Shown here in pieces: positions 1 to 64,000 of a DNA stretch of 64,000 nucleotides. The position numbers and the translations under genes were made by a program. Each line of letters starts with the position of its first letter. Within the stretch, counting starts at the first letter, position 1. Origin of the DNA: Chloroflexota bacterium (GTDB lineage Bacteria > Chloroflexota > UBA11872 > VXOZ01); contig OY760183.1 of assembly GCA_963663275.1 (NCBI GenBank), positions 896,001-960,000 on the forward strand, in the 5' to 3' direction. The notes beneath the pieces were generated by a model that saw only the letters and a list, made by a program, of their open reading frames with translations, was not told the origin of the DNA and did not search any database.

Positions 1-429
1 TTTGAGAAACTCGTCGGCGCGCAGCACCCCGCGCAACGGCGTGGCTTCATCTTCCGCCAGCGCCCGCAGCACCGGCAGTTCGGCGTCACCGCCCACCGCC
101 AAGGCCGCGCCGCTATCCCGCGCGTAGTATTCCATTTCGCGCGGCGTGAACTTGAAGTTGAGCGGCAGCGAAACCCCGCCGGCCCGGATCGCGCCCAGAT
201 GCGCCAGCAGCAGCGCCCGCTTGTCCGCCGTGTAGAGGATGACGCGCTCGCCAGCGCGCAAGCCCCGCTGCTCCAAGAAAACCGCCGCCGCCCGCGTCCG
301 CGCGTCCAGTTCTGCATACGTCCACGTCTCACCCCGATACGTCAACGCGGGACGCTGCGCGAATTGGGCGAATGCGTCTTCAAGCTGGTCGCGAAACGGT
401 AGAAACGTCGTGGAAAACTTTGGATTCAT
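1..429 (-). CDS. AMP-binding acyl-CoA synthetase family protein, N-terminal part (truncated by window edge)
   Basis: Not in the ORF track. Manual translation from ATG at 429: MNPKFSTTFLPFRDQLEDAFAQFAQRPALTYRGETWTYAELDARTRAAAVFLEQRGLRAGERVILY...GGVSLPLNFKFTPREMEYYARDSGA, the typical adenylate-forming enzyme N-terminus. Confidence 0.85.
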   Translation of the reverse strand, partial: MNPKFSTTFLPFRDQLEDAFAQFAQRPALTYRGETWTYAELDARTRAAAVFLEQRGLRAGERVILYTADKRALLLAHLGAIRAGGVSLPLNFKFTPREMEYYARDSGAALAVGGDAELPVLRALAEDEATPLRGVLRADEFLK

Positions 430-623
430 GTGCTCTGTTTTCACTTCCAATCTCGTTGTAGCCCATGGCACACTTAGCCTCTTGGATTGCCAAGGGTTTC
501 CTGACAACCACCAAGAAGTGATGTTTCGGTAGGGCCTGCTTCATGGCCAGTGAAGTGTCGTGCATTCGAAGAGTCTGCTAACATTTTTAACTACGGGGGT
601 ATTCCAAAGCAAGTGAGGAATCT

Positions 624-2387
624 ATGAACTCTGGTGGTACGATTACATCTGTCCGGTTTACAAACTTCAAAGCTTTCGCGAACTTTTCAATCTCGCTTGA
701 CCGAATGAATATCCTTGTCGGTCCGAACAACTCAGGGAAGTCTACTGTGATTGGCGCATTTCGAGTCCTTGCTATGGGACTAAGAACAGCAGCCAGACGC
801 AAACCGGAATTCTTCGGAGGCCGGCACATTGCGCGGGGTTACAGAATACCCAGAGCCTCGATTCCCATTTCCTTGGAAAATGCACAGACTGATTACCAAG
901 ATGTAGAAGCTACAGTCACTTTTAGGATATCAAATGGAAACAGTCTGCAACTGTCGTTTTCTAGTGAAGGCGACGATTGCTTCTTGTACCCGCTTACTGC
1001 TGAAGGAGAACCAGTGACCAAGGCCAAATTCAGCCGACAGTTTCCGATTTCTCTGCTGGTTGTACCTGTGCTCGGCCCTGTTGAACATGAAGAGCCAATC
1101 GTAAAGAAAGAGACAGTGGATAAGAACCTGGCGACACACCGGGCTTCACGCAATTTCCGCAACTACTGGTACCACTATCCCAATGAATTTGCAGACTTCC
1201 GGAAGCAGGTTACAGCCACTTGGCCCGGCATGGAGATTGGACCTCCAGAGTCAGACGGTCAAAAGCTGGCCATGTTTTGCTATGAAGACACGATCGCTCG
1301 AGAGCTCTATTGGACTGGCTATGGCTTTCAGGTTTGGTGCCAGTTGCTTTCACACATCTTTAGAAGCCAGGATCGATCAATGCTCATAATTGATGAGCCG
1401 GACATCTACTTGCATGCTAACCCACAAAGACAATTGCTATCAATATTGAAGGCATCTGGGCAAGACGTGCTGGTGGCGACTCACTCAACTGAAATCATAA
1501 CCGAGGCAGACACCAACGACATTCTAGTGATTGACAAAACTCAACGTTCAGCGAAGAGAGTACGTAGTCCTAAAGGGATTCAGTCCACGCTGGGATCACT
1601 AGGGTCTACGCACATGGTGACGATGAGCGCGATTGCGCAGGCCAGACGAGTCCTCTATGTTGAGGGCGAGGACTTCAAGACTCTAAGGAAGTTTGCTAGG
1701 TGCCTTGGTTTGAGCGAGCTAGCTGCTGGTGTTGGTATTGCACCGTTTCCTCTCGGCGGCTTCCCCTCAGTAGAACGCATAAAGGCGGCCACTCTGGGCG
1801 TTAAGGAATCTATTGGGGGCTCAATAGTCTTCGGTGGAATCTTTGATCGAGATTTCCGTCCAGATGAGGAAGTTGATGACTTACTGTCGAGGCTTCAAAG
1901 CAAGCTGGAATTGTGCGTGATATTGGAAAGAAAGGAGATTGAGAACTACCTGCTCATTCCACCTGCCTTGGAAAGGACGTTAGCAAGACTCGTAGAGGAA
2001 AGGGCACGGCGCGGTGGTGAGTCTGCAACCGAAGCCAGACCGATTGCCGACATTCTTGAGGAGATTACAGCGCCGATGAAAGCCGACGTTCAGTCCCAGT
2101 TTTTCGCCAAGCGAGGAGAGTACTTGAAACATACTGGTAAGGACCCAAGTACCATTAACCTCGAATCCATTGAAATACTTGAGGGGTACTGGAACGAAGC
2201 CCGATTGCGGCTTCACATTGTGCCGGGGAAAAGGGTTCTGAGCGAACTTTCCTCCCGAGTGCAAGAAGAATACAAGGTGACCCTGACGACGGCGAGGATT
2301 GTAGAAGAATTACGTGACAATGAAATACCGTGGGACCTTCGCCAGACGTTGAAGAAGATTGAGTCGTTTCGGTGTAGCGCTCTTTGA
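624..2387 (+). CDS. ABC-type ATPase + Toprim (OLD-family ATP-dependent nuclease-like)
   Basis: Walker A GPNNSGKS, Walker B LIIDEPDIYLH, H-loop VATHS; Toprim YVEGED, DRD and RKEIENYLL motifs; lower GC than flanks. Confidence 0.85.
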   Translation: MNSGGTITSVRFTNFKAFANFSISLDRMNILVGPNNSGKSTVIGAFRVLAMGLRTAARRKPEFFGGRHIARGYRIPRASIPISLENAQTDYQDVEATVTFRISNGNSLQLSFSSEGDDCFLYPLTAEGEPVTKAKFSRQFPISLLVVPVLGPVEHEEPIVKKETVDKNLATHRASRNFRNYWYHYPNEFADFRKQVTATWPGMEIGPPESDGQKLAMFCYEDTIARELYWTGYGFQVWCQLLSHIFRSQDRSMLIIDEPDIYLHANPQRQLLSILKASGQDVLVATHSTEIITEADTNDILVIDKTQRSAKRVRSPKGIQSTLGSLGSTHMVTMSAIAQARRVLYVEGEDFKTLRKFARCLGLSELAAGVGIAPFPLGGFPSVERIKAATLGVKESIGGSIVFGGIFDRDFRPDEEVDDLLSRLQSKLELCVILERKEIENYLLIPPALERTLARLVEERARRGGESATEARPIADILEEITAPMKADVQSQFFAKRGEYLKHTGKDPSTINLESIEILEGYWNEARLRLHIVPGKRVLSELSSRVQEEYKVTLTTARIVEELRDNEIPWDLRQTLKKIESFRCSAL

Positions 2388-2694
2388 TGTTTGCCAAGAG
2401 TTATTCAACTGCCAAGAAACTGTGGTAGGAGTAACTTTCGAGCGATACCAATTGTGCTGTTCCGCGAAGAGATGGTCGATATAGAAGTCTAGCGTCTGTG
2501 GCTCCGTGTTCGTAAGATCTCTCCTAGCACATCAAGTTGACTTTTCTACCTATGGGAGAGAGACAGCTCTATGACCGCAAATGAGGCGGGAGGGGGCCGA
2601 ATCTCTGTCCGAATTGCCTAAACCGATTTGAAGAAGGCGATCTGCAAAGCGCCTCAAATGATACGAGAGTGCCCGCACCCAGCTAAGCAACGCA

Positions 2695-3288
2695 TCACAT
2701 CCGTTGCGCGATCACCTTCTCCCGGTCTTCCGGATCTATGAGCGGCGGCGGCGCGTCGTAGCGGGCAACCTGGTACCAGCCGGAGCCGAAGATCAGGCCG
2801 TCGTGTCTGATCACCCAGGAGTGCTTGGTTTCCAGAAAGCCGCCTCTGGCCGGGTTTTCGTAGACGTAGCTGACCCAGCTTCCCGCCTCGCTCACCGCCA
2901 GCATGGCGGCGCCAAAGTCGTAGCCGTTGGCGTCAACGCCCAGCGGTCTCTCGACGACCAAGCCGACGTTATCCGGGATGGCGGCATGGGACAATACCAG
3001 GCCCTCCGCGTCGATGATGAAGAGGTACCATTCGCCGTCCATGCTCTCCGGCGTGTTGTAGTAGGCAACGGCAGCGTCGCGCCCGTCGGCGTCGTAGCGC
3101 CGCAGCGCCTCGGCCACGAACGCCTTGGTGTACAGACCGGGCTCGGCGGACTTGGAGATAGTATCGAGGCTCGGCGTCTCCGGTGGCAGCGGTTGGGCCG
3201 GTTGCGTCGCGGTCGGCACGGTACTGCATGACGCAAGAGCGACAATTGCCGCAAGAATAGCGACACACGTGATTACCCGCTTGGACAT
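2695..3288 (-). CDS. Cache-domain lipoprotein (single domain)
   Basis: ATG at 3288 with AGGAGG RBS; lipobox-like LASC; Cache-like GEWYLFIID...GSWVSYVYENP...KHSWVIRHDGLIFGSGWY; paralogous to 48921..50516. Confidence 0.75.
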   Translation of the reverse strand: MSKRVITCVAILAAIVALASCSTVPTATQPAQPLPPETPSLDTISKSAEPGLYTKAFVAEALRRYDADGRDAAVAYYNTPESMDGEWYLFIIDAEGLVLSHAAIPDNVGLVVERPLGVDANGYDFGAAMLAVSEAGSWVSYVYENPARGGFLETKHSWVIRHDGLIFGSGWYQVARYDAPPPLIDPEDREKVIAQRM

Positions 3289-3390
3289 CCGGCGCCTCCT
3301 CCAATGCGTCTTGGGCTGGAAAACCGACACGGCCTGTACCTTCCAGTATAGCACCGCACACTGAACGCTTAGCATGACACGCCCACACGC

Positions 3391-4110
3391 CTACGGCACG
3401 TCCAGCACGAAGGTGAACTGCGCTTCTTTGCCTTCCGCCGCATCCGTGATGTCCACCAGCAGCGCGGGATCGAAGATGTCGTCGCCTTGGTTGCTCGATT
3501 CACCGGGAAAGTAGAGTTGGGTGGTGAGAATGGGTTGGTTGGGCGCTTGCACGCGCACGTGGATGTGGCGCGTGCGCCCGGGATAGACGCCCGGCACGAT
3601 TGTTTCCAGGGTGAAGCGCCCGGCGTCGTCGGCGAACTGGTGGCCGCGAAAGGTGTAGCCCTCGTTGTCGTAGTCACCGGCGTCGTTGGTGTGCCAGAAG
3701 TCGAGCAGCGCGCCGGCGACCGGCGCGCACTTCGTGGAAAGCACGTGGCCCGTAAGCAGCAGCCGTGTACCCGCCGCGCCGGGTTCCAGCAAAGACGTGC
3801 GCAGCGGCGTGTTGGGCGTGTAGAACGGGCCGGCGGTCAGGGGCGGTGTCGGGTCGTCGTCGTCTTCACACGCCGGCGTGGCGGGTAGTTCCGTTGCAGC
3901 CGTTGTCTGCTCCGCGGGCTGCCTCGCTTCGGCCTGGACCGGCGCGGCCGTGGCCGGGGCCGCTTCCATTTCCTGCTCTGCGGCCGTCTGCTTTGTTTCC
4001 GCCTGCCGTCCCAGCGCGCCGCAGGCCGCGAGCACGGCCGTCAGCGGGATTATGAGCGCCTTTTGCCAGAGCAAGCGGCGTGATAGGCGCAACACTCTTC
4101 GAGTATTCAC
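3391..4110 (-). CDS. Intradiol ring-cleavage dioxygenase-like lipoprotein
   Basis: GPFY, DFWHTNDAGDY, FRGHQ and PGVYPGRTRHIH motifs (Tyr/Tyr/His/His iron ligands); N-terminal LAAC lipobox. Confidence 0.85.
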   Translation of the reverse strand: MNTRRVLRLSRRLLWQKALIIPLTAVLAACGALGRQAETKQTAAEQEMEAAPATAAPVQAEARQPAEQTTAATELPATPACEDDDDPTPPLTAGPFYTPNTPLRTSLLEPGAAGTRLLLTGHVLSTKCAPVAGALLDFWHTNDAGDYDNEGYTFRGHQFADDAGRFTLETIVPGVYPGRTRHIHVRVQAPNQPILTTQLYFPGESSNQGDDIFDPALLVDITDAAEGKEAQFTFVLDVP

Positions 4111-4354
4111 ACTCTTTCCTCCGTTTGCGCGCGAACTCTCTCCTTAATCACTGTAGAACGAACGCGCGATTCATGCCAGTTGGCGCGGGGGTGGGGGTAT
4201 CGGTCAAGCGTCTCCTGCCTGCGCGCACGTGCCTCAGTACAGCGGCAGGCGCGGAATTGCTGCGCCGTTGGCTCCCGGCTTGCTATACTACACGCGGGAC
4301 TAATCCGGCAATCACTGAGCCGCAGGCACGAATGGCAACGGGAGCAAGCAGACG

Positions 4355-4906
4355 ATGACCCGCGATGAAGGCATGGAACTCGTCCACGAACTACTCAAGA
4401 ACAAGAATCTCGTGAAGCACTGCCTGGCGGTGGAGGCCTGCATGAGAGGCTTGGCGCGGCACTTTGGCGAAGATGAAGACCTGTGGGGCCTGGCGGGCCT
4501 GATGCACGACGCCGATTACGAGGCCACCGAGAAAGACCCGGCCCAGCACACACTGCTGATGGCGAAACTGCTGGAGGAACGCGACTGCGACCCCCGCGTC
4601 ATCCACGCGGTGCGCGCCCACAGCGACGAACACGGCGTGCCGCGCGAAAGTCTGATGGATAAAGCCCTCTACGCCTGCGATAACCTCTCCGGCCTCATCA
4701 TCGCCTGCGCGCTGGTGCGGCCCGATAAGAAACTGGCCTCGGTGACGCCGAAATTCGTCATGCGCAAATATAAGGAAAAAGCCTTCGCCGCCTCCGCCAA
4801 ACGCGAGGAGATCGAAACGTGCAGCGACATCGGCTTCACCCTGCCGGATTTCGCCGCCCTGAACCTGGCCGCGCTGCAGGGCATTTCAAGCGAACTAGGG
4901 CTATGA
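4355..4906 (+). CDS. HDIG-domain metal-dependent phosphohydrolase
   Basis: KHCLAVEACM...GLMHDADY...AHS...ACDNLSGLI...KAFA motifs. Confidence 0.85.
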   Translation: MTRDEGMELVHELLKNKNLVKHCLAVEACMRGLARHFGEDEDLWGLAGLMHDADYEATEKDPAQHTLLMAKLLEERDCDPRVIHAVRAHSDEHGVPRESLMDKALYACDNLSGLIIACALVRPDKKLASVTPKFVMRKYKEKAFAASAKREEIETCSDIGFTLPDFAALNLAALQGISSELGL

Positions 4907-4959
4907 CGGAGCCACCGCAATCAGATTGCCAGAAAATCCAGGAGACACAGGGCCTCGCA

Positions 4960-5748
4960 CTAGGCTTGCGGAGGAGTAGGCAGAGATGACAGCCCTTCAG
5001 TATCTCTGGTCTGATCAAAAAGCTGTCTGAGGTTGTCCTCAATCTCAGCTATGGCTTGCATATGTTCATCCAGATCAGACTTCGTTAACTCTCGCGCAGT
5101 CACTCTGGACTTCTTGGTGCGTTCGACGATTACGACTTGAGTAGGATAGCTGACGTACGCTGGGCTTGTTCGTATTGCATGTTCCAGAGTCCAGACAGCC
5201 GCAAAAACACCTTCGGAAATGCTCGGGAGTCGATCACTCCAGAAAATGTGCCTGAGGAAAGCGAGGAATGGGTCTGCAATAGTCTGGCCGCTGCCAATGG
5301 CAATGAAAGGGAGATCCTCCGATGCTTCCTCTGGCGCACCTTGAGCATCGAATTGGAAGAGACATGGTTTGCCACCACAGGGAAGCCCAACTAGAGTGTG
5401 AGCAAGCGCACTACTCTGCGCAGCCTGCCCAAGAATCTTCTGGGCAATGTCCGCAGCCTGCAGTTCTAGCCCAACATGCTCCCATATCCTGCGCCGTAGC
5501 AGGGCCATGACCTGAGTAGGAGACTTATCACTCAGTTCCTTGTTCCGCCAAAGCTCTTCAACTTCGGCGACAATTCGCTGCCCCAACCCAACGGATCCAG
5601 ATACTCCAACTACGCTCTGTCCACCAACTATGTCTAGCTTCTTGACGGGTTGGCGTATTGTGTTACCAGAGAGACTTCCCAGCGTTGCAGCACCGTCCGC
5701 ACCCAGTACAACTCCATCTTTAGCTTTGATTCCAACGATGAGTGTCAC
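4960..5748 (-). CDS. Proteasome beta-subunit/HslV-like Ntn peptidase
   Basis: A GTG start at 5748 gives (M)TLIVGIKAKDGVVLGADGAAT with N-terminal Thr; later K, GVSGS and IAIGSG motifs of the proteasome-beta fold. Confidence 0.8.
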   Translation of the reverse strand: MTLIVGIKAKDGVVLGADGAATLGSLSGNTIRQPVKKLDIVGGQSVVGVSGSVGLGQRIVAEVEELWRNKELSDKSPTQVMALLRRRIWEHVGLELQAADIAQKILGQAAQSSALAHTLVGLPCGGKPCLFQFDAQGAPEEASEDLPFIAIGSGQTIADPFLAFLRHIFWSDRLPSISEGVFAAVWTLEHAIRTSPAYVSYPTQVVIVERTKKSRVTARELTKSDLDEHMQAIAEIEDNLRQLFDQTRDTEGLSSLPTPPQA

Positions 5749-5753
5749 TAAGA

Positions 5754-6185
5754 TCAACCCTGAAAAACGCTATTTGCTTTGTACTCCGGATAGTTCTCGT
5801 AAATGAACCTTACCAGTTGCGAGAACGACTTGGTCTGTACCCATTCAATGAGCCTGTGCACATACACTTGCACATTCTCAGGCAACTCATCTTGGATCTC
5901 TTTCGCCCGATTCAACCCGTCCGGCCTAATGGAGTATTCCTGCCAGCGGCCAGTCATCGAGGGAACAATAGCCGCAAGTTGCTGACCCGCCAACTCTTCC
6001 GCATCATGGTAGATTGAAGAATCAAAAGGACCATAGTCGTAGGGGACAAAATCATAGTAGCCTTCACCGAGAAGTGTCTCCGGCAGCGTCTTTTCCAGCA
6101 AGAATAATGACTTTTGCAGTTGAACTGGCGTAAGCGCTTCTTCCGTAGAAGCGAGCACCAATAGTAACCAATCCTGCCTACTCAT
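5754..6185 (-). CDS. YwgA/Panacea(SocA)-like winged-helix protein
   Basis: LQKSLFLL...YDFVPYDYGPFDSSIYHD motif; stop lies 5 bp before the peptidase start. Confidence 0.65.
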   Translation of the reverse strand: MSRQDWLLLVLASTEEALTPVQLQKSLFLLEKTLPETLLGEGYYDFVPYDYGPFDSSIYHDAEELAGQQLAAIVPSMTGRWQEYSIRPDGLNRAKEIQDELPENVQVYVHRLIEWVQTKSFSQLVRFIYENYPEYKANSVFQG

Positions 6186-6308
6186 CACTTCTCCCTCATT
6201 CTGACCTGGTTAGGACCGGGACTTACCACGTACCCAAGACAATTCCCTGCAAGTGCTGCAACGACACCTAGTACCATGGTACTTCATCCTGTGTTGTTTT
6301 GAAAATGA

Positions 6309-7262
6309 CTAGAAAGGCAAATCCTCACCGATACCTTCCGCCTCGGCCTTGCGCAGCACGTGGGTGGCGGCGTAGAGGTCTTCCGCGGCGATGCCCTGGG
6401 ATTCGTAGACCGTAATCGCGTCGGCCGGACGGTTCACCGGATGCCGTCCCGCCACCACCTGGCCGATCTCGACCACGTCCTCCCAGTGCGCGAGGCCCGG
6501 TTCCACCGCTGCCAGCAGGTCGCCGCATTCCAGCTTGGCGCCTTCCAGCGAATCGGTCGTGACGAGCCAGGCGCGGCGGAAGACCTCGGTATCCACCTCT
6601 TGTTCGTCCAGCATGTTGTTGCCGGCGGCGTTCAGGTGCGCGCCGGGCCGCAGCCACGCGCCCGCCAGCGCCGGCCGTTTGCTATCGGTGATGGCCGCCA
6701 CCACGTCGGCGGACGCCACCGCCTCCTGCGCGCTGCCGGCCGCCTCTACCGGAATGCCGAGCGCGTCCGTCATTTCCCGCGCAAAGGCCTCGCGCCGCTC
6801 CGCATTGCGGCTGTAGACCAGCGCCCGCGCAATCGGCCGCACGGCGCAGATTGCCTGCATCTGCGTCGGCGCCTGGCGACCCGTGCCCAGCACGCCCAGC
6901 GCCGCCGCGTCCGGACGCGCCAGGTACTTGGTGGCGATGCCGCTGGCCGCGCCGGTGCGGATCGCGCCCAGCAGGCCGGCTTCCAGCACCGCCAGCGGCC
7001 GGCCGTCAGCGGCGCTGTAGAGCGTGACCAGGAACTTTGCGCCCTTGCGGGTAGTGGTGTACACCTTGTGGCCGAACACGCCCAGTTCCGCGTCCCCGGC
7101 GGACATCACGTGCATCATGCCGCCGGGCAGGCGGATGCGGCGGCGCGGCTGGTTGCGCGCCTGTCCCGCGCCCAACGCGCGCAAACAGGCCTCCACCTGC
7201 GCCAGCGCCTCCTCCATGGGCAACAACTGCCGCACGTGCTCTTCGGTCAGGAAGCGAGCCAT
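6309..7262 (-). CDS. Ornithine cyclodeaminase / mu-crystallin family protein
   Basis: IRTGAASGIATKYLA, GTGRQA, HLNAAG and YESQGIAAEDL motifs. Confidence 0.9.
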   Translation of the reverse strand: MARFLTEEHVRQLLPMEEALAQVEACLRALGAGQARNQPRRRIRLPGGMMHVMSAGDAELGVFGHKVYTTTRKGAKFLVTLYSAADGRPLAVLEAGLLGAIRTGAASGIATKYLARPDAAALGVLGTGRQAPTQMQAICAVRPIARALVYSRNAERREAFAREMTDALGIPVEAAGSAQEAVASADVVAAITDSKRPALAGAWLRPGAHLNAAGNNMLDEQEVDTEVFRRAWLVTTDSLEGAKLECGDLLAAVEPGLAHWEDVVEIGQVVAGRHPVNRPADAITVYESQGIAAEDLYAATHVLRKAEAEGIGEDLPF

Positions 7263-7567
7263 CGTAGAGGTCTCCCCTTGTTCGTCTTTCCAGCGGTTTC
7301 ATGCATCCGGCAGAGCCAAGCGCGCAGCCTGGCGCAACGGTCGCGCCTGTGCCGGCGCCTGGCAGCATAGTATCATGCCTGCGTTGCAGCGATTGTGCAC
7401 TCGTGAGTGTGCACGCGGCCGCCGGCGGGGGGGGGGGGGGCCGCGCGCGAGACTTCACTTTCCCGATGGACGCCGGCGGTTCCGCCCCATCGGCGGATGC
7501 CGGGCGGGTCCGCCAATCCCGCAAGCGCCAAGCGGTCCAATCACCTCGACGGCTGCCCGGCCCCCAA

Positions 7568-7597
7568 TTGACGCTGGCGGGAAAAGCTCCGTATAAT
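7568..7597 (+). promoter_or_regulatory. Sigma70-type promoter for the tRNA pair
   Basis: TTGACG-18 nt-TATAAT about 40 bp upstream of the first tRNA. Confidence 0.75.
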
Positions 7598-7635
7598 GCA
7601 AGAGAGTCACGCGTGGCGCGCACAACGCGTGGCCG

Positions 7636-7708
7636 GGGCCCATAGCTCAGCGGTTAGAGCTGCTCCCTCATAAGGAGAAGGTCCCTGGTTCGAATCCAGG
7701 TGGGCCCA
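7636..7708 (+). tRNA. tRNA with CAT anticodon, probably tRNA-Ile2 (lysidine)
   Basis: GGGCCCA/TGGGCCC acceptor stem, TAGCTCAG...GGTTAGAGC D-arm, CTCATAA loop, GTTCGAATC T-loop; CCA not encoded. The Ile2 versus Met call is inferred. Confidence 0.9.
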
Positions 7709-7766
7709 CTTGTCAATGCCGGCCGCAGAGTCCCCACCGGCCGGCCCGATTGGCACATGCACGCGC

Positions 7767-7841
7767 GGCGGGGTAGCTCAATGGTAGAGCGGGGGACTCA
7801 TAAGCCCTAGGTTGTGAGTTCGATTCTCACCCCCGCCACCA
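7767..7841 (+). tRNA. tRNA-Met (CAT), elongator type
   Basis: GGCGGGG/CCCCGCC acceptor stem, CTCATAA loop, GTTCGATTC, encoded ACCA end. Confidence 0.92.
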
Positions 7842-7949
7842 CACAAACGCAAGAGCATTCCTGAGTAGACACGCTGCCTACCGGCGTGCTTTTGCGGTTA
7901 AATGAGGCTTGTAGCAACGAGAGTCTGTGAAACGTACGAGGGGTACGCC

Positions 7950-8117
7950 ATGGCGAAAGAACCGAACCTCTCGCCAAGCAGGCGCAGAGCGTTGCAAGCT
8001 AAATCCACGCGCAAGCGTTGGGCTTTCGGTCGCTCCCAGGATCCGGCGGACGCGCCTGAACCCCCAAGCACTGTCAAGCCGCCCCCGCCTCCACCCCCGC
8101 CGCCGCGGAAGAAGTAG
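7950..8117 (+). CDS. Small basic Pro-rich hypothetical protein
   Basis: GAGGGG RBS-like sequence before ATG; 55 aa; no family recognised. Confidence 0.35.
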   Translation: MAKEPNLSPSRRRALQAKSTRKRWAFGRSQDPADAPEPPSTVKPPPPPPPPPRKK

Positions 8118-8246
8118 CCTCACCCCGGCGCAGACAGGGGCGCAGTCCTCGCTGAGGGTTCCGATTCCAGCGCCCGCGCTATCCCCGCAGCGCCGTGTAT
8201 CGCGCTATACTGGGTTTATGTGATTAATACTACGATGGAGGCCGCA

Positions 8247-8525
8247 ATGGACGTTAGAGAAGCAGTAAAGTCAGCAAAGCAAAACCTCTTGGAGCTTTTC
8301 AACGAGGAACCGATCAGCTACGTTGGTCTTGAGGAAGTCGACTTTGATGATGAAGCCGTGGAGTGGATAATCACGATTAGTTTTGCGCGGCTCTGGGAAA
8401 CAACACCGCTTCCGTCAGCACTCGGGAAGCCTCCCGAAGATCGACATTACAAGGTCTTTCGAATCAGCGATCTCGATGGGCGAGTAAAGTCTGTTAAGGA
8501 TCGTATACTGACGACGGCTGAATGA
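8247..8525 (+). CDS. Hypothetical protein, putative partner of the PIN toxin
   Basis: GGAGG RBS; acidic LEEVDFDDE...W.ITISF motif; lies directly upstream of the PIN gene. Confidence 0.7.
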   Translation: MDVREAVKSAKQNLLELFNEEPISYVGLEEVDFDDEAVEWIITISFARLWETTPLPSALGKPPEDRHYKVFRISDLDGRVKSVKDRILTTAE

Positions 8526-8535
8526 CCGCGTGCTG

Positions 8536-8991
8536 ATGGCGGAACTCTTCATCGATTCGAACCTGCTGTTGCTCTATGTCGCCGGCAGAACCAGCAGAGA
8601 CATCATTGCCAAACACAAGCGGCTGCGCCGATACACAGCAGCAGACTACGATGCCCTGCTCGCCTATCTTGACGGGTTCGACCGTGTGCTCGTGACGCCG
8701 CACACGCTCGCTGAGACCTCGAACCTGCTGGGGCAACACGGAGAGCCGGAGCGTTCTCGATTATTCGATCAACTGCGGTGCCTTATCCATGAGAGCAAGG
8801 AAGTGGTCGTATCCGGCGCCGACGCAGCCAACAACCGCGCGTTCAAGCGGCTTGGCATCACCGATGCCGCTCTGCTGGAGGTCGTTACAGAGCAGACGCC
8901 CCTGCTTACCGTAGATCTGGATCTATACCACGAGGCGCAACAGCGAGAACCGAATTCGGCGGTAAACTTCAACTACCTGCGGCAACTGTGA
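8536..8991 (+). CDS. PIN-domain ribonuclease
   Basis: FIDSNLL, LAETSNL, GITDAAL and LLTVDLDL acidic PIN motifs. Confidence 0.85.
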   Translation: MAELFIDSNLLLLYVAGRTSRDIIAKHKRLRRYTAADYDALLAYLDGFDRVLVTPHTLAETSNLLGQHGEPERSRLFDQLRCLIHESKEVVVSGADAANNRAFKRLGITDAALLEVVTEQTPLLTVDLDLYHEAQQREPNSAVNFNYLRQL

Positions 8992-9060
8992 CGCAAGATA
9001 GCTGCCTTGGTGATTAGCTATTCTTTCGCTATGACTCGATGTCCCGACGGCTAGAACGGC

Positions 9061-10353
9061 TTATGGCTCGTCAATAAGTGCCTCTCCGCGCCAGACCAGC
9101 GGCTCGCCGGTTTCAGCGTCGACAGTCCCTTCTAGCTTGGGCGGTTTCTTGGGGTCTGCGCGCGCTCCATCTAACTGCATCTGTGTCAGGTTCTTTACTT
9201 CTCCAAGATACGCACCGGATAGATTCGCTCCCATGGAGGCTGGTCTAATCAAAATCGCCCCATCATGCCCGCGGGGAAAGTGTTGCCCTCCAAAGTACGC
9301 GCCACACAGGTTTACTGCCGCAAGATTTGCGCAAGACATGTCCACTCCCGCAAGATTCGCGCTCGCTAGGTTCGCTCTTCCTAGATTTGCGTTAGGCAGA
9401 ATTGCATCCTCAAGCACAGTACGGGACATGTCCGCACCTACGAGGTGCACGTCGGACATATTTGCACTTTCGAGTTCCGCGCGAGACAGGTTAGCATCTG
9501 CGATAAATGCCCCAGACAGATTCGCTCTCTTGAATTGGGCACCAGACAGATCCGTACCCCAACTCCAGATTTCCATGCCTCTGAGGTCGGCATAGCTAAA
9601 GTCTAACTCAAACTCGGCTTCCCTTTCGAGCGCAACACTCGTCTCTTTGCGGACAGCGATCGCCTGCATGACAGCTTGGACATCCTCCCGCAGTGAGAGC
9701 GTTTCTTCAGACGGATCTCCTTTCGCGTTCGCTGTGCTTTTTCTATAGACTTCCTTGGGTGGATGGCGCACGAACGCGCAGAAGAGTCGCATAATCTGGA
9801 TATGGTACTGCTCGGGGTGTTCCTCGGCGAGACGTCGCAGCGCGTAGATGCCGCCTAAGCGTACTGAAAGGACATCATTGCCGAGCATTTCGGCACCCCT
9901 TTGGTAGCGGTCATTCAGTAGGTCCTGCTCCGCAGTCTTAGCCTGTCGCCCTGCGACCCAACTGCGCCAAACAGCGATTAGCAAGGCGACGAAACCTGCG
10001 AACAACAACCCGACATTGCGAAGCGTCGAAGAGTTGGTTTCCTGCCGATCCTGTCCGTTTGGTACGGCGCCCAACCAATCCCAGTACTTGAAAGTGAGCC
10101 AGATAATGACCAAGACAGCGGCTGCAATGAACAGCCACGCGAACCGCCGCAGTGCTTTCCAAGCTAGGGGCAGAACACGAAGACCCCACCGTTTGCCGTG
10201 TCGCCAGTGACCAACAAACTCTGTCCAACCAATACGTATCCAACGCGCTCTAGCCTGGACAAGGGCGAAGACATGCAGAATCCACAGTTTACTACGACGC
10301 CAACGCGCAACGAGCGCTGTCCAGACTCTTCGTATCCAGGTGAATCGGCTCAA
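9061..10353 (-). CDS. Membrane-anchored pentapeptide-repeat protein
   Basis: Two TM segments, RLGGIYALRRLA...LFCAFVR domain, then A(N/D)LSxA repeats. Confidence 0.9.
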   Translation of the reverse strand: MSRFTWIRRVWTALVARWRRSKLWILHVFALVQARARWIRIGWTEFVGHWRHGKRWGLRVLPLAWKALRRFAWLFIAAAVLVIIWLTFKYWDWLGAVPNGQDRQETNSSTLRNVGLLFAGFVALLIAVWRSWVAGRQAKTAEQDLLNDRYQRGAEMLGNDVLSVRLGGIYALRRLAEEHPEQYHIQIMRLFCAFVRHPPKEVYRKSTANAKGDPSEETLSLREDVQAVMQAIAVRKETSVALEREAEFELDFSYADLRGMEIWSWGTDLSGAQFKRANLSGAFIADANLSRAELESANMSDVHLVGADMSRTVLEDAILPNANLGRANLASANLAGVDMSCANLAAVNLCGAYFGGQHFPRGHDGAILIRPASMGANLSGAYLGEVKNLTQMQLDGARADPKKPPKLEGTVDAETGEPLVWRGEALIDEP

Positions 10354-10377
10354 TCCTCACCTCGCTGTGTCACCATC

Positions 10378-10477
10378 AGTATTGTCCCGATGCGTCTGGC
10401 GATTTCGGTGACGTGTTGCACCTCTTCCGGGGGTGAGGGGGGGCAGTGGAGGATGGTGTGTTCGCGGTAGGAGGGCC
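10378..10477 (-). pseudogene. Degenerate duplicate of the 3' end of the R-M gene (11577..11673)
   Basis: Translates SYREHTILHCPPSPPEEVQHVTEIARRIGTIL versus SYREHPILNRPLTPEEVQHFTDTARRIAAIL; the DNA is directly alignable. Confidence 0.85.
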
Positions 10478-10594
10478 GAATTTGAGCGGCGTGGCGAGTG
10501 CTAAACAAGTCGAATGCTGTCTGGCACCGTAGCAAGGGGGGCATGGCAACTCACCTGACTTGCCAGTGGCAGCCTTGGGGGGACCTTTGAGGGG

Positions 10595-11029
10595 TCAATT
10601 GGCGCTTACTTCAACCTTTTCCTCTGCTGTTTCTTCAGCCTGAAGTACTTGGACAACCGGATCCCCCTCTTTCACGTAGCTATCTTTCTCTTCTGGGTGC
10701 TCCCAGTCTCTTTCCTCTCTCCTAAGCGGCAGGTACTTCTCTCTCCATGCCAGTGGCATAAGCGATTCAGAGAAACTGAAGCCGCGTCTCTCTGTACTTG
10801 TAGAGGCGAGAGCCAGCTTTTCCTGCACTCTCGTCACGCGCACTCTCACTTTTGGACGTCGAATAGACCCCAACCACTCACCAGTGTCGGGGTCACTAAT
10901 GTCTTCACTCTTCGCGTCCAGGACGTCAAAGTACATGCCGACTTCAACGCCATCATTCATTCCCACATTTAGTGCGACTTCCCGCGTATTGAGCACCCGC
11001 GCGACTTTCCCACGAATCTGGTCAGCCAT
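10595..11029 (-). CDS. Hypothetical protein resembling the FlgT C-terminal beta domain
   Basis: VALNVGMNDGVEVGMYFDV...DPDTGEWLG...VRVTRVQEKLA pattern. Confidence 0.6.
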   Translation of the reverse strand: MADQIRGKVARVLNTREVALNVGMNDGVEVGMYFDVLDAKSEDISDPDTGEWLGSIRRPKVRVRVTRVQEKLALASTSTERRGFSFSESLMPLAWREKYLPLRREERDWEHPEEKDSYVKEGDPVVQVLQAEETAEEKVEVSAN

Positions 11030-11032
11030 ATA

Positions 11033-11479
11033 CTACCCCTCCTGCTCATCAGGCGGACGATCGATAGTTCGTGTAAGCTCTGTCACGGAATCCGGCACCA
11101 CGTCTTGCCAATCTGCCAATGCGTCGTCCGCAGTGGAGATGTGTTCGACCACGATCGCCTCGATTATCTTCAGCTTCACTGCGTCATCCTCAGTGCCTAC
11201 TATGGTCTCAGCAACCCGCGACAATCCGTCATACAAAGAACGAAGGCGTCGAAATGCGGAGCGCGCATGTGGCTCGATCATCTCTCTCGCGGCAGCCCTG
11301 GCCGATTGACGACCGAAGATGAAAGAACCGGTGAGTCCCGTGGCTAGAGCAAAGATCTGAAAGAGGGCATTTTCCAAGTTGGTCAGTGTACGTGATGATG
11401 CCAGAAAGACAAAGACAAAAGCTACGGCTACGCTTACCACGACGAGCACTAGTGGCCCAAAGCGTTCAAGGTACTTCAT
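11033..11479 (-). CDS. Two-TM hypothetical membrane protein
   Basis: Two N-terminal hydrophobic helices and a helical soluble tail; ends 3 bp before the downstream gene. Confidence 0.7.
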   Translation of the reverse strand: MKYLERFGPLVLVVVSVAVAFVFVFLASSRTLTNLENALFQIFALATGLTGSFIFGRQSARAAAREMIEPHARSAFRRLRSLYDGLSRVAETIVGTEDDAVKLKIIEAIVVEHISTADDALADWQDVVPDSVTELTRTIDRPPDEQEG

Positions 11480-11554
11480 ACTCTATCATCGATTCCAATC
11501 AACATGCCCGCTCCTTCCAAGGCTTCTCCTGATGTAGTTCCGCACACCATATCT

Positions 11555-14500
11555 TCAGACTGAACACGTTAATCCTAGTATAGCGGCAATGCGCCTGGCG
11601 GTGTCGGTGAAGTGTTGGACTTCTTCCGGGGTGAGGGGGCGGTTGAGGATGGGGTGTTCGCGGTAGGAGAGCCATTTTTTGAGGACTTGGTAGCCGCCGA
11701 GTTTGTATTGCCAGACGTTGGCGGGGACGTTTTGCCAGTAGGCGCGGTCGTTGAGGTAGATGTCGTAGGTGGTTGCGCCGAGGGTGGTGATGGTGTTTTC
11801 AAGGTCGGGCGTGGGTGGCGCGGCGGGACTTGCGGGCGCTGGCGATTGCGCCGAACCGGCGGGGTTTGCTGGATTCCGGCGCAAGCCGGAATGACCGGAA
11901 CGCGCGGGGTCGCTCACGGCACGCTGGAAAGCCTCGCGTTCTTTGGCGGTGTAGGCGCGTTCGACGGCGCGGCCTTGGCCGGGCATGACGGCTTCGCCGG
12001 CGCCGTAGTGGCCCCAGCCGGCGGTGAGGGCGAAGTCGTCGCCGGTCATGTTGCCATCGTCGGTGGTGGCGGGCACGGCGATTGCGATAATCTCGGGACG
12101 CAACGGGGCGGTGGTGACGCCGGGCACGGGGGTGTCGGAGTCGAGGAGGTGGGCCAGTTGGCGGCCGCTGGCGGCGGAGGCGGCCAGGGTTTGCGCGGCG
12201 ACGGACGGATGGGTTCCCGTTTTCGCGGGAGCGATGGAGGGGTCCGCGCCGGGCGCGCCCGCGTTGACCGGATTGTCGGCGGGGTCTGCCGGCGTGTCGG
12301 ACGGATGGGTTCCCGTTTTCACGGGAACGACGGAGAAATCTGCCGCGTCAGCCGGGGTCTGGATTCCGGCCTGCGCCGGAATGACGGATGGGTCCGCGGC
12401 GGGCGCGTCCGCGTGTGCCGTGGCCGTAGGGGCGGTTCGCGAACCGCCCCTACCGGTGGGGGACGCCGCGGCGAGTTCGGGCCAGCCGGGGAGCGGGATG
12501 CGCGGCCACTCCATGCGCAGCGCGCCGGCGTTGGCCCGGCGGTAGGCGGGGTCGTGGAGAACGGCGAGCGTGTGGTAGAAGAGGTCTTCCACGTCTAGGC
12601 CGAGACGTTCGAGGTAGCGTTGCGCGGCAGGCGAGAGGTTGGGGACGTATTGCGCGCCGGTCTCGTCGGCTCCCAAGCCGGTCTCGTGGATCCAGACGGG
12701 AAGATAGGCGGTACTGCCGTCCATGTGGTTGATGTCTCCCATGTTCGTGGCTACCAGTGGGGGTGACCACTCCCGACGCTGCTTTTGAGGAGTTACCAGC
12801 CACAGGTTGCCTTCAAACACATGGGGCTTGTATTCAGCACGCGGACGATTGAGCAAACCGCTATCCGCCTCCCAGTACAACCAGCGGTTGTCGAATGGCC
12901 GATAGGCGAATTCGATAAAGCCGGTCTCAATTGGGCCACGACGTATGAGCAGTTTGTCGCGTGTTGACTGAGCATCAAAATGCTGCATGCTCTTCATGAT
13001 GACCGGGTAGCGCCGGGCGATCTCCTCGTGATTTAGACCCACGTCAAAGTAATCGGCAATCCGTTCTCTGAGTTGGTCGAGATCTGTATGGGTAAGAAAC
13101 CTGTCGCGGCTGGTATTGACCCCTGGAAACGATGTGGGAAACAGATCGGTCAGCGCGGGCCAGTTGAACCAATCTTCGCTGACCGCCGTAGGCGCAAAGG
13201 GCAGGCCCAGCGGCAAGAGCGGCGCAACTGTGTCATAGAGCGTATTCGGTTCCGCCGCCGCCGTTTCCAGCAACTCTTGAGGCTTGGCCTGGCCCCAGAG
13301 GTGGCGGAAGCCGACCTGCTTGCTGGGCTGGTGGTCGGCCTTGCGCACCAATGTTGTGATGGCGGTGCCGACCTGGATGCCCACCGGGTCCTCCGGCGTG
13401 GAGAAGATGCTGGGGTCGGGCGCGCCCTGCGGCGTGGTCTTGCCGGTCTTGTACTTATCGCCGTTCAGGCAGTCGATGCGAATCGCGTCGAACGCCTCCA
13501 GGTAGCGTTCCCTCATGCCCGTAAACGAAAGGCCGTCGAGCCAGGAGTAGTTGGAGATGAAGCAGACGACGCCCTGGCCGGTTTTCTCGGCGATGCGGCG
13601 TTCGGCCATGCGGAAGAAGCGGACGTAGAGGTCGTTCAGCCCCTGGCCTTCGGGACGGCGCACGCGCCGGGTCGCGCGGTACGCGGTGGAAAGTTCCCGT
13701 TCCTCGTCCACGGCCATACCGGCGTAGCCGTTGTAGGGCGGGTTGCCCAGCACCACCAGGATGGGCTTCTCCTGTTTCACCGCATTGGCCCGTTCGCGCT
13801 CCTCTTCCAGTTCCGGGAACGGCAGCGCCTTCCAGCCGGACGGCTCCCAGCCGGTGAGGGCGTTGGTGAGGAAGATGCCGGCGCGCTCGCTGCTGCCCGC
13901 CGTCGCGCCGCCGGCTGAGGGGGCGTCATCGGCCAGGGGCGCGTCCAGGGCTTGCAGGGTGAGGCCGACCTGGAGGTGGGCCACCACGAACGGCGCGGGC
14001 ATGATCTCGAAGCCGAAGACCCGCGAGGTGGCGGCCTGTTTCACCCGCGCGCCGGTGAGCGCGCCCAGGCCGCGGCCGCGCAGATTGTCCGCGATGCGGC
14101 GCAGGGTTTCCGCCAGGTACGCGCCGGTGCCGCAGCAGGGATCCAGCACGTAGACGTTCTCCGCCGCCAGGCCGTCAGCGATGCCCAGGTCGTCTTTCAG
14201 CGCCTTATCCACCCGCGCCACCATGTAGCGCACCACTTCGACGGGCGTGTACCAGACGCCCAGTTGCTTGCGCAGGGCGGGATCGAAGGCTTCCAGAAAC
14301 GGCTCGTAGAAGTAGGGCACGGCCTCGCCCTCGCTGAAGCGGCTGAAGAAAGCGTCACGGTCCACCCGGTCCAGCGCGGCGGCGGTCCAATCGAGCACTT
14401 CCACCAAGCCCAGCGGTTGCAGGCGGCCGGGATCGGAAATCTGCTGGAAGAGCGCCCGCAACACCGGCGCGCGCAGATGCCAGACGGCGGTGCGCCAATC

Positions 14501-15409
14501 GAATTGTCTCCCTGCCGGCGGCGGCAGCGCCCGCGACCACAAGACCCAGGCGGAGAAGACGCCGTAGAAGAGCGTCTGCACAAGGGTAGACCGGAAGAAG
14601 GCCGCGCCGCGCGCGCCTTGAAAGCGGACGCCGAGGGCTTCTTCCAGGGCTCCGCGCACCGCGGTCAGGGAGGGCGTGTCGCCGGCCGCTTCCACCCGCG
14701 CCAGGCCGTCGCGGGCGTACGAGGCCAGCAGCCACGCCAGGTCGCGCGGCTCGGCCAGCGCCGCCCGGTGGGAGAGCGCGCGGCAGAGATATTCGCCCAA
14801 TCCCGCGCCGGCCGCGCGGGCAAAGGCGCGGGGCTTTTGCAGCTTTTCCGCAAATTCGGCGGCGCTCGCCGCAAGGCGAAACGTCTCCAGCTTGGCGGGA
14901 TTGCCCTGGGCGTCTTCGCCCAGCAGCACGAAATCGCGGTAGTTGGTCACGAGCACCAGCCGGTAGCGATTCCAATAGCGGCTCACCTGGGCGCTCTCGG
15001 CGGTGAGCCAGGCGTCGTCATCGATAGGTTTGACCTCCACCACGCCGCGTTCGGGCAAGGGGGCGGCAGGCGGATGTGCTCCCGCCGTGGGATGTGGGGA
15101 AGATGGATTCCCGTTTTCACGGGAATGACGGACCCGGCGCGTTGTATTTTCCGGGTAACGGCGGTCGGCACGCCCGCTCCGTTGCCCTTGCTTGGCAGTG
15201 TAAAGGCCGAAGTCGGGATGCCCGGCGCCCTGGTCGACCATGTCGCTGACACAGTGCACCTTGGGCTTGAGCGCGGCGCCGACGGCGTTCAGCAGTTCCG
15301 CCAACGGCGGGTAGAGCGAGCGCTCGTCCGTCGCCCCGCCGGTGGCGCGAATCCGGCGCAACGCGGCAAAATAGGTCTCAACGGCGGTGATGAGTTTCGC
15401 GGTGTTCAT
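11555..15409 (-). CDS. Single-polypeptide R-M enzyme (type IIG/ISP-like): PD-(D/E)xK nuclease + N6-adenine MTase + specificity domain
   Basis: HPDFG...VVEVK nuclease motif, GVWYTP, LDPCCGTGAY (motif I), GNPPY (motif IV), YRPFDNRWLY, C-terminal YKLGGYQVLKKWLSYR; no helicase motifs. Confidence 0.9.
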   Translation of the reverse strand: MNTAKLITAVETYFAALRRIRATGGATDERSLYPPLAELLNAVGAALKPKVHCVSDMVDQGAGHPDFGLYTAKQGQRSGRADRRYPENTTRRVRHSRENGNPSSPHPTAGAHPPAAPLPERGVVEVKPIDDDAWLTAESAQVSRYWNRYRLVLVTNYRDFVLLGEDAQGNPAKLETFRLAASAAEFAEKLQKPRAFARAAGAGLGEYLCRALSHRAALAEPRDLAWLLASYARDGLARVEAAGDTPSLTAVRGALEEALGVRFQGARGAAFFRSTLVQTLFYGVFSAWVLWSRALPPPAGRQFDWRTAVWHLRAPVLRALFQQISDPGRLQPLGLVEVLDWTAAALDRVDRDAFFSRFSEGEAVPYFYEPFLEAFDPALRKQLGVWYTPVEVVRYMVARVDKALKDDLGIADGLAAENVYVLDPCCGTGAYLAETLRRIADNLRGRGLGALTGARVKQAATSRVFGFEIMPAPFVVAHLQVGLTLQALDAPLADDAPSAGGATAGSSERAGIFLTNALTGWEPSGWKALPFPELEEERERANAVKQEKPILVVLGNPPYNGYAGMAVDEERELSTAYRATRRVRRPEGQGLNDLYVRFFRMAERRIAEKTGQGVVCFISNYSWLDGLSFTGMRERYLEAFDAIRIDCLNGDKYKTGKTTPQGAPDPSIFSTPEDPVGIQVGTAITTLVRKADHQPSKQVGFRHLWGQAKPQELLETAAAEPNTLYDTVAPLLPLGLPFAPTAVSEDWFNWPALTDLFPTSFPGVNTSRDRFLTHTDLDQLRERIADYFDVGLNHEEIARRYPVIMKSMQHFDAQSTRDKLLIRRGPIETGFIEFAYRPFDNRWLYWEADSGLLNRPRAEYKPHVFEGNLWLVTPQKQRREWSPPLVATNMGDINHMDGSTAYLPVWIHETGLGADETGAQYVPNLSPAAQRYLERLGLDVEDLFYHTLAVLHDPAYRRANAGALRMEWPRIPLPGWPELAAASPTGRGGSRTAPTATAHADAPAADPSVIPAQAGIQTPADAADFSVVPVKTGTHPSDTPADPADNPVNAGAPGADPSIAPAKTGTHPSVAAQTLAASAASGRQLAHLLDSDTPVPGVTTAPLRPEIIAIAVPATTDDGNMTGDDFALTAGWGHYGAGEAVMPGQGRAVERAYTAKEREAFQRAVSDPARSGHSGLRRNPANPAGSAQSPAPASPAAPPTPDLENTITTLGATTYDIYLNDRAYWQNVPANVWQYKLGGYQVLKKWLSYREHPILNRPLTPEEVQHFTDTARRIAAILGLTCSV

Positions 15410-15635
15410 AGGCTTTGCCCAGGCACGGTGACGCTCCGATTGCTGCGGCTATCCCATACGCACGTATTGTACAGCGATATCCACGTTTGCGGCGCGGTTT
15501 GGCGCTATGTGGTATAGATTAGATTGGTTTGGCGGTTGCGCATGGGGCCGGCATTGCGGTTGATAGGTTGGCCGGTTCCGGGGCGCGGCTTAAACGAAGC
15601 AATGGTGAAGCGCACAATCAAGGAGAAGGAGTCTC

Positions 15636-16577
15636 ATGAAACTGGTTACGTACGCGCAGGATAGCGGCCCGCGGGCGGGTCTGCTGGACGGAGATCAGGT
15701 GTACGATTTGCAGGACGCCGCCGACGCTTTCACGGCCCAGGCCGGCGCGGTGGGGGCAAAGCTGCCCAACGACGTGCGCGCGTTGCTGGAGATGGGCGAC
15801 GTCGGTCTGGCTCAGGCGCGGCGCGTGCTGGGCTTTGCGCAGGAGCAGGGCGGCGGCGCGCCCTTTGCCCTCGGCGCGGGAGACGTGACGCTGCTGCCGC
15901 CCATTCCGCGGCCGGATAAGGTGCTGTGCCTGGCCGGCAACTTTGCCGACCACATTCGCGAGGGCGGCGACGAGCCGCCGGAAAAGGCGCACCAGACGCC
16001 CCGCTACTTCTGGAAGCCCAACTCGGTGCTGGTGGGGCACGAGCAGCCGGTGCGGCTCTGGGAGTTGTCGGCCAGCGTGGATTGGGAACTGGAACTGGCA
16101 GTGGTGATCGGCAAAGGGGGGCGGGACATTGCCGCCGCCGACGCGCCGGGCCACATTGCCGGTTACACCATCTTCAACGACATTTCGTCCCGCGAACTCG
16201 ATCTGCCGTGGGAGCGGGAAGAGCGCGAGATGGACGACTATTTCGACTGGCTGAACGGCAAGTGGTTCGATACCCACGGCCCCATGGGACCGTACATCGC
16301 TACGGCGGACGAGATTCCCGATCCCCATGACCTGGCGATGTCGCTCAGCGTGAACGGCATCGAACGGCAGCGGGGCAATACGGGCCAGATGATCTTCAAC
16401 TGCTTCGAGTTGGTGGAGTGGATCACGCGCATCGTGACGCTGGCGCCGGGCGACGTGATTTCCACCGGCACGCCCGCGGGCGTGGGCGCGGCGGCCGGAG
16501 CCTCCCTGGAGGACGGGGACGTGATCGAGGCGACGATCGAGCGGCTGGGGACGCTGCGCAATCCGGTGCAGGGGTGA
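15636..16577 (+). CDS. Fumarylacetoacetate hydrolase family protein
   Basis: DWELELAVVIGK, NDISSR, GKWFDT and GDVISTGTPAGVG motifs. Confidence 0.92.
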   Translation: MKLVTYAQDSGPRAGLLDGDQVYDLQDAADAFTAQAGAVGAKLPNDVRALLEMGDVGLAQARRVLGFAQEQGGGAPFALGAGDVTLLPPIPRPDKVLCLAGNFADHIREGGDEPPEKAHQTPRYFWKPNSVLVGHEQPVRLWELSASVDWELELAVVIGKGGRDIAAADAPGHIAGYTIFNDISSRELDLPWEREEREMDDYFDWLNGKWFDTHGPMGPYIATADEIPDPHDLAMSLSVNGIERQRGNTGQMIFNCFELVEWITRIVTLAPGDVISTGTPAGVGAAAGASLEDGDVIEATIERLGTLRNPVQG

Positions 16578-16655
16578 GCAGACACGATGGGGCGTGGCGG
16601 GTGGTAGAATGGAATCAAGGCAACCCGGTAGTTTGGAAAGCGAGCGTGAACCCTC

Positions 16656-17831
16656 ATGGGCGTACGGCGGTGGTGGCGGCTTGTTCTGGCCGGTGTGTTG
16701 CTGGCGCTGTCCCTTAGCGCCTGCGCGCCGAGCCTACCGTTCTTCTCCGGCGACGACGCCGGCGTCCAGGAGCTATTGGACCGCGGCCTGGAAGCCTTGC
16801 AGAAGGGCGACCTGGAAGCGGCAATGGAGATCTACAACGAGGCCGTTGACAAGTATCCCAATGAGTCGCATCCCTACCACCAGCGGGCCATCGTCCACAC
16901 GCAGACCGGCGACATCGAGAACGCGCTGCGGGATATAGATCGTTCCATCGAGCGCGATCCGGAGGATGCCGGCCACATCTTCTTCCGGGCCAGGATCTAC
17001 CTGAACATCGGCAACCTCCAGGGCGCGATGGACGACCTATCGCGGGTGATCGAGCTCGATCCAGCTATCGTGGACGCCTATTTGCTGCGCGCCTCGCTCT
17101 TCTACGCGCAGAACCGCATGAACGAGGCGCTGGCCGACGTGGGCACGGCGATCTCCCTGCGCCCCAGCGACCCGGAACTCTACTTCCGCCGCGCCAGCCT
17201 CCGCTTGACGCTGAACGACTATCCGGGCGCCATGGAGGACTTGAACGAGGCGATTGGGATCAACGCTGAGTACGCCGAGGCATACTACGTGCGGGGGCTG
17301 CTGCAGCTTTGGCAGGACGAGCCGGAGGGGGCGCTGGCCGATCTGAGCAAGACGGTGGAACTGGCGCCGGACCAGCCGCAGCCCTACGTGGCCCGGGCGG
17401 GCGTCTACCAGCAGTTGGAACGCTACGATGAGGCGCTGGTAGACCTGCAACAGGCGATCAACATTTCGCCGCAGAGTCCGGATCCGTACGCGGCCCGGGC
17501 CGAGGTCTACCGCGACATGGGCCAACTGGCCCGGGCGTTGGACGACGCGAACCGCGCCATCGACCTGGGACAGGACGACCCGCGCTACCTGTTGACGCGC
17601 GCGTCGGTTCTGGCCGACCAGGAGAATACGACCCAGGCGCTGCGCGACCTGGATCGAGCGGTGGAACTGGACCCGGGCTTTGCGCTGGCCCTGCTGCAAC
17701 GCGGCGAGATCCACGAGAAGCTGGGCAATAAGGATAAGGCGATCGAGGACTTCACTCGCGTGCTGGCTATTCCGGCCTCGGAAGAGATGCTGGAACAGGC
17801 GCGCGCGGCGCTGGAACGCCTGCGGGACTAA
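16656..17831 (+). CDS. TPR-repeat lipoprotein
   Basis: LSAC lipobox; tandem 34-aa TPR units. Confidence 0.9.
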   Translation: MGVRRWWRLVLAGVLLALSLSACAPSLPFFSGDDAGVQELLDRGLEALQKGDLEAAMEIYNEAVDKYPNESHPYHQRAIVHTQTGDIENALRDIDRSIERDPEDAGHIFFRARIYLNIGNLQGAMDDLSRVIELDPAIVDAYLLRASLFYAQNRMNEALADVGTAISLRPSDPELYFRRASLRLTLNDYPGAMEDLNEAIGINAEYAEAYYVRGLLQLWQDEPEGALADLSKTVELAPDQPQPYVARAGVYQQLERYDEALVDLQQAINISPQSPDPYAARAEVYRDMGQLARALDDANRAIDLGQDDPRYLLTRASVLADQENTTQALRDLDRAVELDPGFALALLQRGEIHEKLGNKDKAIEDFTRVLAIPASEEMLEQARAALERLRD

Positions 17832-17849
17832 GCATACGCACACGCCGGG

Positions 17850-18100
17850 CCGTTCATCCTTCGACAGGCTCAGGTCGAACGGGTAGTCCGCTGGGACGAA
17901 CGGGAAGTACGCCTGGATGAACGGGAAATCCGCTAGGACGAATAGGAAGTTCGCTGGGATGAACGGGTAGTCCGCGCCTGCGGCGTGCCCGTTTTCAGCC
18001 CTGTCTGCAGAAACCGTTCGCGCTGAGCCCGTCGAAGCGCGTCGCGAAAGGCATTCCCGCGCCCCCCGTTCATCCTTCGACAGGCTCAGGACGAACGGGG
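17850..18100. repeat. REP-like CTTCGACAGGCTCAG/CTGAGCCCGTCGAAG elements with ~20-bp tandem units
   Basis: CCGTTCATCCTTCGACAGGCTCAGG occurs twice; several CGCTGGGACGAACGGGAAGT-like units; a related copy lies near 53370. Confidence 0.7.
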
Positions 18101-18154
18101 GACAGGCTCGCGGCGGAACGGTAATCCAAAAGCGCAGGGTTCTTCTAACGCAAA

Positions 18155-18280
18155 GCCGGTTCGTCCTGTCACACTGCCGGTTCGCTCTGCCGCACCGCCG
18201 AATCTTTCTGCCGCACTGCCGGTTCGTGCTGTCACAAAGCCGGCTGGTCCTATCTCACGGCCGGTTCGTCCTGCCACAAC
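18155..18280. repeat. Degenerate 21-bp tandem repeat (~6 units)
   Basis: GCCGGTTCGTCCTGTCACACT-like units; the last overlaps the stop of the O-antigen ligase-like gene. Confidence 0.7.
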
Positions 18281-19758
18281 GTGGAATCATCCTGCCGCAG
18301 CGCCGGGGACTCCAGCGCGGAGAGCAGCCCGAAGAGTATCCCCAGCAGGATGCCCAAGCTGTGCACGAAGAGGCTATCCACCAGGCTATGCGCGCAGAAG
18401 GCGGCCAGGCTGCCCAGCAATCCCAGCGCCAGCGCGCGTGTCCAGGCGTCCGGTGCGCGCCGCCACGCGCCGATGGCTGCGCGCCACGCCAGCGCCAGGA
18501 AGAGCAGAAAGGCCAGGAAGGTCAGCATTCCGCCTTCCGCCGCCAGGTTGAGGTAGTAGTTGTGGGCGTGGCCCACGCCGGTGGGCCAGCCGGGCAGGGC
18601 GTATAATTCGTACGCTTTCGGGTAATTGCCGATGCCCACGCCCAGCAGGGGGTTGTGGGCGTACATCTGCCAGCCGGCGTACCATTGGGAGACGCGCTCC
18701 AGGATTGCCCAGTTATCCGGGTTCGGGCCGGCGCGCAACTCCTGCACGATGCGCGAGCCGTACACGAAGAGGTCGGTCACGCGCGCCAGCACGGCCTCCG
18801 GGATGACGCCCAGCATGAGGGCCACCAGCAAGGCCGTGGAGCCGCCGTAGGCCAGGGCAAAGGCGCGCAGCCGGTTGCGCTGGCTTTCCAGCAGCCAGAC
18901 CGCGCCCAGCGCCGCCAGGGTTCCCAGCCAAGCCCCGCGCGAGAGGCTGGCCGCAATGCCGACCGCCAGCGCGACACTCACGCCCCATCCCAATAGCCGG
19001 ATGCGGTGATGCGGCGCGGCCAGGGCCAGCGCCAGCGCGATGGGCAGGCAGAGCGCCAGGTAGCCGCCGTACGGGTTCGGTTGGCCGAACGTGCCGTGCG
19101 CCCGCATCAGCACGCCGCCGGCCAGGAAGTGCGGCGGGCCGACGCGCAATGCGGTCTGGAGCAGGCCGATGCCGACTTCCGCCAGCGCCGTGAGCAGCAG
19201 CACGCCCACCAGCGCGGCAAGCATGCGGCGGTTTCGCACGGTGGTGGCGGTAACCAGGTAGATGACGAAGAGTTCCGCCCACTTGCTGATTTCCTTGATG
19301 CTCAGGAGCAGGCTCTCCGCGCTGAGCGCGGAAAGCGCCATGGGGATCATGACGATGATGATGGGCAGCGCCAGCGGCGGCAGCGCGGCGGCGCGCCAGC
19401 GGCCGGCGATCATGCCCGCCAGCCAGGAAAGGCCGATGAACGCCACCAGCGGCTCGTTGACCGTAATGTCCACGTTGTCCGGCAGGCTGATGGTGCGCAG
19501 GCTGCCAAAGGGAACGGTCACCAGCAGCATGGCGACGCCGACGAGCGGATGGATGAAGATTGCCGCCGCGCCGACCACCGCGCCAATGGTGAGGAGCGCC
19601 CACACGGGCGGCAAGAACCACGCCACCACCAGCACGCCCGCCACGCCCAGAATGCCCAGCAGCCGCCAGCGTTGGATTGCGGCGCGTTGGCGGGCATGGA
19701 AGCGATTGGAGATTTCCGCCGCGCTTTGCTCTATCATGGCTTTCACTATAGCAGCCAC
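18250..19758 (-). CDS. O-antigen ligase family membrane protein
   Basis: Multiple TM helices; RAHGTFGQPNPYGGYL, SLSRGAW, PLLGVGIGNY and HAHNYYL motifs. The true start may be the ATG ~20 bp inside. Confidence 0.88.
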   Translation of the reverse strand: MAAIVKAMIEQSAAEISNRFHARQRAAIQRWRLLGILGVAGVLVVAWFLPPVWALLTIGAVVGAAAIFIHPLVGVAMLLVTVPFGSLRTISLPDNVDITVNEPLVAFIGLSWLAGMIAGRWRAAALPPLALPIIIVMIPMALSALSAESLLLSIKEISKWAELFVIYLVTATTVRNRRMLAALVGVLLLTALAEVGIGLLQTALRVGPPHFLAGGVLMRAHGTFGQPNPYGGYLALCLPIALALALAAPHHRIRLLGWGVSVALAVGIAASLSRGAWLGTLAALGAVWLLESQRNRLRAFALAYGGSTALLVALMLGVIPEAVLARVTDLFVYGSRIVQELRAGPNPDNWAILERVSQWYAGWQMYAHNPLLGVGIGNYPKAYELYALPGWPTGVGHAHNYYLNLAAEGGMLTFLAFLLFLALAWRAAIGAWRRAPDAWTRALALGLLGSLAAFCAHSLVDSLFVHSLGILLGILFGLLSALESPALRQDDSTLWQDEPAVR

Positions 19759-19778
19759 TTGAGACGAAAGTACGGTTC

Positions 19779-20588
19779 ATGGGTGAGACAAGAAAACCGT
19801 TGCGGTGGTGGGAAGTCGCCCAGGCCGTGCGCGGACAGCGGATAGGCCGCCGTCTGGTCTATCGGGCGGAAGTGGATTCCACCATGGACGTCTGCCACGC
19901 GCTGGCGCGCGCGGGGGCGGAGACCGGCGTGGTGGCGGTGGCCGACGGCCAGACCGCCGGCCGGGGCCGGCTGGGCCGGGCGTGGCATGCGCCGCCGCGC
20001 ACCTGCCTGCTCTTCTCCGTCCTCTTGCGGCCCACGCTGCCCCAGGAGCAGTGGCCGCACGCGCTGTGGCCGCTGGCGTTGGCCCTGGCGGATGCGGTAG
20101 AGGCCGCGGCGGGCGCGAGGCCGCCGATTAAGTGGCCGAACGACCTCATGCTGCACGGGCGCAAACTGGGCGGCCTGCTGGCCGAGGCCACCGGCGGCGG
20201 CGTGGTGGTCGGCGCGGGCCTGAACGTGAACGTGCCCGCGGCCGCCCTGGCGCTGGAACAACCGGCCGTCTCGCTGGCGGACGCGGTGGGACATCCGGTT
20301 TCGCGTGAGGGCCTGCTCATCGCCAGCCTGCGGTCGTTCGAGCGGTGGTACCGCCGCTGGCTGGCCGCGCCGGAGGCCGTGTGGGACGCCTGGCGCGCCG
20401 GTTCGTACCTCATCGGGCGGCAGGTTGAGGTGGCCGCCGGCAGCCGCCGCTACACGGGCACGGCGATAGACCAGGACCGCGACGGCTATCTCCACGTGCG
20501 CGCCGCAGACGGACACACGCACCGCTTCGCCGCCGGCGACGCCCACGTGCGCCTGCAAAGCGCGGAGCATGAGGAGCGCGGAGCGTAA
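19779..20588 (+). CDS. birA: Biotin--[acetyl-CoA carboxylase] ligase (no HTH)
   Basis: DSTMD, QTAGRGRLGRAW, IKWPNDL, KLGGLLAE and GAGLNVN motifs. Confidence 0.9.
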   Translation: MGETRKPLRWWEVAQAVRGQRIGRRLVYRAEVDSTMDVCHALARAGAETGVVAVADGQTAGRGRLGRAWHAPPRTCLLFSVLLRPTLPQEQWPHALWPLALALADAVEAAAGARPPIKWPNDLMLHGRKLGGLLAEATGGGVVVGAGLNVNVPAAALALEQPAVSLADAVGHPVSREGLLIASLRSFERWYRRWLAAPEAVWDAWRAGSYLIGRQVEVAAGSRRYTGTAIDQDRDGYLHVRAADGHTHRFAAGDAHVRLQSAEHEERGA

Positions 20589-20715
20589 AGACTGCGGAAT
20601 AGGCCGCGTACGCGCGTTGACAGAGAGAGTGGTTCGTGGGAGTATGATGCTACGTGGATGTAAGATTAGCGAGAATGCCGATCACAGATTCTGTACAGAT
20701 TTCGAGCTTGGATAG

Positions 20716-21042
20716 ATGAACACGCCACCGACCGTTACCCTAACAGGCATGTCCGGCGCGTCGTATACCTACTGGATCTTTCCGGAAAGCTGGTCCGGCA
20801 GCAATGAGCCGGGAAACTATGTCATTGCCAGGCCAAGCCAGCTTGCCGGGTGGGACATAATCTACATCGGCCAGACTGACAACTTCAGCAGAAGACTTGG
20901 CGAACACAAGAGAGAGCAAAGAATATCGCGGTACGAACCCACTCACATCTTTGCGCACGTAAATGCCAGTTCAATGGCCCGGCACGTGGAGGAGGGCGAC
21001 CTCATTGCCGCCCTGAATCCCCCGGGCAACAGGCAGAGTTAG
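20716..21042 (+). CDS. GIY-YIG nuclease-like protein
   Basis: GNYVI...IIYIGQTDNFSRRLGEH...EE.DLIAALNP. Confidence 0.75.
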   Translation: MNTPPTVTLTGMSGASYTYWIFPESWSGSNEPGNYVIARPSQLAGWDIIYIGQTDNFSRRLGEHKREQRISRYEPTHIFAHVNASSMARHVEEGDLIAALNPPGNRQS

Positions 21043-21057
21043 GCACAGGTCTTGCAC

Positions 21058-21345
21058 ATGACCGGCATCGAGGTCTTGGTTCCCACAATAGCCATCCTGG
21101 CCGTAGGCATCGCGCTGGCAGGGCTGATCTGGCAGGGGCAAAGAGAGATCAGGGAGGATGCCCGCAACATGCGCGAGCAGTTGCTTGAAGTCTTTCAACG
21201 AGTGTCGTGGATTGAGGGCGCATCCGGCATGGCGCGGGGCAGGGATCTTGGCAGGCCGAAAAGCGGCATAGAAGAGTCGGATCTCTACCCTGGCAGGCCG
21301 AAGTCCGAACCGGACGATACGACGCCGCCGGAGCCTCCCGGATAG
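21058..21345 (+). CDS. Small membrane-anchored hypothetical protein
   Basis: N-terminal TM helix, short coiled-coil, Pro-rich tail. Confidence 0.55.
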   Translation: MTGIEVLVPTIAILAVGIALAGLIWQGQREIREDARNMREQLLEVFQRVSWIEGASGMARGRDLGRPKSGIEESDLYPGRPKSEPDDTTPPEPPG

Positions 21346-21348
21346 GCG

Positions 21349-21510
21349 GGGGACAGGGGTAGGCATTCTACATCCGACTTCACGTGTCATTCCGAGCGGA
21401 GCGCAGCGAAGAGAGGAATCTAAGGCTTTCGCTGCAAAAACGTCGGTTCTAGATTCCGCGAACCCTGTTCGACGCTCCGCTCGGAATGACACTTGCCTAC
21501 CGCTGTCAGC
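21349..21510. mobile_element. MITE-like element (copy 1)
   Basis: GACAGGGGTAGGCA...TGCCTACCGCTGTCAG ends, internal GTCATTCCGAGCGGAGCG hairpins, flanked by a GGATAGGCG duplication. Confidence 0.75.
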
Positions 21511-21586
21511 GGATAGGCGGGGGACAAGCCCCCGCGCTACGTTTGGGCGACAGCATTGGGGTGAGGGGGGAAGACTCCCCTTACCG

Positions 21587-22315
21587 CTACTCTCCGGCCT
21601 CCGGCGGTTTGAGTTCGATCACCACACGCCGATCGTCGCCGGCGCCGGTAGAGTGGGTAGCCACGTCCTCATCGTCGGCCAGGGTCAGGTGGATGATGCG
21701 CCGTTCGTGGGGCGGCATTGCTTCCAGGGTAATCGCCTTGCCGTTTTCCCGTACCAGGTCGGCCAGGCGGCGCGCCATGCCGGTCAGCAGTTCCTCGCGG
21801 CGTTGGCGGTAGCCGCCGACGTCCACCACCACCAGGCCGTGTTCCCCGAGCTGTTTCGTCAGCATCAGGTTGAAGAGGAACTGGATCGACCGTAGCGTGC
21901 TTCCCCGTTTGCCGATGAAAGCGTCCGCGCCCTCGCCGGCAACGTTCAGCCGCAGCGGTTCCACGCCGGTCACCTCCACGTTCACCTCGCTGCCCAGGTG
22001 ATGGAAGAACTCCCGCAGCAGTTCCGTAGCGTCGTCCAGTTGTTCCTGTGCCAGCGGCAGTTCCGGCTCGTCCGTTTCCGGCGCGGGCGCGGCGTCGTCC
22101 GGCGGCGGTTCTGCCGGCGCGGTTTCCGCCGGAGCGCCTTCGGGTTTCAGTTCCACCAGGACCCGTGTCTCCTCTCCACCCAGGCCGAAGAGGCCGCCGG
22201 AACCGGCGCTAAGCACGCGCACGGTAACCGCGTCACGGGACGCGCCAAGTTGCTCGAGGGCGTTCTGTATGGCGTCCTCGACCGTTTTGCCAGTTGCTTC
22301 AACGCTTTCCGCCAC
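21587..22315 (-). CDS. jag: Jag/KhpB/EloR RNA-binding protein
   Basis: Jag_N (GKTVEDAI...GLFGLG), KH (IGKRGSTLRSIQ) and R3H (ERRIIH); follows yidC. Confidence 0.95.
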   Translation of the reverse strand: MAESVEATGKTVEDAIQNALEQLGASRDAVTVRVLSAGSGGLFGLGGEETRVLVELKPEGAPAETAPAEPPPDDAAPAPETDEPELPLAQEQLDDATELLREFFHHLGSEVNVEVTGVEPLRLNVAGEGADAFIGKRGSTLRSIQFLFNLMLTKQLGEHGLVVVDVGGYRQRREELLTGMARRLADLVRENGKAITLEAMPPHERRIIHLTLADDEDVATHSTGAGDDRRVVIELKPPEAGE

Positions 22316-23426
22316 CTTTTTTCTTCTCCCTCCGTCGCGACTTCTTCTTGCCGGCGCCGGGCGCCGGTTGCGGCGCGCCGTCCGTCCGCTCGTCGGCCTG
22401 GTCCAGGCCGAGTTCTTGCAGCGTCGTCTCCGTTAGTTCCGGGATTGCCGCGCGCTTGCCGCCGCCCAGCGCCAGGCCGCCCAGCAGACCGCCCAGGCCG
22501 GCCGCTTCCCGTTGCGGCTGCGGCTGCGGCGCGGGCGGCGGGCCTGGTGTCTTCCCGTTGCCTGCGGCCGGCGCAGTCTCCGCCTTCTCCCTATCGCCGG
22601 CCGGCGCAGTCTCCGCCTTGCCGTTGCCGGCGGCGGGCGCGGGCGGCGCTTGGCTTGCCTCAGGCTTCTCGCTCTTGGCGGGCGCGGCGGCCGGCGCCGT
22701 CACCGGCGCCAGGCTCTTGTCCCGCATGATCACCCATTGCTGGCCGATGCTGAATATATTCGATATTACCCAGTATAAGGCAAGTCCCGCCGGAAATTGC
22801 ATGGCAAAGAACACGATCATGATGGGCATGAACTGCATCACGTTCTGGATCATAATCTGCTGCGGGTCGTTCGTCATGCGGTTCATCATCATGCGTTGCA
22901 CCACCCACTGGGTCGCCCCGGCGGTCAGCGCCAGCGCCCCGGGCAACTTGAACGGCAGATCCACCCCTGGCGGCAGCCACACGTCCGGTTGCGCCAGGTC
23001 GCCGATCCAGAGGAAGGCCATTTGCAGGTTGGCCATGGTTTGGGGATTGTTCGTCACGCCGATGATGGCCCAATAGAGCGCGAACAGCACCGGCAGTTGC
23101 GCCAGTTGGGGCAGGCAGCCCATCAGCGGATTCACGCCGTGTTCTTTGTAGAGTTCCATCTGCGCCTGGGCCATGGCCTGGCGGTCGCCCTTGTGCTGCT
23201 TCTGCAACTCCTTGAGGCGCGGCGAGAGCAACTGCATGCGGCGCGACGAACGCAGGCTGGTGACGCTGAGCGGAAAGAGGATGAGGCGGACGATGATGGT
23301 AAAGAAGATGATGGCAATGCCGAAACTGGGCAAGCCGATATACTCGGTCAGGTCGTAGAGCCGGAGCAATCCGCTCTGCAACCCGCCGACCAGGACGTCG
23401 TTCCAAAGTGAGCTAAAGAAATCCAC
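22299..23426 (-). CDS. yidC: Membrane protein insertase YidC
   Basis: FGIAIIFFTIIVRLILFPL, NPLMGCLP, FLWIGDLAQPD and PAGLALYW motifs. Confidence 0.95.
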   Translation of the reverse strand: MDFFSSLWNDVLVGGLQSGLLRLYDLTEYIGLPSFGIAIIFFTIIVRLILFPLSVTSLRSSRRMQLLSPRLKELQKQHKGDRQAMAQAQMELYKEHGVNPLMGCLPQLAQLPVLFALYWAIIGVTNNPQTMANLQMAFLWIGDLAQPDVWLPPGVDLPFKLPGALALTAGATQWVVQRMMMNRMTNDPQQIMIQNVMQFMPIMIVFFAMQFPAGLALYWVISNIFSIGQQWVIMRDKSLAPVTAPAAAPAKSEKPEASQAPPAPAAGNGKAETAPAGDREKAETAPAAGNGKTPGPPPAPQPQPQREAAGLGGLLGGLALGGGKRAAIPELTETTLQELGLDQADERTDGAPQPAPGAGKKKSRRREKKKGGGKR

Positions 23427-23461
23427 CGGATTCGTTGCTTCCTATTAAGAGTCTATTCGCG

Positions 23462-23640
23462 TGCCCTCTCCTCGACGAGAGGTGTCAAGGGCGCTTCCGG
23501 TCCCCTCTCCCTCAGTGAGAGGTTTCAAGCGCGCTTCCGGTTCCCTCTCCCTGGGGGAGAGGGTTAGGGTGAGGGGGTCAGGGTCGGCAGCGCGCGTTTC
23601 CCCCTCACCCCGGCCCTCTCCCCAGGGAGAGGGAGTTCAT
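23462..23640. repeat. CCCTCTCCC/GGGAGAGGG REP-like cluster
   Basis: Several CCCTCTCCCnnnGGGAGAGGG hairpins with ~40-bp degenerate duplications. Confidence 0.65.
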
Positions 23641-23669
23641 CAATCCGGCCCACCGTCCCCGCTCCCCAG

Positions 23670-23829
23670 CTGACAGGGGTAGGCATACTACATTCGACTT
23701 CTATTGTCATTCCGAGCGGAGCGCAGCGGAGAGAGGAATCTAAGGCTTTCGCTGCAAGAATGTCGGTTCTAGATTCCGCGAACCCTGTTCGACGCTCCGC
23801 TCGGAATGACACTTGCCTACCCCTGTCAG
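23670..23829. mobile_element. MITE-like element (copy 2)
   Basis: Perfect TIR CTGACAGGGGTAGGCA...TGCCTACCCCTGTCAG; body nearly identical to copy 1. Confidence 0.8.
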
Positions 23830-23912
23830 CCTCTCCCCAGGGAGAGGCAGTCCAATCGCAGGCCGTCCAACTCGGCGGCATCTCTCGCGGCATCGCAATC
23901 ACCCGCGTTCGT

Positions 23913-24131
23913 TCACGGCACCGGATCGGCGCCGCCTGGGTGGAACGGGTGGCAGCGCGCAATGCGTTTAAGTCCCAGCCAGCCGCCCCGCAGCAGTCCG
24001 TAGCGCGCAATCGCGTCGTAACAGTATTCGGAGCACGTCGGCGCGTAGCGGCAGGCGGGCGGCAGCAGGGGTGAAATCGCCAGCCGGTACGCCTGGATCA
24101 GCCGCAGGGCCACCGCGCTACTCAGCGGCAC
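23913..24131 (-). CDS. yidD: Membrane protein insertion efficiency factor YidD
   Basis: [18 protein letters not shown]...[14 protein letters not shown]; GTG start at 24131. Confidence 0.95.
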
Positions 24132-24547
24132 GTCTCGTCTTCTCCCCGTCTCTCTGTATGCGGTTGGGCCGGCGGGTTGCGCGGCCGCCGCGGCTTGTAG
24201 TCCGGGGGCAGCAGTCCCGCGCGCCGCAGCGCCGTATACACGTGCCGGTCCAGCGCCCGGAAAGAGGCCGCCGCCGCGCCCGGCCGCGCGATGAACACCA
24301 GGTCCATCCCCGGCCGCACCTGCGGATAGTGCATGCGCGCCGATTCCCGCAGCCGCCGCCGCACCCGGTTGCGGGTTACGGCATTGCCAAGGCGCTTGGA
24401 CGTAATGAAACCGCACCGGCTGCGCGCCCGGTCGTTGGGCTTCACCAGCAGGCGCACGGACTGCGCCGACCATGCTTTGCCCTCCGCCAGGACCGCGGCA
24501 AAATCAGCCTGTTTCCTCAGCTTCTCCGTTTGGTTCCATCCTCGCAA
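24122..24547 (-). CDS. rnpA: Ribonuclease P protein component
   Basis: [23 protein letters not shown]; start uncertain. Confidence 0.93.
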
Positions 24548-24625
24548 TGCGGTTCCCGCGCCATCGCCGCAGGCGGGCGGAGAGCCGCGCCCCCGCGCTC
24601 CCGGGAGCGCGCGGAACCGGCGCGC

Positions 24626-24763
24626 TCACACCGCCAGCCGCGTGCGTTGCTTCGTGCGCCGATGCTTCAGTATGCGTCTGCCCGCGCGCGTGGACATGCG
24701 CGCGCGAAAGCCGTGCCGGCGCGACCGCCGCCGCACTTTCGGTTGATACGTTCGCTTGGGCAT
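24626..24763 (-). CDS. rpmH: 50S ribosomal protein L34
   Basis: Below the ORF-track cutoff; manual translation [45 protein letters not shown]. Confidence 0.97.
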
Positions 24764-24878
24764 TTGCCAGTATTCCTTCTTTTCTCTATCTGGTCTTTAC
24801 TATAGCACTCCGCTGGGACTTCGGCAAAGCGCGGCGGTTCGCGGCGCAGGCAAGGCAGCGCGGCCGCGGCGGCGCAAG

Positions 24879-24959
24879 GCGGCCCCGGGAGTCTGCGCCG
24901 TCTCCTTAATGCTACGCCGAGAGCCGGTGTCTGTGGCGGGGCGCCGGCTCTCGCATTTG
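24879..24959 (+). repeat. ~80-bp direct repeat, left copy, with terminator-like hairpin
   Basis: GCGGCCCCGGG.GTCTG...GTCTCCTT.ATGCTACG.CGAGAGCCGGTGT...CCGGCTCT.GCATTTG, repeated at 27029..27108. Confidence 0.75.
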
Positions 24960-25276
24960 ATTCGCTTTTGCGGTCAATTCAATATAGAGAGCCGTAGGCT
25001 TGCATTGAATAATACGGTATGATAGACTGTCCGCATCGAGAATACCGTGCTATTGGCGTCAACGGTCGGATCAAACCCAATGATCCCCCCTGGCCTGCCA
25101 CCTGGGGAGTGTAGCGTACACCCACGAATTTCCCCTCTAAGCGCGGAATAGTCATGCATTAAGAAGGGAGTGTATATATGCACGCGCCGGCATAGTCCGG
25201 TATTTTGGGTGTCTCTTGCGAATGTTCAACGCCCGCCGCCGCGGAAGGCGGGCGCCTCTAGCGAAAGGAAAGGACT

Positions 25277-26937
25277 GTGAGACTAGTGTCTCGTTTGTTG
25301 AGCGTCATGCTGGCGCTCATCCTGCTGGCCACCGGCTTCATTACGGCGTCGGCGGTTTCGGATGCGGACCATGGAACAAACGTGCCGGGCGAATCCGACG
25401 TCAAGGAGTACGCGCGCATCACCATCACGCGGACCGACGACAATGAAATGGTGCATCCGAACACCAAGCTGACGTTCACCATCATCGTCGAGCGCCTGAT
25501 TGACGGTCATGCGATCCCCGGAGGGTACGATAGCACCACCTTTAACCTGACGGGGCCTGATGCAACCTCCGCCAATGGCGCGGACGACAATCTACGTGCT
25601 GTATCTCAATGATGAGAACCCATACCGGTCGGTGAACGTCGAGTACAAGGTAACGACCGATGACCTGGGCGCCGGCGTGGCCAGCCGCACGGTGCCGCTG
25701 AAGTGGACGTTCACATTCCAGATTGCGGACGAAGACTTGGACTCGGACAATGACGGCGACATCGATTCAGACGACAATCCGGCGAACCAGCACCCGTCCA
25801 GTGCAGTGTCTGTTACTGCCACCATCGACGTTGACGTGACCAAGCGTCCGGGCGCGGGCGCGGGTGATTCGGGCGTTTCGATCATGTTCGACGTGACCGA
25901 GCCGGACGAGATCGCCAAGGGCAAAGAGGTCAAGTTCGCGTTCACGACCTCCACGGGCAAGTACAGCCTCGCCGCCAAGTCCGTGATCGTCAAGAAGCAG
26001 TTGAAGGACGCGGACGGCGAGAAGGTGGGCAACGCGCTGCCGGTAGCGGTGGATTACATTGCCGGCGCTGCAGAGCAACGCGGTGAGCAAAGCCAAGAAG
26101 ACGACCCCCGAGGAGTACAAGCTGCTGCAGAGCGAAGTGGACGCCCTGGCGGACGGCGGCACGCTGGAGTTCTCCTATGAACTGCAGCTTACCGAGGTGA
26201 CCTCAGTAAGGACATCAACGGCGACGGAGACTTTGGAATGGACACCACTGATGCAAACCCGGATGTCCTGCTACAAACCGATGATCTGCCACTATCAACA
26301 CCCACGACAACGGTGGAGAAGTTGAGCGATACGTACGTGATGGGTTCCCCGCCGGCGCCTGAGCCGACGGCGGTGCCGCCGATTGGCATGAACGACGCGG
26401 CCACGGTGGACCAGGGTCCCGGCAATCGCATCGACGTGACCTTGGCCGACGGCACCGAGTTCAGCCTGTTCGCGGGCTACGTGGCGGACGACGGCGTCAC
26501 GCGCTCGTACCACAGAAGCGGCTACATCCGGGATAACGACCTGGGCCAGACCTACGCGGTGGTGAAGCGCGACGTGGACGGCATGGTGGTGCGCGTGTGG
26601 ATACCCGCGGGCAGCGACCTACGTGAACGAGGTGCCGTGGGCGAACGTGCTGGCGAACTTCACCGTCGATACGATGGTGGTGGAAGCCATCCCGTTGGAT
26701 GAGTTGTATCCGGTGGACGGCCAGTTGGTGCGCAACACCAACGACGACCGCATCTACGTGTACGCGGGCGGCGAATGGCGGTGGATACCCGACATTCCGA
26801 CGTTCCAGGCATGGGGTTTCTACTGGTGCAACATCACGGCGGCGGACGCAGGGTTCTTCGACCGCGTGACCACCGGCAACCCGTTGCCGCGCAGTGGCAC
26901 GCAGGACGATCCGAACTACCCGGTCTGCCACTCGTAG
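25277..26937 (+). pseudogene. Secreted/surface protein split by four 1-bp frameshifts (pseudogene or assembly errors)
   Basis: Signal peptide MRLVSRLLSVMLALILLATG; five overlapping ORFs join into one protein; the C-terminal domain is homologous to that of 42979..48747. Confidence 0.75.
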
Positions 26938-27028
26938 AGACGCATTGAAGCTGTATGGGCGGTACACACTACACAACCCAATGTATAGGAGTGACCGGGA
27001 AGGCGAAGGCGCGATGACCGCGCGCTGA

Positions 27029-27108
27029 GCGGCCCCGGGGGTCTGTACAGTCTCCTTATGCTACGGCGAGAGCCGGTGTTTGTGGCAGGACACCGGCTCT
27101 TGCATTTG
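27029..27108 (+). terminator. Direct repeat, right copy; hairpin terminator of the surface protein gene
   Basis: GAGAGCCGGTGT...ACACCGGCTCTT hairpin followed by GCATTTG. Confidence 0.65.
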
Positions 27109-27149
27109 CGTTAATGCGCCGTTCCCCCCTCACCCCGGCCCTCTCTCCA

Positions 27150-27337
27150 GCCGGCAGGAGTATGTACGCCATGTCCGTTTTCTCGTGTCATTCCGAGCGC
27201 AGCGTAGCGGAGAGAGGAATCTAGGGCAGTGACCCGCAAATCCAGCATCTCTAGATTCCTCGCTGCGCTCCGCTCCGCTCGGAATGACAGTTACGTTCAC
27301 CTGTCCGCTCGGAATGACAGTTCCATCCACCTGTCAG
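27150..27337. mobile_element. Diverged MITE/REP composite
   Basis: GTCATTCCGAGCGCAGCG...CGCTCGGAATGAC hairpins, ends in CCTGTCAG, embedded in a CCCTCTC/GGGAGAGGG element. Confidence 0.55.
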
Positions 27338-27380
27338 ACAGGGAGAGGGGAGAAGCCGAAGAGGTACGACATGCGCACAG

Positions 27381-27755
27381 GCCCGCTCCCGGTGTAGGGG
27401 CACGACATCATGTTGCAGGGGCCCGCTCCCGGTGTAGGGGCACGACATCATGTTGCAGGGGCCCGCTCCCGGTGTAGGGGCACGACATCATGTTGCAGGG
27501 GCCCGTTCCCGGTGTAGGGGCACGACATCATGTTGCAGGGCCCCGTTCCCGGTGTAGGGGCACGACATCATGTTGCAGGGCCCCGTTCCCGGTGTAGGGG
27601 CACGACATCATGTTGCAGGGGCCCGCTCCCGGTGTAGGGGCACGACATCATGTTGCAGGGGCCCGTTCCCGGTGTAGGGGCACGACATCATGTTGCAGGG
27701 GCCCGTTCCCGGTGTAGGGGCACGACATGTCGTGCCCCTACACCGGGAACGGGCC
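27381..27755. repeat. Eight tandem 40-bp units ending in a perfect 56-bp palindrome
   Basis: Unit GCCCG(C/T)TCCCGGTGTAGGGGCACGACATCATGTTGCAGGG; palindrome at 27700..27755 centred on ACATGT. Confidence 0.97.
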
Positions 27756-27977
27756 GGTGTTGATGGAAGGGAAACCGCCGCTGCCGGGGGTGGGGGCAAG
27801 AAACGGACGCGGTTTGCACGGCTTTGGCGAATGTAGCATGATTAAGCGGAAGCATCTGCGCCAATGCGCGCCGGGTTGAGTCCGGCGCCGTGTGGAGACG
27901 GCTTTCCGCCCGCGCGGCCATGACCGTAGGCGGGCAAGACGGCAAGACGTCCACACAACCCAATCAGGAGGTCGGTT

Positions 27978-28943
27978 GTGGGAGAACCGTACGCGTTTTT
28001 CGAAGGCAACGTGGTGCCGCTCGCCGAAGCCAAAGTCGGCATCATGACCCACGCGCTCAACTACGGCACCGGCTGTTTCGAGGGCATCCGGGGCTACTGG
28101 GTGCCGGAGGACGAGCAGGTCTATCTATTCCGCGCGCGCGAGCACTTCGAGCGCCTGCACCGCTCGGCGCACATCCTGCGCATGAAGGTGCGCTTCAGCC
28201 CGGCGGAACTCACCCGGCTGGCCTGTGACCTGGTTGCCAAATGCGGCTACCGGGAAGACGTCTACGTGCGCCCGCTGGTCTACAAGAGCGCCGAGCAGGT
28301 GGGCCTCTCCCTGGTGCGCGCCGCGCCGGACGGCGGCCTGGAGGACGTGCCCAACGACTTCTTCATGTTCACCGTGCCCTTTGGGGCGTACCTGGACCTG
28401 GAAAAGCCCATTCGCGTCACCGTCTCGCCCTGGCGGCGCATCGACGATAACGTGATCCCGCCCCGGGCGAAAGTGACCGGGCTGTACATCAACTCCGCGC
28501 TGGCGACCTCCGAGGCGAAGATCCTGGGTTTCGACGAAGCCATCATGCTGAACGGCGACGGCACCGTGTCCGAAGGCCCGGGCGAAAACATCTTCCTGCT
28601 GCGCGACGGCAAGCTGATCACCACCGGCCCGGATTCCAACATCCTGGAAGGCATCACGCGCCACGCGGTGATGACGCTGGCGCGGGATGAACTCGGCCTC
28701 CAGGTGGAGGAACGGCGCGTGGCGCGCACGGAACTCTACGTGGCCGACGAACTCTTCTTTACCGGCACGGCCGCCCAGATTTCGGCAATCGGCGAGGTGG
28801 ACGGCAGGGTGATCGGCAACGGCGAAATCGGGCCGGTCGCGGCCCAGTTGCAGAAGGTCTTCTTCGACGCCGTGCGCAACCGCAATCCCAAGTACGCCGC
28901 CTGGTGCGCGGCGGTCTATCCCGCGACCGCCGGCGTGAAGTAG
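27978..28943 (+). CDS. ilvE: Branched-chain amino acid aminotransferase
   Basis: HALNYGTGCFEGIRGY, AKVTGLYINS, SEGPGENIF, LEGITR and FFTGTAAQ motifs. Confidence 0.93.
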   Translation: MGEPYAFFEGNVVPLAEAKVGIMTHALNYGTGCFEGIRGYWVPEDEQVYLFRAREHFERLHRSAHILRMKVRFSPAELTRLACDLVAKCGYREDVYVRPLVYKSAEQVGLSLVRAAPDGGLEDVPNDFFMFTVPFGAYLDLEKPIRVTVSPWRRIDDNVIPPRAKVTGLYINSALATSEAKILGFDEAIMLNGDGTVSEGPGENIFLLRDGKLITTGPDSNILEGITRHAVMTLARDELGLQVEERRVARTELYVADELFFTGTAAQISAIGEVDGRVIGNGEIGPVAAQLQKVFFDAVRNRNPKYAAWCAAVYPATAGVK

Positions 28944-28994
28944 CGCGGACGCCAAGTCTCCCGCCGCTCGATGCCGGCCGCTGTAAGGAGAGCG

Positions 28995-29372
28995 ATGGCA
29001 GAGGAAACCGGCCGCGATACGGCAGCCGCCCGCCCGCCCGCCTACCGCTGCTGGCGGGATAAGGCGTTTCTCGCCTATCTGATACTGGCCCTGCTGATCA
29101 ACGCGGCGCTGTTCATCGCCGTCCTGGGCGTCTACCCGCAGTTGCCGGAACGCCTGCCGGTGCTCTTCAACGCCCAGGGCCAAGCTGACTTCGTTGCCAA
29201 TAAGGCGCATCTCTTCCGCCTGCCGCTGGGGGTGATGCTGGTGACGGTCGTGAACGCCGCGGCGGCCGCGTTCGCGCTGCGCGGCGGCGCTTTTGGCGCC
29301 CGCCTAGTGATGCTGGCAAGCTGTTGGACGGGACTGCTGCTCCTGGCCGGCCTGTGGTTCATCGTTAACTAA
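28995..29372 (+). CDS. DUF1648-like membrane protein
   Basis: AAGGAG RBS; three TM helices and YPQLPERLPVLFNAQGQAD. Confidence 0.65.
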   Translation: MAEETGRDTAAARPPAYRCWRDKAFLAYLILALLINAALFIAVLGVYPQLPERLPVLFNAQGQADFVANKAHLFRLPLGVMLVTVVNAAAAAFALRGGAFGARLVMLASCWTGLLLLAGLWFIVN

Positions 29373-29386
29373 GGAGAACGCATTTC

Positions 29387-30133
29387 ATGCAATTGGAGGG
29401 AAAGAGCGCCATCGTTACCGGCGGCGCGACCGGCATCGGCCGCGCGGTCTGCCTGGCGCTGGCGCGTGAGGGCGCGAGCGTGGTGGTCAACTACTCCAGA
29501 TCTCAAAAGGAGGCAGAGCAAACCGCGCGCGACGCCACCGCGGCTGGCGGGACGGGCGTGACCTTCAAGGCCGACGTGGCCGACGAAGGCAAGGTGAAGC
29601 AGATGGTGGCCTTTGCCCACGATTCCTTTGGCCGCGTGGACGCGCTGGTGAACAACGCGGGCTACACCCAGTTCATCGACCATACCGAACTGGATAAGCT
29701 CACGGACGAACTCTGGGACCGCATCTACGCCGTGAACGTGAAAGGCGCTTTCTACGGCATCCGCGCCGTTGCGCCCATCATGCAGGCGCAAGGGAGCGGC
29801 AGCATCGTGAACGTCGCGTCGGTGGCCGGCATTACCGGCGGCGGCAGTTCGGTGCCCTACGCCGCTTCCAAAGCCGCGCTGATCGCCCTGACCAAGTCCA
29901 TGGCCGCCGCGCTGGGACCGGCAATCCGCGTGAATACGGTGTCGCCGGGCCTGATATACACCCGCTGGACGGAAGATTACCCGGATCGCAACGAGGAGAT
30001 TCGCCAAGGCACGATCATGCAACGCCTGGGCACGCCGGCGGACATCGCCGCGGCGACCCACTACCTGATCTGCAGCGCGGACTGGGTAACCGGCCAGAAT
30101 CTGGTCATCGACGGCGGCAGAGGGGTCGGCTAG
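29387..30133 (+). CDS. SDR family oxidoreductase
   Basis: TGGATGIG, NNAG and YAASK motifs. Confidence 0.95.
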   Translation: MQLEGKSAIVTGGATGIGRAVCLALAREGASVVVNYSRSQKEAEQTARDATAAGGTGVTFKADVADEGKVKQMVAFAHDSFGRVDALVNNAGYTQFIDHTELDKLTDELWDRIYAVNVKGAFYGIRAVAPIMQAQGSGSIVNVASVAGITGGGSSVPYAASKAALIALTKSMAAALGPAIRVNTVSPGLIYTRWTEDYPDRNEEIRQGTIMQRLGTPADIAAATHYLICSADWVTGQNLVIDGGRGVG

Positions 30134-30180
30134 GCGCGCGCCTGGTTGTTGCCGCCACAGAGATTGGAAGGACACTGCCC

Positions 30181-30693
30181 ATGCCCGTTGACGAGACATT
30201 CCTGGCGGAGATGAACATTCGCCCGTACCGGCCCGCCGACGAAGCGCGGGTGAAAGAACTCACCATCGCCGCGTTTACCGGCGTCAGCATCGAGCACAAC
30301 ATCGAGAATAGCTGGCCCGGCCTGCTGCCGCTGCCGTGGGGCGAGCGCAAGTGGCCCATGGTGGCCGGCGACCTCACCGACCATCCGGAAGATTGCTTCG
30401 TGGCCGAGCACGAGGGCGCGGTGATCGCGTTCGCCACCACGCGCATCAACCGCGCGAACAGCGTCGGCCAAATCCCCGACATGGCGGTGGACGCGCGCTA
30501 TCGCGGCAAGGGCATCGGCCGCCGGTTGATCGAGCACTGCCTCCAGCACTTCCGGGAACAGCAACTCACGCTGGCGCGCATCGAAACCTTGTCCCAAAAT
30601 CCCATCGGCCGCCACCTCTATCCCGACCTGGGCTTCCAGGAGGTGGCGCAACAGATCTTCTACGCCATGCCGCTGGAGCCGGAGAGCGAGTGA
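30181..30693 (+). CDS. GNAT acetyltransferase
   Basis: MAVDARYRGKGIGRRL...N...LY..LGF. Confidence 0.9.
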   Translation: MPVDETFLAEMNIRPYRPADEARVKELTIAAFTGVSIEHNIENSWPGLLPLPWGERKWPMVAGDLTDHPEDCFVAEHEGAVIAFATTRINRANSVGQIPDMAVDARYRGKGIGRRLIEHCLQHFREQQLTLARIETLSQNPIGRHLYPDLGFQEVAQQIFYAMPLEPESE

Positions 30694-30777
30694 AGCGCGT
30701 ACCGGCTACCTCGTCATTGCCATGAGAGACAGACCGCAGCCGGTCCGTTTTCTCCACGCACGCGGGTGAACTTCCGC

Positions 30778-30805
30778 GTAGGGGCGGTTCGCGAGCCGCC
30801 CCTAC
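30778..30805. repeat. GTAG-type REP palindrome
   Basis: GTAGGGGCGGTTCGCGAGCCGCCCCTAC; a near-identical copy lies inside the R-M gene at ~12426. Confidence 0.8.
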
Positions 30806-30870
30806 GGCGCAAGACCCATACGTTGTTACACGGGCGGCTGCCGAAGGGTCGGCTACCGAGGAAGTGCGCA

Positions 30871-31764
30871 ATGAACATCGGCGTGATTGGGCCGGGGCGC
30901 GTGGGCGCGGGGCTGGCGCGGCTGCTGGCGGAGCGGGGCTACGCGGTGCGCGCCGTGGCGGGCCGGAGCGCGGCGGGCGTTCAGGCGCTGGCCGCGGCCC
31001 TGCCGGTGTGTGAGGCCGCCAGCGCGCAGACCGTGGCGGACACCTGCGACCTCGTCTTCATCACCACGCCGGACAGCGCCATTGCGGCCGCGGCGCGTGA
31101 CGTAACCTGGCGGCGGGAGCAGGGCGTCGTCCATTGCGCCGGGGCGCTGCCGGCCGCGGAACTTTCCTCAGTGGAGAAGTTTGGCGCGCTGCCCGGCGCG
31201 TTCCATCCGTTGCAGACCCTGCCGGACGCCCGGGCGGCGTTCACGAACCTGCCCGGCTCGTTCGTCGCCATCGAGGCGGCAGAGCCATTGCGCGCCAGGC
31301 TCATCGCAATCGCCGCCGACCTGGGGTGCGTGTGGGGCTACGTGCCGCCGGAGGCGCGGCCGGCCTATCACGCCGCGGCGGCGCTGGTCTCGAACTACAC
31401 CGTAGCCCTGGCGCACGCCGGCGTCGACCTCTGGCGCGCGCTGGGCAAATCCGAGCAGGAAGCCCTGGACGCGCTGCTGCCCCTGCTGCAAGGCGCCGCG
31501 CGCAACCTCCGCCGGCTGGGCCCCACCGGCGCCCTCACCGGCCCGGTGGCGCGCGGCGACTGGGCCACCGTAGCGCAAAACCTGGCGGCCATAGAGCGGA
31601 CCGCGCCGCAACACACGTTTACCTACGCTGCAATGGCGCTGTCGATGATATACAATGATTTGGCGTCCGCCGCCGGCGCAGAGGCCGCCGCCGGCAGGGA
31701 CGCAATCGAAGAAGAGTTGCGCTCGCTGCTGTGCGCAGCAGCGAGAAACCGGGGGAAACCATGA
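30871..31764 (+). CDS. Rossmann-like + DUF2520 protein (PanG-type ketopantoate reductase candidate)
   Basis: GPGRVG, HCAGA, FHPLQT, YHAAAALVSNY and LTGPVARGD motifs; overlaps the panB start. Confidence 0.85.
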   Translation: MNIGVIGPGRVGAGLARLLAERGYAVRAVAGRSAAGVQALAAALPVCEAASAQTVADTCDLVFITTPDSAIAAAARDVTWRREQGVVHCAGALPAAELSSVEKFGALPGAFHPLQTLPDARAAFTNLPGSFVAIEAAEPLRARLIAIAADLGCVWGYVPPEARPAYHAAAALVSNYTVALAHAGVDLWRALGKSEQEALDALLPLLQGAARNLRRLGPTGALTGPVARGDWATVAQNLAAIERTAPQHTFTYAAMALSMIYNDLASAAGAEAAAGRDAIEEELRSLLCAAARNRGKP

Positions 31765-32633
31765 GCGCCGCGCGCGTAACCACTGCCGATCTCAAGCGCA
31801 TGAAGGCGGAAGGGCGCAAGATCGTCATGCTTACGGCCTACGACGCGCCGCTGGCGCACTTCGTGGAAGCCGCCGGCGTGCCCGCGATCCTGGTGGGCGA
31901 CAGCCTGGGCAATACGGTGCTGGGCTACGAGAATACCTTGCCCGTCACCGTGGAAGACATCCTGCGCCACACACAGGCCGTGGTGCGCGGCACGCGCCGG
32001 GCCATGGTGATTGCCGACATGCCGTTCCTTTCGTACCAGGTATCCCGCGAACAGGCGCTGCTCAACGCCGGCCGGTTGCTCCAGGATGGCGGCGCGCAAG
32101 GGGTAAAGCTGGAAGGCGGCAAGCAGACCGTGGCGTTAACGGAACACCTGACGGCGGCCGGGATTCCGGTGATGGGTCACCTGGGCCTCACCCCGCAGTC
32201 GGTGCATCAAATGGGCGGCTACCGCGCGCAGGGGCGCACCCTGGCGGAAGCGAAGGAACTCAGGCGCGACGCGCTCGCGCTGGAGCAGGCCGGCGCGTTC
32301 GCGATCGTGCTGGAGAGCATACCGGCCGCGCTCGCGCGGAAGATTACGGAGTCGCTTGCCGTTCCCACCATCGGCATTGGCGCCGGCGTCCACTGCGACG
32401 GGCAGATACAGGTCTTGCACGACCTGCTCGGCCTCAATCCCCGCGCCGAACATCCCCGCCACGCCAAGGCGTACGCCAACCTGGGAGACGACGTGCGCGC
32501 CGCCGTGGATGCGTACGCGCGTGAGGTCGAGGCCGGCGCGTTTCCCACCCGTGAGCACAGCTTCAAGCTGCCCAACGAACTGGCCCGCGCCCTGCGCCAG
32601 GAGACCCCGGTTTCAACCACGGACCAGGGCTAG
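31761..32633 (+). CDS. panB: 3-methyl-2-oxobutanoate hydroxymethyltransferase
   Basis: MLTAYD, ILVGDSLG, VKLEGG, GHLGLTPQ and TIGIGAG motifs. Confidence 0.97.
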   Translation: MSAARVTTADLKRMKAEGRKIVMLTAYDAPLAHFVEAAGVPAILVGDSLGNTVLGYENTLPVTVEDILRHTQAVVRGTRRAMVIADMPFLSYQVSREQALLNAGRLLQDGGAQGVKLEGGKQTVALTEHLTAAGIPVMGHLGLTPQSVHQMGGYRAQGRTLAEAKELRRDALALEQAGAFAIVLESIPAALARKITESLAVPTIGIGAGVHCDGQIQVLHDLLGLNPRAEHPRHAKAYANLGDDVRAAVDAYAREVEAGAFPTREHSFKLPNELARALRQETPVSTTDQG

Positions 32634-32681
32634 TACGTTCAAGCCCTGCGCCGCGCACGCTCGCAACCCAGCGGAACGCGC

Positions 32682-33542
32682 ATGGAGACCCTACGCACGA
32701 TTCAAGCGGTTCGCGCCGCCCGCCAAGAGGTCCAAGGCAGCGTCGGGCTTGTGCCCACCATGGGGTATCTGCACGCGGGCCACAGGGCGCTGGTGCAAGC
32801 CGCCCGCGCCGAGAACGACCACTGCTGGGCAACGCTCTTCGTAAACTCCCTGCAATTCGGCTCTGGCGAGGACTTTGCCACCTACCCCCGCGATCCGCAG
32901 CGCGACATGGGCCTGTTCGCGGAGTGGGGCGTGGACGCGGTTTTCGCGCCGGAGGCGGGCACGATGTACGCGGACGACTTCAGCACGTACGTGAACGTCG
33001 AGAGCCTTACCGATCGATTGGAAGGGGCGGCGCGGCCGGGGCACTTTCGCGGCGTAACCACGGTGGTCTGCAAGTTGCTCAACCTCGTGCAGCCCCACCG
33101 CGCGTACTTTGGCCGCAAGGACGCCCAGCAACTCCGCGTAATCCAACGCATGGCGCGCGACCTGAACATCCCCACCACTATCGCGCCGGTGGCCACGGTG
33201 CGGGAAGCGGACGGCCTCGCGCTTGCCAGCCGCAACGTGCACCTGAAGCCGGCGGAACGCCAGGCGGCGAAAGTGGTGTACCGCGCCCTGGAAGCGGCGG
33301 CAAGGCGTTTCGCCGCCGGCGAACGTGATGCCGCCGCCCTGCGCGTCGCCATGCATGAGACGCTGGCCCGCGAACCCCTGGCGCGCGTGGACTACGTGAG
33401 CGTCGCCGACGACGAGACGCTGGCAGAACTGGCCGCCGTCCACGGTCCGGCGCTGGCCTCCCTCGCCGTCCGCATCGGCAACACCCGCCTCATCGACGCC
33501 ATGGAGCTAGACAGCGGAGACAATTCACCCCACAAGGCTTGA
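32682..33542 (+). CDS. panC: Pantoate--beta-alanine ligase
   Basis: VPTMGYLHAGH, RPGHFRGV, FGRKDAQQ, READGLALASRN and RLID motifs. Confidence 0.97.
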   Translation: METLRTIQAVRAARQEVQGSVGLVPTMGYLHAGHRALVQAARAENDHCWATLFVNSLQFGSGEDFATYPRDPQRDMGLFAEWGVDAVFAPEAGTMYADDFSTYVNVESLTDRLEGAARPGHFRGVTTVVCKLLNLVQPHRAYFGRKDAQQLRVIQRMARDLNIPTTIAPVATVREADGLALASRNVHLKPAERQAAKVVYRALEAAARRFAAGERDAAALRVAMHETLAREPLARVDYVSVADDETLAELAAVHGPALASLAVRIGNTRLIDAMELDSGDNSPHKA

Positions 33543-33550
33543 CACGTCAT

Positions 33551-33655
33551 GTCATTCCGAGCGCAGCGAGGAATCTAATACGTAGCGCGGGGGCTTGTCC
33601 CCCGCCAGGGCGTAGGGAACCGGAACGACAGTAGCGCGGGGGCTAGTCCCCCGCT
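33551..33655. repeat. REP cluster
   Basis: GTCATTCCGAGCGCAGCGAGGAATCT plus two GTAGCGCGGGGGCT(T/A)GTCCCCCGC copies. Confidence 0.7.
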
Positions 33656-33706
33656 CGGCGGCGCCCGCGTTTGCGTGAAGAACATGGTTTTTCGCCCCGA
33701 TCCACA

Positions 33707-34900
33707 TCACGGGGCCGAACTTTCACCACGATCATCTTCAAAGCCATCGAGAACCCCGGCGAATTCACTCAGCGGGACCGCTTCGCCATGCGTGCGCGCC
33801 TGCCGTTCCGCGCCGCCATAGACGACGCACGTGGCGGTAATGTCCGGTATGCGCTTGGCCACGCGCTTGAGCGCGTCGAAGTAGTCCGACGCTACCGTCG
33901 CGCCGGACTTTACCTCGATTGCGCCGATGCCGTGCCCGGTTTCGTAGAGAAGGTCGCACTCCAGCCCCCGCGCGTCGCGGAAGAACGAGAGATTAGCGCG
34001 CCGGCCCCGGTTGAAGCGGCGCTTGAGGGCCTCGATGACAACGGTGTTTTCAAAGAGCGGCCCGCGCAAGGGATGGGTGGCTACCTGACTGGCGTGCTCG
34101 ATGCCGATGAGATAGCTCGCCAGCCCCACGTCGTAGAAATAGAGTTTCGGCGATTTGATCAGGCGCTTCCGCAAGTTGGCGTGAAACGGTTGGAGTTGGA
34201 AGACGACGTAACTCGCTTCCAAGACCGTAAGCCAGGCGCGCGCCGTTGCGTGGGAAACGCCGGCGTCAGCCCCCAGGGACGAAAGATTGACCAATTGACC
34301 CACGCGTCCGGCGCAGAGGCGCACGAACCGTTGAAAGTTGGAGAGGTTGCGGATCTCGCCCAACCGCCGCACGTCCCGCTCGACGTAGGTCTCGAAGTAA
34401 TCGCCCAGGGCCTGCCGCGCGTCCAGCCCTTGGGCGTGGATACGGGGATAGAACCCTGAGTAGAGGACGTCGTCCACCGCGTTGCTCGCGCCGGTCTGTC
34501 GCCGCTCGGCCAGGGAGAACGGCAGGAGGCGGAGCAGCGCCGTGCGCCCGGCCAGCGACTGGCTGATCGCGTTGGAAAGCCGGAACTGCTCGCTGCCCGT
34601 CAGCACGAAGAGGCTGTTGCGCCCCTTCTCGTCGGCGATGACTTGCAGGTAAGACAGGAGACTGGGAACGCGCTGTATCTCATCCAGAATCGCGCCGTTG
34701 TCAAGACGCGCCAGAAATCCGCGCGGGTCGGATTCCGCGAACTCCCTTTGGTCCGGCGCTTCGAGATTCACGTACGCCAGGTCCGGAAACGCGGCGCGGC
34801 AGAGCGTGGTCTTGCCCGACTGCCGCGGACCGGTCACCGTGACAAACGGGTACTGCTTGAACAACGCAACGAGGCGGGGAGTGATTTCACGCGCTATCAT
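33707..34900 (-). CDS. AAA+ ATPase with DUF4143
   Basis: GPRQSGKTT, ILDEIQ, LTGS, KSPKLYFYDVGL and ECDLL...IEVKS motifs. Confidence 0.92.
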   Translation of the reverse strand: MIAREITPRLVALFKQYPFVTVTGPRQSGKTTLCRAAFPDLAYVNLEAPDQREFAESDPRGFLARLDNGAILDEIQRVPSLLSYLQVIADEKGRNSLFVLTGSEQFRLSNAISQSLAGRTALLRLLPFSLAERRQTGASNAVDDVLYSGFYPRIHAQGLDARQALGDYFETYVERDVRRLGEIRNLSNFQRFVRLCAGRVGQLVNLSSLGADAGVSHATARAWLTVLEASYVVFQLQPFHANLRKRLIKSPKLYFYDVGLASYLIGIEHASQVATHPLRGPLFENTVVIEALKRRFNRGRRANLSFFRDARGLECDLLYETGHGIGAIEVKSGATVASDYFDALKRVAKRIPDITATCVVYGGAERQARTHGEAVPLSEFAGVLDGFEDDRGESSAP

Positions 34901-34920
34901 ACCGTGCAGTATAGAAGGGG

Positions 34921-34959
34921 TTGTGTATAATTGCAAGTACTACTTTCAATTATACACAA
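34921..34959. promoter_or_regulatory. AT-rich near-perfect palindrome (operator candidate)
   Basis: TTGTGTATAATTGCAAGTACTACTTTCAATTATACACAA, 20 bp upstream of the ATPase start. Confidence 0.6.
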
Positions 34960-35217
34960 TCCGCGTACCTGCTATGAGTGCGCGGTTATGCGCGGGCGAT
35001 CCCCCCGATCACGCTGCGTGCACAAGCCGTAGAGGCTTGTGCGCCATTGCGCCCGCGTGACGCTCATGCCACAGTTGCGCTAGTATGGAGACGTGCCTGC
35101 GGCACAGCTTTCTTCTATCCCACAACGGGAGACCGGCGCCGGAGTTCCGGCGCCTTAACTGTGCCGCGCGCTGACACCGAACGCTAACCGCTTGCCAGAC
35201 CGAAGAAGGACGCAACG

Positions 35218-36213
35218 ATGCTCGGAACGATGAATTCGCCCGTACTCTGGATCGGCTTTACCGCCGTCGTCTTGACCCTGCTGATCCTCGACCTGCTGGT
35301 ATTCCACCGCGGCGCGCACGTGATCAAGCCGCGCGAGGCCGCGACGTGGGTTGCCATCTGGGTGAGTCTCGCCCTGGCGTTTGCCGTGGGCATGTTCATC
35401 TTTGCCGGACCCGAACGCGGCACCGAGTTCATCACCGGCTATCTCATCGAGTGGACGTTGAGCGTCGATAATCTCTTCGTCTTCCTCATCATCTTCACGT
35501 ACTTCGCGGTGCCTCACGAGTACCGCTACAACGTGCTTTTCTGGGGCATTCTGGCCGCCATCATCCTGCGGGGCACGTTCATCCTCATCGGCGCGGCCCT
35601 GCTGAGCACGTTCCACTGGATGATCTTCGTCTTTGGCGGTTTCCTGATCTACACCGGCTTCCGCATCCTGATCAAGGGCGACGAGGATACCGACCCCGAG
35701 CGCAACTTTGCCGTGCGCCTCTTTCGCAAGATATTGCCCAGCACGGCGAACTACCACGGCGGCAGCTACATCGTGAAGCTGGACGGCCGCTGGCTGGCAA
35801 CGCCCTTACTGCTGGTGCTGCTGGTGGTGAACGTGACCGACGTGGTGTTCGCCCTGGATTCCGTGCCGGCCATCTTCGCCATCACGCGGGAGCCGTTCAT
35901 CGTCTACTCGGCCAACATCTTCGCCATCCTCGGCCTGCGCGCACTCTACTTCCTGCTGGCGAACCTGATGGACCGGTTCCACTACCTCAGCGTGGGGCTT
36001 GGTCTGGTGCTGGTCTTTGTGGGTGTCAAGATGGTGGTGGGAGACTTCCACGACGTGCCCAAAGGCGACCACCTTTTGACGCCGCTGCTGAAGGGCATCG
36101 AAACGGTGGCGACCGCCTTCCACGACCAGCCGGTCTACTCGCTGGCCGTGGTGGGAATCCTGCTGGGCGGCTCGGTCATCGCGTCCCTGCTGCGTCCGGT
36201 GGCACACGAGTAA
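35218..36213 (+). CDS. TerC/Alx family membrane protein
   Basis: GYLIEWTLSVDNLFVF, DVVFALDSVPAIFAIT and ANIFAILGLRALYF motifs. Confidence 0.93.
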   Translation: MLGTMNSPVLWIGFTAVVLTLLILDLLVFHRGAHVIKPREAATWVAIWVSLALAFAVGMFIFAGPERGTEFITGYLIEWTLSVDNLFVFLIIFTYFAVPHEYRYNVLFWGILAAIILRGTFILIGAALLSTFHWMIFVFGGFLIYTGFRILIKGDEDTDPERNFAVRLFRKILPSTANYHGGSYIVKLDGRWLATPLLLVLLVVNVTDVVFALDSVPAIFAITREPFIVYSANIFAILGLRALYFLLANLMDRFHYLSVGLGLVLVFVGVKMVVGDFHDVPKGDHLLTPLLKGIETVATAFHDQPVYSLAVVGILLGGSVIASLLRPVAHE

Positions 36214-36290
36214 CACGGCCGCCGCCAAGGGGAGACGAGCGATTAATTTCCATTCCCTCCGCAGGAGTGCAATTAGCCCCCTCTCCCTGG

Positions 36291-36436
36291 CTGACAGGGG
36301 TAGGCAAGTGTCATTCCGAGCGGAGCGAGGAATCTAGAACCGACGTTTTTGCAGCGAAAGCCTTAGATTCCTCTCTCCGCTGCGCTCCGCTCGGAATGAC
36401 ACGTGAAGTCGAATGTAGAATGCCTACCCCTGTCAG
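36291..36436. mobile_element. MITE-like element (copy 3) with 10-bp flanking direct repeat
   Basis: Perfect 16-bp TIR; CTCTCCCTGG lies immediately on both sides. Confidence 0.85.
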
Positions 36437-36729
36437 CTCTCCCTGGGGGAGAGGGCCGGGGTGAGGGGGCGGTACTGTTGTCGCGTTAACGTAGCGCGGG
36501 GGCTTGTCCCCCGCCGGAGCGAGAGCAAGCAACACGTTACGGGTTGGCCCACAGGGTCGCAGAGCCCGCCGCACACGAGATACGGAGTTGCAAACGTTCC
36601 CCTGAACGTATCGAAGGGCTGTGCATCCAGGGATTGAGCGAGCAGGATATTGGCGCAGGTTACAAACCTGCGCTACCGGAAGTTGAGCGAGCAGGGCGTT
36701 GGCGCGGCTGTTTACCCACGCAGAGGCGC

Positions 36730-38826
36730 TCACTCGCCGATTTCCAGGGTCACCACGTCCACGTCCGTCAGGCGCGGCAGGGTGACGAACGTGTGTTTGC
36801 CCGCCGGACGGACCTGCACGGTCTGGCCGCTGGCCGCCCGCGCCGCGCGCACCGGCAGCGCGGACTTGACCGTCACGTCGGCCAGCGGCGTCGCTGCCGG
36901 CACGTCCACCCAGGGGCCGGCGCGCCGTCCGCGCCCGACCCCCGGGCCCATGGGCCGGGTCACGGGGCAGTTCACCAGGAAGACCTTGAGCAGGTCGCCG
37001 TCCCGGGTGTAGGCGGCCTCCACGTTGGGCGCGCCTTGCACGCGCAACAGGGCGGCGTAGCCGATGTACAGCAGAATCCGCATTATCATGCGTCCGAACG
37101 CCCGCGCGCCCCGCAGCATGTATTCGGCGAACGGCTCGTGGTTGCAGTAAGCGATCTGGCCTTCCCCAAAGCGCCCGAATACCACCGCCGGCATCCCGGT
37201 TTCCGTGCTCCAGCGCGTGCCGTGGCTATCCCACACCTCGCCGCGCGGCTCGACTACGGGCTTCAGCGAATAGGCCAGTTCGCCAAAGCCGGGAAAGTTG
37301 CGCAGCGGCCAGTGCCCCAGGGAACACGCCAACTCCCAATCGGGAATCTCCCACGCCTCCGGCGCGTGGACGTACCAGCCGTCCTGGCGCGCGTGGCCGT
37401 GGTCTTGGCGCTCGGCCAGGATGATGCCCAGGTCGCGCTGCAGGTTGTTCGCGCCGGTAACGAGCATGCGGCCGCCATTTTCCACGAATTGCCGCAGGAG
37501 CGTGAGCGACTCCGGCTTGAGATCGCCGGGGTGCGCGACGATGAGCGCCTTCAAACCGGCGAGGTCGTCCGCTTCCAGCACGTCGTCGCACACCAGCCGG
37601 AAGGGAAAGTGCTGCTCGGCCAGGTACTTGTACGCGCCGGCCGTATCGCGGCTGAAGCCGGCTGTAGTAGGCACGGCGCCCAACGCCGTCTGCTCTTCCG
37701 AGAAGAGCAGGCCCACGTCCGCGTACGCCGTTGACGCGGCGCGTTCCTCCGCCAGCGGCCCGATCTTCTTGAAGGTTGCGGCCACTTTGTCCAGCGCCGG
37801 TTTGCCAAAGAAGCCGCTGCGCGCGTCCGGCGCGCCCCAGAGCACGGTGGCGTCGGCCCCGGCGCTGAGCGCGCTGGCGGCCTGGTAGGTAAGCTGGCTT
37901 TCGCTCACGCCCCCGTACATCACGTTGTCCCAGCAGAAGGCGATTTCCACGGGACGGCCCCGCGCCAGCGCCCGCAGGCGGTGCGTCTGCTGCGCCGGCA
38001 GGAAGAAGTTGGCGCCGGTGGCGTCGGATTCGCCAAAGAGGTAGTCGTCGTGGGTGTAGGGCCAATAGGCGTTGTGGGTGAGTTGCACGTCCCGGCCGCT
38101 GGCGCGGATGCGTTCCTTCACGCCCGCCAGGTAGGTTTCCACTACGCGGTTGCCGAAAGCGGCCAGGCGCGCGCGGTGTTCCCGCCCGAAACGGCCGCGC
38201 CGCCCGCCGCCGGGGCGCCGCCTTCGCGAACGCGGGCCGGGGCCCGGTCGCGGTCGCGGCGGCTCGGGCAATGGTTCGCCAAATTGCTCCCGCCACGCCG
38301 CCTGGCAGTAATCGCAATAGCACAGCGCCCGGTAGTGGACGATGTCCAGGAAGAGCCGGTCAAAGGTATAGCCGGACAGCAGTTCGTCGAGCATTGTGTA
38401 GGTGTAGTCGCGGTAGGGAGAATTGAGGCAGAGCCAACGCCAGCGCGTCGGCGGGCCGGGCAGAGGATTGCCGTCCGCGTCCCGGCTGCGCCAGTCGGGC
38501 TGCGCGCGATAGGCATGCTCGTCCCAGCGGACGGAGTAGTAGAGGCCGGGATCGATGCCGCGGCGGCGGGCGGCGGCGAGTTGTTCGCCGATCAGGTCGC
38601 GCCCGCGGCCGGCGTCCTCCCCATCCAGCGCCGGATGCCGCGGGCCGGCCGTGGTTGCATAGTAGGCGTGACCCCAGTGGCACTTGGCTTGCAGCAAGAC
38701 CGCGTCGGCGCCAATCTCCTCCAGCGCCGCCATCTGCGCCTCAGGATCCACCTGGGAGAGGGTACCCGCGCCATAGGGCCCAAAGTGGTTGTCGATGAGT
38801 ATGCGTTTTGGGCCGGCCTTTGCCAT
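36730..38826 (-). CDS. Glycoside hydrolase (GHL6/alpha-fucosidase-like TIM barrel + GH42-type trimerisation domain)
   Basis: QAKCHWGHAYY, GLYYSVRWD, LCLNSPY, FLDI...CYCDYC and a later GATase-like segment (FVENGGRMLVTG). Confidence 0.75.
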   Translation of the reverse strand: MAKAGPKRILIDNHFGPYGAGTLSQVDPEAQMAALEEIGADAVLLQAKCHWGHAYYATTAGPRHPALDGEDAGRGRDLIGEQLAAARRRGIDPGLYYSVRWDEHAYRAQPDWRSRDADGNPLPGPPTRWRWLCLNSPYRDYTYTMLDELLSGYTFDRLFLDIVHYRALCYCDYCQAAWREQFGEPLPEPPRPRPGPGPRSRRRRPGGGRRGRFGREHRARLAAFGNRVVETYLAGVKERIRASGRDVQLTHNAYWPYTHDDYLFGESDATGANFFLPAQQTHRLRALARGRPVEIAFCWDNVMYGGVSESQLTYQAASALSAGADATVLWGAPDARSGFFGKPALDKVAATFKKIGPLAEERAASTAYADVGLLFSEEQTALGAVPTTAGFSRDTAGAYKYLAEQHFPFRLVCDDVLEADDLAGLKALIVAHPGDLKPESLTLLRQFVENGGRMLVTGANNLQRDLGIILAERQDHGHARQDGWYVHAPEAWEIPDWELACSLGHWPLRNFPGFGELAYSLKPVVEPRGEVWDSHGTRWSTETGMPAVVFGRFGEGQIAYCNHEPFAEYMLRGARAFGRMIMRILLYIGYAALLRVQGAPNVEAAYTRDGDLLKVFLVNCPVTRPMGPGVGRGRRAGPWVDVPAATPLADVTVKSALPVRAARAASGQTVQVRPAGKHTFVTLPRLTDVDVVTLEIGE

Positions 38827-39026
38827 GGGGTGTCTCCTTTTTCCGGCGGCGAGATTGCCTGCGCTCGGCACGTTTCCCCTCAATGCTACTCAAGCGGCGT
38901 CCGCTTGCCAACCGGTTGCCCCTCCCGCCTTCCGCAGACCGCGAACAGGGCCGAATTAGAGCGGCCCGCGCGCGAAAGAGTATGATAGGCAGCAAAGTAA
39001 GTACGTCCTTCGGTGGAGATTGCGGA

Positions 39027-42026
39027 GTGAAGGCGCGCCTGCCCCACATTGCCACGGATACGGCTACGCCGCTGCCCCTGCTTGCCGATTTGCGGCAGGC
39101 GGTGGCGGCGGAGCTCGAGGCCGCGCGCGCGCAGGCGGCGCTGGTGCGCGTGGAAGTCTTGTCCGGCCGGCGGGGCGCGGCGGCCGGCGGCGGCCACCTG
39201 TACACCTTTCTGCTCAGCGCGCTGCTCCCCGTCCCGGACGATACGCCGGGCGAGCTCCACATTGGCCGCCGCGTTCACCACTGCCGCATTGTGGGCGTGG
39301 AGGGGTTGCGGGTCACCGTGCTGATGGCGGAGGCGCCGGCGCGCTTCATCGAGCGCGCCACCCTGGCGGCGCAGCCCTGGACGGCGCTGGCGCGCCTCGA
39401 TGCGGCGCTGGCGAAGCGCGCGGCGGGCTCGGGACTGAGCGCGGCGCTCTTCAGCGGTGAATCGGCGCGCGTGGAGCGGATTGCCCCGGCGGCCGCCGGG
39501 CCTGCCGGCCCGCCGCTGGCGGAGACGCAACGAGCGGCGCTGGCGTCGGCCCTGGAACGCGCCGTGACGGTCGTCACCGGTCCGGCGCACGCCGGCAAGA
39601 CGCATCTGCTAAGCCGGATTGCCGCGTCCTACGCGCAGGCGGGTTTGCGGGTGCTGCTGCTGGCCCCGTCCCACGACGCCATCGACACGGCGCTCCGCTC
39701 CCTTGCCGCCGGCGCCGCCAGCGACGCGTATGCCGCCGGCAAACTGCTGCGGAACGGCTGGAGCGCGGAACCGTCGCTGGAGCAGGCCTTTCCCCTGCTG
39801 GCGCCGGAACGCGCCGCGCGCCTGCTGGAGGCGGAGCGGGAGTGGGAATTGGCGGCGCTGGATGGGGAACGCGCGGCCTTGGCGGAACGGGAGCAGGCTC
39901 TCGGCGTCTTGCAGAAGGCCGCGGCGTTGGCGCAACAGGCCGCGCGGGAGCGCGACGCGGCGCAGGCGGAAGTCGACGCGCTGGCGGCGGGAACGGCTGC
40001 CGCGCCCGGCAAGAGCGGCGCGCCCACCGGCTGGCGGCGCTTGCTGGAGCGTTGGCAGCGGCTATGGCGGCTTGTTCTTCGTCTCACCGGACGCGCGGCG
40101 CGGAGTTCCGTCAGCGCGTACCGCGATAGCGCCGAACGGCGGCGGCAGGAGGCCTATGGTCAGGCGCAACGGCTGGCGGAGGCGCGGCGGCGCGTTGAAG
40201 AGAAAACCGCGGCCGCGTCTCGCCTGGAGGCGAGCGTCCGCCAACAGCTTGCGCAATACGATCTGAGCCTCGACAATCTCGACGCGGCGCGCCAGGCGGC
40301 CGCGGACCGCGCCCGGACGCTGGCGGAAGAGCGCGAGCGGGCGGCGAGTACATTAAGAGGAAGCCGCCGCGCCGTCCAAGAGCGGGCGCTGTTGGTGGCG
40401 AGCACGCTTACGCGGGCGCTGGTGGGCGCAGCAGGCGCGCCGGAGGCGTTCAATCGTCAGTCGCAGTCTTCCGACATCGGGTCTGAATCATTCGATTTCC
40501 AGTCGGATTCATTCGACTTCCAGTCGGATTCATTCGACTTCCAGCCGCAGTCATTCGACTTTCAATCGGAGTCGTTCGACGTGGTGCTGATCGACGATGC
40601 GCAGCGCGTGCCCTTGCCCCACCTCTACTGGGCGGCCGGACTGGCGCGCGGGCGCGTGGTGGTGGCGACCGAACCGGCGGCGCTGCAACTCTGGCACTGC
40701 GCCCAGCAGGCGGTTGCCCGCCGTTGGTTGGGTAGTTCTTTCGCCGCGTACCTGGGCGGACGGCGCGCGCGCGGCGCGGCGGCAACGCTCGCCTTGGCCG
40801 AGCGGCACGCGGTCGCTCCCGCGTTGGCCGAAACCGTTGCCGGCTGGCTCGGCGCGGCCGGCGGCGCCAGCGGGCAAGGCGCGCCGGACGCGCCAAGACA
40901 CCGGCCCGCGCCGCAAGGCGGGGAAGAGCGGCGCGCCCCGGCGCGGGGCCGCCGCCAAGCGCCGCTGGCAAAGGCGTTGGCCGCCGCCAGTCCCGTGTTG
41001 CTGGTGGATACCGGCGTGCTCACGCCGTGGTGCGCCGCTTTGCCGCGCCACGGGCGGGTGAATCCGGCCAGCGCCCTCACCGCGGTGGCGCTGGCGCAGC
41101 GGTTGCGCGCGGCGGACGCCGGGGCGTCCATCGCGCTCATTACGCCATACGCGGCCCAGGCGCGGCTGCTGCTCCACCTGGCGCGGGACCGGCAACTCAC
41201 CGACGCCATCGGCATCTACGCGCCGCCGTGCCTGCCCTCCCGGGCGGCGGACGCGGTCATCCTGGACACGGTGGAAGCGCCGGGCCGGTTTACCTGGTCC
41301 GCGCTGGACGACTCCCGGCCGGATTCCCCGGCGCACGCCCTCTTCAGCGGCGTCTGCGCCCAGGCGCGGCAGCGGCTGCTGCTGGTGGCGCACGGCAAGC
41401 ACGTGCGCGCCGCCTTTGGCGGGCGGTCGCTCCTGCGGCGGATGCTGAGCGACGCCGAGGAGGCCGGTTGGGCGGCGTCCGCGGGCGATCTGGTAACAAG
41501 CTACCGCGCCGGGGCGTTGTCCCGCGTTGCGCAAGCGGCGGGCGCGCACGACGACGGCTGGAGCCTGCTGTTGCAAGATCTGGAAACGGCGCGGCGGGGC
41601 GTTACCCTCTGGAGTCCCTACCTGGCGCTGAACACCGTTGAGCGCGTGTTGGGCCGGCTGCCGTCCGCGCTGCTGGAGCGCGGCGCGGTGCGTCTGGTCA
41701 CGCTGCCGCCGGAAGACCTGCGCGGCGGGCAGCGCGCCCAGTCGGCCGCGGCGCGGCGGGTGTGCGAGCAGGTGGGCGTGGTGGTGACGGAGCAGAACGC
41801 CCTGGCGGCCAATCTCGTGACCGTGGACGACCGCGTGGCCTGGGAGTGCACGCTCCCGCCCCTGAGCGCCGGCAGCGGCGGCCTGCAACTGCGCCGCATC
41901 CGGAGCGCCCCGGTGGCGCGCCTGCTGCGCACGCTCCTCTCCGAAGAGGATACCGGCGCAATCACGCCGGACGCCGCCTTCTTCATGCCGTTCACCGACG
42001 CGGATACCCCGACGCCGCGCGATTAG
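39027..42026 (+). CDS. DNA2/NAM7-like SF1 helicase with C-terminal PLD-like domain, catalytic motifs degenerate
   Basis: GPAHAGKT, VLLLAPSHDAID, VVLIDDAQ, IALITPYAAQ, ADAVILDTV; C-terminal LWSPYL...LVTVDDRVAWECT. Start uncertain. Confidence 0.75.
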   Translation: MKARLPHIATDTATPLPLLADLRQAVAAELEAARAQAALVRVEVLSGRRGAAAGGGHLYTFLLSALLPVPDDTPGELHIGRRVHHCRIVGVEGLRVTVLMAEAPARFIERATLAAQPWTALARLDAALAKRAAGSGLSAALFSGESARVERIAPAAAGPAGPPLAETQRAALASALERAVTVVTGPAHAGKTHLLSRIAASYAQAGLRVLLLAPSHDAIDTALRSLAAGAASDAYAAGKLLRNGWSAEPSLEQAFPLLAPERAARLLEAEREWELAALDGERAALAEREQALGVLQKAAALAQQAARERDAAQAEVDALAAGTAAAPGKSGAPTGWRRLLERWQRLWRLVLRLTGRAARSSVSAYRDSAERRRQEAYGQAQRLAEARRRVEEKTAAASRLEASVRQQLAQYDLSLDNLDAARQAAADRARTLAEERERAASTLRGSRRAVQERALLVASTLTRALVGAAGAPEAFNRQSQSSDIGSESFDFQSDSFDFQSDSFDFQPQSFDFQSESFDVVLIDDAQRVPLPHLYWAAGLARGRVVVATEPAALQLWHCAQQAVARRWLGSSFAAYLGGRRARGAAATLALAERHAVAPALAETVAGWLGAAGGASGQGAPDAPRHRPAPQGGEERRAPARGRRQAPLAKALAAASPVLLVDTGVLTPWCAALPRHGRVNPASALTAVALAQRLRAADAGASIALITPYAAQARLLLHLARDRQLTDAIGIYAPPCLPSRAADAVILDTVEAPGRFTWSALDDSRPDSPAHALFSGVCAQARQRLLLVAHGKHVRAAFGGRSLLRRMLSDAEEAGWAASAGDLVTSYRAGALSRVAQAAGAHDDGWSLLLQDLETARRGVTLWSPYLALNTVERVLGRLPSALLERGAVRLVTLPPEDLRGGQRAQSAAARRVCEQVGVVVTEQNALAANLVTVDDRVAWECTLPPLSAGSGGLQLRRIRSAPVARLLRTLLSEEDTGAITPDAAFFMPFTDADTPTPRD
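40446..40580 (+). repeat. In-frame 21-bp tandem repeat (SFDFQSD-like)
   Basis: About six TCATTCGACTTCCAGTCGGAT-like units directly before Walker B. Confidence 0.9.
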
Positions 42027-42159
42027 TCTCCCTCTCCCCGAGGAGACCTTTGCAAAACTCTGTCATTCCGGCGAAAGCCGGAATCCAGACCGCATTTACA
42101 ACTAAGAATAGCCTGTTTTCAAGCCTTTACACCCCCATCCCAACCTTCCCCCTCAATGG

Positions 42160-42331
42160 CTGACAGGGGTAGGCACGTGTCATTCCGAGCGGAGCGTCGA
42201 ACAGGGTTCGCGGAATCTAGAACCGACGTTTTTGCAGCGAAAGCCTTAGATTCCGCGCTCTTAGCGACTCTCCGCTGCGCTCCGTTCGGAATGACACGTG
42301 AAGTCGGACATAGAACACATACCCCTGCCAG
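42160..42331. mobile_element. MITE-like element (copy 4)
   Basis: CTGACAGGGGTAGGCA...TACCCCTGCCAG ends; same body as the other copies. Confidence 0.8.
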
Positions 42332-42978
42332 CTCTCCCTGGGGAGAGGGCCGGGGTGGGGGGAGTAGGGCAAACTCCCCGGATTTTCTCCAATTCTCTCG
42401 AATTTTCTCTGATTTCCCCGTCAAATCCCTTGCACTATCTCTTCAGGCATGATATTGTTTCTATTGAAAATAGTTTGTGAGCGAAACTAATTCATGATGA
42501 TACCAAAGAACATTAGATAGCACAGTATCAGAGGCGCCACAGTACAGCGAGAGCAACAGATGGACAACAAGATTATATCGCGCATGGCCGAGAGGTTCGG
42601 GGCACCGCTCCCGCCTCTCGCCTTGCCGTCCTCCATCCCCGCACCGGTTGCTCCGTCCTTTGGCCGGGACGGAGCGCCAGTGTTCGCCGGTTGGAGCGCG
42701 GCGGAAGCGCGCATGAGCAGTGGCATGGAAGTAGCCGGCACTAGCCAAGCGGTTACAGCGCGGAGGCAAGCGAGGATGGAACGTACGTAAGCAGGAATGG
42801 CGGAGCGTGGCCGCGGAAAGAGACGGCACGCTCGCAGGTAGCGCCGCCAGCGCGCGCCCGCCAAAAGACGCGGCAAGCCGATGCGAAGCAGGAGACGTGA
42901 GAGAAGGCTTGCGGCAGGATTGCGGTCGAGAGCGAGCGCGGCGGTAGGGGATAGAGTTCGGCAAGGGCACAGGAAGCT

Positions 42979-48747
<5,769 letters not shown>

Positions 48748-48920
48748 CGCCAGGCCGCCTGAGGTAGGGTGGCGGCTTGGCAGAGTCATCCGGCTGCGGG
48801 AAGCCTCCCGGGGGCAGCCTTATCGAGAAAGGCTTCCCCCCGGGAGGCTTGCTTGACTTTGGGCACGCCGCCGCGCCCGCGTGGGGGCCAACTCCGCAAG
48901 ATTCGCTCGCGTGAAGCCGC

Positions 48921-50516
48921 CTATTCGGAGAAGAAGTAGCCCGCGCCGAAGTGGAGGCCGTCGTGCAAGATGAGCAAGAGGCGCTGCTTATCCTTCTCGG
49001 GCGTTTGCGGATTGTCCGCATCCAGTACGTACCACGTCCCTTCCGGCGTGCCGGTCTTGCTGGAGTGTGAGCCGACAACTTTGGGAGCGATCGCGTACGT
49101 GAGGATGATGCCGTCGCTATTCCTGAGCTCCAAGAACCACTGCTGCTCGATGCTCTCGACGCTATTGTAGTATTCCACCGTGGCCTCGAGGCCGTGTTCA
49201 TCATAGTAGGCGATGGCCTTTTCTATGTACGCCCGCGTGGCCGCTTCGGGGTCAGACAGCGGATAGTAGCCTGATGCGAAGATGAGATTGTCGTGCCGTA
49301 CCGCGTACGCTATCTTGGGCGCGTCCTGCAAGGTGAAGGGGTGCGGCCACAGGTACTCGATCCAATGCCCTTCCGCCGTGGCGTTGGCAATTTCCTTGCC
49401 CAGTTCGTAGCCGGTAGAATCCACCACCTGCTTGATGTCCGTGCCGAGCAAGTGCGGCAAGAGCGAATGCACGATGTAGATGTCGTCGGCGTTCGTCACG
49501 AAGAGATACCACTGGCCTTCGAAGCTGGCCACGCTTTGGTAGTAGTGCTTGAAGGCCTGCAGACCGACGCGCTCATAGCGCTCAATTGCATTCTGAACGT
49601 AGGTTACTGTGTATTCATGCGGATCAGCGTTCTGCCAGACTGGCGCTTCCGCATCCTCATCCGGCGTATAGTAGCCGGAGGCAAAGATCAAGCCGGCATG
49701 GCGGATAGCCCACGAACTCTTCGGCTCTTCCAGCCCGCTGATCGGATGCGGCCACAGGTAGTCCACCCAGTGGCCTTCCGCCGTAGCCCTGGCAATCTCT
49801 TTGCCTAACTCGTAGCCGTCGGAGCCCACCACGTTCTTGATGTCCGTATCCTTCAGGTGGGGGAAGATCGGATGGACCAGGTAATTGTCATCTGCGCCGA
49901 TGAGGAACAGATAGAACTGCCCCTCCAGGCTCTCGCGGCTGTTGTAGCGCGCTATCGTTGCGTCCAGCCCCTCGCGGTCGAAGAAGCTTATCGCGCGCTC
50001 TACGTAGTCCTTGGTGGCCTCGGCCAGGTTCTTCCTCAAGACGGCGTGGGTCGAGACGAAGATCAGTCCCTCGTGCAATATGGCCACAAACTCGCCCGGC
50101 TCTTGCTCGCCGGTCTGCGGATTCAGGGTGAAGCCCTGAAACCAGTACCCTTCCGCGGTGGCTTGGGCGAAGCCGCGCCCAAGCGGCGTGTTAGGTCCGC
50201 TGAACGCGGATGTCCCTATCATTGCCCGATATATCGAGGTGGTCAAGACCGTTTGCTCACCGGCGCGCAGCAGCATCAGGCTCCGATCATCTTCTATGCT
50301 CTCACGGCTACCGTAGAACTCGATTACCGCATCCAGCCCGTCCTGCTCGTAGCGTTCGATCGCCTTCTGCACGTATGCCAGCGTCACGTCGCGGGCGCTG
50401 GGCGGCTCCGCTGGCGCTGGCGCCGGCGTTTCCACCATTACGTAGCCGCAACTCGACAAGACCAGTAAGAAGGCCAATGCCGCCAAGATGCTCACACGCA
50501 GTTTCAAGCGCGTCAT
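48921..50516 (-). CDS. Lipoprotein with four tandem Cache-like domains
   Basis: LSSC lipobox; four units of YV..AI..Y...GL.A....Y...S.EGQ.YLF...GHW..YLWPHP...RH..LIFASGYY. Confidence 0.85.
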   Translation of the reverse strand: MTRLKLRVSILAALAFLLVLSSCGYVMVETPAPAPAEPPSARDVTLAYVQKAIERYEQDGLDAVIEFYGSRESIEDDRSLMLLRAGEQTVLTTSIYRAMIGTSAFSGPNTPLGRGFAQATAEGYWFQGFTLNPQTGEQEPGEFVAILHEGLIFVSTHAVLRKNLAEATKDYVERAISFFDREGLDATIARYNSRESLEGQFYLFLIGADDNYLVHPIFPHLKDTDIKNVVGSDGYELGKEIARATAEGHWVDYLWPHPISGLEEPKSSWAIRHAGLIFASGYYTPDEDAEAPVWQNADPHEYTVTYVQNAIERYERVGLQAFKHYYQSVASFEGQWYLFVTNADDIYIVHSLLPHLLGTDIKQVVDSTGYELGKEIANATAEGHWIEYLWPHPFTLQDAPKIAYAVRHDNLIFASGYYPLSDPEAATRAYIEKAIAYYDEHGLEATVEYYNSVESIEQQWFLELRNSDGIILTYAIAPKVVGSHSSKTGTPEGTWYVLDADNPQTPEKDKQRLLLILHDGLHFGAGYFFSE

Positions 50517-50757
50517 GCTCCGCTCCCTTCCTTATGGCTCTCCAGTCCTTGCTGCCTTCACCAAAGTATACCATAGAAATATGCAAATACACATACTATA
50601 AAAGCAATGAGTGTAATGCAGCATGACGTCTGAGTTGGACGATTGCAATCGCCGCGTCGCGGACGGAGTAAGGTTCGCCGCACGCAGGACCTGAGTCAAT
50701 GCGCCGCTTGCGCCCTGCCGGGGCGGCAGCCGCTCATTGGCCTGGTTGCGCGCGCTG

Positions 50758-51699
50758 CTAACGCTGCGCGCGCTGCGCCGCCGTGATCTGGGCCTCGATT
50801 GCCGCCACCGTTTCACCCGTCCAGAGCGATTGCGCCGGCGCGACCGGCGCCAGGCGGGCGGGCGCCTGCGTGTCGTCAATCCCGGCCAGGGTCTGCTGCG
50901 GGCACACGAGCCGCCACGGATCGCCGCGCAGCGCCAGCACGTAATCTTCACCTTGGGCAAGCAGCGGTTCGCGCTCGCCGTCCTGGAGTATCGTGAGCAC
51001 GGCGCCGGGGCTAACCTGCTCCCGGTATAACGAATAGGGGTACAGCGAACGGTCAACCCGCACCACCTGCCACGCCCAGCGTTGGTTCGGCCCCAACGCG
51101 CGCCGCTCGACACGGCCCACGATGAACACCCTGTCCGGCTTGACCACGTCGCTGATCTGCGCGCACGCCGGCGCCGGTTCAGGCTCCGGCTGGGGCTTAA
51201 TGTAGTACACGAAGCGCAACACACTGGCGTTGGCGCGGGCCTCGATCTCCCAGCAGCCGGCGGTGGGGAAGATCAGCGTGCTCGCCTGAAAGTCACCGGC
51301 GTACCCCTCGGGAATCGCGGCCCAGAGCGGGGCGGCGTCACCGTCCAGGCGGCGTCCTTGCACCGCCAATTTCGAGCCGACCGGCTTGATCCAGAGCACC
51401 TTCTGGCTGCCTTGCCGCCAGGGCGCTACCACCGCCCAGATCGCCTTGTCATCGCTAACGAAATAGAGGCCGGGCGGCAGCGGGTCGCGGTAGTCTGAAT
51501 CCGGCGGCGTCGCAATGCTGGGAACGCTTATGGGGCAGTCCATGCCGTGGGCCGCCTGCGCTTCACCTTTGGCGCCGGGACTTTCCGCCGCTTCATTGAT
51601 CACCGGCGAACGTTCGCTTGGCGCTAAGGCGCAGCCTGTGACGGCGATCCAAAGTATGAACACCAGAATCAACAACGCAATTCGGCTTGGATGCCGCAT
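50758..51699 (-). CDS. Hypothetical lipoprotein
   Basis: VTGC lipobox; KVLW...GRRLDG...FQASTLIFPTAGCWEI motif. Confidence 0.7.
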   Translation of the reverse strand: MRHPSRIALLILVFILWIAVTGCALAPSERSPVINEAAESPGAKGEAQAAHGMDCPISVPSIATPPDSDYRDPLPPGLYFVSDDKAIWAVVAPWRQGSQKVLWIKPVGSKLAVQGRRLDGDAAPLWAAIPEGYAGDFQASTLIFPTAGCWEIEARANASVLRFVYYIKPQPEPEPAPACAQISDVVKPDRVFIVGRVERRALGPNQRWAWQVVRVDRSLYPYSLYREQVSPGAVLTILQDGEREPLLAQGEDYVLALRGDPWRLVCPQQTLAGIDDTQAPARLAPVAPAQSLWTGETVAAIEAQITAAQRAQR

Positions 51700-51918
51700 T
51701 GTCCTGCCTTTTCGTGCTAAGGTGGTTTCCTTGTAGCCCCTGTGTGTGCGGAAGCACAGCCCAATTGCCACCGCAGCTCTTCCCAAGACGGCGCTGGCTT
51801 TTCAAACACGTTAGCGCCTCGATGCACTTGGTTGAATTGTACACATTACCAAGGCGAGTGCGGTACCATAAAGGGGACATTTTCTCATTGGAATCACTCA
51901 AGCAGGAGCCAGGAATAG

Positions 51919-53238
51919 ATGATCGAAGTAGCAGACCAGGTCTTGCCGGTTTCGGCGGAAGTGTCGGACGGCGGCGTGCTCGCCATTGGAGGCGTGCCCG
52001 TCACGGAGTTGGCGCGGGAATTCGGCACGCCGCTCTACATCTACGACGAAGCCACCCTGCGCGCCAACATGCGCCGCTACGTGAACGCGCTGAACGCCAA
52101 TTATCCCGACGCGCTGCCGCTCTACGCCAGTAAGGCCTACTCGGACCCCCACGTGGTGAAGATCGCCGCGGAAGAGGGCATGGGGCTGGACGTGGTCTCG
52201 GCGGGCGAAATCGCCGTGGCCGTGGCCGCCGGTTTTCCGCTGGAACGCATCTACTTCCACGGCAATAACAAGCTGCCGGAAGAGCTTGCCTACGCGCTGG
52301 AAGCCGGCGTGGGCCGCATTGTGGTGGACAATTTTCATGAAATCGACCTGCTCAACTCGATTGCGGGAGAGGCAGGCGCACCGGCGCGCATACTGCTGCG
52401 CATCGGCCCGGGCGTGGAGGCCCACACCCACGATTACATCAAGACCGGCGCGCTCGATTCCAAGTTCGGCTTTGCGCTGCCCATCGGCCAGGCGGAGGAG
52501 GCCGTGGCGCGGGCACAGGCCGCGCCGCACCTGGATCTGATCGGCATCCACGCCCACATCGGCAGCCAGATCTTCGACATCGAACCCTACGTGGACACGC
52601 TCGACCTGCTCATCGAGTTCGCGCGGGAAATGGCGGACAAGTACGGCCTGAGCGTGCAGGAGCTTTCGCCCGGCGGCGGCTGGGGCATCCGCTACACCGG
52701 CGCCGACGACCCGCCGCCGATCGAAGACCTGGCGCAGACGGTGACGGCTACGGTGAAAGACCGCATGGCTGCCCTGGGCTGGGATCTGCCGCGCCTGGTG
52801 GTGGAACCGGGACGCTCGATCGTGGGCCAGGCCGGCGTGGGCCTCTACTCGGTCGGCTCCAGCAAGACCATACCGGACGTGCGCAAGTACGTGGCCGTGG
52901 ACGGCGGCATGGCGGACAACATCCGTCCGGCGCTCTACGACGCGGCCTACACGGTGCTGGTGGGCAACCGCATGAACGACCCGGCGGAGGAGACGGTCAC
53001 GATCGCCGGCCGCTACTGCGAAAGCGGCGACGTGCTCTTCAAGGACGTGGAAATGCCCAGGCTCGAACCCGGCGACCTGATTGCCGTGCCCAGTTCCGGC
53101 GCGTACTGCCTGGCGATGTCCAGCAACTACAACCTGGTGCCGCGCCCGGCAGTGGCGCTGGTAAACGACGGCAAAGCCCGCCTCATCCGCCGCCGCGAAA
53201 CCCTGGACGACCTCATCCAGCCGCACCTGGACGTGTAG
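51919..53238 (+). CDS. lysA: Diaminopimelate decarboxylase
   Basis: GTPLYIYDE, YASKA, HGNNK, HIGSQIF, EPGRSIV, CESGD and GAYC motifs. Confidence 0.97.
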   Translation: MIEVADQVLPVSAEVSDGGVLAIGGVPVTELAREFGTPLYIYDEATLRANMRRYVNALNANYPDALPLYASKAYSDPHVVKIAAEEGMGLDVVSAGEIAVAVAAGFPLERIYFHGNNKLPEELAYALEAGVGRIVVDNFHEIDLLNSIAGEAGAPARILLRIGPGVEAHTHDYIKTGALDSKFGFALPIGQAEEAVARAQAAPHLDLIGIHAHIGSQIFDIEPYVDTLDLLIEFAREMADKYGLSVQELSPGGGWGIRYTGADDPPPIEDLAQTVTATVKDRMAALGWDLPRLVVEPGRSIVGQAGVGLYSVGSSKTIPDVRKYVAVDGGMADNIRPALYDAAYTVLVGNRMNDPAEETVTIAGRYCESGDVLFKDVEMPRLEPGDLIAVPSSGAYCLAMSSNYNLVPRPAVALVNDGKARLIRRRETLDDLIQPHLDV

Positions 53239-53367
53239 GGGCGCGTGTGCGTGAGTATGGGTTTACTGTCGTTCGGTTGCACCCGGACGTCTGAGTGCGC
53301 GTGTGCGTGAGTGTCGGTTCATCTTCATCCGGCCGCAGTTGGAAGTGTTAGGGCGCGTGTGCGCGTA

Positions 53368-53792
53368 TCCGTTCATCCTTCGACGCGCTCAGGACGAACG
53401 GATACGCGCCCTGGCGGCGAGGAGTCACCGTAGCGCGGGGGCTTGTCCCCCGCCTCCCCGCCGGGCGCAGGTTACAAACCTACGCTACCAAGGCGGAGGC
53501 GGCGAGGAGTCACCGTAGCGCGGGGGCTCGTCCCCCGCCTCCCCAGCGGCGCAGGTTACAAACCTACGCTACCAAGACGGTCGCAATCAGGTGCGTCACC
53601 GTAGCGCGGGGGCTCGTCCCTAATGTTGTCGCATTAAACGCGGTGAGAATGAAAACTACGCTCGTTTCTCCGGTAGCGCAGGTTCGCACGGGAAGTGCGC
53701 GTAACCTGCGTATTCCGTTGGGTCAATCCATTCCGTTCGCATTTTTCTTGTCCCCCGCCGGCGCCGGGCGCAGGTTACAAACCTACGCTACC
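53368..53792. repeat. Mixed REP cluster
   Basis: Alternating GTAGCGCGGGGGCT(T/C)GTCCCCCGC and GCGCAGGTTACAAACCTACGCTAC units (BIME-like). Confidence 0.8.
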
Positions 53793-53821
53793 GGCGCCCT
53801 GCCAACACCATACCACCGGTG

Positions 53822-53851
53822 TTGACAGTGCTACCGCTGGACGGCTATAGT
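53822..53851 (+). promoter_or_regulatory. Sigma70-type promoter
   Basis: TTGACA-18 nt-TATAGT upstream of 53927. Confidence 0.6.
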
Positions 53852-53926
53852 GATTCCGATACGAGGAGACGTGTTGTGTTCGGCATTCGTTGCGGCATAG
53901 CGGCAGCGCTCTAAGGAGGAAAAGCG

Positions 53927-54370
53927 ATGGCAGACAAGGTCGTACCCCTGATTGGTTCGGGCGAAGCCGGACCCCTGGGAGCAATCCACTTGCCCCGCCT
54001 GTGGCTGAAGGTCACGCTGGCGGCCAATGGCTTGCTGCCCGACGACTACGACGAGTGCGGCGCGGGCTTCGACCAGATGGTGCTGGACGGCCTCGGCGTC
54101 GACCGCGACGCGGCCCTGGACTACCTGCGCTCCAATAAGCCGAACTACCTTGAGTTCGAGCAGTGGGTAGTGGACCAGAACGGCGGCAGCATTGCGGCGG
54201 AGACTATCGACGCCAGCAACGCCGCGATTCGCGGCTACAATCACGGCGACGACGTGGTGGGCGGCATCTGCGACGCCACGGGCCTTGCCAACGACGGCGC
54301 CATCACCGACGCGGTGAGCCTCAACGCCCTGGAGGACTGGCAGGAACTGCACAGCTCGATCAGCGGCTAA
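53927..54370 (+). CDS. DUF5069-like protein
   Basis: AAGGAGG RBS; GPLGAIHLPRLWLK...LPDDY...GFDQMVLDGLGVD. Confidence 0.7.
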   Translation: MADKVVPLIGSGEAGPLGAIHLPRLWLKVTLAANGLLPDDYDECGAGFDQMVLDGLGVDRDAALDYLRSNKPNYLEFEQWVVDQNGGSIAAETIDASNAAIRGYNHGDDVVGGICDATGLANDGAITDAVSLNALEDWQELHSSISG

Positions 54371-54393
54371 CGTACGCATAAGGAAAGACTGCA

Positions 54394-54439
54394 AGCGCCG
54401 TTCGGCCCGACCACCACGGGGGCCGAACGGCGTTTTGTT
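54394..54439 (+). terminator. Intrinsic terminator
   Basis: GCGCCGTTCGGCCC...GGGCCGAACGGCGT hairpin followed by TTTGTT. Confidence 0.7.
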
Positions 54440-54475
54440 AAGCCGCGCTGAGCGCGGACCGAAAGGGAAAAGGTC

Positions 54476-55372
54476 ATGGGAAACGACTTTGGATCGGTTG
54501 GCGTGGTCGGCGTGGGCCGCATGGGCGCGAACATCGCCCGCCACCTGCATGACGAGGACTACGCCGTTACCGCCGTGTACGATACGAACGGCCCAGCCGC
54601 CCAGGAACTTGCCGGGGAGATCGGCGCGGAGGCCTGCGGTTCGCTGGCGCAGGTGACCGGCCTGGCCGATACCGTCATCACCGTCGTCACCGACGACCGG
54701 GCGATGTACGCGATCTTCGCGGAAGAGGGCGACAGCTTGCTGCAAGGCGCGGACGGCACGCTCTTCATCAACTGCGCCACCATCACGCCCCAGGTGCACG
54801 TGGACGTGGAAGCCCGCGCGGCGGCGGCCGGCGCGCAAAGCCTGGAGGCCTGCATGGCCAGCAGCATCACCCAGGCGCGCGAGGGCACGCTCTACCTGAT
54901 GTGCGGCGGCGCTGAGGCGGCTTTCGAGCGCGCCCGGCCGCTGCTGGATACGATGAGCGTCTCGCTGCGCTACGTCGGCGCCGCCGGCACGGCCGCCCAG
55001 GTGAAGGCGCTGGTGAACATGGTGATGAACATCAACACGGCGGGTCTGGCCGAGGGCCTGGGCCTGGGCGAGGCGCTGGGACTGGATAGCGGGATGCTGC
55101 AAGAGGTGTTTTCCCAGACCGGCGCGAACTCGCGGGTGCTGGAAACCGACGGCGAGGACATGGAAGCCCGCGACCACGAGTGCTACTTCTCCGCGGCCCA
55201 CGCCTCCAAGGACTCCGGCATCGCGCTGGATCTGGCGGACGCCGCCGGCCTTGCCCTGCCGCTGGCCAAGGCGACGAAAGCCCAGTACGACCGGATGATC
55301 GACATGGGCCTGGGCGAACTGGATAAGTCCGGCGTGGCGGAACTGACGTATCCCGGCAGAGGCGGCGCGTAA
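54476..55372 (+). CDS. NAD(P)-dependent beta-hydroxyacid dehydrogenase family protein
   Basis: GVGRMGANIA, KALVNMV and KDSGIAL motifs. Confidence 0.9.
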   Translation: MGNDFGSVGVVGVGRMGANIARHLHDEDYAVTAVYDTNGPAAQELAGEIGAEACGSLAQVTGLADTVITVVTDDRAMYAIFAEEGDSLLQGADGTLFINCATITPQVHVDVEARAAAAGAQSLEACMASSITQAREGTLYLMCGGAEAAFERARPLLDTMSVSLRYVGAAGTAAQVKALVNMVMNINTAGLAEGLGLGEALGLDSGMLQEVFSQTGANSRVLETDGEDMEARDHECYFSAAHASKDSGIALDLADAAGLALPLAKATKAQYDRMIDMGLGELDKSGVAELTYPGRGGA

Positions 55373-55375
55373 CCG

Positions 55376-56065
55376 TTGGCGGGGACGCCGCAGTCGTCGG
55401 CGGGGATGCCGCAACCGCTAGCGGAGACGCCGTATCCGATGGTCGCGCAACTGAAGGACAACCTGCTGCTCGTGTTGGGGGCCGTTGCCCTGCTCTGGGC
55501 GGTGGAGGCGGCCAATCTCCTGACGGGGCATCACCTCAACACGTGGGGCATAGTGCCGCGCACCCTCAAGGGACTGCGCGGCATCGCGTTCAGCCCGTTC
55601 CTGCACGCCAATCTCAGCCACCTGCTGGTGAACACGCTGCCGTTTCTGGTGCTGGGCGGGCTGGTGGCCGTGCGCGGCCGGCGGGCGTTCCTGGGCGCGT
55701 CGCTCGTGATCATCCTCTGCGGCGGCGCGGCGGTATGGCTTGTGGGCCGGATGGGCTACCACATTGGCGCCAGCGGCCTCATCTTCGGGTACTTCGGCTA
55801 CCTGGTGGCGCGCGCCTGGTACGAGCGCAGCCTGGGGTCGATTCTCATCGCCCTGGTTACTCTGTTCTTCTACGGCGGCCTGGTGTGGGGTGTGCTGCCC
55901 ACCAACGCCTATATCTCCTGGGAAGGCCATCTCTTTGGCTTGCTGGCCGGCATTCTCGCCGCCCGCTTGCAGGGGGCAAAGGCCAGGAAGAGCAACCGGT
56001 CCGACGATAACCGGCCAAACGAGAATTGGCCTGACGAGTACCGGCGGATGCGGGCATCCAATTGA
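55376..56065 (+). CDS. Rhomboid family intramembrane serine protease
   Basis: PFLHANLSHLLVN, IGASG and SWEGHLFG motifs; start uncertain. Confidence 0.9.
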   Translation: MAGTPQSSAGMPQPLAETPYPMVAQLKDNLLLVLGAVALLWAVEAANLLTGHHLNTWGIVPRTLKGLRGIAFSPFLHANLSHLLVNTLPFLVLGGLVAVRGRRAFLGASLVIILCGGAAVWLVGRMGYHIGASGLIFGYFGYLVARAWYERSLGSILIALVTLFFYGGLVWGVLPTNAYISWEGHLFGLLAGILAARLQGAKARKSNRSDDNRPNENWPDEYRRMRASN

Positions 56066-56141
56066 GCGCCGCCAGCCAGCCTGTGCTACCCTCGATGCTG
56101 CAGCCGCCCCGCCGGGACGCGAACAGTCCCCTCTCCCGCTG

Positions 56142-56300
56142 CTGATAGGGGTATGTAAATGTCATTCCGAGCGGAGCGTCGAACAAGGTTCGCGGAATCT
56201 AGAGATGCTGGTTTTGCAGGGCTGCGTTTTAGATTCCTCACTCCGCTGCGCTCCGTTCGGAATGACACGTGAAGTCGATCATAGAATACATCCCCTATCC
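56142..56300. mobile_element. MITE-like element (diverged copy 5)
   Basis: CTGATAGGGGTATGTA...TACATCCCCTATC ends with compensatory changes; same hairpin body; inside a CCCTCTCCC element. Confidence 0.7.
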
Positions 56301-56421
56301 CCTCTCCCTCAGGGAGAGGGTGAGGGTGAAAGCTGGGGGCAGAATCGTGAAGAGCGAACGCGGGCGGCGCCGCGCTCGATAGCGCATACACATACACGCA
56401 AGCGAAAAGCGAGCAACGAGC

Positions 56422-57597
56422 ATGGATGAAATTCGCATCGGCCTGGTCGGACTCGGTCATCGCGGCCTGCACTGGCTGCGCATCCTGGAACGCATCGAGG
56501 GCTACCGCGTCACGGCGCTGTGCGATCCGATCGCCGCGCTGCACCAACGCGCGCTGGACGCCCTGGAGTCCCGCGATGGCGTGAACGCCTACGCCAACTA
56601 CGAAGACATGCTGGGCGATTCCCGCGTGGACGCGGTGGCCGTGACCGTGCGCTGCCGGGAGCAAGGCGCGCTGGCGGCCATGGCGCTGGAGGCCGGCAAG
56701 CACGTGAATAGCGAGGTGCCGGCGGCGCACACCCTGGAGGATTGCTGGCGCATCGTGCTGGCGCAGGAGCGGTCGGGCCTGGTCTACCAGCTTGGCGAGC
56801 AGACCCGCTTCTGGGGCTACATCGACGCCTGGCGGGACCTCGTGCAGGCGGGTCGGCTGGGCCGCGTCACGTTCTGCGAGGGGCAGTACATCGGCTACTA
56901 CGGCACGCGCCAGTTCTTCCAGAATCCCGCTTCAGGCGAGTTTGCGGCGGTGGAAGACCTGCCGGACAAGCCGGACGCGCGGCCGACCTGGCTCCACACC
57001 ATGCCGCCGATTCATTACCTGCCCCACGAACTCAGCCCGCTCCTGAAAGTGCTGGACGACCGGGTGGTGAGCGTGACCGCCATGAGCACCGGCGCGCCCA
57101 GCTACTCGCACCCGGAGATCGGCCAGCCGGACGTGCAGGCGGCGCTGATGAAAACGGAAAAAGACGCCATCCTGCGGCTGGTCTGCGGCTTCACCCAGCC
57201 GGTCTCCCACGGCATGGGCCACCACTGGTTCCATATCGCGGGCACGAACGGGGTGCTGGAATGGAAGCGCAGCGGCGGCGGCAAACCGCTGATGTGGCTG
57301 GCCGACGGCCAGATGCACGACATGGCGGAGATGGACTGGGGCCACGCCCGCACCGACGCGCCACCCGCCGCCCGCGGCAGCGGCCACGGCGACGCCGACT
57401 ACTACGTCCACGCGTCCTTCCGCGACGCCGTCCTCGGCAAAACCCCACTCGAATTCGACGTCTACCAAGCCATCGACACCGCCGCCCCCGCCATCCTCGC
57501 CGCCGACTCGATAGAACAGGGGACTACGCTGCTGGAGGTCCCCAACTTCCGCCCGGGCCCAGAGCGGCAGAAAGGCGAAATGCCTAGCAAAGAGTGA
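56422..57597 (+). CDS. Gfo/Idh/MocA family oxidoreductase
   Basis: IGLVGLGHRG, AGKHVNSEVP and GHGDAD motifs. Confidence 0.9.
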   Translation: MDEIRIGLVGLGHRGLHWLRILERIEGYRVTALCDPIAALHQRALDALESRDGVNAYANYEDMLGDSRVDAVAVTVRCREQGALAAMALEAGKHVNSEVPAAHTLEDCWRIVLAQERSGLVYQLGEQTRFWGYIDAWRDLVQAGRLGRVTFCEGQYIGYYGTRQFFQNPASGEFAAVEDLPDKPDARPTWLHTMPPIHYLPHELSPLLKVLDDRVVSVTAMSTGAPSYSHPEIGQPDVQAALMKTEKDAILRLVCGFTQPVSHGMGHHWFHIAGTNGVLEWKRSGGGKPLMWLADGQMHDMAEMDWGHARTDAPPAARGSGHGDADYYVHASFRDAVLGKTPLEFDVYQAIDTAAPAILAADSIEQGTTLLEVPNFRPGPERQKGEMPSKE

Positions 57598-57806
57598 TAG
57601 GCAAGTGGATGCAGAATGTGCCTTCAGTCCAACGGGCGCATTTTGCAGCGCGGGACTGGCAGGCAATATACTGACGTAGTAGGCGTGAAGCGAGCAAAGA
57701 GCAGCGTGCGCTTGATATTCTCTTGAGACCACGCATCGACAGTGGCTGGATTGTCACCGGTCTCTCTTCAAAAACCTATCAAGTTTCGCGCGTGAGGAGA
57801 CGTCGC

Positions 57807-58721
57807 TTGAGCGTTCCACACCCGATACCGTATCAGGGCAGCAAGCGGTCGATCGCGCGGTTCATCTTGCCGTATTTTCCCGCAGACGACTCAAACGTGA
57901 GACTGATAGAGCCTTTTGCGGGTTCAGCGGCTATATCGCTAGCGGCGGCGCATGACCGCAAGGCGCAAGACATCGTGCTCAACGATGTCAACAGCGCCCT
58001 CATGAGCCTGTGGGAGGAGATACTGTTGCGCCCCGATGCGCTGGCAGATCGGTATGAAGAGTTTTGGCATGCCCAGCTTGGACGTGAGAGAGAATACTAC
58101 AATCGCATTCGAAGCAGGTTCAATGAGTCTCCCAGTCCGGACTGCTTCCTGTACCTGCTTGCTCGCTGCGTGAAAGCCTCCATACGCTACAACGCGAATG
58201 GAGAGTTCAATCAAAGCCCCGACAACCGCAGAAAGGGCGCTCATCCCGCAACCATGCGACGGCACCTGATCGGCGCTTCGTTGCTGCTTAACGGTAGGAC
58301 GGCTCTTACATGCGGTGACTATCGAGAAGTGCTTGGCAACCTCTTGCCTTCAGATCTTGTCTACATGGATCCCCCTTATCAAGGGGTGTCCAATGACCGC
58401 GATCCGCGTTACGTGGAGGGCATTGATCGGGATGAGTTCATAGAGACGTTGAGCAACCTCAATCGGCGAGAGACCTCGTACATCGTCAGCTACGACGGTA
58501 GAAGTAGCGAAAAGAGTTACGGCGAAATACTGCCGAAATCCTTGCGGTTGACGCGCCTGGAGATCGATGCCGGCCGGTCGTCTCAGGGAACGCTGCTCGG
58601 CAGAGCGACGAAGACGTATGAGTCGCTCTACTTATCACCCGCCTTGTTCAACAGAATTGACATCACCGCATCCAGCCAACCACAGGCTTTTTCTAAGCAA
58701 CTTTCCTTGTCAGGAAGTTGA
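57807..58721 (+). CDS. Dam-like (D12 class) N6-adenine DNA methyltransferase
   Basis: TTG start after GAGGAG; PYQGSKR, EPFAGS and YMDPPY motifs. Confidence 0.92.
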   Translation: MSVPHPIPYQGSKRSIARFILPYFPADDSNVRLIEPFAGSAAISLAAAHDRKAQDIVLNDVNSALMSLWEEILLRPDALADRYEEFWHAQLGREREYYNRIRSRFNESPSPDCFLYLLARCVKASIRYNANGEFNQSPDNRRKGAHPATMRRHLIGASLLLNGRTALTCGDYREVLGNLLPSDLVYMDPPYQGVSNDRDPRYVEGIDRDEFIETLSNLNRRETSYIVSYDGRSSEKSYGEILPKSLRLTRLEIDAGRSSQGTLLGRATKTYESLYLSPALFNRIDITASSQPQAFSKQLSLSGS

Positions 58722-58722
58722 G

Positions 58723-59460
58723 ATGCCGGATACAGATTACCCGAAAGCGTTTCTCGAGCGGCTCAAGTCGGTCACGGGCAGACGTGCGAGAACCGTAATC
58801 GACCACATTCTTGAGCATGGACACATCACAACCGAAGAACTAGAGGTTCTCTACGGCTATAACCATCCGCCGCGAGCGGCCCGCGACGTGCGCGAGAACG
58901 GTATCCCGCTTGAGACGTTCTACGTGCAAAACTCAGAGGGGCAAAGAATAGCCGCATATCGCTTTGGGGACCTTGGGCTCCTTGAAGCAGGAAAACTCGG
59001 CGGTCGCAGAACTTTCTCAAAGGAATTTAAGGATAGGCTTCTTGAAGAGAATGAGAACAGGTGCGCCATTTGTCTGGAAAAGTATGAATCAAGATACCTG
59101 CAAATAGACCATCGGATTCCTTTCGAGGTGGTCGGAGATTCCGATGCGGAGGAGAGACAGGCGGATGCATACATGCTGGTGTGCGGTTCCTGCAACCGAG
59201 CAAAGTCATGGTCGTGCGAGCATTGCGATAACTGGCGAACCATAAAGAAGCCGGACAACTGCGCTTCTTGCTATTGGGCCAGCCCTGAATCGTACTCCCA
59301 CGTGGCGCTTGAAGCGGATCGCAGGATCGATATTGCCTGGAAGGGAGACGAGGTTGATGACTTTGACCGCACTTCCCAAATTGCCGAGAAAGAGGGAGTG
59401 ACGACGCCGGAATATGTGAAGAAGATCATCAGAGAGCATGTTGGCAAGCGTAAAGCGTGA
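58723..59460 (+). CDS. HNH endonuclease, probable type II restriction enzyme paired with the MTase
   Basis: CAIC...QIDHRIP...CGSCNRAK; extra CxxC pairs; N-terminal HTH-like region; 1 bp after the MTase stop. Confidence 0.85.
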   Translation: MPDTDYPKAFLERLKSVTGRRARTVIDHILEHGHITTEELEVLYGYNHPPRAARDVRENGIPLETFYVQNSEGQRIAAYRFGDLGLLEAGKLGGRRTFSKEFKDRLLEENENRCAICLEKYESRYLQIDHRIPFEVVGDSDAEERQADAYMLVCGSCNRAKSWSCEHCDNWRTIKKPDNCASCYWASPESYSHVALEADRRIDIAWKGDEVDDFDRTSQIAEKEGVTTPEYVKKIIREHVGKRKA

Positions 59461-59609
59461 TCCCAGGCTTTCCGGTGCTGTCACACTCGTGCCATTGTCG
59501 CTCGCAATGCCTGTCCCGTCCCCAACTTCTGTCACGGCGATAAGCGTAGGAAGAAGCACTGCCAAGGATAGCGCGATTTGAAACGGTAGGTTTGGTCATT
59601 TATACAAGT

Positions 59610-60071
59610 CTATGTATTAGAATTGACCGTCACTGGTTCTTTGCTTGCGCGCCGTACGATTTGCCGAAACGCTTCGTGCTCTTCAGTCTTGAGGTATCGC
59701 CAAGACTGAGGGACAACAAAACTGTCAAAGAGTTCGCGTAGCACACTAAGCCCAATTGGTTCCTCGTATTCCCAGACATCTTTGATTTCCAAAGCGTGCG
59801 CAGTGGACTGTCCCTCGAAGTAGGTATCGAAGTCCTCCTTGTCAATTGCCGCAAGACCATGTACGCTTCGCCAAACTTCCTCTGGTGGTCCTGACCACAC
59901 TTGCCCCACTCGAAAACCTCCGCGCAGTTCCATAGTTGGACTGGAAACGTAAATGAACACATAGCTGTTCTCTATCTGGGACACAATACGACGCCGGAGT
60001 TCGACCTTCTTCTCGCCTTCGAACACTAGGTCGGCATAGTGTGGCTTTAGAGAGATGAATAGTGGTCTCAT
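59610..60071 (-). CDS. ASCH-domain protein
   Basis: ISLKPHYADLVFEGEKKVELRR...YVSSP...PQSWRYL. Confidence 0.9.
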   Translation of the reverse strand: MRPLFISLKPHYADLVFEGEKKVELRRRIVSQIENSYVFIYVSSPTMELRGGFRVGQVWSGPPEEVWRSVHGLAAIDKEDFDTYFEGQSTAHALEIKDVWEYEEPIGLSVLRELFDSFVVPQSWRYLKTEEHEAFRQIVRRASKEPVTVNSNT

Positions 60072-60078
60072 TGTGGTG

Positions 60079-62091
60079 CTAGTGGTGCGGATACCCTAAC
60101 TGAAACAACTCTTGGAAGATTTCCGGTGACATTTTTGATGGCCCTTGCAGGTTTACACCTCTTCCATGACCTTCGTAGACCGCTCTGATCCTGCTTAACG
60201 GAATTCGTTCTCGAAAGAGGAACGTGTGAGAGAATTGAAGCGCCATCAGTTTTGTTGACATATTACGATTACACATCTCATAGAGGTTATTCCATTCAAG
60301 CACACCGAATCTCTTGAATCTCCTCCAAAGTTCTTTGGGTGTGTCTATCGTAACTTGGTCAAGGCGAGACACGGCAATTACTTGCTTTTGATCGCTTACG
60401 TACCAGAGAAGGCGTGCTGGGGGTCTAAGCATCCTATGGAATGTATTCGCGCGATAGTAAACGTTGCTCCAACGCAGCAATACGGTAATGTCTGCTCCGA
60501 AGAGATCATTAGCTGACCGCTGTCTGTCAAATAAGTGGAGTGCATAAGCGGGGCGGATTGGTATAAGGAAGTGGTTCTGCTCTAGGGCAAGAGACAAGGG
60601 TGAGCAATGTGTTTCTAGCTCCAAGTCACACATTGCTTCGTATTCTGTTCTTGATTCTGGTGAAAGTTCTGCAATCCGCTCCAGTGCCTCAGAACGGCTT
60701 AGGGAGCTTGAGAAGCAGAACCTTACGAGTCCATCGGCACGTGAAGTAAAACCCATCTCCAAGAGTTCTGGCATTAGGAAGGGTGAGACTGACGATGCAC
60801 TAACTTCAACAACATCCTGATTCAATTCCACGGCCTTGGCAAGAGTATCTGCAATCAAGAATCTACCGAAAAGAGTTCGGTTCGTCGAATTCGCTACTCT
60901 GGCCAGGGGTAAGCTAATGGTCCCAGGTGAGTCATTCCGTATGGTTCGGACGATGGCAACATCGTCACCATCTTTCAGCAACTCGCACGTATAACGATCA
61001 GGACTGGCGAGGAAGCGTCCCAAGACCTCCCTAAATCTTCGTTGCTGTTCTCCTTCATTGAGAAAAGAGTCGTGCGGAAAAGAGCGAAAGTCCTCTTGCT
61101 TGAAGCGATGCCATCCAAGACGAAGACCGGCGACTCGGTCAGGACTGTAGGACTGCGCTTCAGTAAGCTGGTGCATCTGGACTATCAACTCGGTTGGAGA
61201 CAGAACCTGGAGGTTTACTAAGTGAGCGATTGCTGGCGCTTTTTTCAACAAGCCTTGATCCCTGGTGACAAAGATGTTCACGTCGGAAGCGGCTGCCTTT
61301 GCCAAATGCCTGATGTCGGATTCTCGACTGGGGTTGTTGCTGGGCAGGACTTGCTTCAAACGGTTAGCACAGTACTCGACCATGTCCAGCTTTGGCTGAA
61401 CTTGCAGGAACTTTTCAGTTCTTGCTCGGTTTAGACCTCTCTGTTCAGGGTCGTCATTGCGATCAATCTCGTTGAGTAACTCATCGGTGATGCAAAGGTT
61501 TAGTGAATCGATCAGGAAGTCAGCAAGCAGCGCCTTAGATGTCGCTGTCTCTCCACTGTCCGGCTCGAAAAAGTGGTAGAACACTTGGGCGTCGATGATG
61601 ACGTCAAGAGCCTCGTCTGAAGTCTGCGCCTTGAACAACTCTAATTCCGGCTGATGATCTGAATGTAAGGCGAGATGCCAATGTGTCAAAAGGTGTCCAG
61701 CCATGGAACGCCCTGGCTTCTCGCCAATAGCTACAAAGCCCAATTTCGGCCACATGTCATTTGCAGGAAAGTCGCGACGGCAATTAAGATCTATGGCGGT
61801 TTGCGTATTGGCGGAGTCCTTTAGCCTCTCAAGGAGTTGCCTCGCGATACCCCTGCCTCTGAAATCTTCCGATACACAGAGTTGTGTAATGCGAAAACGT
61901 TGAGAATTGGACCAGTAGAGAAGGTAACCAGCTAGATTATCGTCAACCTTAGCGCCCAGCACGCCGCCCCTATCCAGGTGATCACGGAGAGCTTCAGCCG
62001 GCAGAAAGCCGAGAGTCTGGCTGTGGCGCTTCATTAGGGTATCTACCGCAGCCAGGTCGGCGATCGTTAGCTTTGAGAACCCTACTTGCAT
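60079..62091 (-). CDS. GNAT + PIN + C-terminal ASCH/EVE(PUA)-like multidomain protein
   Basis: GNAT LCVSEDFRGRGIARQLL...AN.MW.KLGF; PIN IIDAQV...NEI...DIRHLA...FVTRD; C-terminal LIPIRPAYALHLF...NVYYR...LLWYVS. Confidence 0.8.
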   Translation of the reverse strand: MQVGFSKLTIADLAAVDTLMKRHSQTLGFLPAEALRDHLDRGGVLGAKVDDNLAGYLLYWSNSQRFRITQLCVSEDFRGRGIARQLLERLKDSANTQTAIDLNCRRDFPANDMWPKLGFVAIGEKPGRSMAGHLLTHWHLALHSDHQPELELFKAQTSDEALDVIIDAQVFYHFFEPDSGETATSKALLADFLIDSLNLCITDELLNEIDRNDDPEQRGLNRARTEKFLQVQPKLDMVEYCANRLKQVLPSNNPSRESDIRHLAKAAASDVNIFVTRDQGLLKKAPAIAHLVNLQVLSPTELIVQMHQLTEAQSYSPDRVAGLRLGWHRFKQEDFRSFPHDSFLNEGEQQRRFREVLGRFLASPDRYTCELLKDGDDVAIVRTIRNDSPGTISLPLARVANSTNRTLFGRFLIADTLAKAVELNQDVVEVSASSVSPFLMPELLEMGFTSRADGLVRFCFSSSLSRSEALERIAELSPESRTEYEAMCDLELETHCSPLSLALEQNHFLIPIRPAYALHLFDRQRSANDLFGADITVLLRWSNVYYRANTFHRMLRPPARLLWYVSDQKQVIAVSRLDQVTIDTPKELWRRFKRFGVLEWNNLYEMCNRNMSTKLMALQFSHTFLFRERIPLSRIRAVYEGHGRGVNLQGPSKMSPEIFQELFQLGYPHH

Positions 62092-62224
62092 ATCACCCTA
62101 GTTTCTGTTCACCCTATACGCATGAATGTAGCGACCATGTATTCGCTATTATGCCCCATTCAACCGCTTTGTACTGCTGCATCAAGGTCTAGGACTACAC
62201 TTCCATTGGGGTTCTCTTGCAAAC

Positions 62225-63439
62225 TCAATCGGCCACCTTACCAAATCTCCGTTTGCCGACTTGGAAGATTTGGCCCGCTTTGGGGGTGTAGGGGGTGTTG
62301 GTGTCGGTGACGCGGGTGTTGTCCAGGCGGACGGCGCCTTGTTGGACCAGGCGGCGGGCTTCGGAGCGGCTTTTCGCGAGGTTAGTGGCGATAAGGGCGT
62401 CCACGATGGTTTGGGACTGGAGCAGGGCGTCGTTTAGGGGGATTTCCGGGATGTCGGTTGGTAAAGCGCCCTGGCGGAACATGCGGATGAACTCGGCCTC
62501 GGCGGACTCAGCGGCGGCGGCATCGTGGAACTGGGTCACGATTTCGCGGGCGAGTTGGGCTTTCACGTCGCGGGGATTCTTTTTCTCCGCAGCCATCTCC
62601 GCAAACATCTCATCCAGCGAAGCCATAGGAATGTCCGTCAGCGTCTCGAAGTAGGCGCGCATCACGTCGTCGGAGAGCGACATCACCTTGCCGTACATGT
62701 CGTGCGGCGGGTCGGTGATCGCCACGTAGTTATCGTAGCTCTTGCTCATCTTGCGCGTGCCGTCGGTGCCCACCAGCAGCGGCCAAGTGAGGAACTGCTG
62801 CGGCGGCAGGCCGTGGGCGGGCATGATGTCGCGGGCCACCTGGAAGTTGAAATACTGGTCGGTGCCGCCCAGTTCCACGTCGGCCTCGATGGCCACCGAA
62901 TCGTACGCTTGCAGCAGGGGATATAAAAATTCCACCACGGAGACGGCTTGGCCGCCGCCGTAGCGGGTGGCGAAGTCGTCGCGGTCCAGCATACGGTTCA
63001 CCGTGTACTTGGCGCAGAGGCGCACCACGTCTTCCAGGGCGAAATCCTCGAACCACGCGGTCTGCCAGGCGATTTCCAGCTTGTCCACGTCCACGATTTT
63101 GCCCATCTGGTCCAGATACGTCTGGGCGTTGGCCTGCACCTCAGCGGCGCTGAGCATCTGGCGCGTGGCGGAGCGGCCCGACGGATCGCCGATGCGGGCG
63201 GTCCAGTCGCCGATGATGATGATCACGCGATGCCCCAACGCCTGGAACTGCCGGATTTTGCGGAAGCCCACCGCGTGGCCCAGGTGCAGGTCGGGCCGGC
63301 TGGGGTCCACGCCGAACTTGATGCGCAGGGGCTTGCCCGCCCGCAGCATGCGTTCCAGGTCGTCCCGCACCACCGCGTCCACCACGCCGCGGCTCAGCAG
63401 GGTTTGCAGGGCCGCCTCCGAAGTCTGTACCGTCGCCAT
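62225..63439 (-). CDS. tyrS: Tyrosine--tRNA ligase
   Basis: GVDPSRPDLHLGH, YPLLQAYD, GGTDQ, KMSKS and a C-terminal S4 domain. Confidence 0.97.
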   Translation of the reverse strand: MATVQTSEAALQTLLSRGVVDAVVRDDLERMLRAGKPLRIKFGVDPSRPDLHLGHAVGFRKIRQFQALGHRVIIIIGDWTARIGDPSGRSATRQMLSAAEVQANAQTYLDQMGKIVDVDKLEIAWQTAWFEDFALEDVVRLCAKYTVNRMLDRDDFATRYGGGQAVSVVEFLYPLLQAYDSVAIEADVELGGTDQYFNFQVARDIMPAHGLPPQQFLTWPLLVGTDGTRKMSKSYDNYVAITDPPHDMYGKVMSLSDDVMRAYFETLTDIPMASLDEMFAEMAAEKKNPRDVKAQLAREIVTQFHDAAAAESAEAEFIRMFRQGALPTDIPEIPLNDALLQSQTIVDALIATNLAKSRSEARRLVQQGAVRLDNTRVTDTNTPYTPKAGQIFQVGKRRFGKVAD

Positions 63440-64000
63440 CGCTCACTCCTCAAGATTGTGTGAAAGTCCGGTAAATGCTGTCGATGCCGTCTGGGTTTCA
63501 GATGCGATTATATACCGCGCGTGGGGATCGGACTCCCGGCGGCCAACCATCGCGCCACGCGCAGCCGGTCCCGGCCGCTTCGCGCTCGCGGGAGCGCCGG
63601 CCAAGGCGCAAGCCCGGCAGTCGAATGAGCGGTACCGGGTGAATAGCGCCAATGCAGAGAATGGGATTAGCGGCGAGGCGGAATTGCTCGCTTACCTGCG
63701 CCGCGCCGTCAAATGATAGCGGCGCATTGTGCGCCAGGATTGCGCTCATTGGCCTCAAATATCGCATACATGTTGAATATGGTACCATCCAAAATGGCTG
63801 GGAAAGCCGGCTAGGTGCGCACAGCGCAGTGGGTACGCCGCTCAGGGGTAGTGACTGAGTGAGGATTCGGAAGCCGGCCGCGCCGGGACAGTCGTGTTGA
63901 GAGAGGCGTTCGTCATGGTCTTGGTGTCCGCGCGCGGTGGTGTGCACGCCCCGATCCTCCCCGGGCAATCCGGCGCCACGGGTTGTGCTTGGCTACAGGA

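Follow-up and report, generated by a model that had tools for sequence, protein, structure and literature searches.

In an uncultured Chloroflexota genome, our data reveal a strand-polar skew of synonymous codon usage at the ends of core genes that border exchangeable low-GC islets. Over the last 100-300 bases of such a gene, nearly all codons end in C or A when read on the strand running 5' to 3' into the islet, and genes that face low-GC DNA with their 5' end carry the complementary enrichment in G and T. This observation is real, genome-wide and far beyond chance, and, as far as we could find, a strand-polar synonymous skew beside swappable islets has not been described before in the literature. 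We give about even chances to the explanation that these skewed gene ends, called arms in the following, are homology arms of a recombination-driven cassette exchange, and that transmission or repair within heteroduplex DNA is biased in a strand-specific way.

A preliminary description of this DNA had proposed a genome-wide comparison of third-position skew with islet borders. We carried this out with amino-acid-conditioned third-position scans of about 2,340 genes, called with a crude purpose-made caller that misses low-GC genes, and found 53 C/A patches (0 in the resampled null) and 31 complementary G/T patches (2 in the null), both tied to low-GC neighbours. Most C/A patches (35/53) end no more than 25 codons from the stop codon, and 15 of the 31 G/T patches lie near the start codon and none near the stop. 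C/A and G/T patches have exactly complementary compositions: the frequency of C at 4-fold sites in C/A patches is 0.855 versus 0.689 for G in G/T patches, that of A at 2R sites is 0.772 versus 0.967 for G, and that of C at 2Y sites is 0.984 versus 0.681 for T. In the arms, the A-over-G and C-over-T biases amount to odds ratios of about 7 and 16, and a slight shift like that of position 3 is also found at codon positions 1 and 2. A skew common to all gene 3' ends, which had been named beforehand as an observation that would speak against a link to islets, is absent, as the mean C3+A3 of 1,902 genes shows just a small increase, from 0.53 to 0.56. A search for a shared sequence motif in the arms found none, and the pattern is missing from samples of two other families used as outgroups.

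Patches of both kinds face low-GC DNA (C/A, p = 9e-11; G/T, p = 4e-4). Downstream of genes with C/A patches the GC content is 0.583 versus 0.646 (p = 9e-11; control side, p = 0.56), and the share of patch-bearing genes drops from 25% to 0.4% with rising GC of the neighbouring DNA. Among 155 islet gaps, z exceeds 2 at 39% of the 3'-facing and 25% of the 5'-facing ends, compared with 8.7% for short gaps (n = 993), and the left and right flanks of the same islet correlate (rho 0.28, p = 4e-4). Polarity thus follows the islet and not transcription, as first suggested, since the G/T patches occur at gene 5' ends facing low-GC DNA; one example is a sulfatase gene with a G/T patch at its islet-facing 5' end, whose Pfam match begins at residue 5. 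The skew builds up across about 300 nt on the way to the junction and then breaks off sharply, 30-50 nt short of the gene terminus; neither UTR nor cargo shows it. Over the final 50 nt of the flanking genes, the skew collapses and GC drops (0.67 to 0.59), and tyrS and Gfo have different extreme C-termini depending on the cargo type. Both findings bear out the earlier proposal that the junctions lie inside gene termini.

Within the window, i.e. the whole stretch of 64,000 nucleotides that was analysed, strong arms are found only at the R-M, Gfo and tyrS genes (Table 1). These are three of six examples originally listed; the other three are weak and none is individually significant, neither the 5' end of the AMP-binding gene (1..360, z = 1.5) nor the arms at the HD (z = 1.3) and OCD genes (z = 0.0 and 1.1). 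For the R-M gene, the best scan segment has exactly the coordinates given in the preliminary description, with three TGG and one CCG as the only G-ending codons and no T-ending codon, and the claimed 3' arms of tyrS and Gfo were likewise recovered as scan segments. The unskewed stretch between the two C/A segments of the R-M gene varies in the population: contigs of X1, X3 and X6 carry a joint 11782->11948 with 18 nt in place of 165 nt. The Gfo arm is followed by about 30 unskewed tail codons. The statement that no att repeat is visible proved wrong, as a two-ORF cassette (10595..11029, 11033..11479) lies between the intact 3' end of the R-M gene and a second, displaced copy of it. The islet between the HD and OCD genes contains a proteasome-like ORF and a 144-aa ORF. 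The strongest C/A stretch of the window (45339..46811) is a separate matter, since it belongs to a surface protein and encodes its linker of Thr-Pro repeats.

Table 1. Islets, flanking genes and skewed segments in the window.
Feature	Position	Strand	Remarks
Islet with OLD-like AAA_21/AAA_15 ATPase (624..2387)	508..2694	.	GC 0.49; flanks weakly inward-skewed, z = 1.5 and 1.1
Islet between HD and OCD genes	4907..6308	.	GC 0.51; flanks not significant, z = 1.3 and 0.0
Low-GC islet downstream of R-M gene	7263..11554	.	GC 0.57; small ORFs, no known family
Pentapeptide-repeat gene	9061..10353	-	In R-M islet
Displaced direct repeat of R-M 3' end	10390..10477	-	85% identity over 88 bp
Type ISP restriction-modification (R-M) gene	11555..15409	-	Pfam Type_ISP_C/N6_Mtase
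R-M tail codons	11555..11596	-	Unskewed, lower GC; junction zone in gene terminus, from sequence
C/A arm, 3' part of R-M gene	11597..11800	-	68 codons; LLR 36.0, z = 6.5
Second, weaker C/A segment of R-M gene	11936..12205	-	LLR 22.1
Gfo/Idh/MocA oxidoreductase gene	56422..57597	+	
C/A arm, 3' end of Gfo/Idh/MocA gene	57334..57507	+	LLR 24.1, z = 3.9
Cargo islet	57598..62224	.	GC 0.51
Dam-like MTase	57723..58721		In Gfo-tyrS islet
HNH protein	58567..59460		In Gfo-tyrS islet
ASCH-like ORF	59610..60071	-	In Gfo-tyrS islet
GNAT protein, 670 aa	60079..62091	-	In Gfo-tyrS islet
tyrS gene	62225..63439	-	
C/A arm, 3' end of tyrS	62252..62464	-	LLR 19.4, z = 5.5

The available relatives are uncultured MAGs of one genus and therefore not independent of each other. 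Both the Gfo and the tyrS arm occur in 13/13 congeneric genomes, the latter in all 14 tyrS copies (G000 and 13 relatives). The two genes are neighbours in 12/12 relatives, 1.95-6 kb apart, and enclose at least six different cargo sets in 13 genomes, in agreement with the expectation that cargo differs at the same junctions. The tyrS arm comes in two allele types, which do not follow the cargo. In G015, the arm attached to tyrS and a displaced arm belong to different types (83.4% identical), and the displaced one is most similar to arms found in other species (90.5%), which shows that an arm came in with a cassette. The insert (1.36 kb) has a single 388-aa ORF with a HELAHL motif, which from its sequence may be ImmA/IrrE-like. 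Besides, an arm-flanked convergent gene pair that is empty in G000 carries insertions of 0.97-2.8 kb in 8/16 relatives, another arm site varies in 7/15 relatives and a third further one in 1/15 only; two control sites without arms also vary, one in 4/16 relatives and the other with about 1 kb extra in 14/16. The C/A bias is still acting within the genus: minor alleles per site in arms number 3.2 at G/T-majority versus 0.86 at C/A-majority sites, and 1.72 at both kinds of sites in gene bodies. As already apparent from the preliminary description, mobility genes are lacking, with no integrase, transposase or recombinase domain in 35 cargo ORFs subjected to a Pfam scan, small ORFs and some islets lying outside this set.

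Taken together, we propose that host homologous recombination, probably following natural transformation, may add, remove or replace cargo comprising defence genes and eukaryote-like repeat proteins at conserved gene ends; ComEC, DprA and MutS are all encoded. Heteroduplex with a foreign allele would most often involve the 100-300 bp of core gene beside the junction. On the strand of this tract that runs 5' to 3' into the cargo, G would lose out to both C and A, and T to C. Many repeated exchanges could then push synonymous sites near saturation and produce mirror-image arms regardless of gene orientation. As a cause of the bias we envisage that strand exchange proceeds 5' to 3' on the donor strand into the heterology, so that the junction-proximal heteroduplex would hold the inward-pointing strand of the donor. 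There, C or A of the donor would give poorly recognised mismatches (C.C, C.A, A.C), G or T the best recognised ones (G.T, G.G), and MutS-dependent rejection would spare C/A-rich arms. MutS of E. coli recognises G.T far better than A.C.

Parts of this scheme have precedents. [quoted passage not shown] In pneumococcus, recovery is about 4-fold higher for donor-strand markers located 5' of a heterology, and the finding that B. subtilis transformation is non-polar counts against the exchange model (both from the sections available of PMC4824099). Both transition mismatches are low-efficiency markers in pneumococcus, according to the part of PMC3375284 at hand, so the A-over-G and C-over-T biases need a pronounced asymmetry between G.T and A.C recognition. 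Exchange also does not predict that arms at 3' ends are twice as strong as those at 5' ends, which is unexpected from a purely DNA-level process. Moreover, half of the islets are armless (77/155, z <= 2 on both sides), both control sites without arms vary and one arm site hardly does, and terminal arms are absent in 400 kb of G021, a sample with few islets, although this genome has ComEC, DprA and MutS.

The main rival, which we regard as doubtful, is that the arms are rut-like insulators: C-rich RNA poor in G and U, transcribed toward the islet, would load Rho and shield the foreign and often toxic cargo from transcription entering on both sides, because either selection keeps C/A sites at long-lived hotspots or cargo survives only beside such sites. 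Like rut sites, which need a C-rich, G-poor stretch of about 80 nt or more on the transcript, the arms are C-rich, G-poor and unstructured over 80-300 nt at gene ends, and their composition is that of an extreme rut-like C>G bubble, with (C-G)/(C+G) up to +0.38 and 4-fold C at 0.855 versus G at 0.09. Arm-type RNA is unable to self-fold, a Rho gene is present, 3' ends, where there are sense transcripts, have the stronger arms, and arms are kept both at the site empty in G000 and, as a maintained bias, throughout the genus. In contrast to rut sites, however, the arms are translated and end 30-50 nt before the stop, with no skew in untranslated RNA, the best loading place for Rho, and at 5'-facing ends the C/A-rich RNA would be antisense to the host gene, so that the skew does not lie on accessible untranslated sense RNA upstream of a termination point. 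Depletion of T (98.4% C at 2Y sites) is not a Rho requirement, a ramp rising toward the DNA junction is unexpected for rut, and several arms lie between host genes that point the same way, for which polarity would be a burden.

We consider it unlikely that the arms are recoded att-like homology used in site-specific or Campbell-type integration, in which small circular cassettes would carry their own copy of the gene end and rely on a recombinase in trans or on RecA. Direct repeats of gene ends do bracket some cassettes (74-204 bp, 83-96% identical, with sharp borders and ending at the stop codon), namely at tyrS in G015 and G001 and, within G000, at R-M plus four more sites that include a 5' end, and the newest cassette adjoins the intact gene, like tandem accretion at tRNA genes. 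Against this stand the 0/35 count of cargo ORFs with recombinase-type domains, the absence of the displaced repeat at most arm-flanked islets, the lack of a common motif and the C/A skew at 3' versus G/T skew at 5' targets, which integration leaves unexplained; such duplications can also arise in transformation (accessible part of PMC3784515). The preliminary description had combined an islet-tied skew and changing cargo at fixed gene ends, which our data support, with biased mutagenesis of ssDNA, which they do not establish. A purely mutational footprint, left by repeated ssDNA exposure during resection or uptake with subsequent base damage or error-prone fill-in, is very unlikely, even though mirror-image strand asymmetry around break hotspots is a precedent (PMC7615360, in the text available) and both the gradient toward the junction and the slight shift at codon positions 1 and 2 would fit. 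A break at the islet would expose the inward strand as a 3' tail, from which the damage known from the same text removes C and A, whereas here the inward strand is C/A-enriched. To obtain the right polarity, one would need tails of incoming linear fragments ending no more than about 300 bp from the cargo, which appears contrived. Furthermore, RecC was found in 0/5 genomes, near-saturation with a conserved essential tyrS protein needs a very high, local rate, and 4-fold sites go to C and not to A, so transitions alone are not enough. Heteroduplex DNA with biased transmission or repair would fit as well as or better than mutagenesis of ssDNA.

Integrase-free hotspots hold much of the turnover of bacterial defence and accessory genes, and the route of DNA entry and the choice of gene ends at these sites are still argued indirectly. 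In this context, the footprint would be a readable scar of exchange that reports the strand involved, the reach of the tract (about 300 bp) and the place of the junction inside the gene end. It would make strand-polar heteroduplex beside heterology in vivo and the shaping of flanks by mismatch surveillance testable, and could offer a simple sequence signature for finding hotspots, including empty ones, in uncultured genomes. As a tentative possibility, exchange may even amount to an unrecognised force, a strand-polar "mismatch-stealth" drive, by which the arm strand entering the heteroduplex evolves toward C/A, the bases seen worst by MutS-type surveillance, and arms become near-universal repair-evading docking sequences in the synonymous sites of core genes. 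If so, defence and symbiosis cargo could cross species boundaries within the genus without an integrase. Should the Rho reading hold instead, selection acting on codons to insulate foreign DNA transcriptionally would be new as well.

Several known systems share parts of this pattern. Phage 21 and e14 integrate in icd and supply a replacement gene end. As in this and other gene-3'-end integration, including tRNA-gene islands, the target end is present in duplicate, the most recent insert adjoins the intact gene and gene function is retained, but here no integrase was found in the scanned cargo, the repeats are diverged and variable in length, 5' ends are also used and most islets are repeat-free. 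Meiotic break hotspots (Hinch et al., 2023, PMC7615360) and GC-biased gene conversion likewise show a mirror-image asymmetry that is centred on the recombination site and decays with distance; judged by the accessible text, our polarity runs counter to the signature that ssDNA damage leaves around a central break, and our skew runs on a keto/amino axis instead of GC content and nears saturation over only about 300 bp. Pneumococcal transformation combines donor-strand polarity beside heterology with rejection dependent on mismatch type; in the available parts of PMC3375284 and PMC4824099 we found no such evolutionary footprint reported, and there both transition mismatches are of low efficiency. 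The closest counterparts are the integrase-free hotspots (PMC5635113) and the core defence hotspots of P. aeruginosa (PMC10250203), which, in the portions available, also have the same conserved gene pair around varied accessory or defence cargo, no integrase or transposase and flanks with signs of exchange. Our islets agree with them in the shared flanking core genes with differing content in relatives and in the 0/35 cargo ORFs with a mobility domain. In contrast, a strand-polar synonymous skew of the flanks is not mentioned in the accessible text of PMC5635113, and the islets described here have their junctions inside gene termini and some of their cassettes bracketed by gene-end repeats.

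Strong arms, that is, 100-300 bp of a core gene adjoining a low-GC islet with third positions rich in C and A on the islet-pointing (inward) strand, occur at only three places in the window: the 3' ends of the genes for a Type ISP restriction-modification protein (R-M), a Gfo/Idh/MocA oxidoreductase (Gfo) and tyrS. For these three main arms the preliminary description was exact, and our segment finder recovered the coordinates of the best segments (see table). Its other examples turned out to be weak (AMP-binding 5' end z=1.5, HD z=1.3, OCD z=0.0 and 1.1). It had also named the same skew at all gene 3' ends as an observation that would speak against its reading; the genome average of C3+A3 is near flat (0.53, with a maximum of 0.56 at 20-40 codons before the stop; 1,902 genes), and a general property of gene 3' ends is thus ruled out.

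Positions of the features discussed, in the window and elsewhere
Feature	Sequence	Position	z	Details
Window	G000	896001-960000
OLD islet	window	668-2668
Displaced copy of R-M gene end	window	10390..10477
R-M C/A arm	window	11597..11800	6.5	68 codons; G-ending codons 3 TGG and 1 CCG only; T-ending codons 0
Replaced stretch of R-M gene	window	11783-11947		165 nt
Hairpin repeat	window	17860-18096
Hairpin repeat	window	53379-53399
Surface protein gene	window	42979-48747 (+)		1,922 aa
Longest C/A run	window	45339..46811		Thr-Pro linker of surface protein
Gfo C/A arm	window	57334..57507	3.9	segment finder
tyrS C/A arm	window	62252..62464	5.5	segment finder
367-codon gene, copy 1	G000	381711-382814
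367-codon gene, copy 2	G000	1098025-1099128
367-codon gene, copy 3	G000	3018030-3019133
MITE-like repeat 1	G000	669850-670080		locus L139, about 640-870
MITE-like repeat 2	G000	1085680-1085850		locus L144, about 706-874
Armless control site	G006	near G006:C1:372708-372923		locus L020

Within the R-M gene, an unskewed stretch lying exactly between its two C/A-skewed segments is swapped for 18 other letters in contigs of three sequencing runs (X1, X3, X6), and may represent an in-frame insertion present in only part of the population. Contig cover of positions 1-20000 (X1, X2, X3, X6) is fragmentary; the OLD islet has no X2 or X6 cover, but as it is bridged by no contig we draw no conclusion from this gap. 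The longest C/A run of the window lies in the gene of a secreted surface protein and is a low-complexity repeat distinct from the islet arms. The protein has extended (TP)n / PT-linker stretches in which all third positions are C or A for ~460 codons (GC skew -0.28, AT skew +0.71 at 45-46 kb). Low-complexity proteins were also what a nucleotide-level scan free of codon phase mainly picked up, which made that scan of little use for the arms.

For the whole genome (G000; one contig, 3.53-Mb, 64% GC) we give the results of the segment finder, a log-likelihood method conditioned on the amino acid (odds ratio 12) and applied to every gene, with the reservation that every genome-wide count depends on the gene calls of our own crude codon-model caller, which misses low-GC genes. 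Among all called genes, 53 C/A segments scored 12 or more, compared to 0 in a null with third positions resampled from the per-amino-acid usage of the genome, and 31 G/T segments did so, compared to 2 in the same null. The C/A segments mostly end at most 25 codons from the stop (35/53; 3 start near the start codon), and 15 of the 31 G/T segments start at most 25 codons from the start codon, with none near a stop. Therefore, the strand leaving a gene 5'->3' is C/A-rich at both ends. One repeated 367-codon gene, probably an insertion sequence, accounts for three of the G/T segments; it has a very low host-codon score, and its three copies have in common a long G/T-skewed stretch at codons 12-133.

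In the 3' arms, four-fold degenerate third positions hold C at 0.855, G at 0.09, A at 0.04 and T at 0.015 (genome: C 0.455, G 0.427), two-fold pyrimidine sites hold C at 0.984 (genome 0.791) and two-fold purine sites A at 0.772 (genome 0.321). The 5' arms are the exact complement, with G at 0.689 (four-fold), T at 0.681 (two-fold pyrimidine) and G at 0.967 (two-fold purine), and codon positions 1 and 2 shift by a few percent in the same direction as the third positions. This complementarity points to one strand-specific pressure that is independent of which strand codes, and it rules out the foreign codon usage of a donor lineage. Amino-acid composition and signal peptides can also be rejected as the source of the G/T patches at 5' ends, because the finder scores each third position given its amino acid. 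Besides, no convincing Chi- or KOPS-like skewed oligomer was found (top candidate GTCGGTGT, 182 vs 69), and CACCGACACC, common to the tyrS and R-M arms, fails as a gene-end motif, with 7 of 21 sense copies at most 300 nt from a stop vs 26% expected. The C/A-rich strand of the arms is the lagging one at 37 sites and the leading one at 20, a mild bias given that all genes are split 48:52 between the strands.

The arms are tied to low-GC neighbourhoods on one side only. Median GC in the 1.5 kb past the stop is 0.583 for genes with a 3' arm vs 0.646 for other genes (p=9e-11), and the upstream sides of the two groups do not differ (p=0.56); genes with a 5' arm show the mirror image (upstream GC 0.603 vs 0.647, p=4e-4; no difference downstream, p=0.97). 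The fraction of genes carrying a strong 3' arm is 25%, 22%, 3.9%, 1.2%, 0.4% and 0.8% over six bins of rising neighbour GC. Scoring the adjoining 60 codons at 155 islet gaps (>=700 bp, GC <0.60, between host-like genes), we found inward skew with z >2 at 39% of 3'-facing and 25% of 5'-facing ends vs 8.7% at 993 short gaps, and opposite skew (z below -2) at 1.3% vs 5%. Both flanks are skewed at 22 of these islets, one at 56 and neither at 77, and left- and right-flank skew are correlated (rho 0.28, p=4e-4). The codon-level excess is maximal 20-50 codons from the gene end and has faded out at a distance of about 90-100 codons; the last 10 codons show none. In nucleotide terms, (C-G)/(C+G) rises from 0 to +0.38 over -350 to -50 nt, collapses in the final 50 nt of the gene, where GC falls from 0.67 to 0.59, and stays at about 0 over the following 600 nt of UTR and cargo. 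Cargo genes, the genes inside the islets, are not always co-directional with the C/A strand (31 co-directional vs 26 opposite).

The cargo of the window comprises an OLD-like ATPase, a Dam-type methylase with an HNH protein, a GNAT protein with an ASCH-like ORF, a proteasome-like ORF, a pentapeptide protein and family-less ORFs. A further 19 cargo ORFs scanned beside strong arms elsewhere in the genome include i) defence-like proteins (two TIR-domain proteins, a HATPase_c_3 protein, a methylase-HNH fusion, a DEAD/MZB helicase and an AAA_21 ATPase), ii) repeat and other proteins (TPR, LRR, PQQ-propeller, four PD40 repeat proteins and a HAD hydrolase) and iii) five ORFs without a family. Fic/DOC occurs in one more islet, and HNH together with AbiU2 in yet another. 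None of all 35 cargo ORFs scanned carries an integrase, transposase or recombinase domain.

Insights into the history of these sites come from about 16 congeneric species, all represented by MAGs. Gfo and tyrS are convergent neighbours in all 12 relatives examined, and both arms are present in 13/13 genomes, with a spacer of 1.95 to 6 kb in the relatives that holds at least six unrelated gene sets. At the extreme ends of tyrS and Gfo, the final 3-8 codons vary with the cargo, so the junction lies within the ends of these genes. In two congeneric genomes (G015 and G001), a 1.36-kb single-gene insert separates an intact tyrS from a second, displaced copy of the final ~158 bp of tyrS; this copy begins at the same codon in both genomes, immediately past the stop codon of the insert. 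The product of 388 aa has a HELAHL motif and is read from its sequence as a putative ImmA/IrrE-like protein with a probable helix-turn-helix region at the N-terminus. The attached and displaced arms of G015 are two allele types (83.4% identical), and the displaced one most resembles arms found in other species (90.5%), which means that a foreign arm entered with the cassette. Diverged direct repeats of gene ends (74-204 bp, 83-96% identical) surround cassettes at several sites of the window's own genome, including the R-M gene and one 5' end, with sharp borders and termination at or just past the stop codon. A displaced gene-end repeat also occurs at a site that is armless in G000 and served as a no-arm control: the congeneric genome G006 has a 3.6-kb insertion there, with a partial second copy of the end of the right-hand flanking gene.

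Other repeats of the genome are of a different kind. A dispersed intergenic hairpin repeat, with about 244 copies here and many in every genome of the genus, is absent from the islet junctions of the window, which rules it out as the recombination site. It has a conserved loop of roughly 21 nt between CCGTTCAT...GAACGG and longer stems whose sequence differs from copy to copy, and it often forms inverted pairs at about 68 bp spacing. In intergenic spacers we also saw MITE-like repeats of two different kinds, about 150-210 bp in length, each with at least 20 copies at 78-96% identity.

To follow the bias through the genus, we counted minor alleles at Gfo and tyrS codon columns with an invariant amino acid in 13 genomes. 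Sites with a G/T majority carry 80 minor alleles at 25 sites in the arms (3.2 per site) vs 281 at 163 sites in the gene bodies (1.72 per site), and sites with a C/A majority carry 75 at 87 sites (0.86 per site) vs 339 at 197 sites (1.72 per site), counts that are not independent as the 13 genomes are kin. This indicates that the push toward C/A acted while the genus diverged. In the samples tested, the terminal arm pattern is specific to this genus: with the same pipeline and a score of 10 or more, two 400 kb slices of G000 gave 14 and 6 C/A segments (13 and 4 near a stop), and samples of genomes from two other families gave 0 in 482 kb (G017) and 5 in 400 kb, none near a stop (G021; a sample poor in low-GC windows, 3/399). 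A convergent gene pair whose arms face each other is separated by 193 bp in G000 and by 0.97-2.8 kb in 8/16 relatives, a second arm site ranges from 280 to 4,061 bp with insertions of at least 1 kb in 7/15, and a third is filled in only 1/15. Two armless convergent controls are variable as well, with 1.3-3.6 kb insertions in 4/16 and about 1 kb extra in 14/16 relatives; thus, small-scale content variation is common in the genus, and the arms are not shown to be predictors of hotspots.

Taken together, a DNA-level process centred on the junction is most likely the best fit, because the arms are exact complements, the skew ramps up to the junction and stops there, orientation is ignored and arms travel with cassettes. 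That the arms are the homology arms of a recombination-driven cassette exchange is a reading we regard as evenly poised between right and wrong. An unlikely alternative is that they are rut-like sequences acting as a Rho insulator: a Rho gene is present and the composition fits, but the skew lies in translated RNA, ends ahead of the stop codon and is absent from the UTR, and the 5' arms could act on antisense RNA only. Integrative cassettes, moved by a trans-acting recombinase or by Campbell-type integration, would explain the gene-end repeats, but would leave both the skew and the recombinase-free cargo unexplained, and we consider them improbable. Very improbable is a purely mutational, damage-based footprint, as its polarity is wrong for a break at the islet in comparison with what the available part of PMC7615360 describes.

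For the cassette exchange by homology arms, ComEC and DprA are present in all three genomes of the genus that were tested; MutS1 and MutS2 occur in 5/5 genomes and RecC was found in 0/5, and the best match to canonical NucS/EndoMS was only a DUF7226+NucS_C protein. In our proposal, the cassette-bearing strand would integrate by an exchange that runs 5'->3' on the donor strand and stalls at heterology, so that the inward-pointing strand of the donor would be held in the heteroduplex abutting the junction. According to the accessible text of PMC4824099, markers 5' of a heterology are roughly 4-fold preponderant in pneumococcus, and B. subtilis is non-polar; that of PMC3375284 describes mismatch surveillance acting on donor strands by mismatch type. 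Donor C or A would give C.C, C.A or A.C mismatches and donor G or T would give G.G or G.T, with removal depending on the type. E. coli MutS recognizes these in the order G.T > G.G > A.C >> C.C. On the inward strand, C would thus be favoured over both G and T, and A over G, with a ramp rising to the junction, as is observed; such removal of donor strands by mismatch type is our preferred, inferred cause of the strand bias. Weak points of this account are that arm strength at 3' ends is twice that at 5' ends and that in pneumococcus both transition mismatches are low-efficiency markers, as stated in the accessible part of PMC3375284.

Our literature search found no description of a strand-polar synonymous skew flanking islands or hotspots, which is not proof of its absence in print. 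The nearest described system, as far as the available part of PMC5635113 goes, is that of hotspots without mobile elements which are diversified by double recombination at flanking core genes. Hotspots of this kind are already known, and the skew footprint apparently is not.
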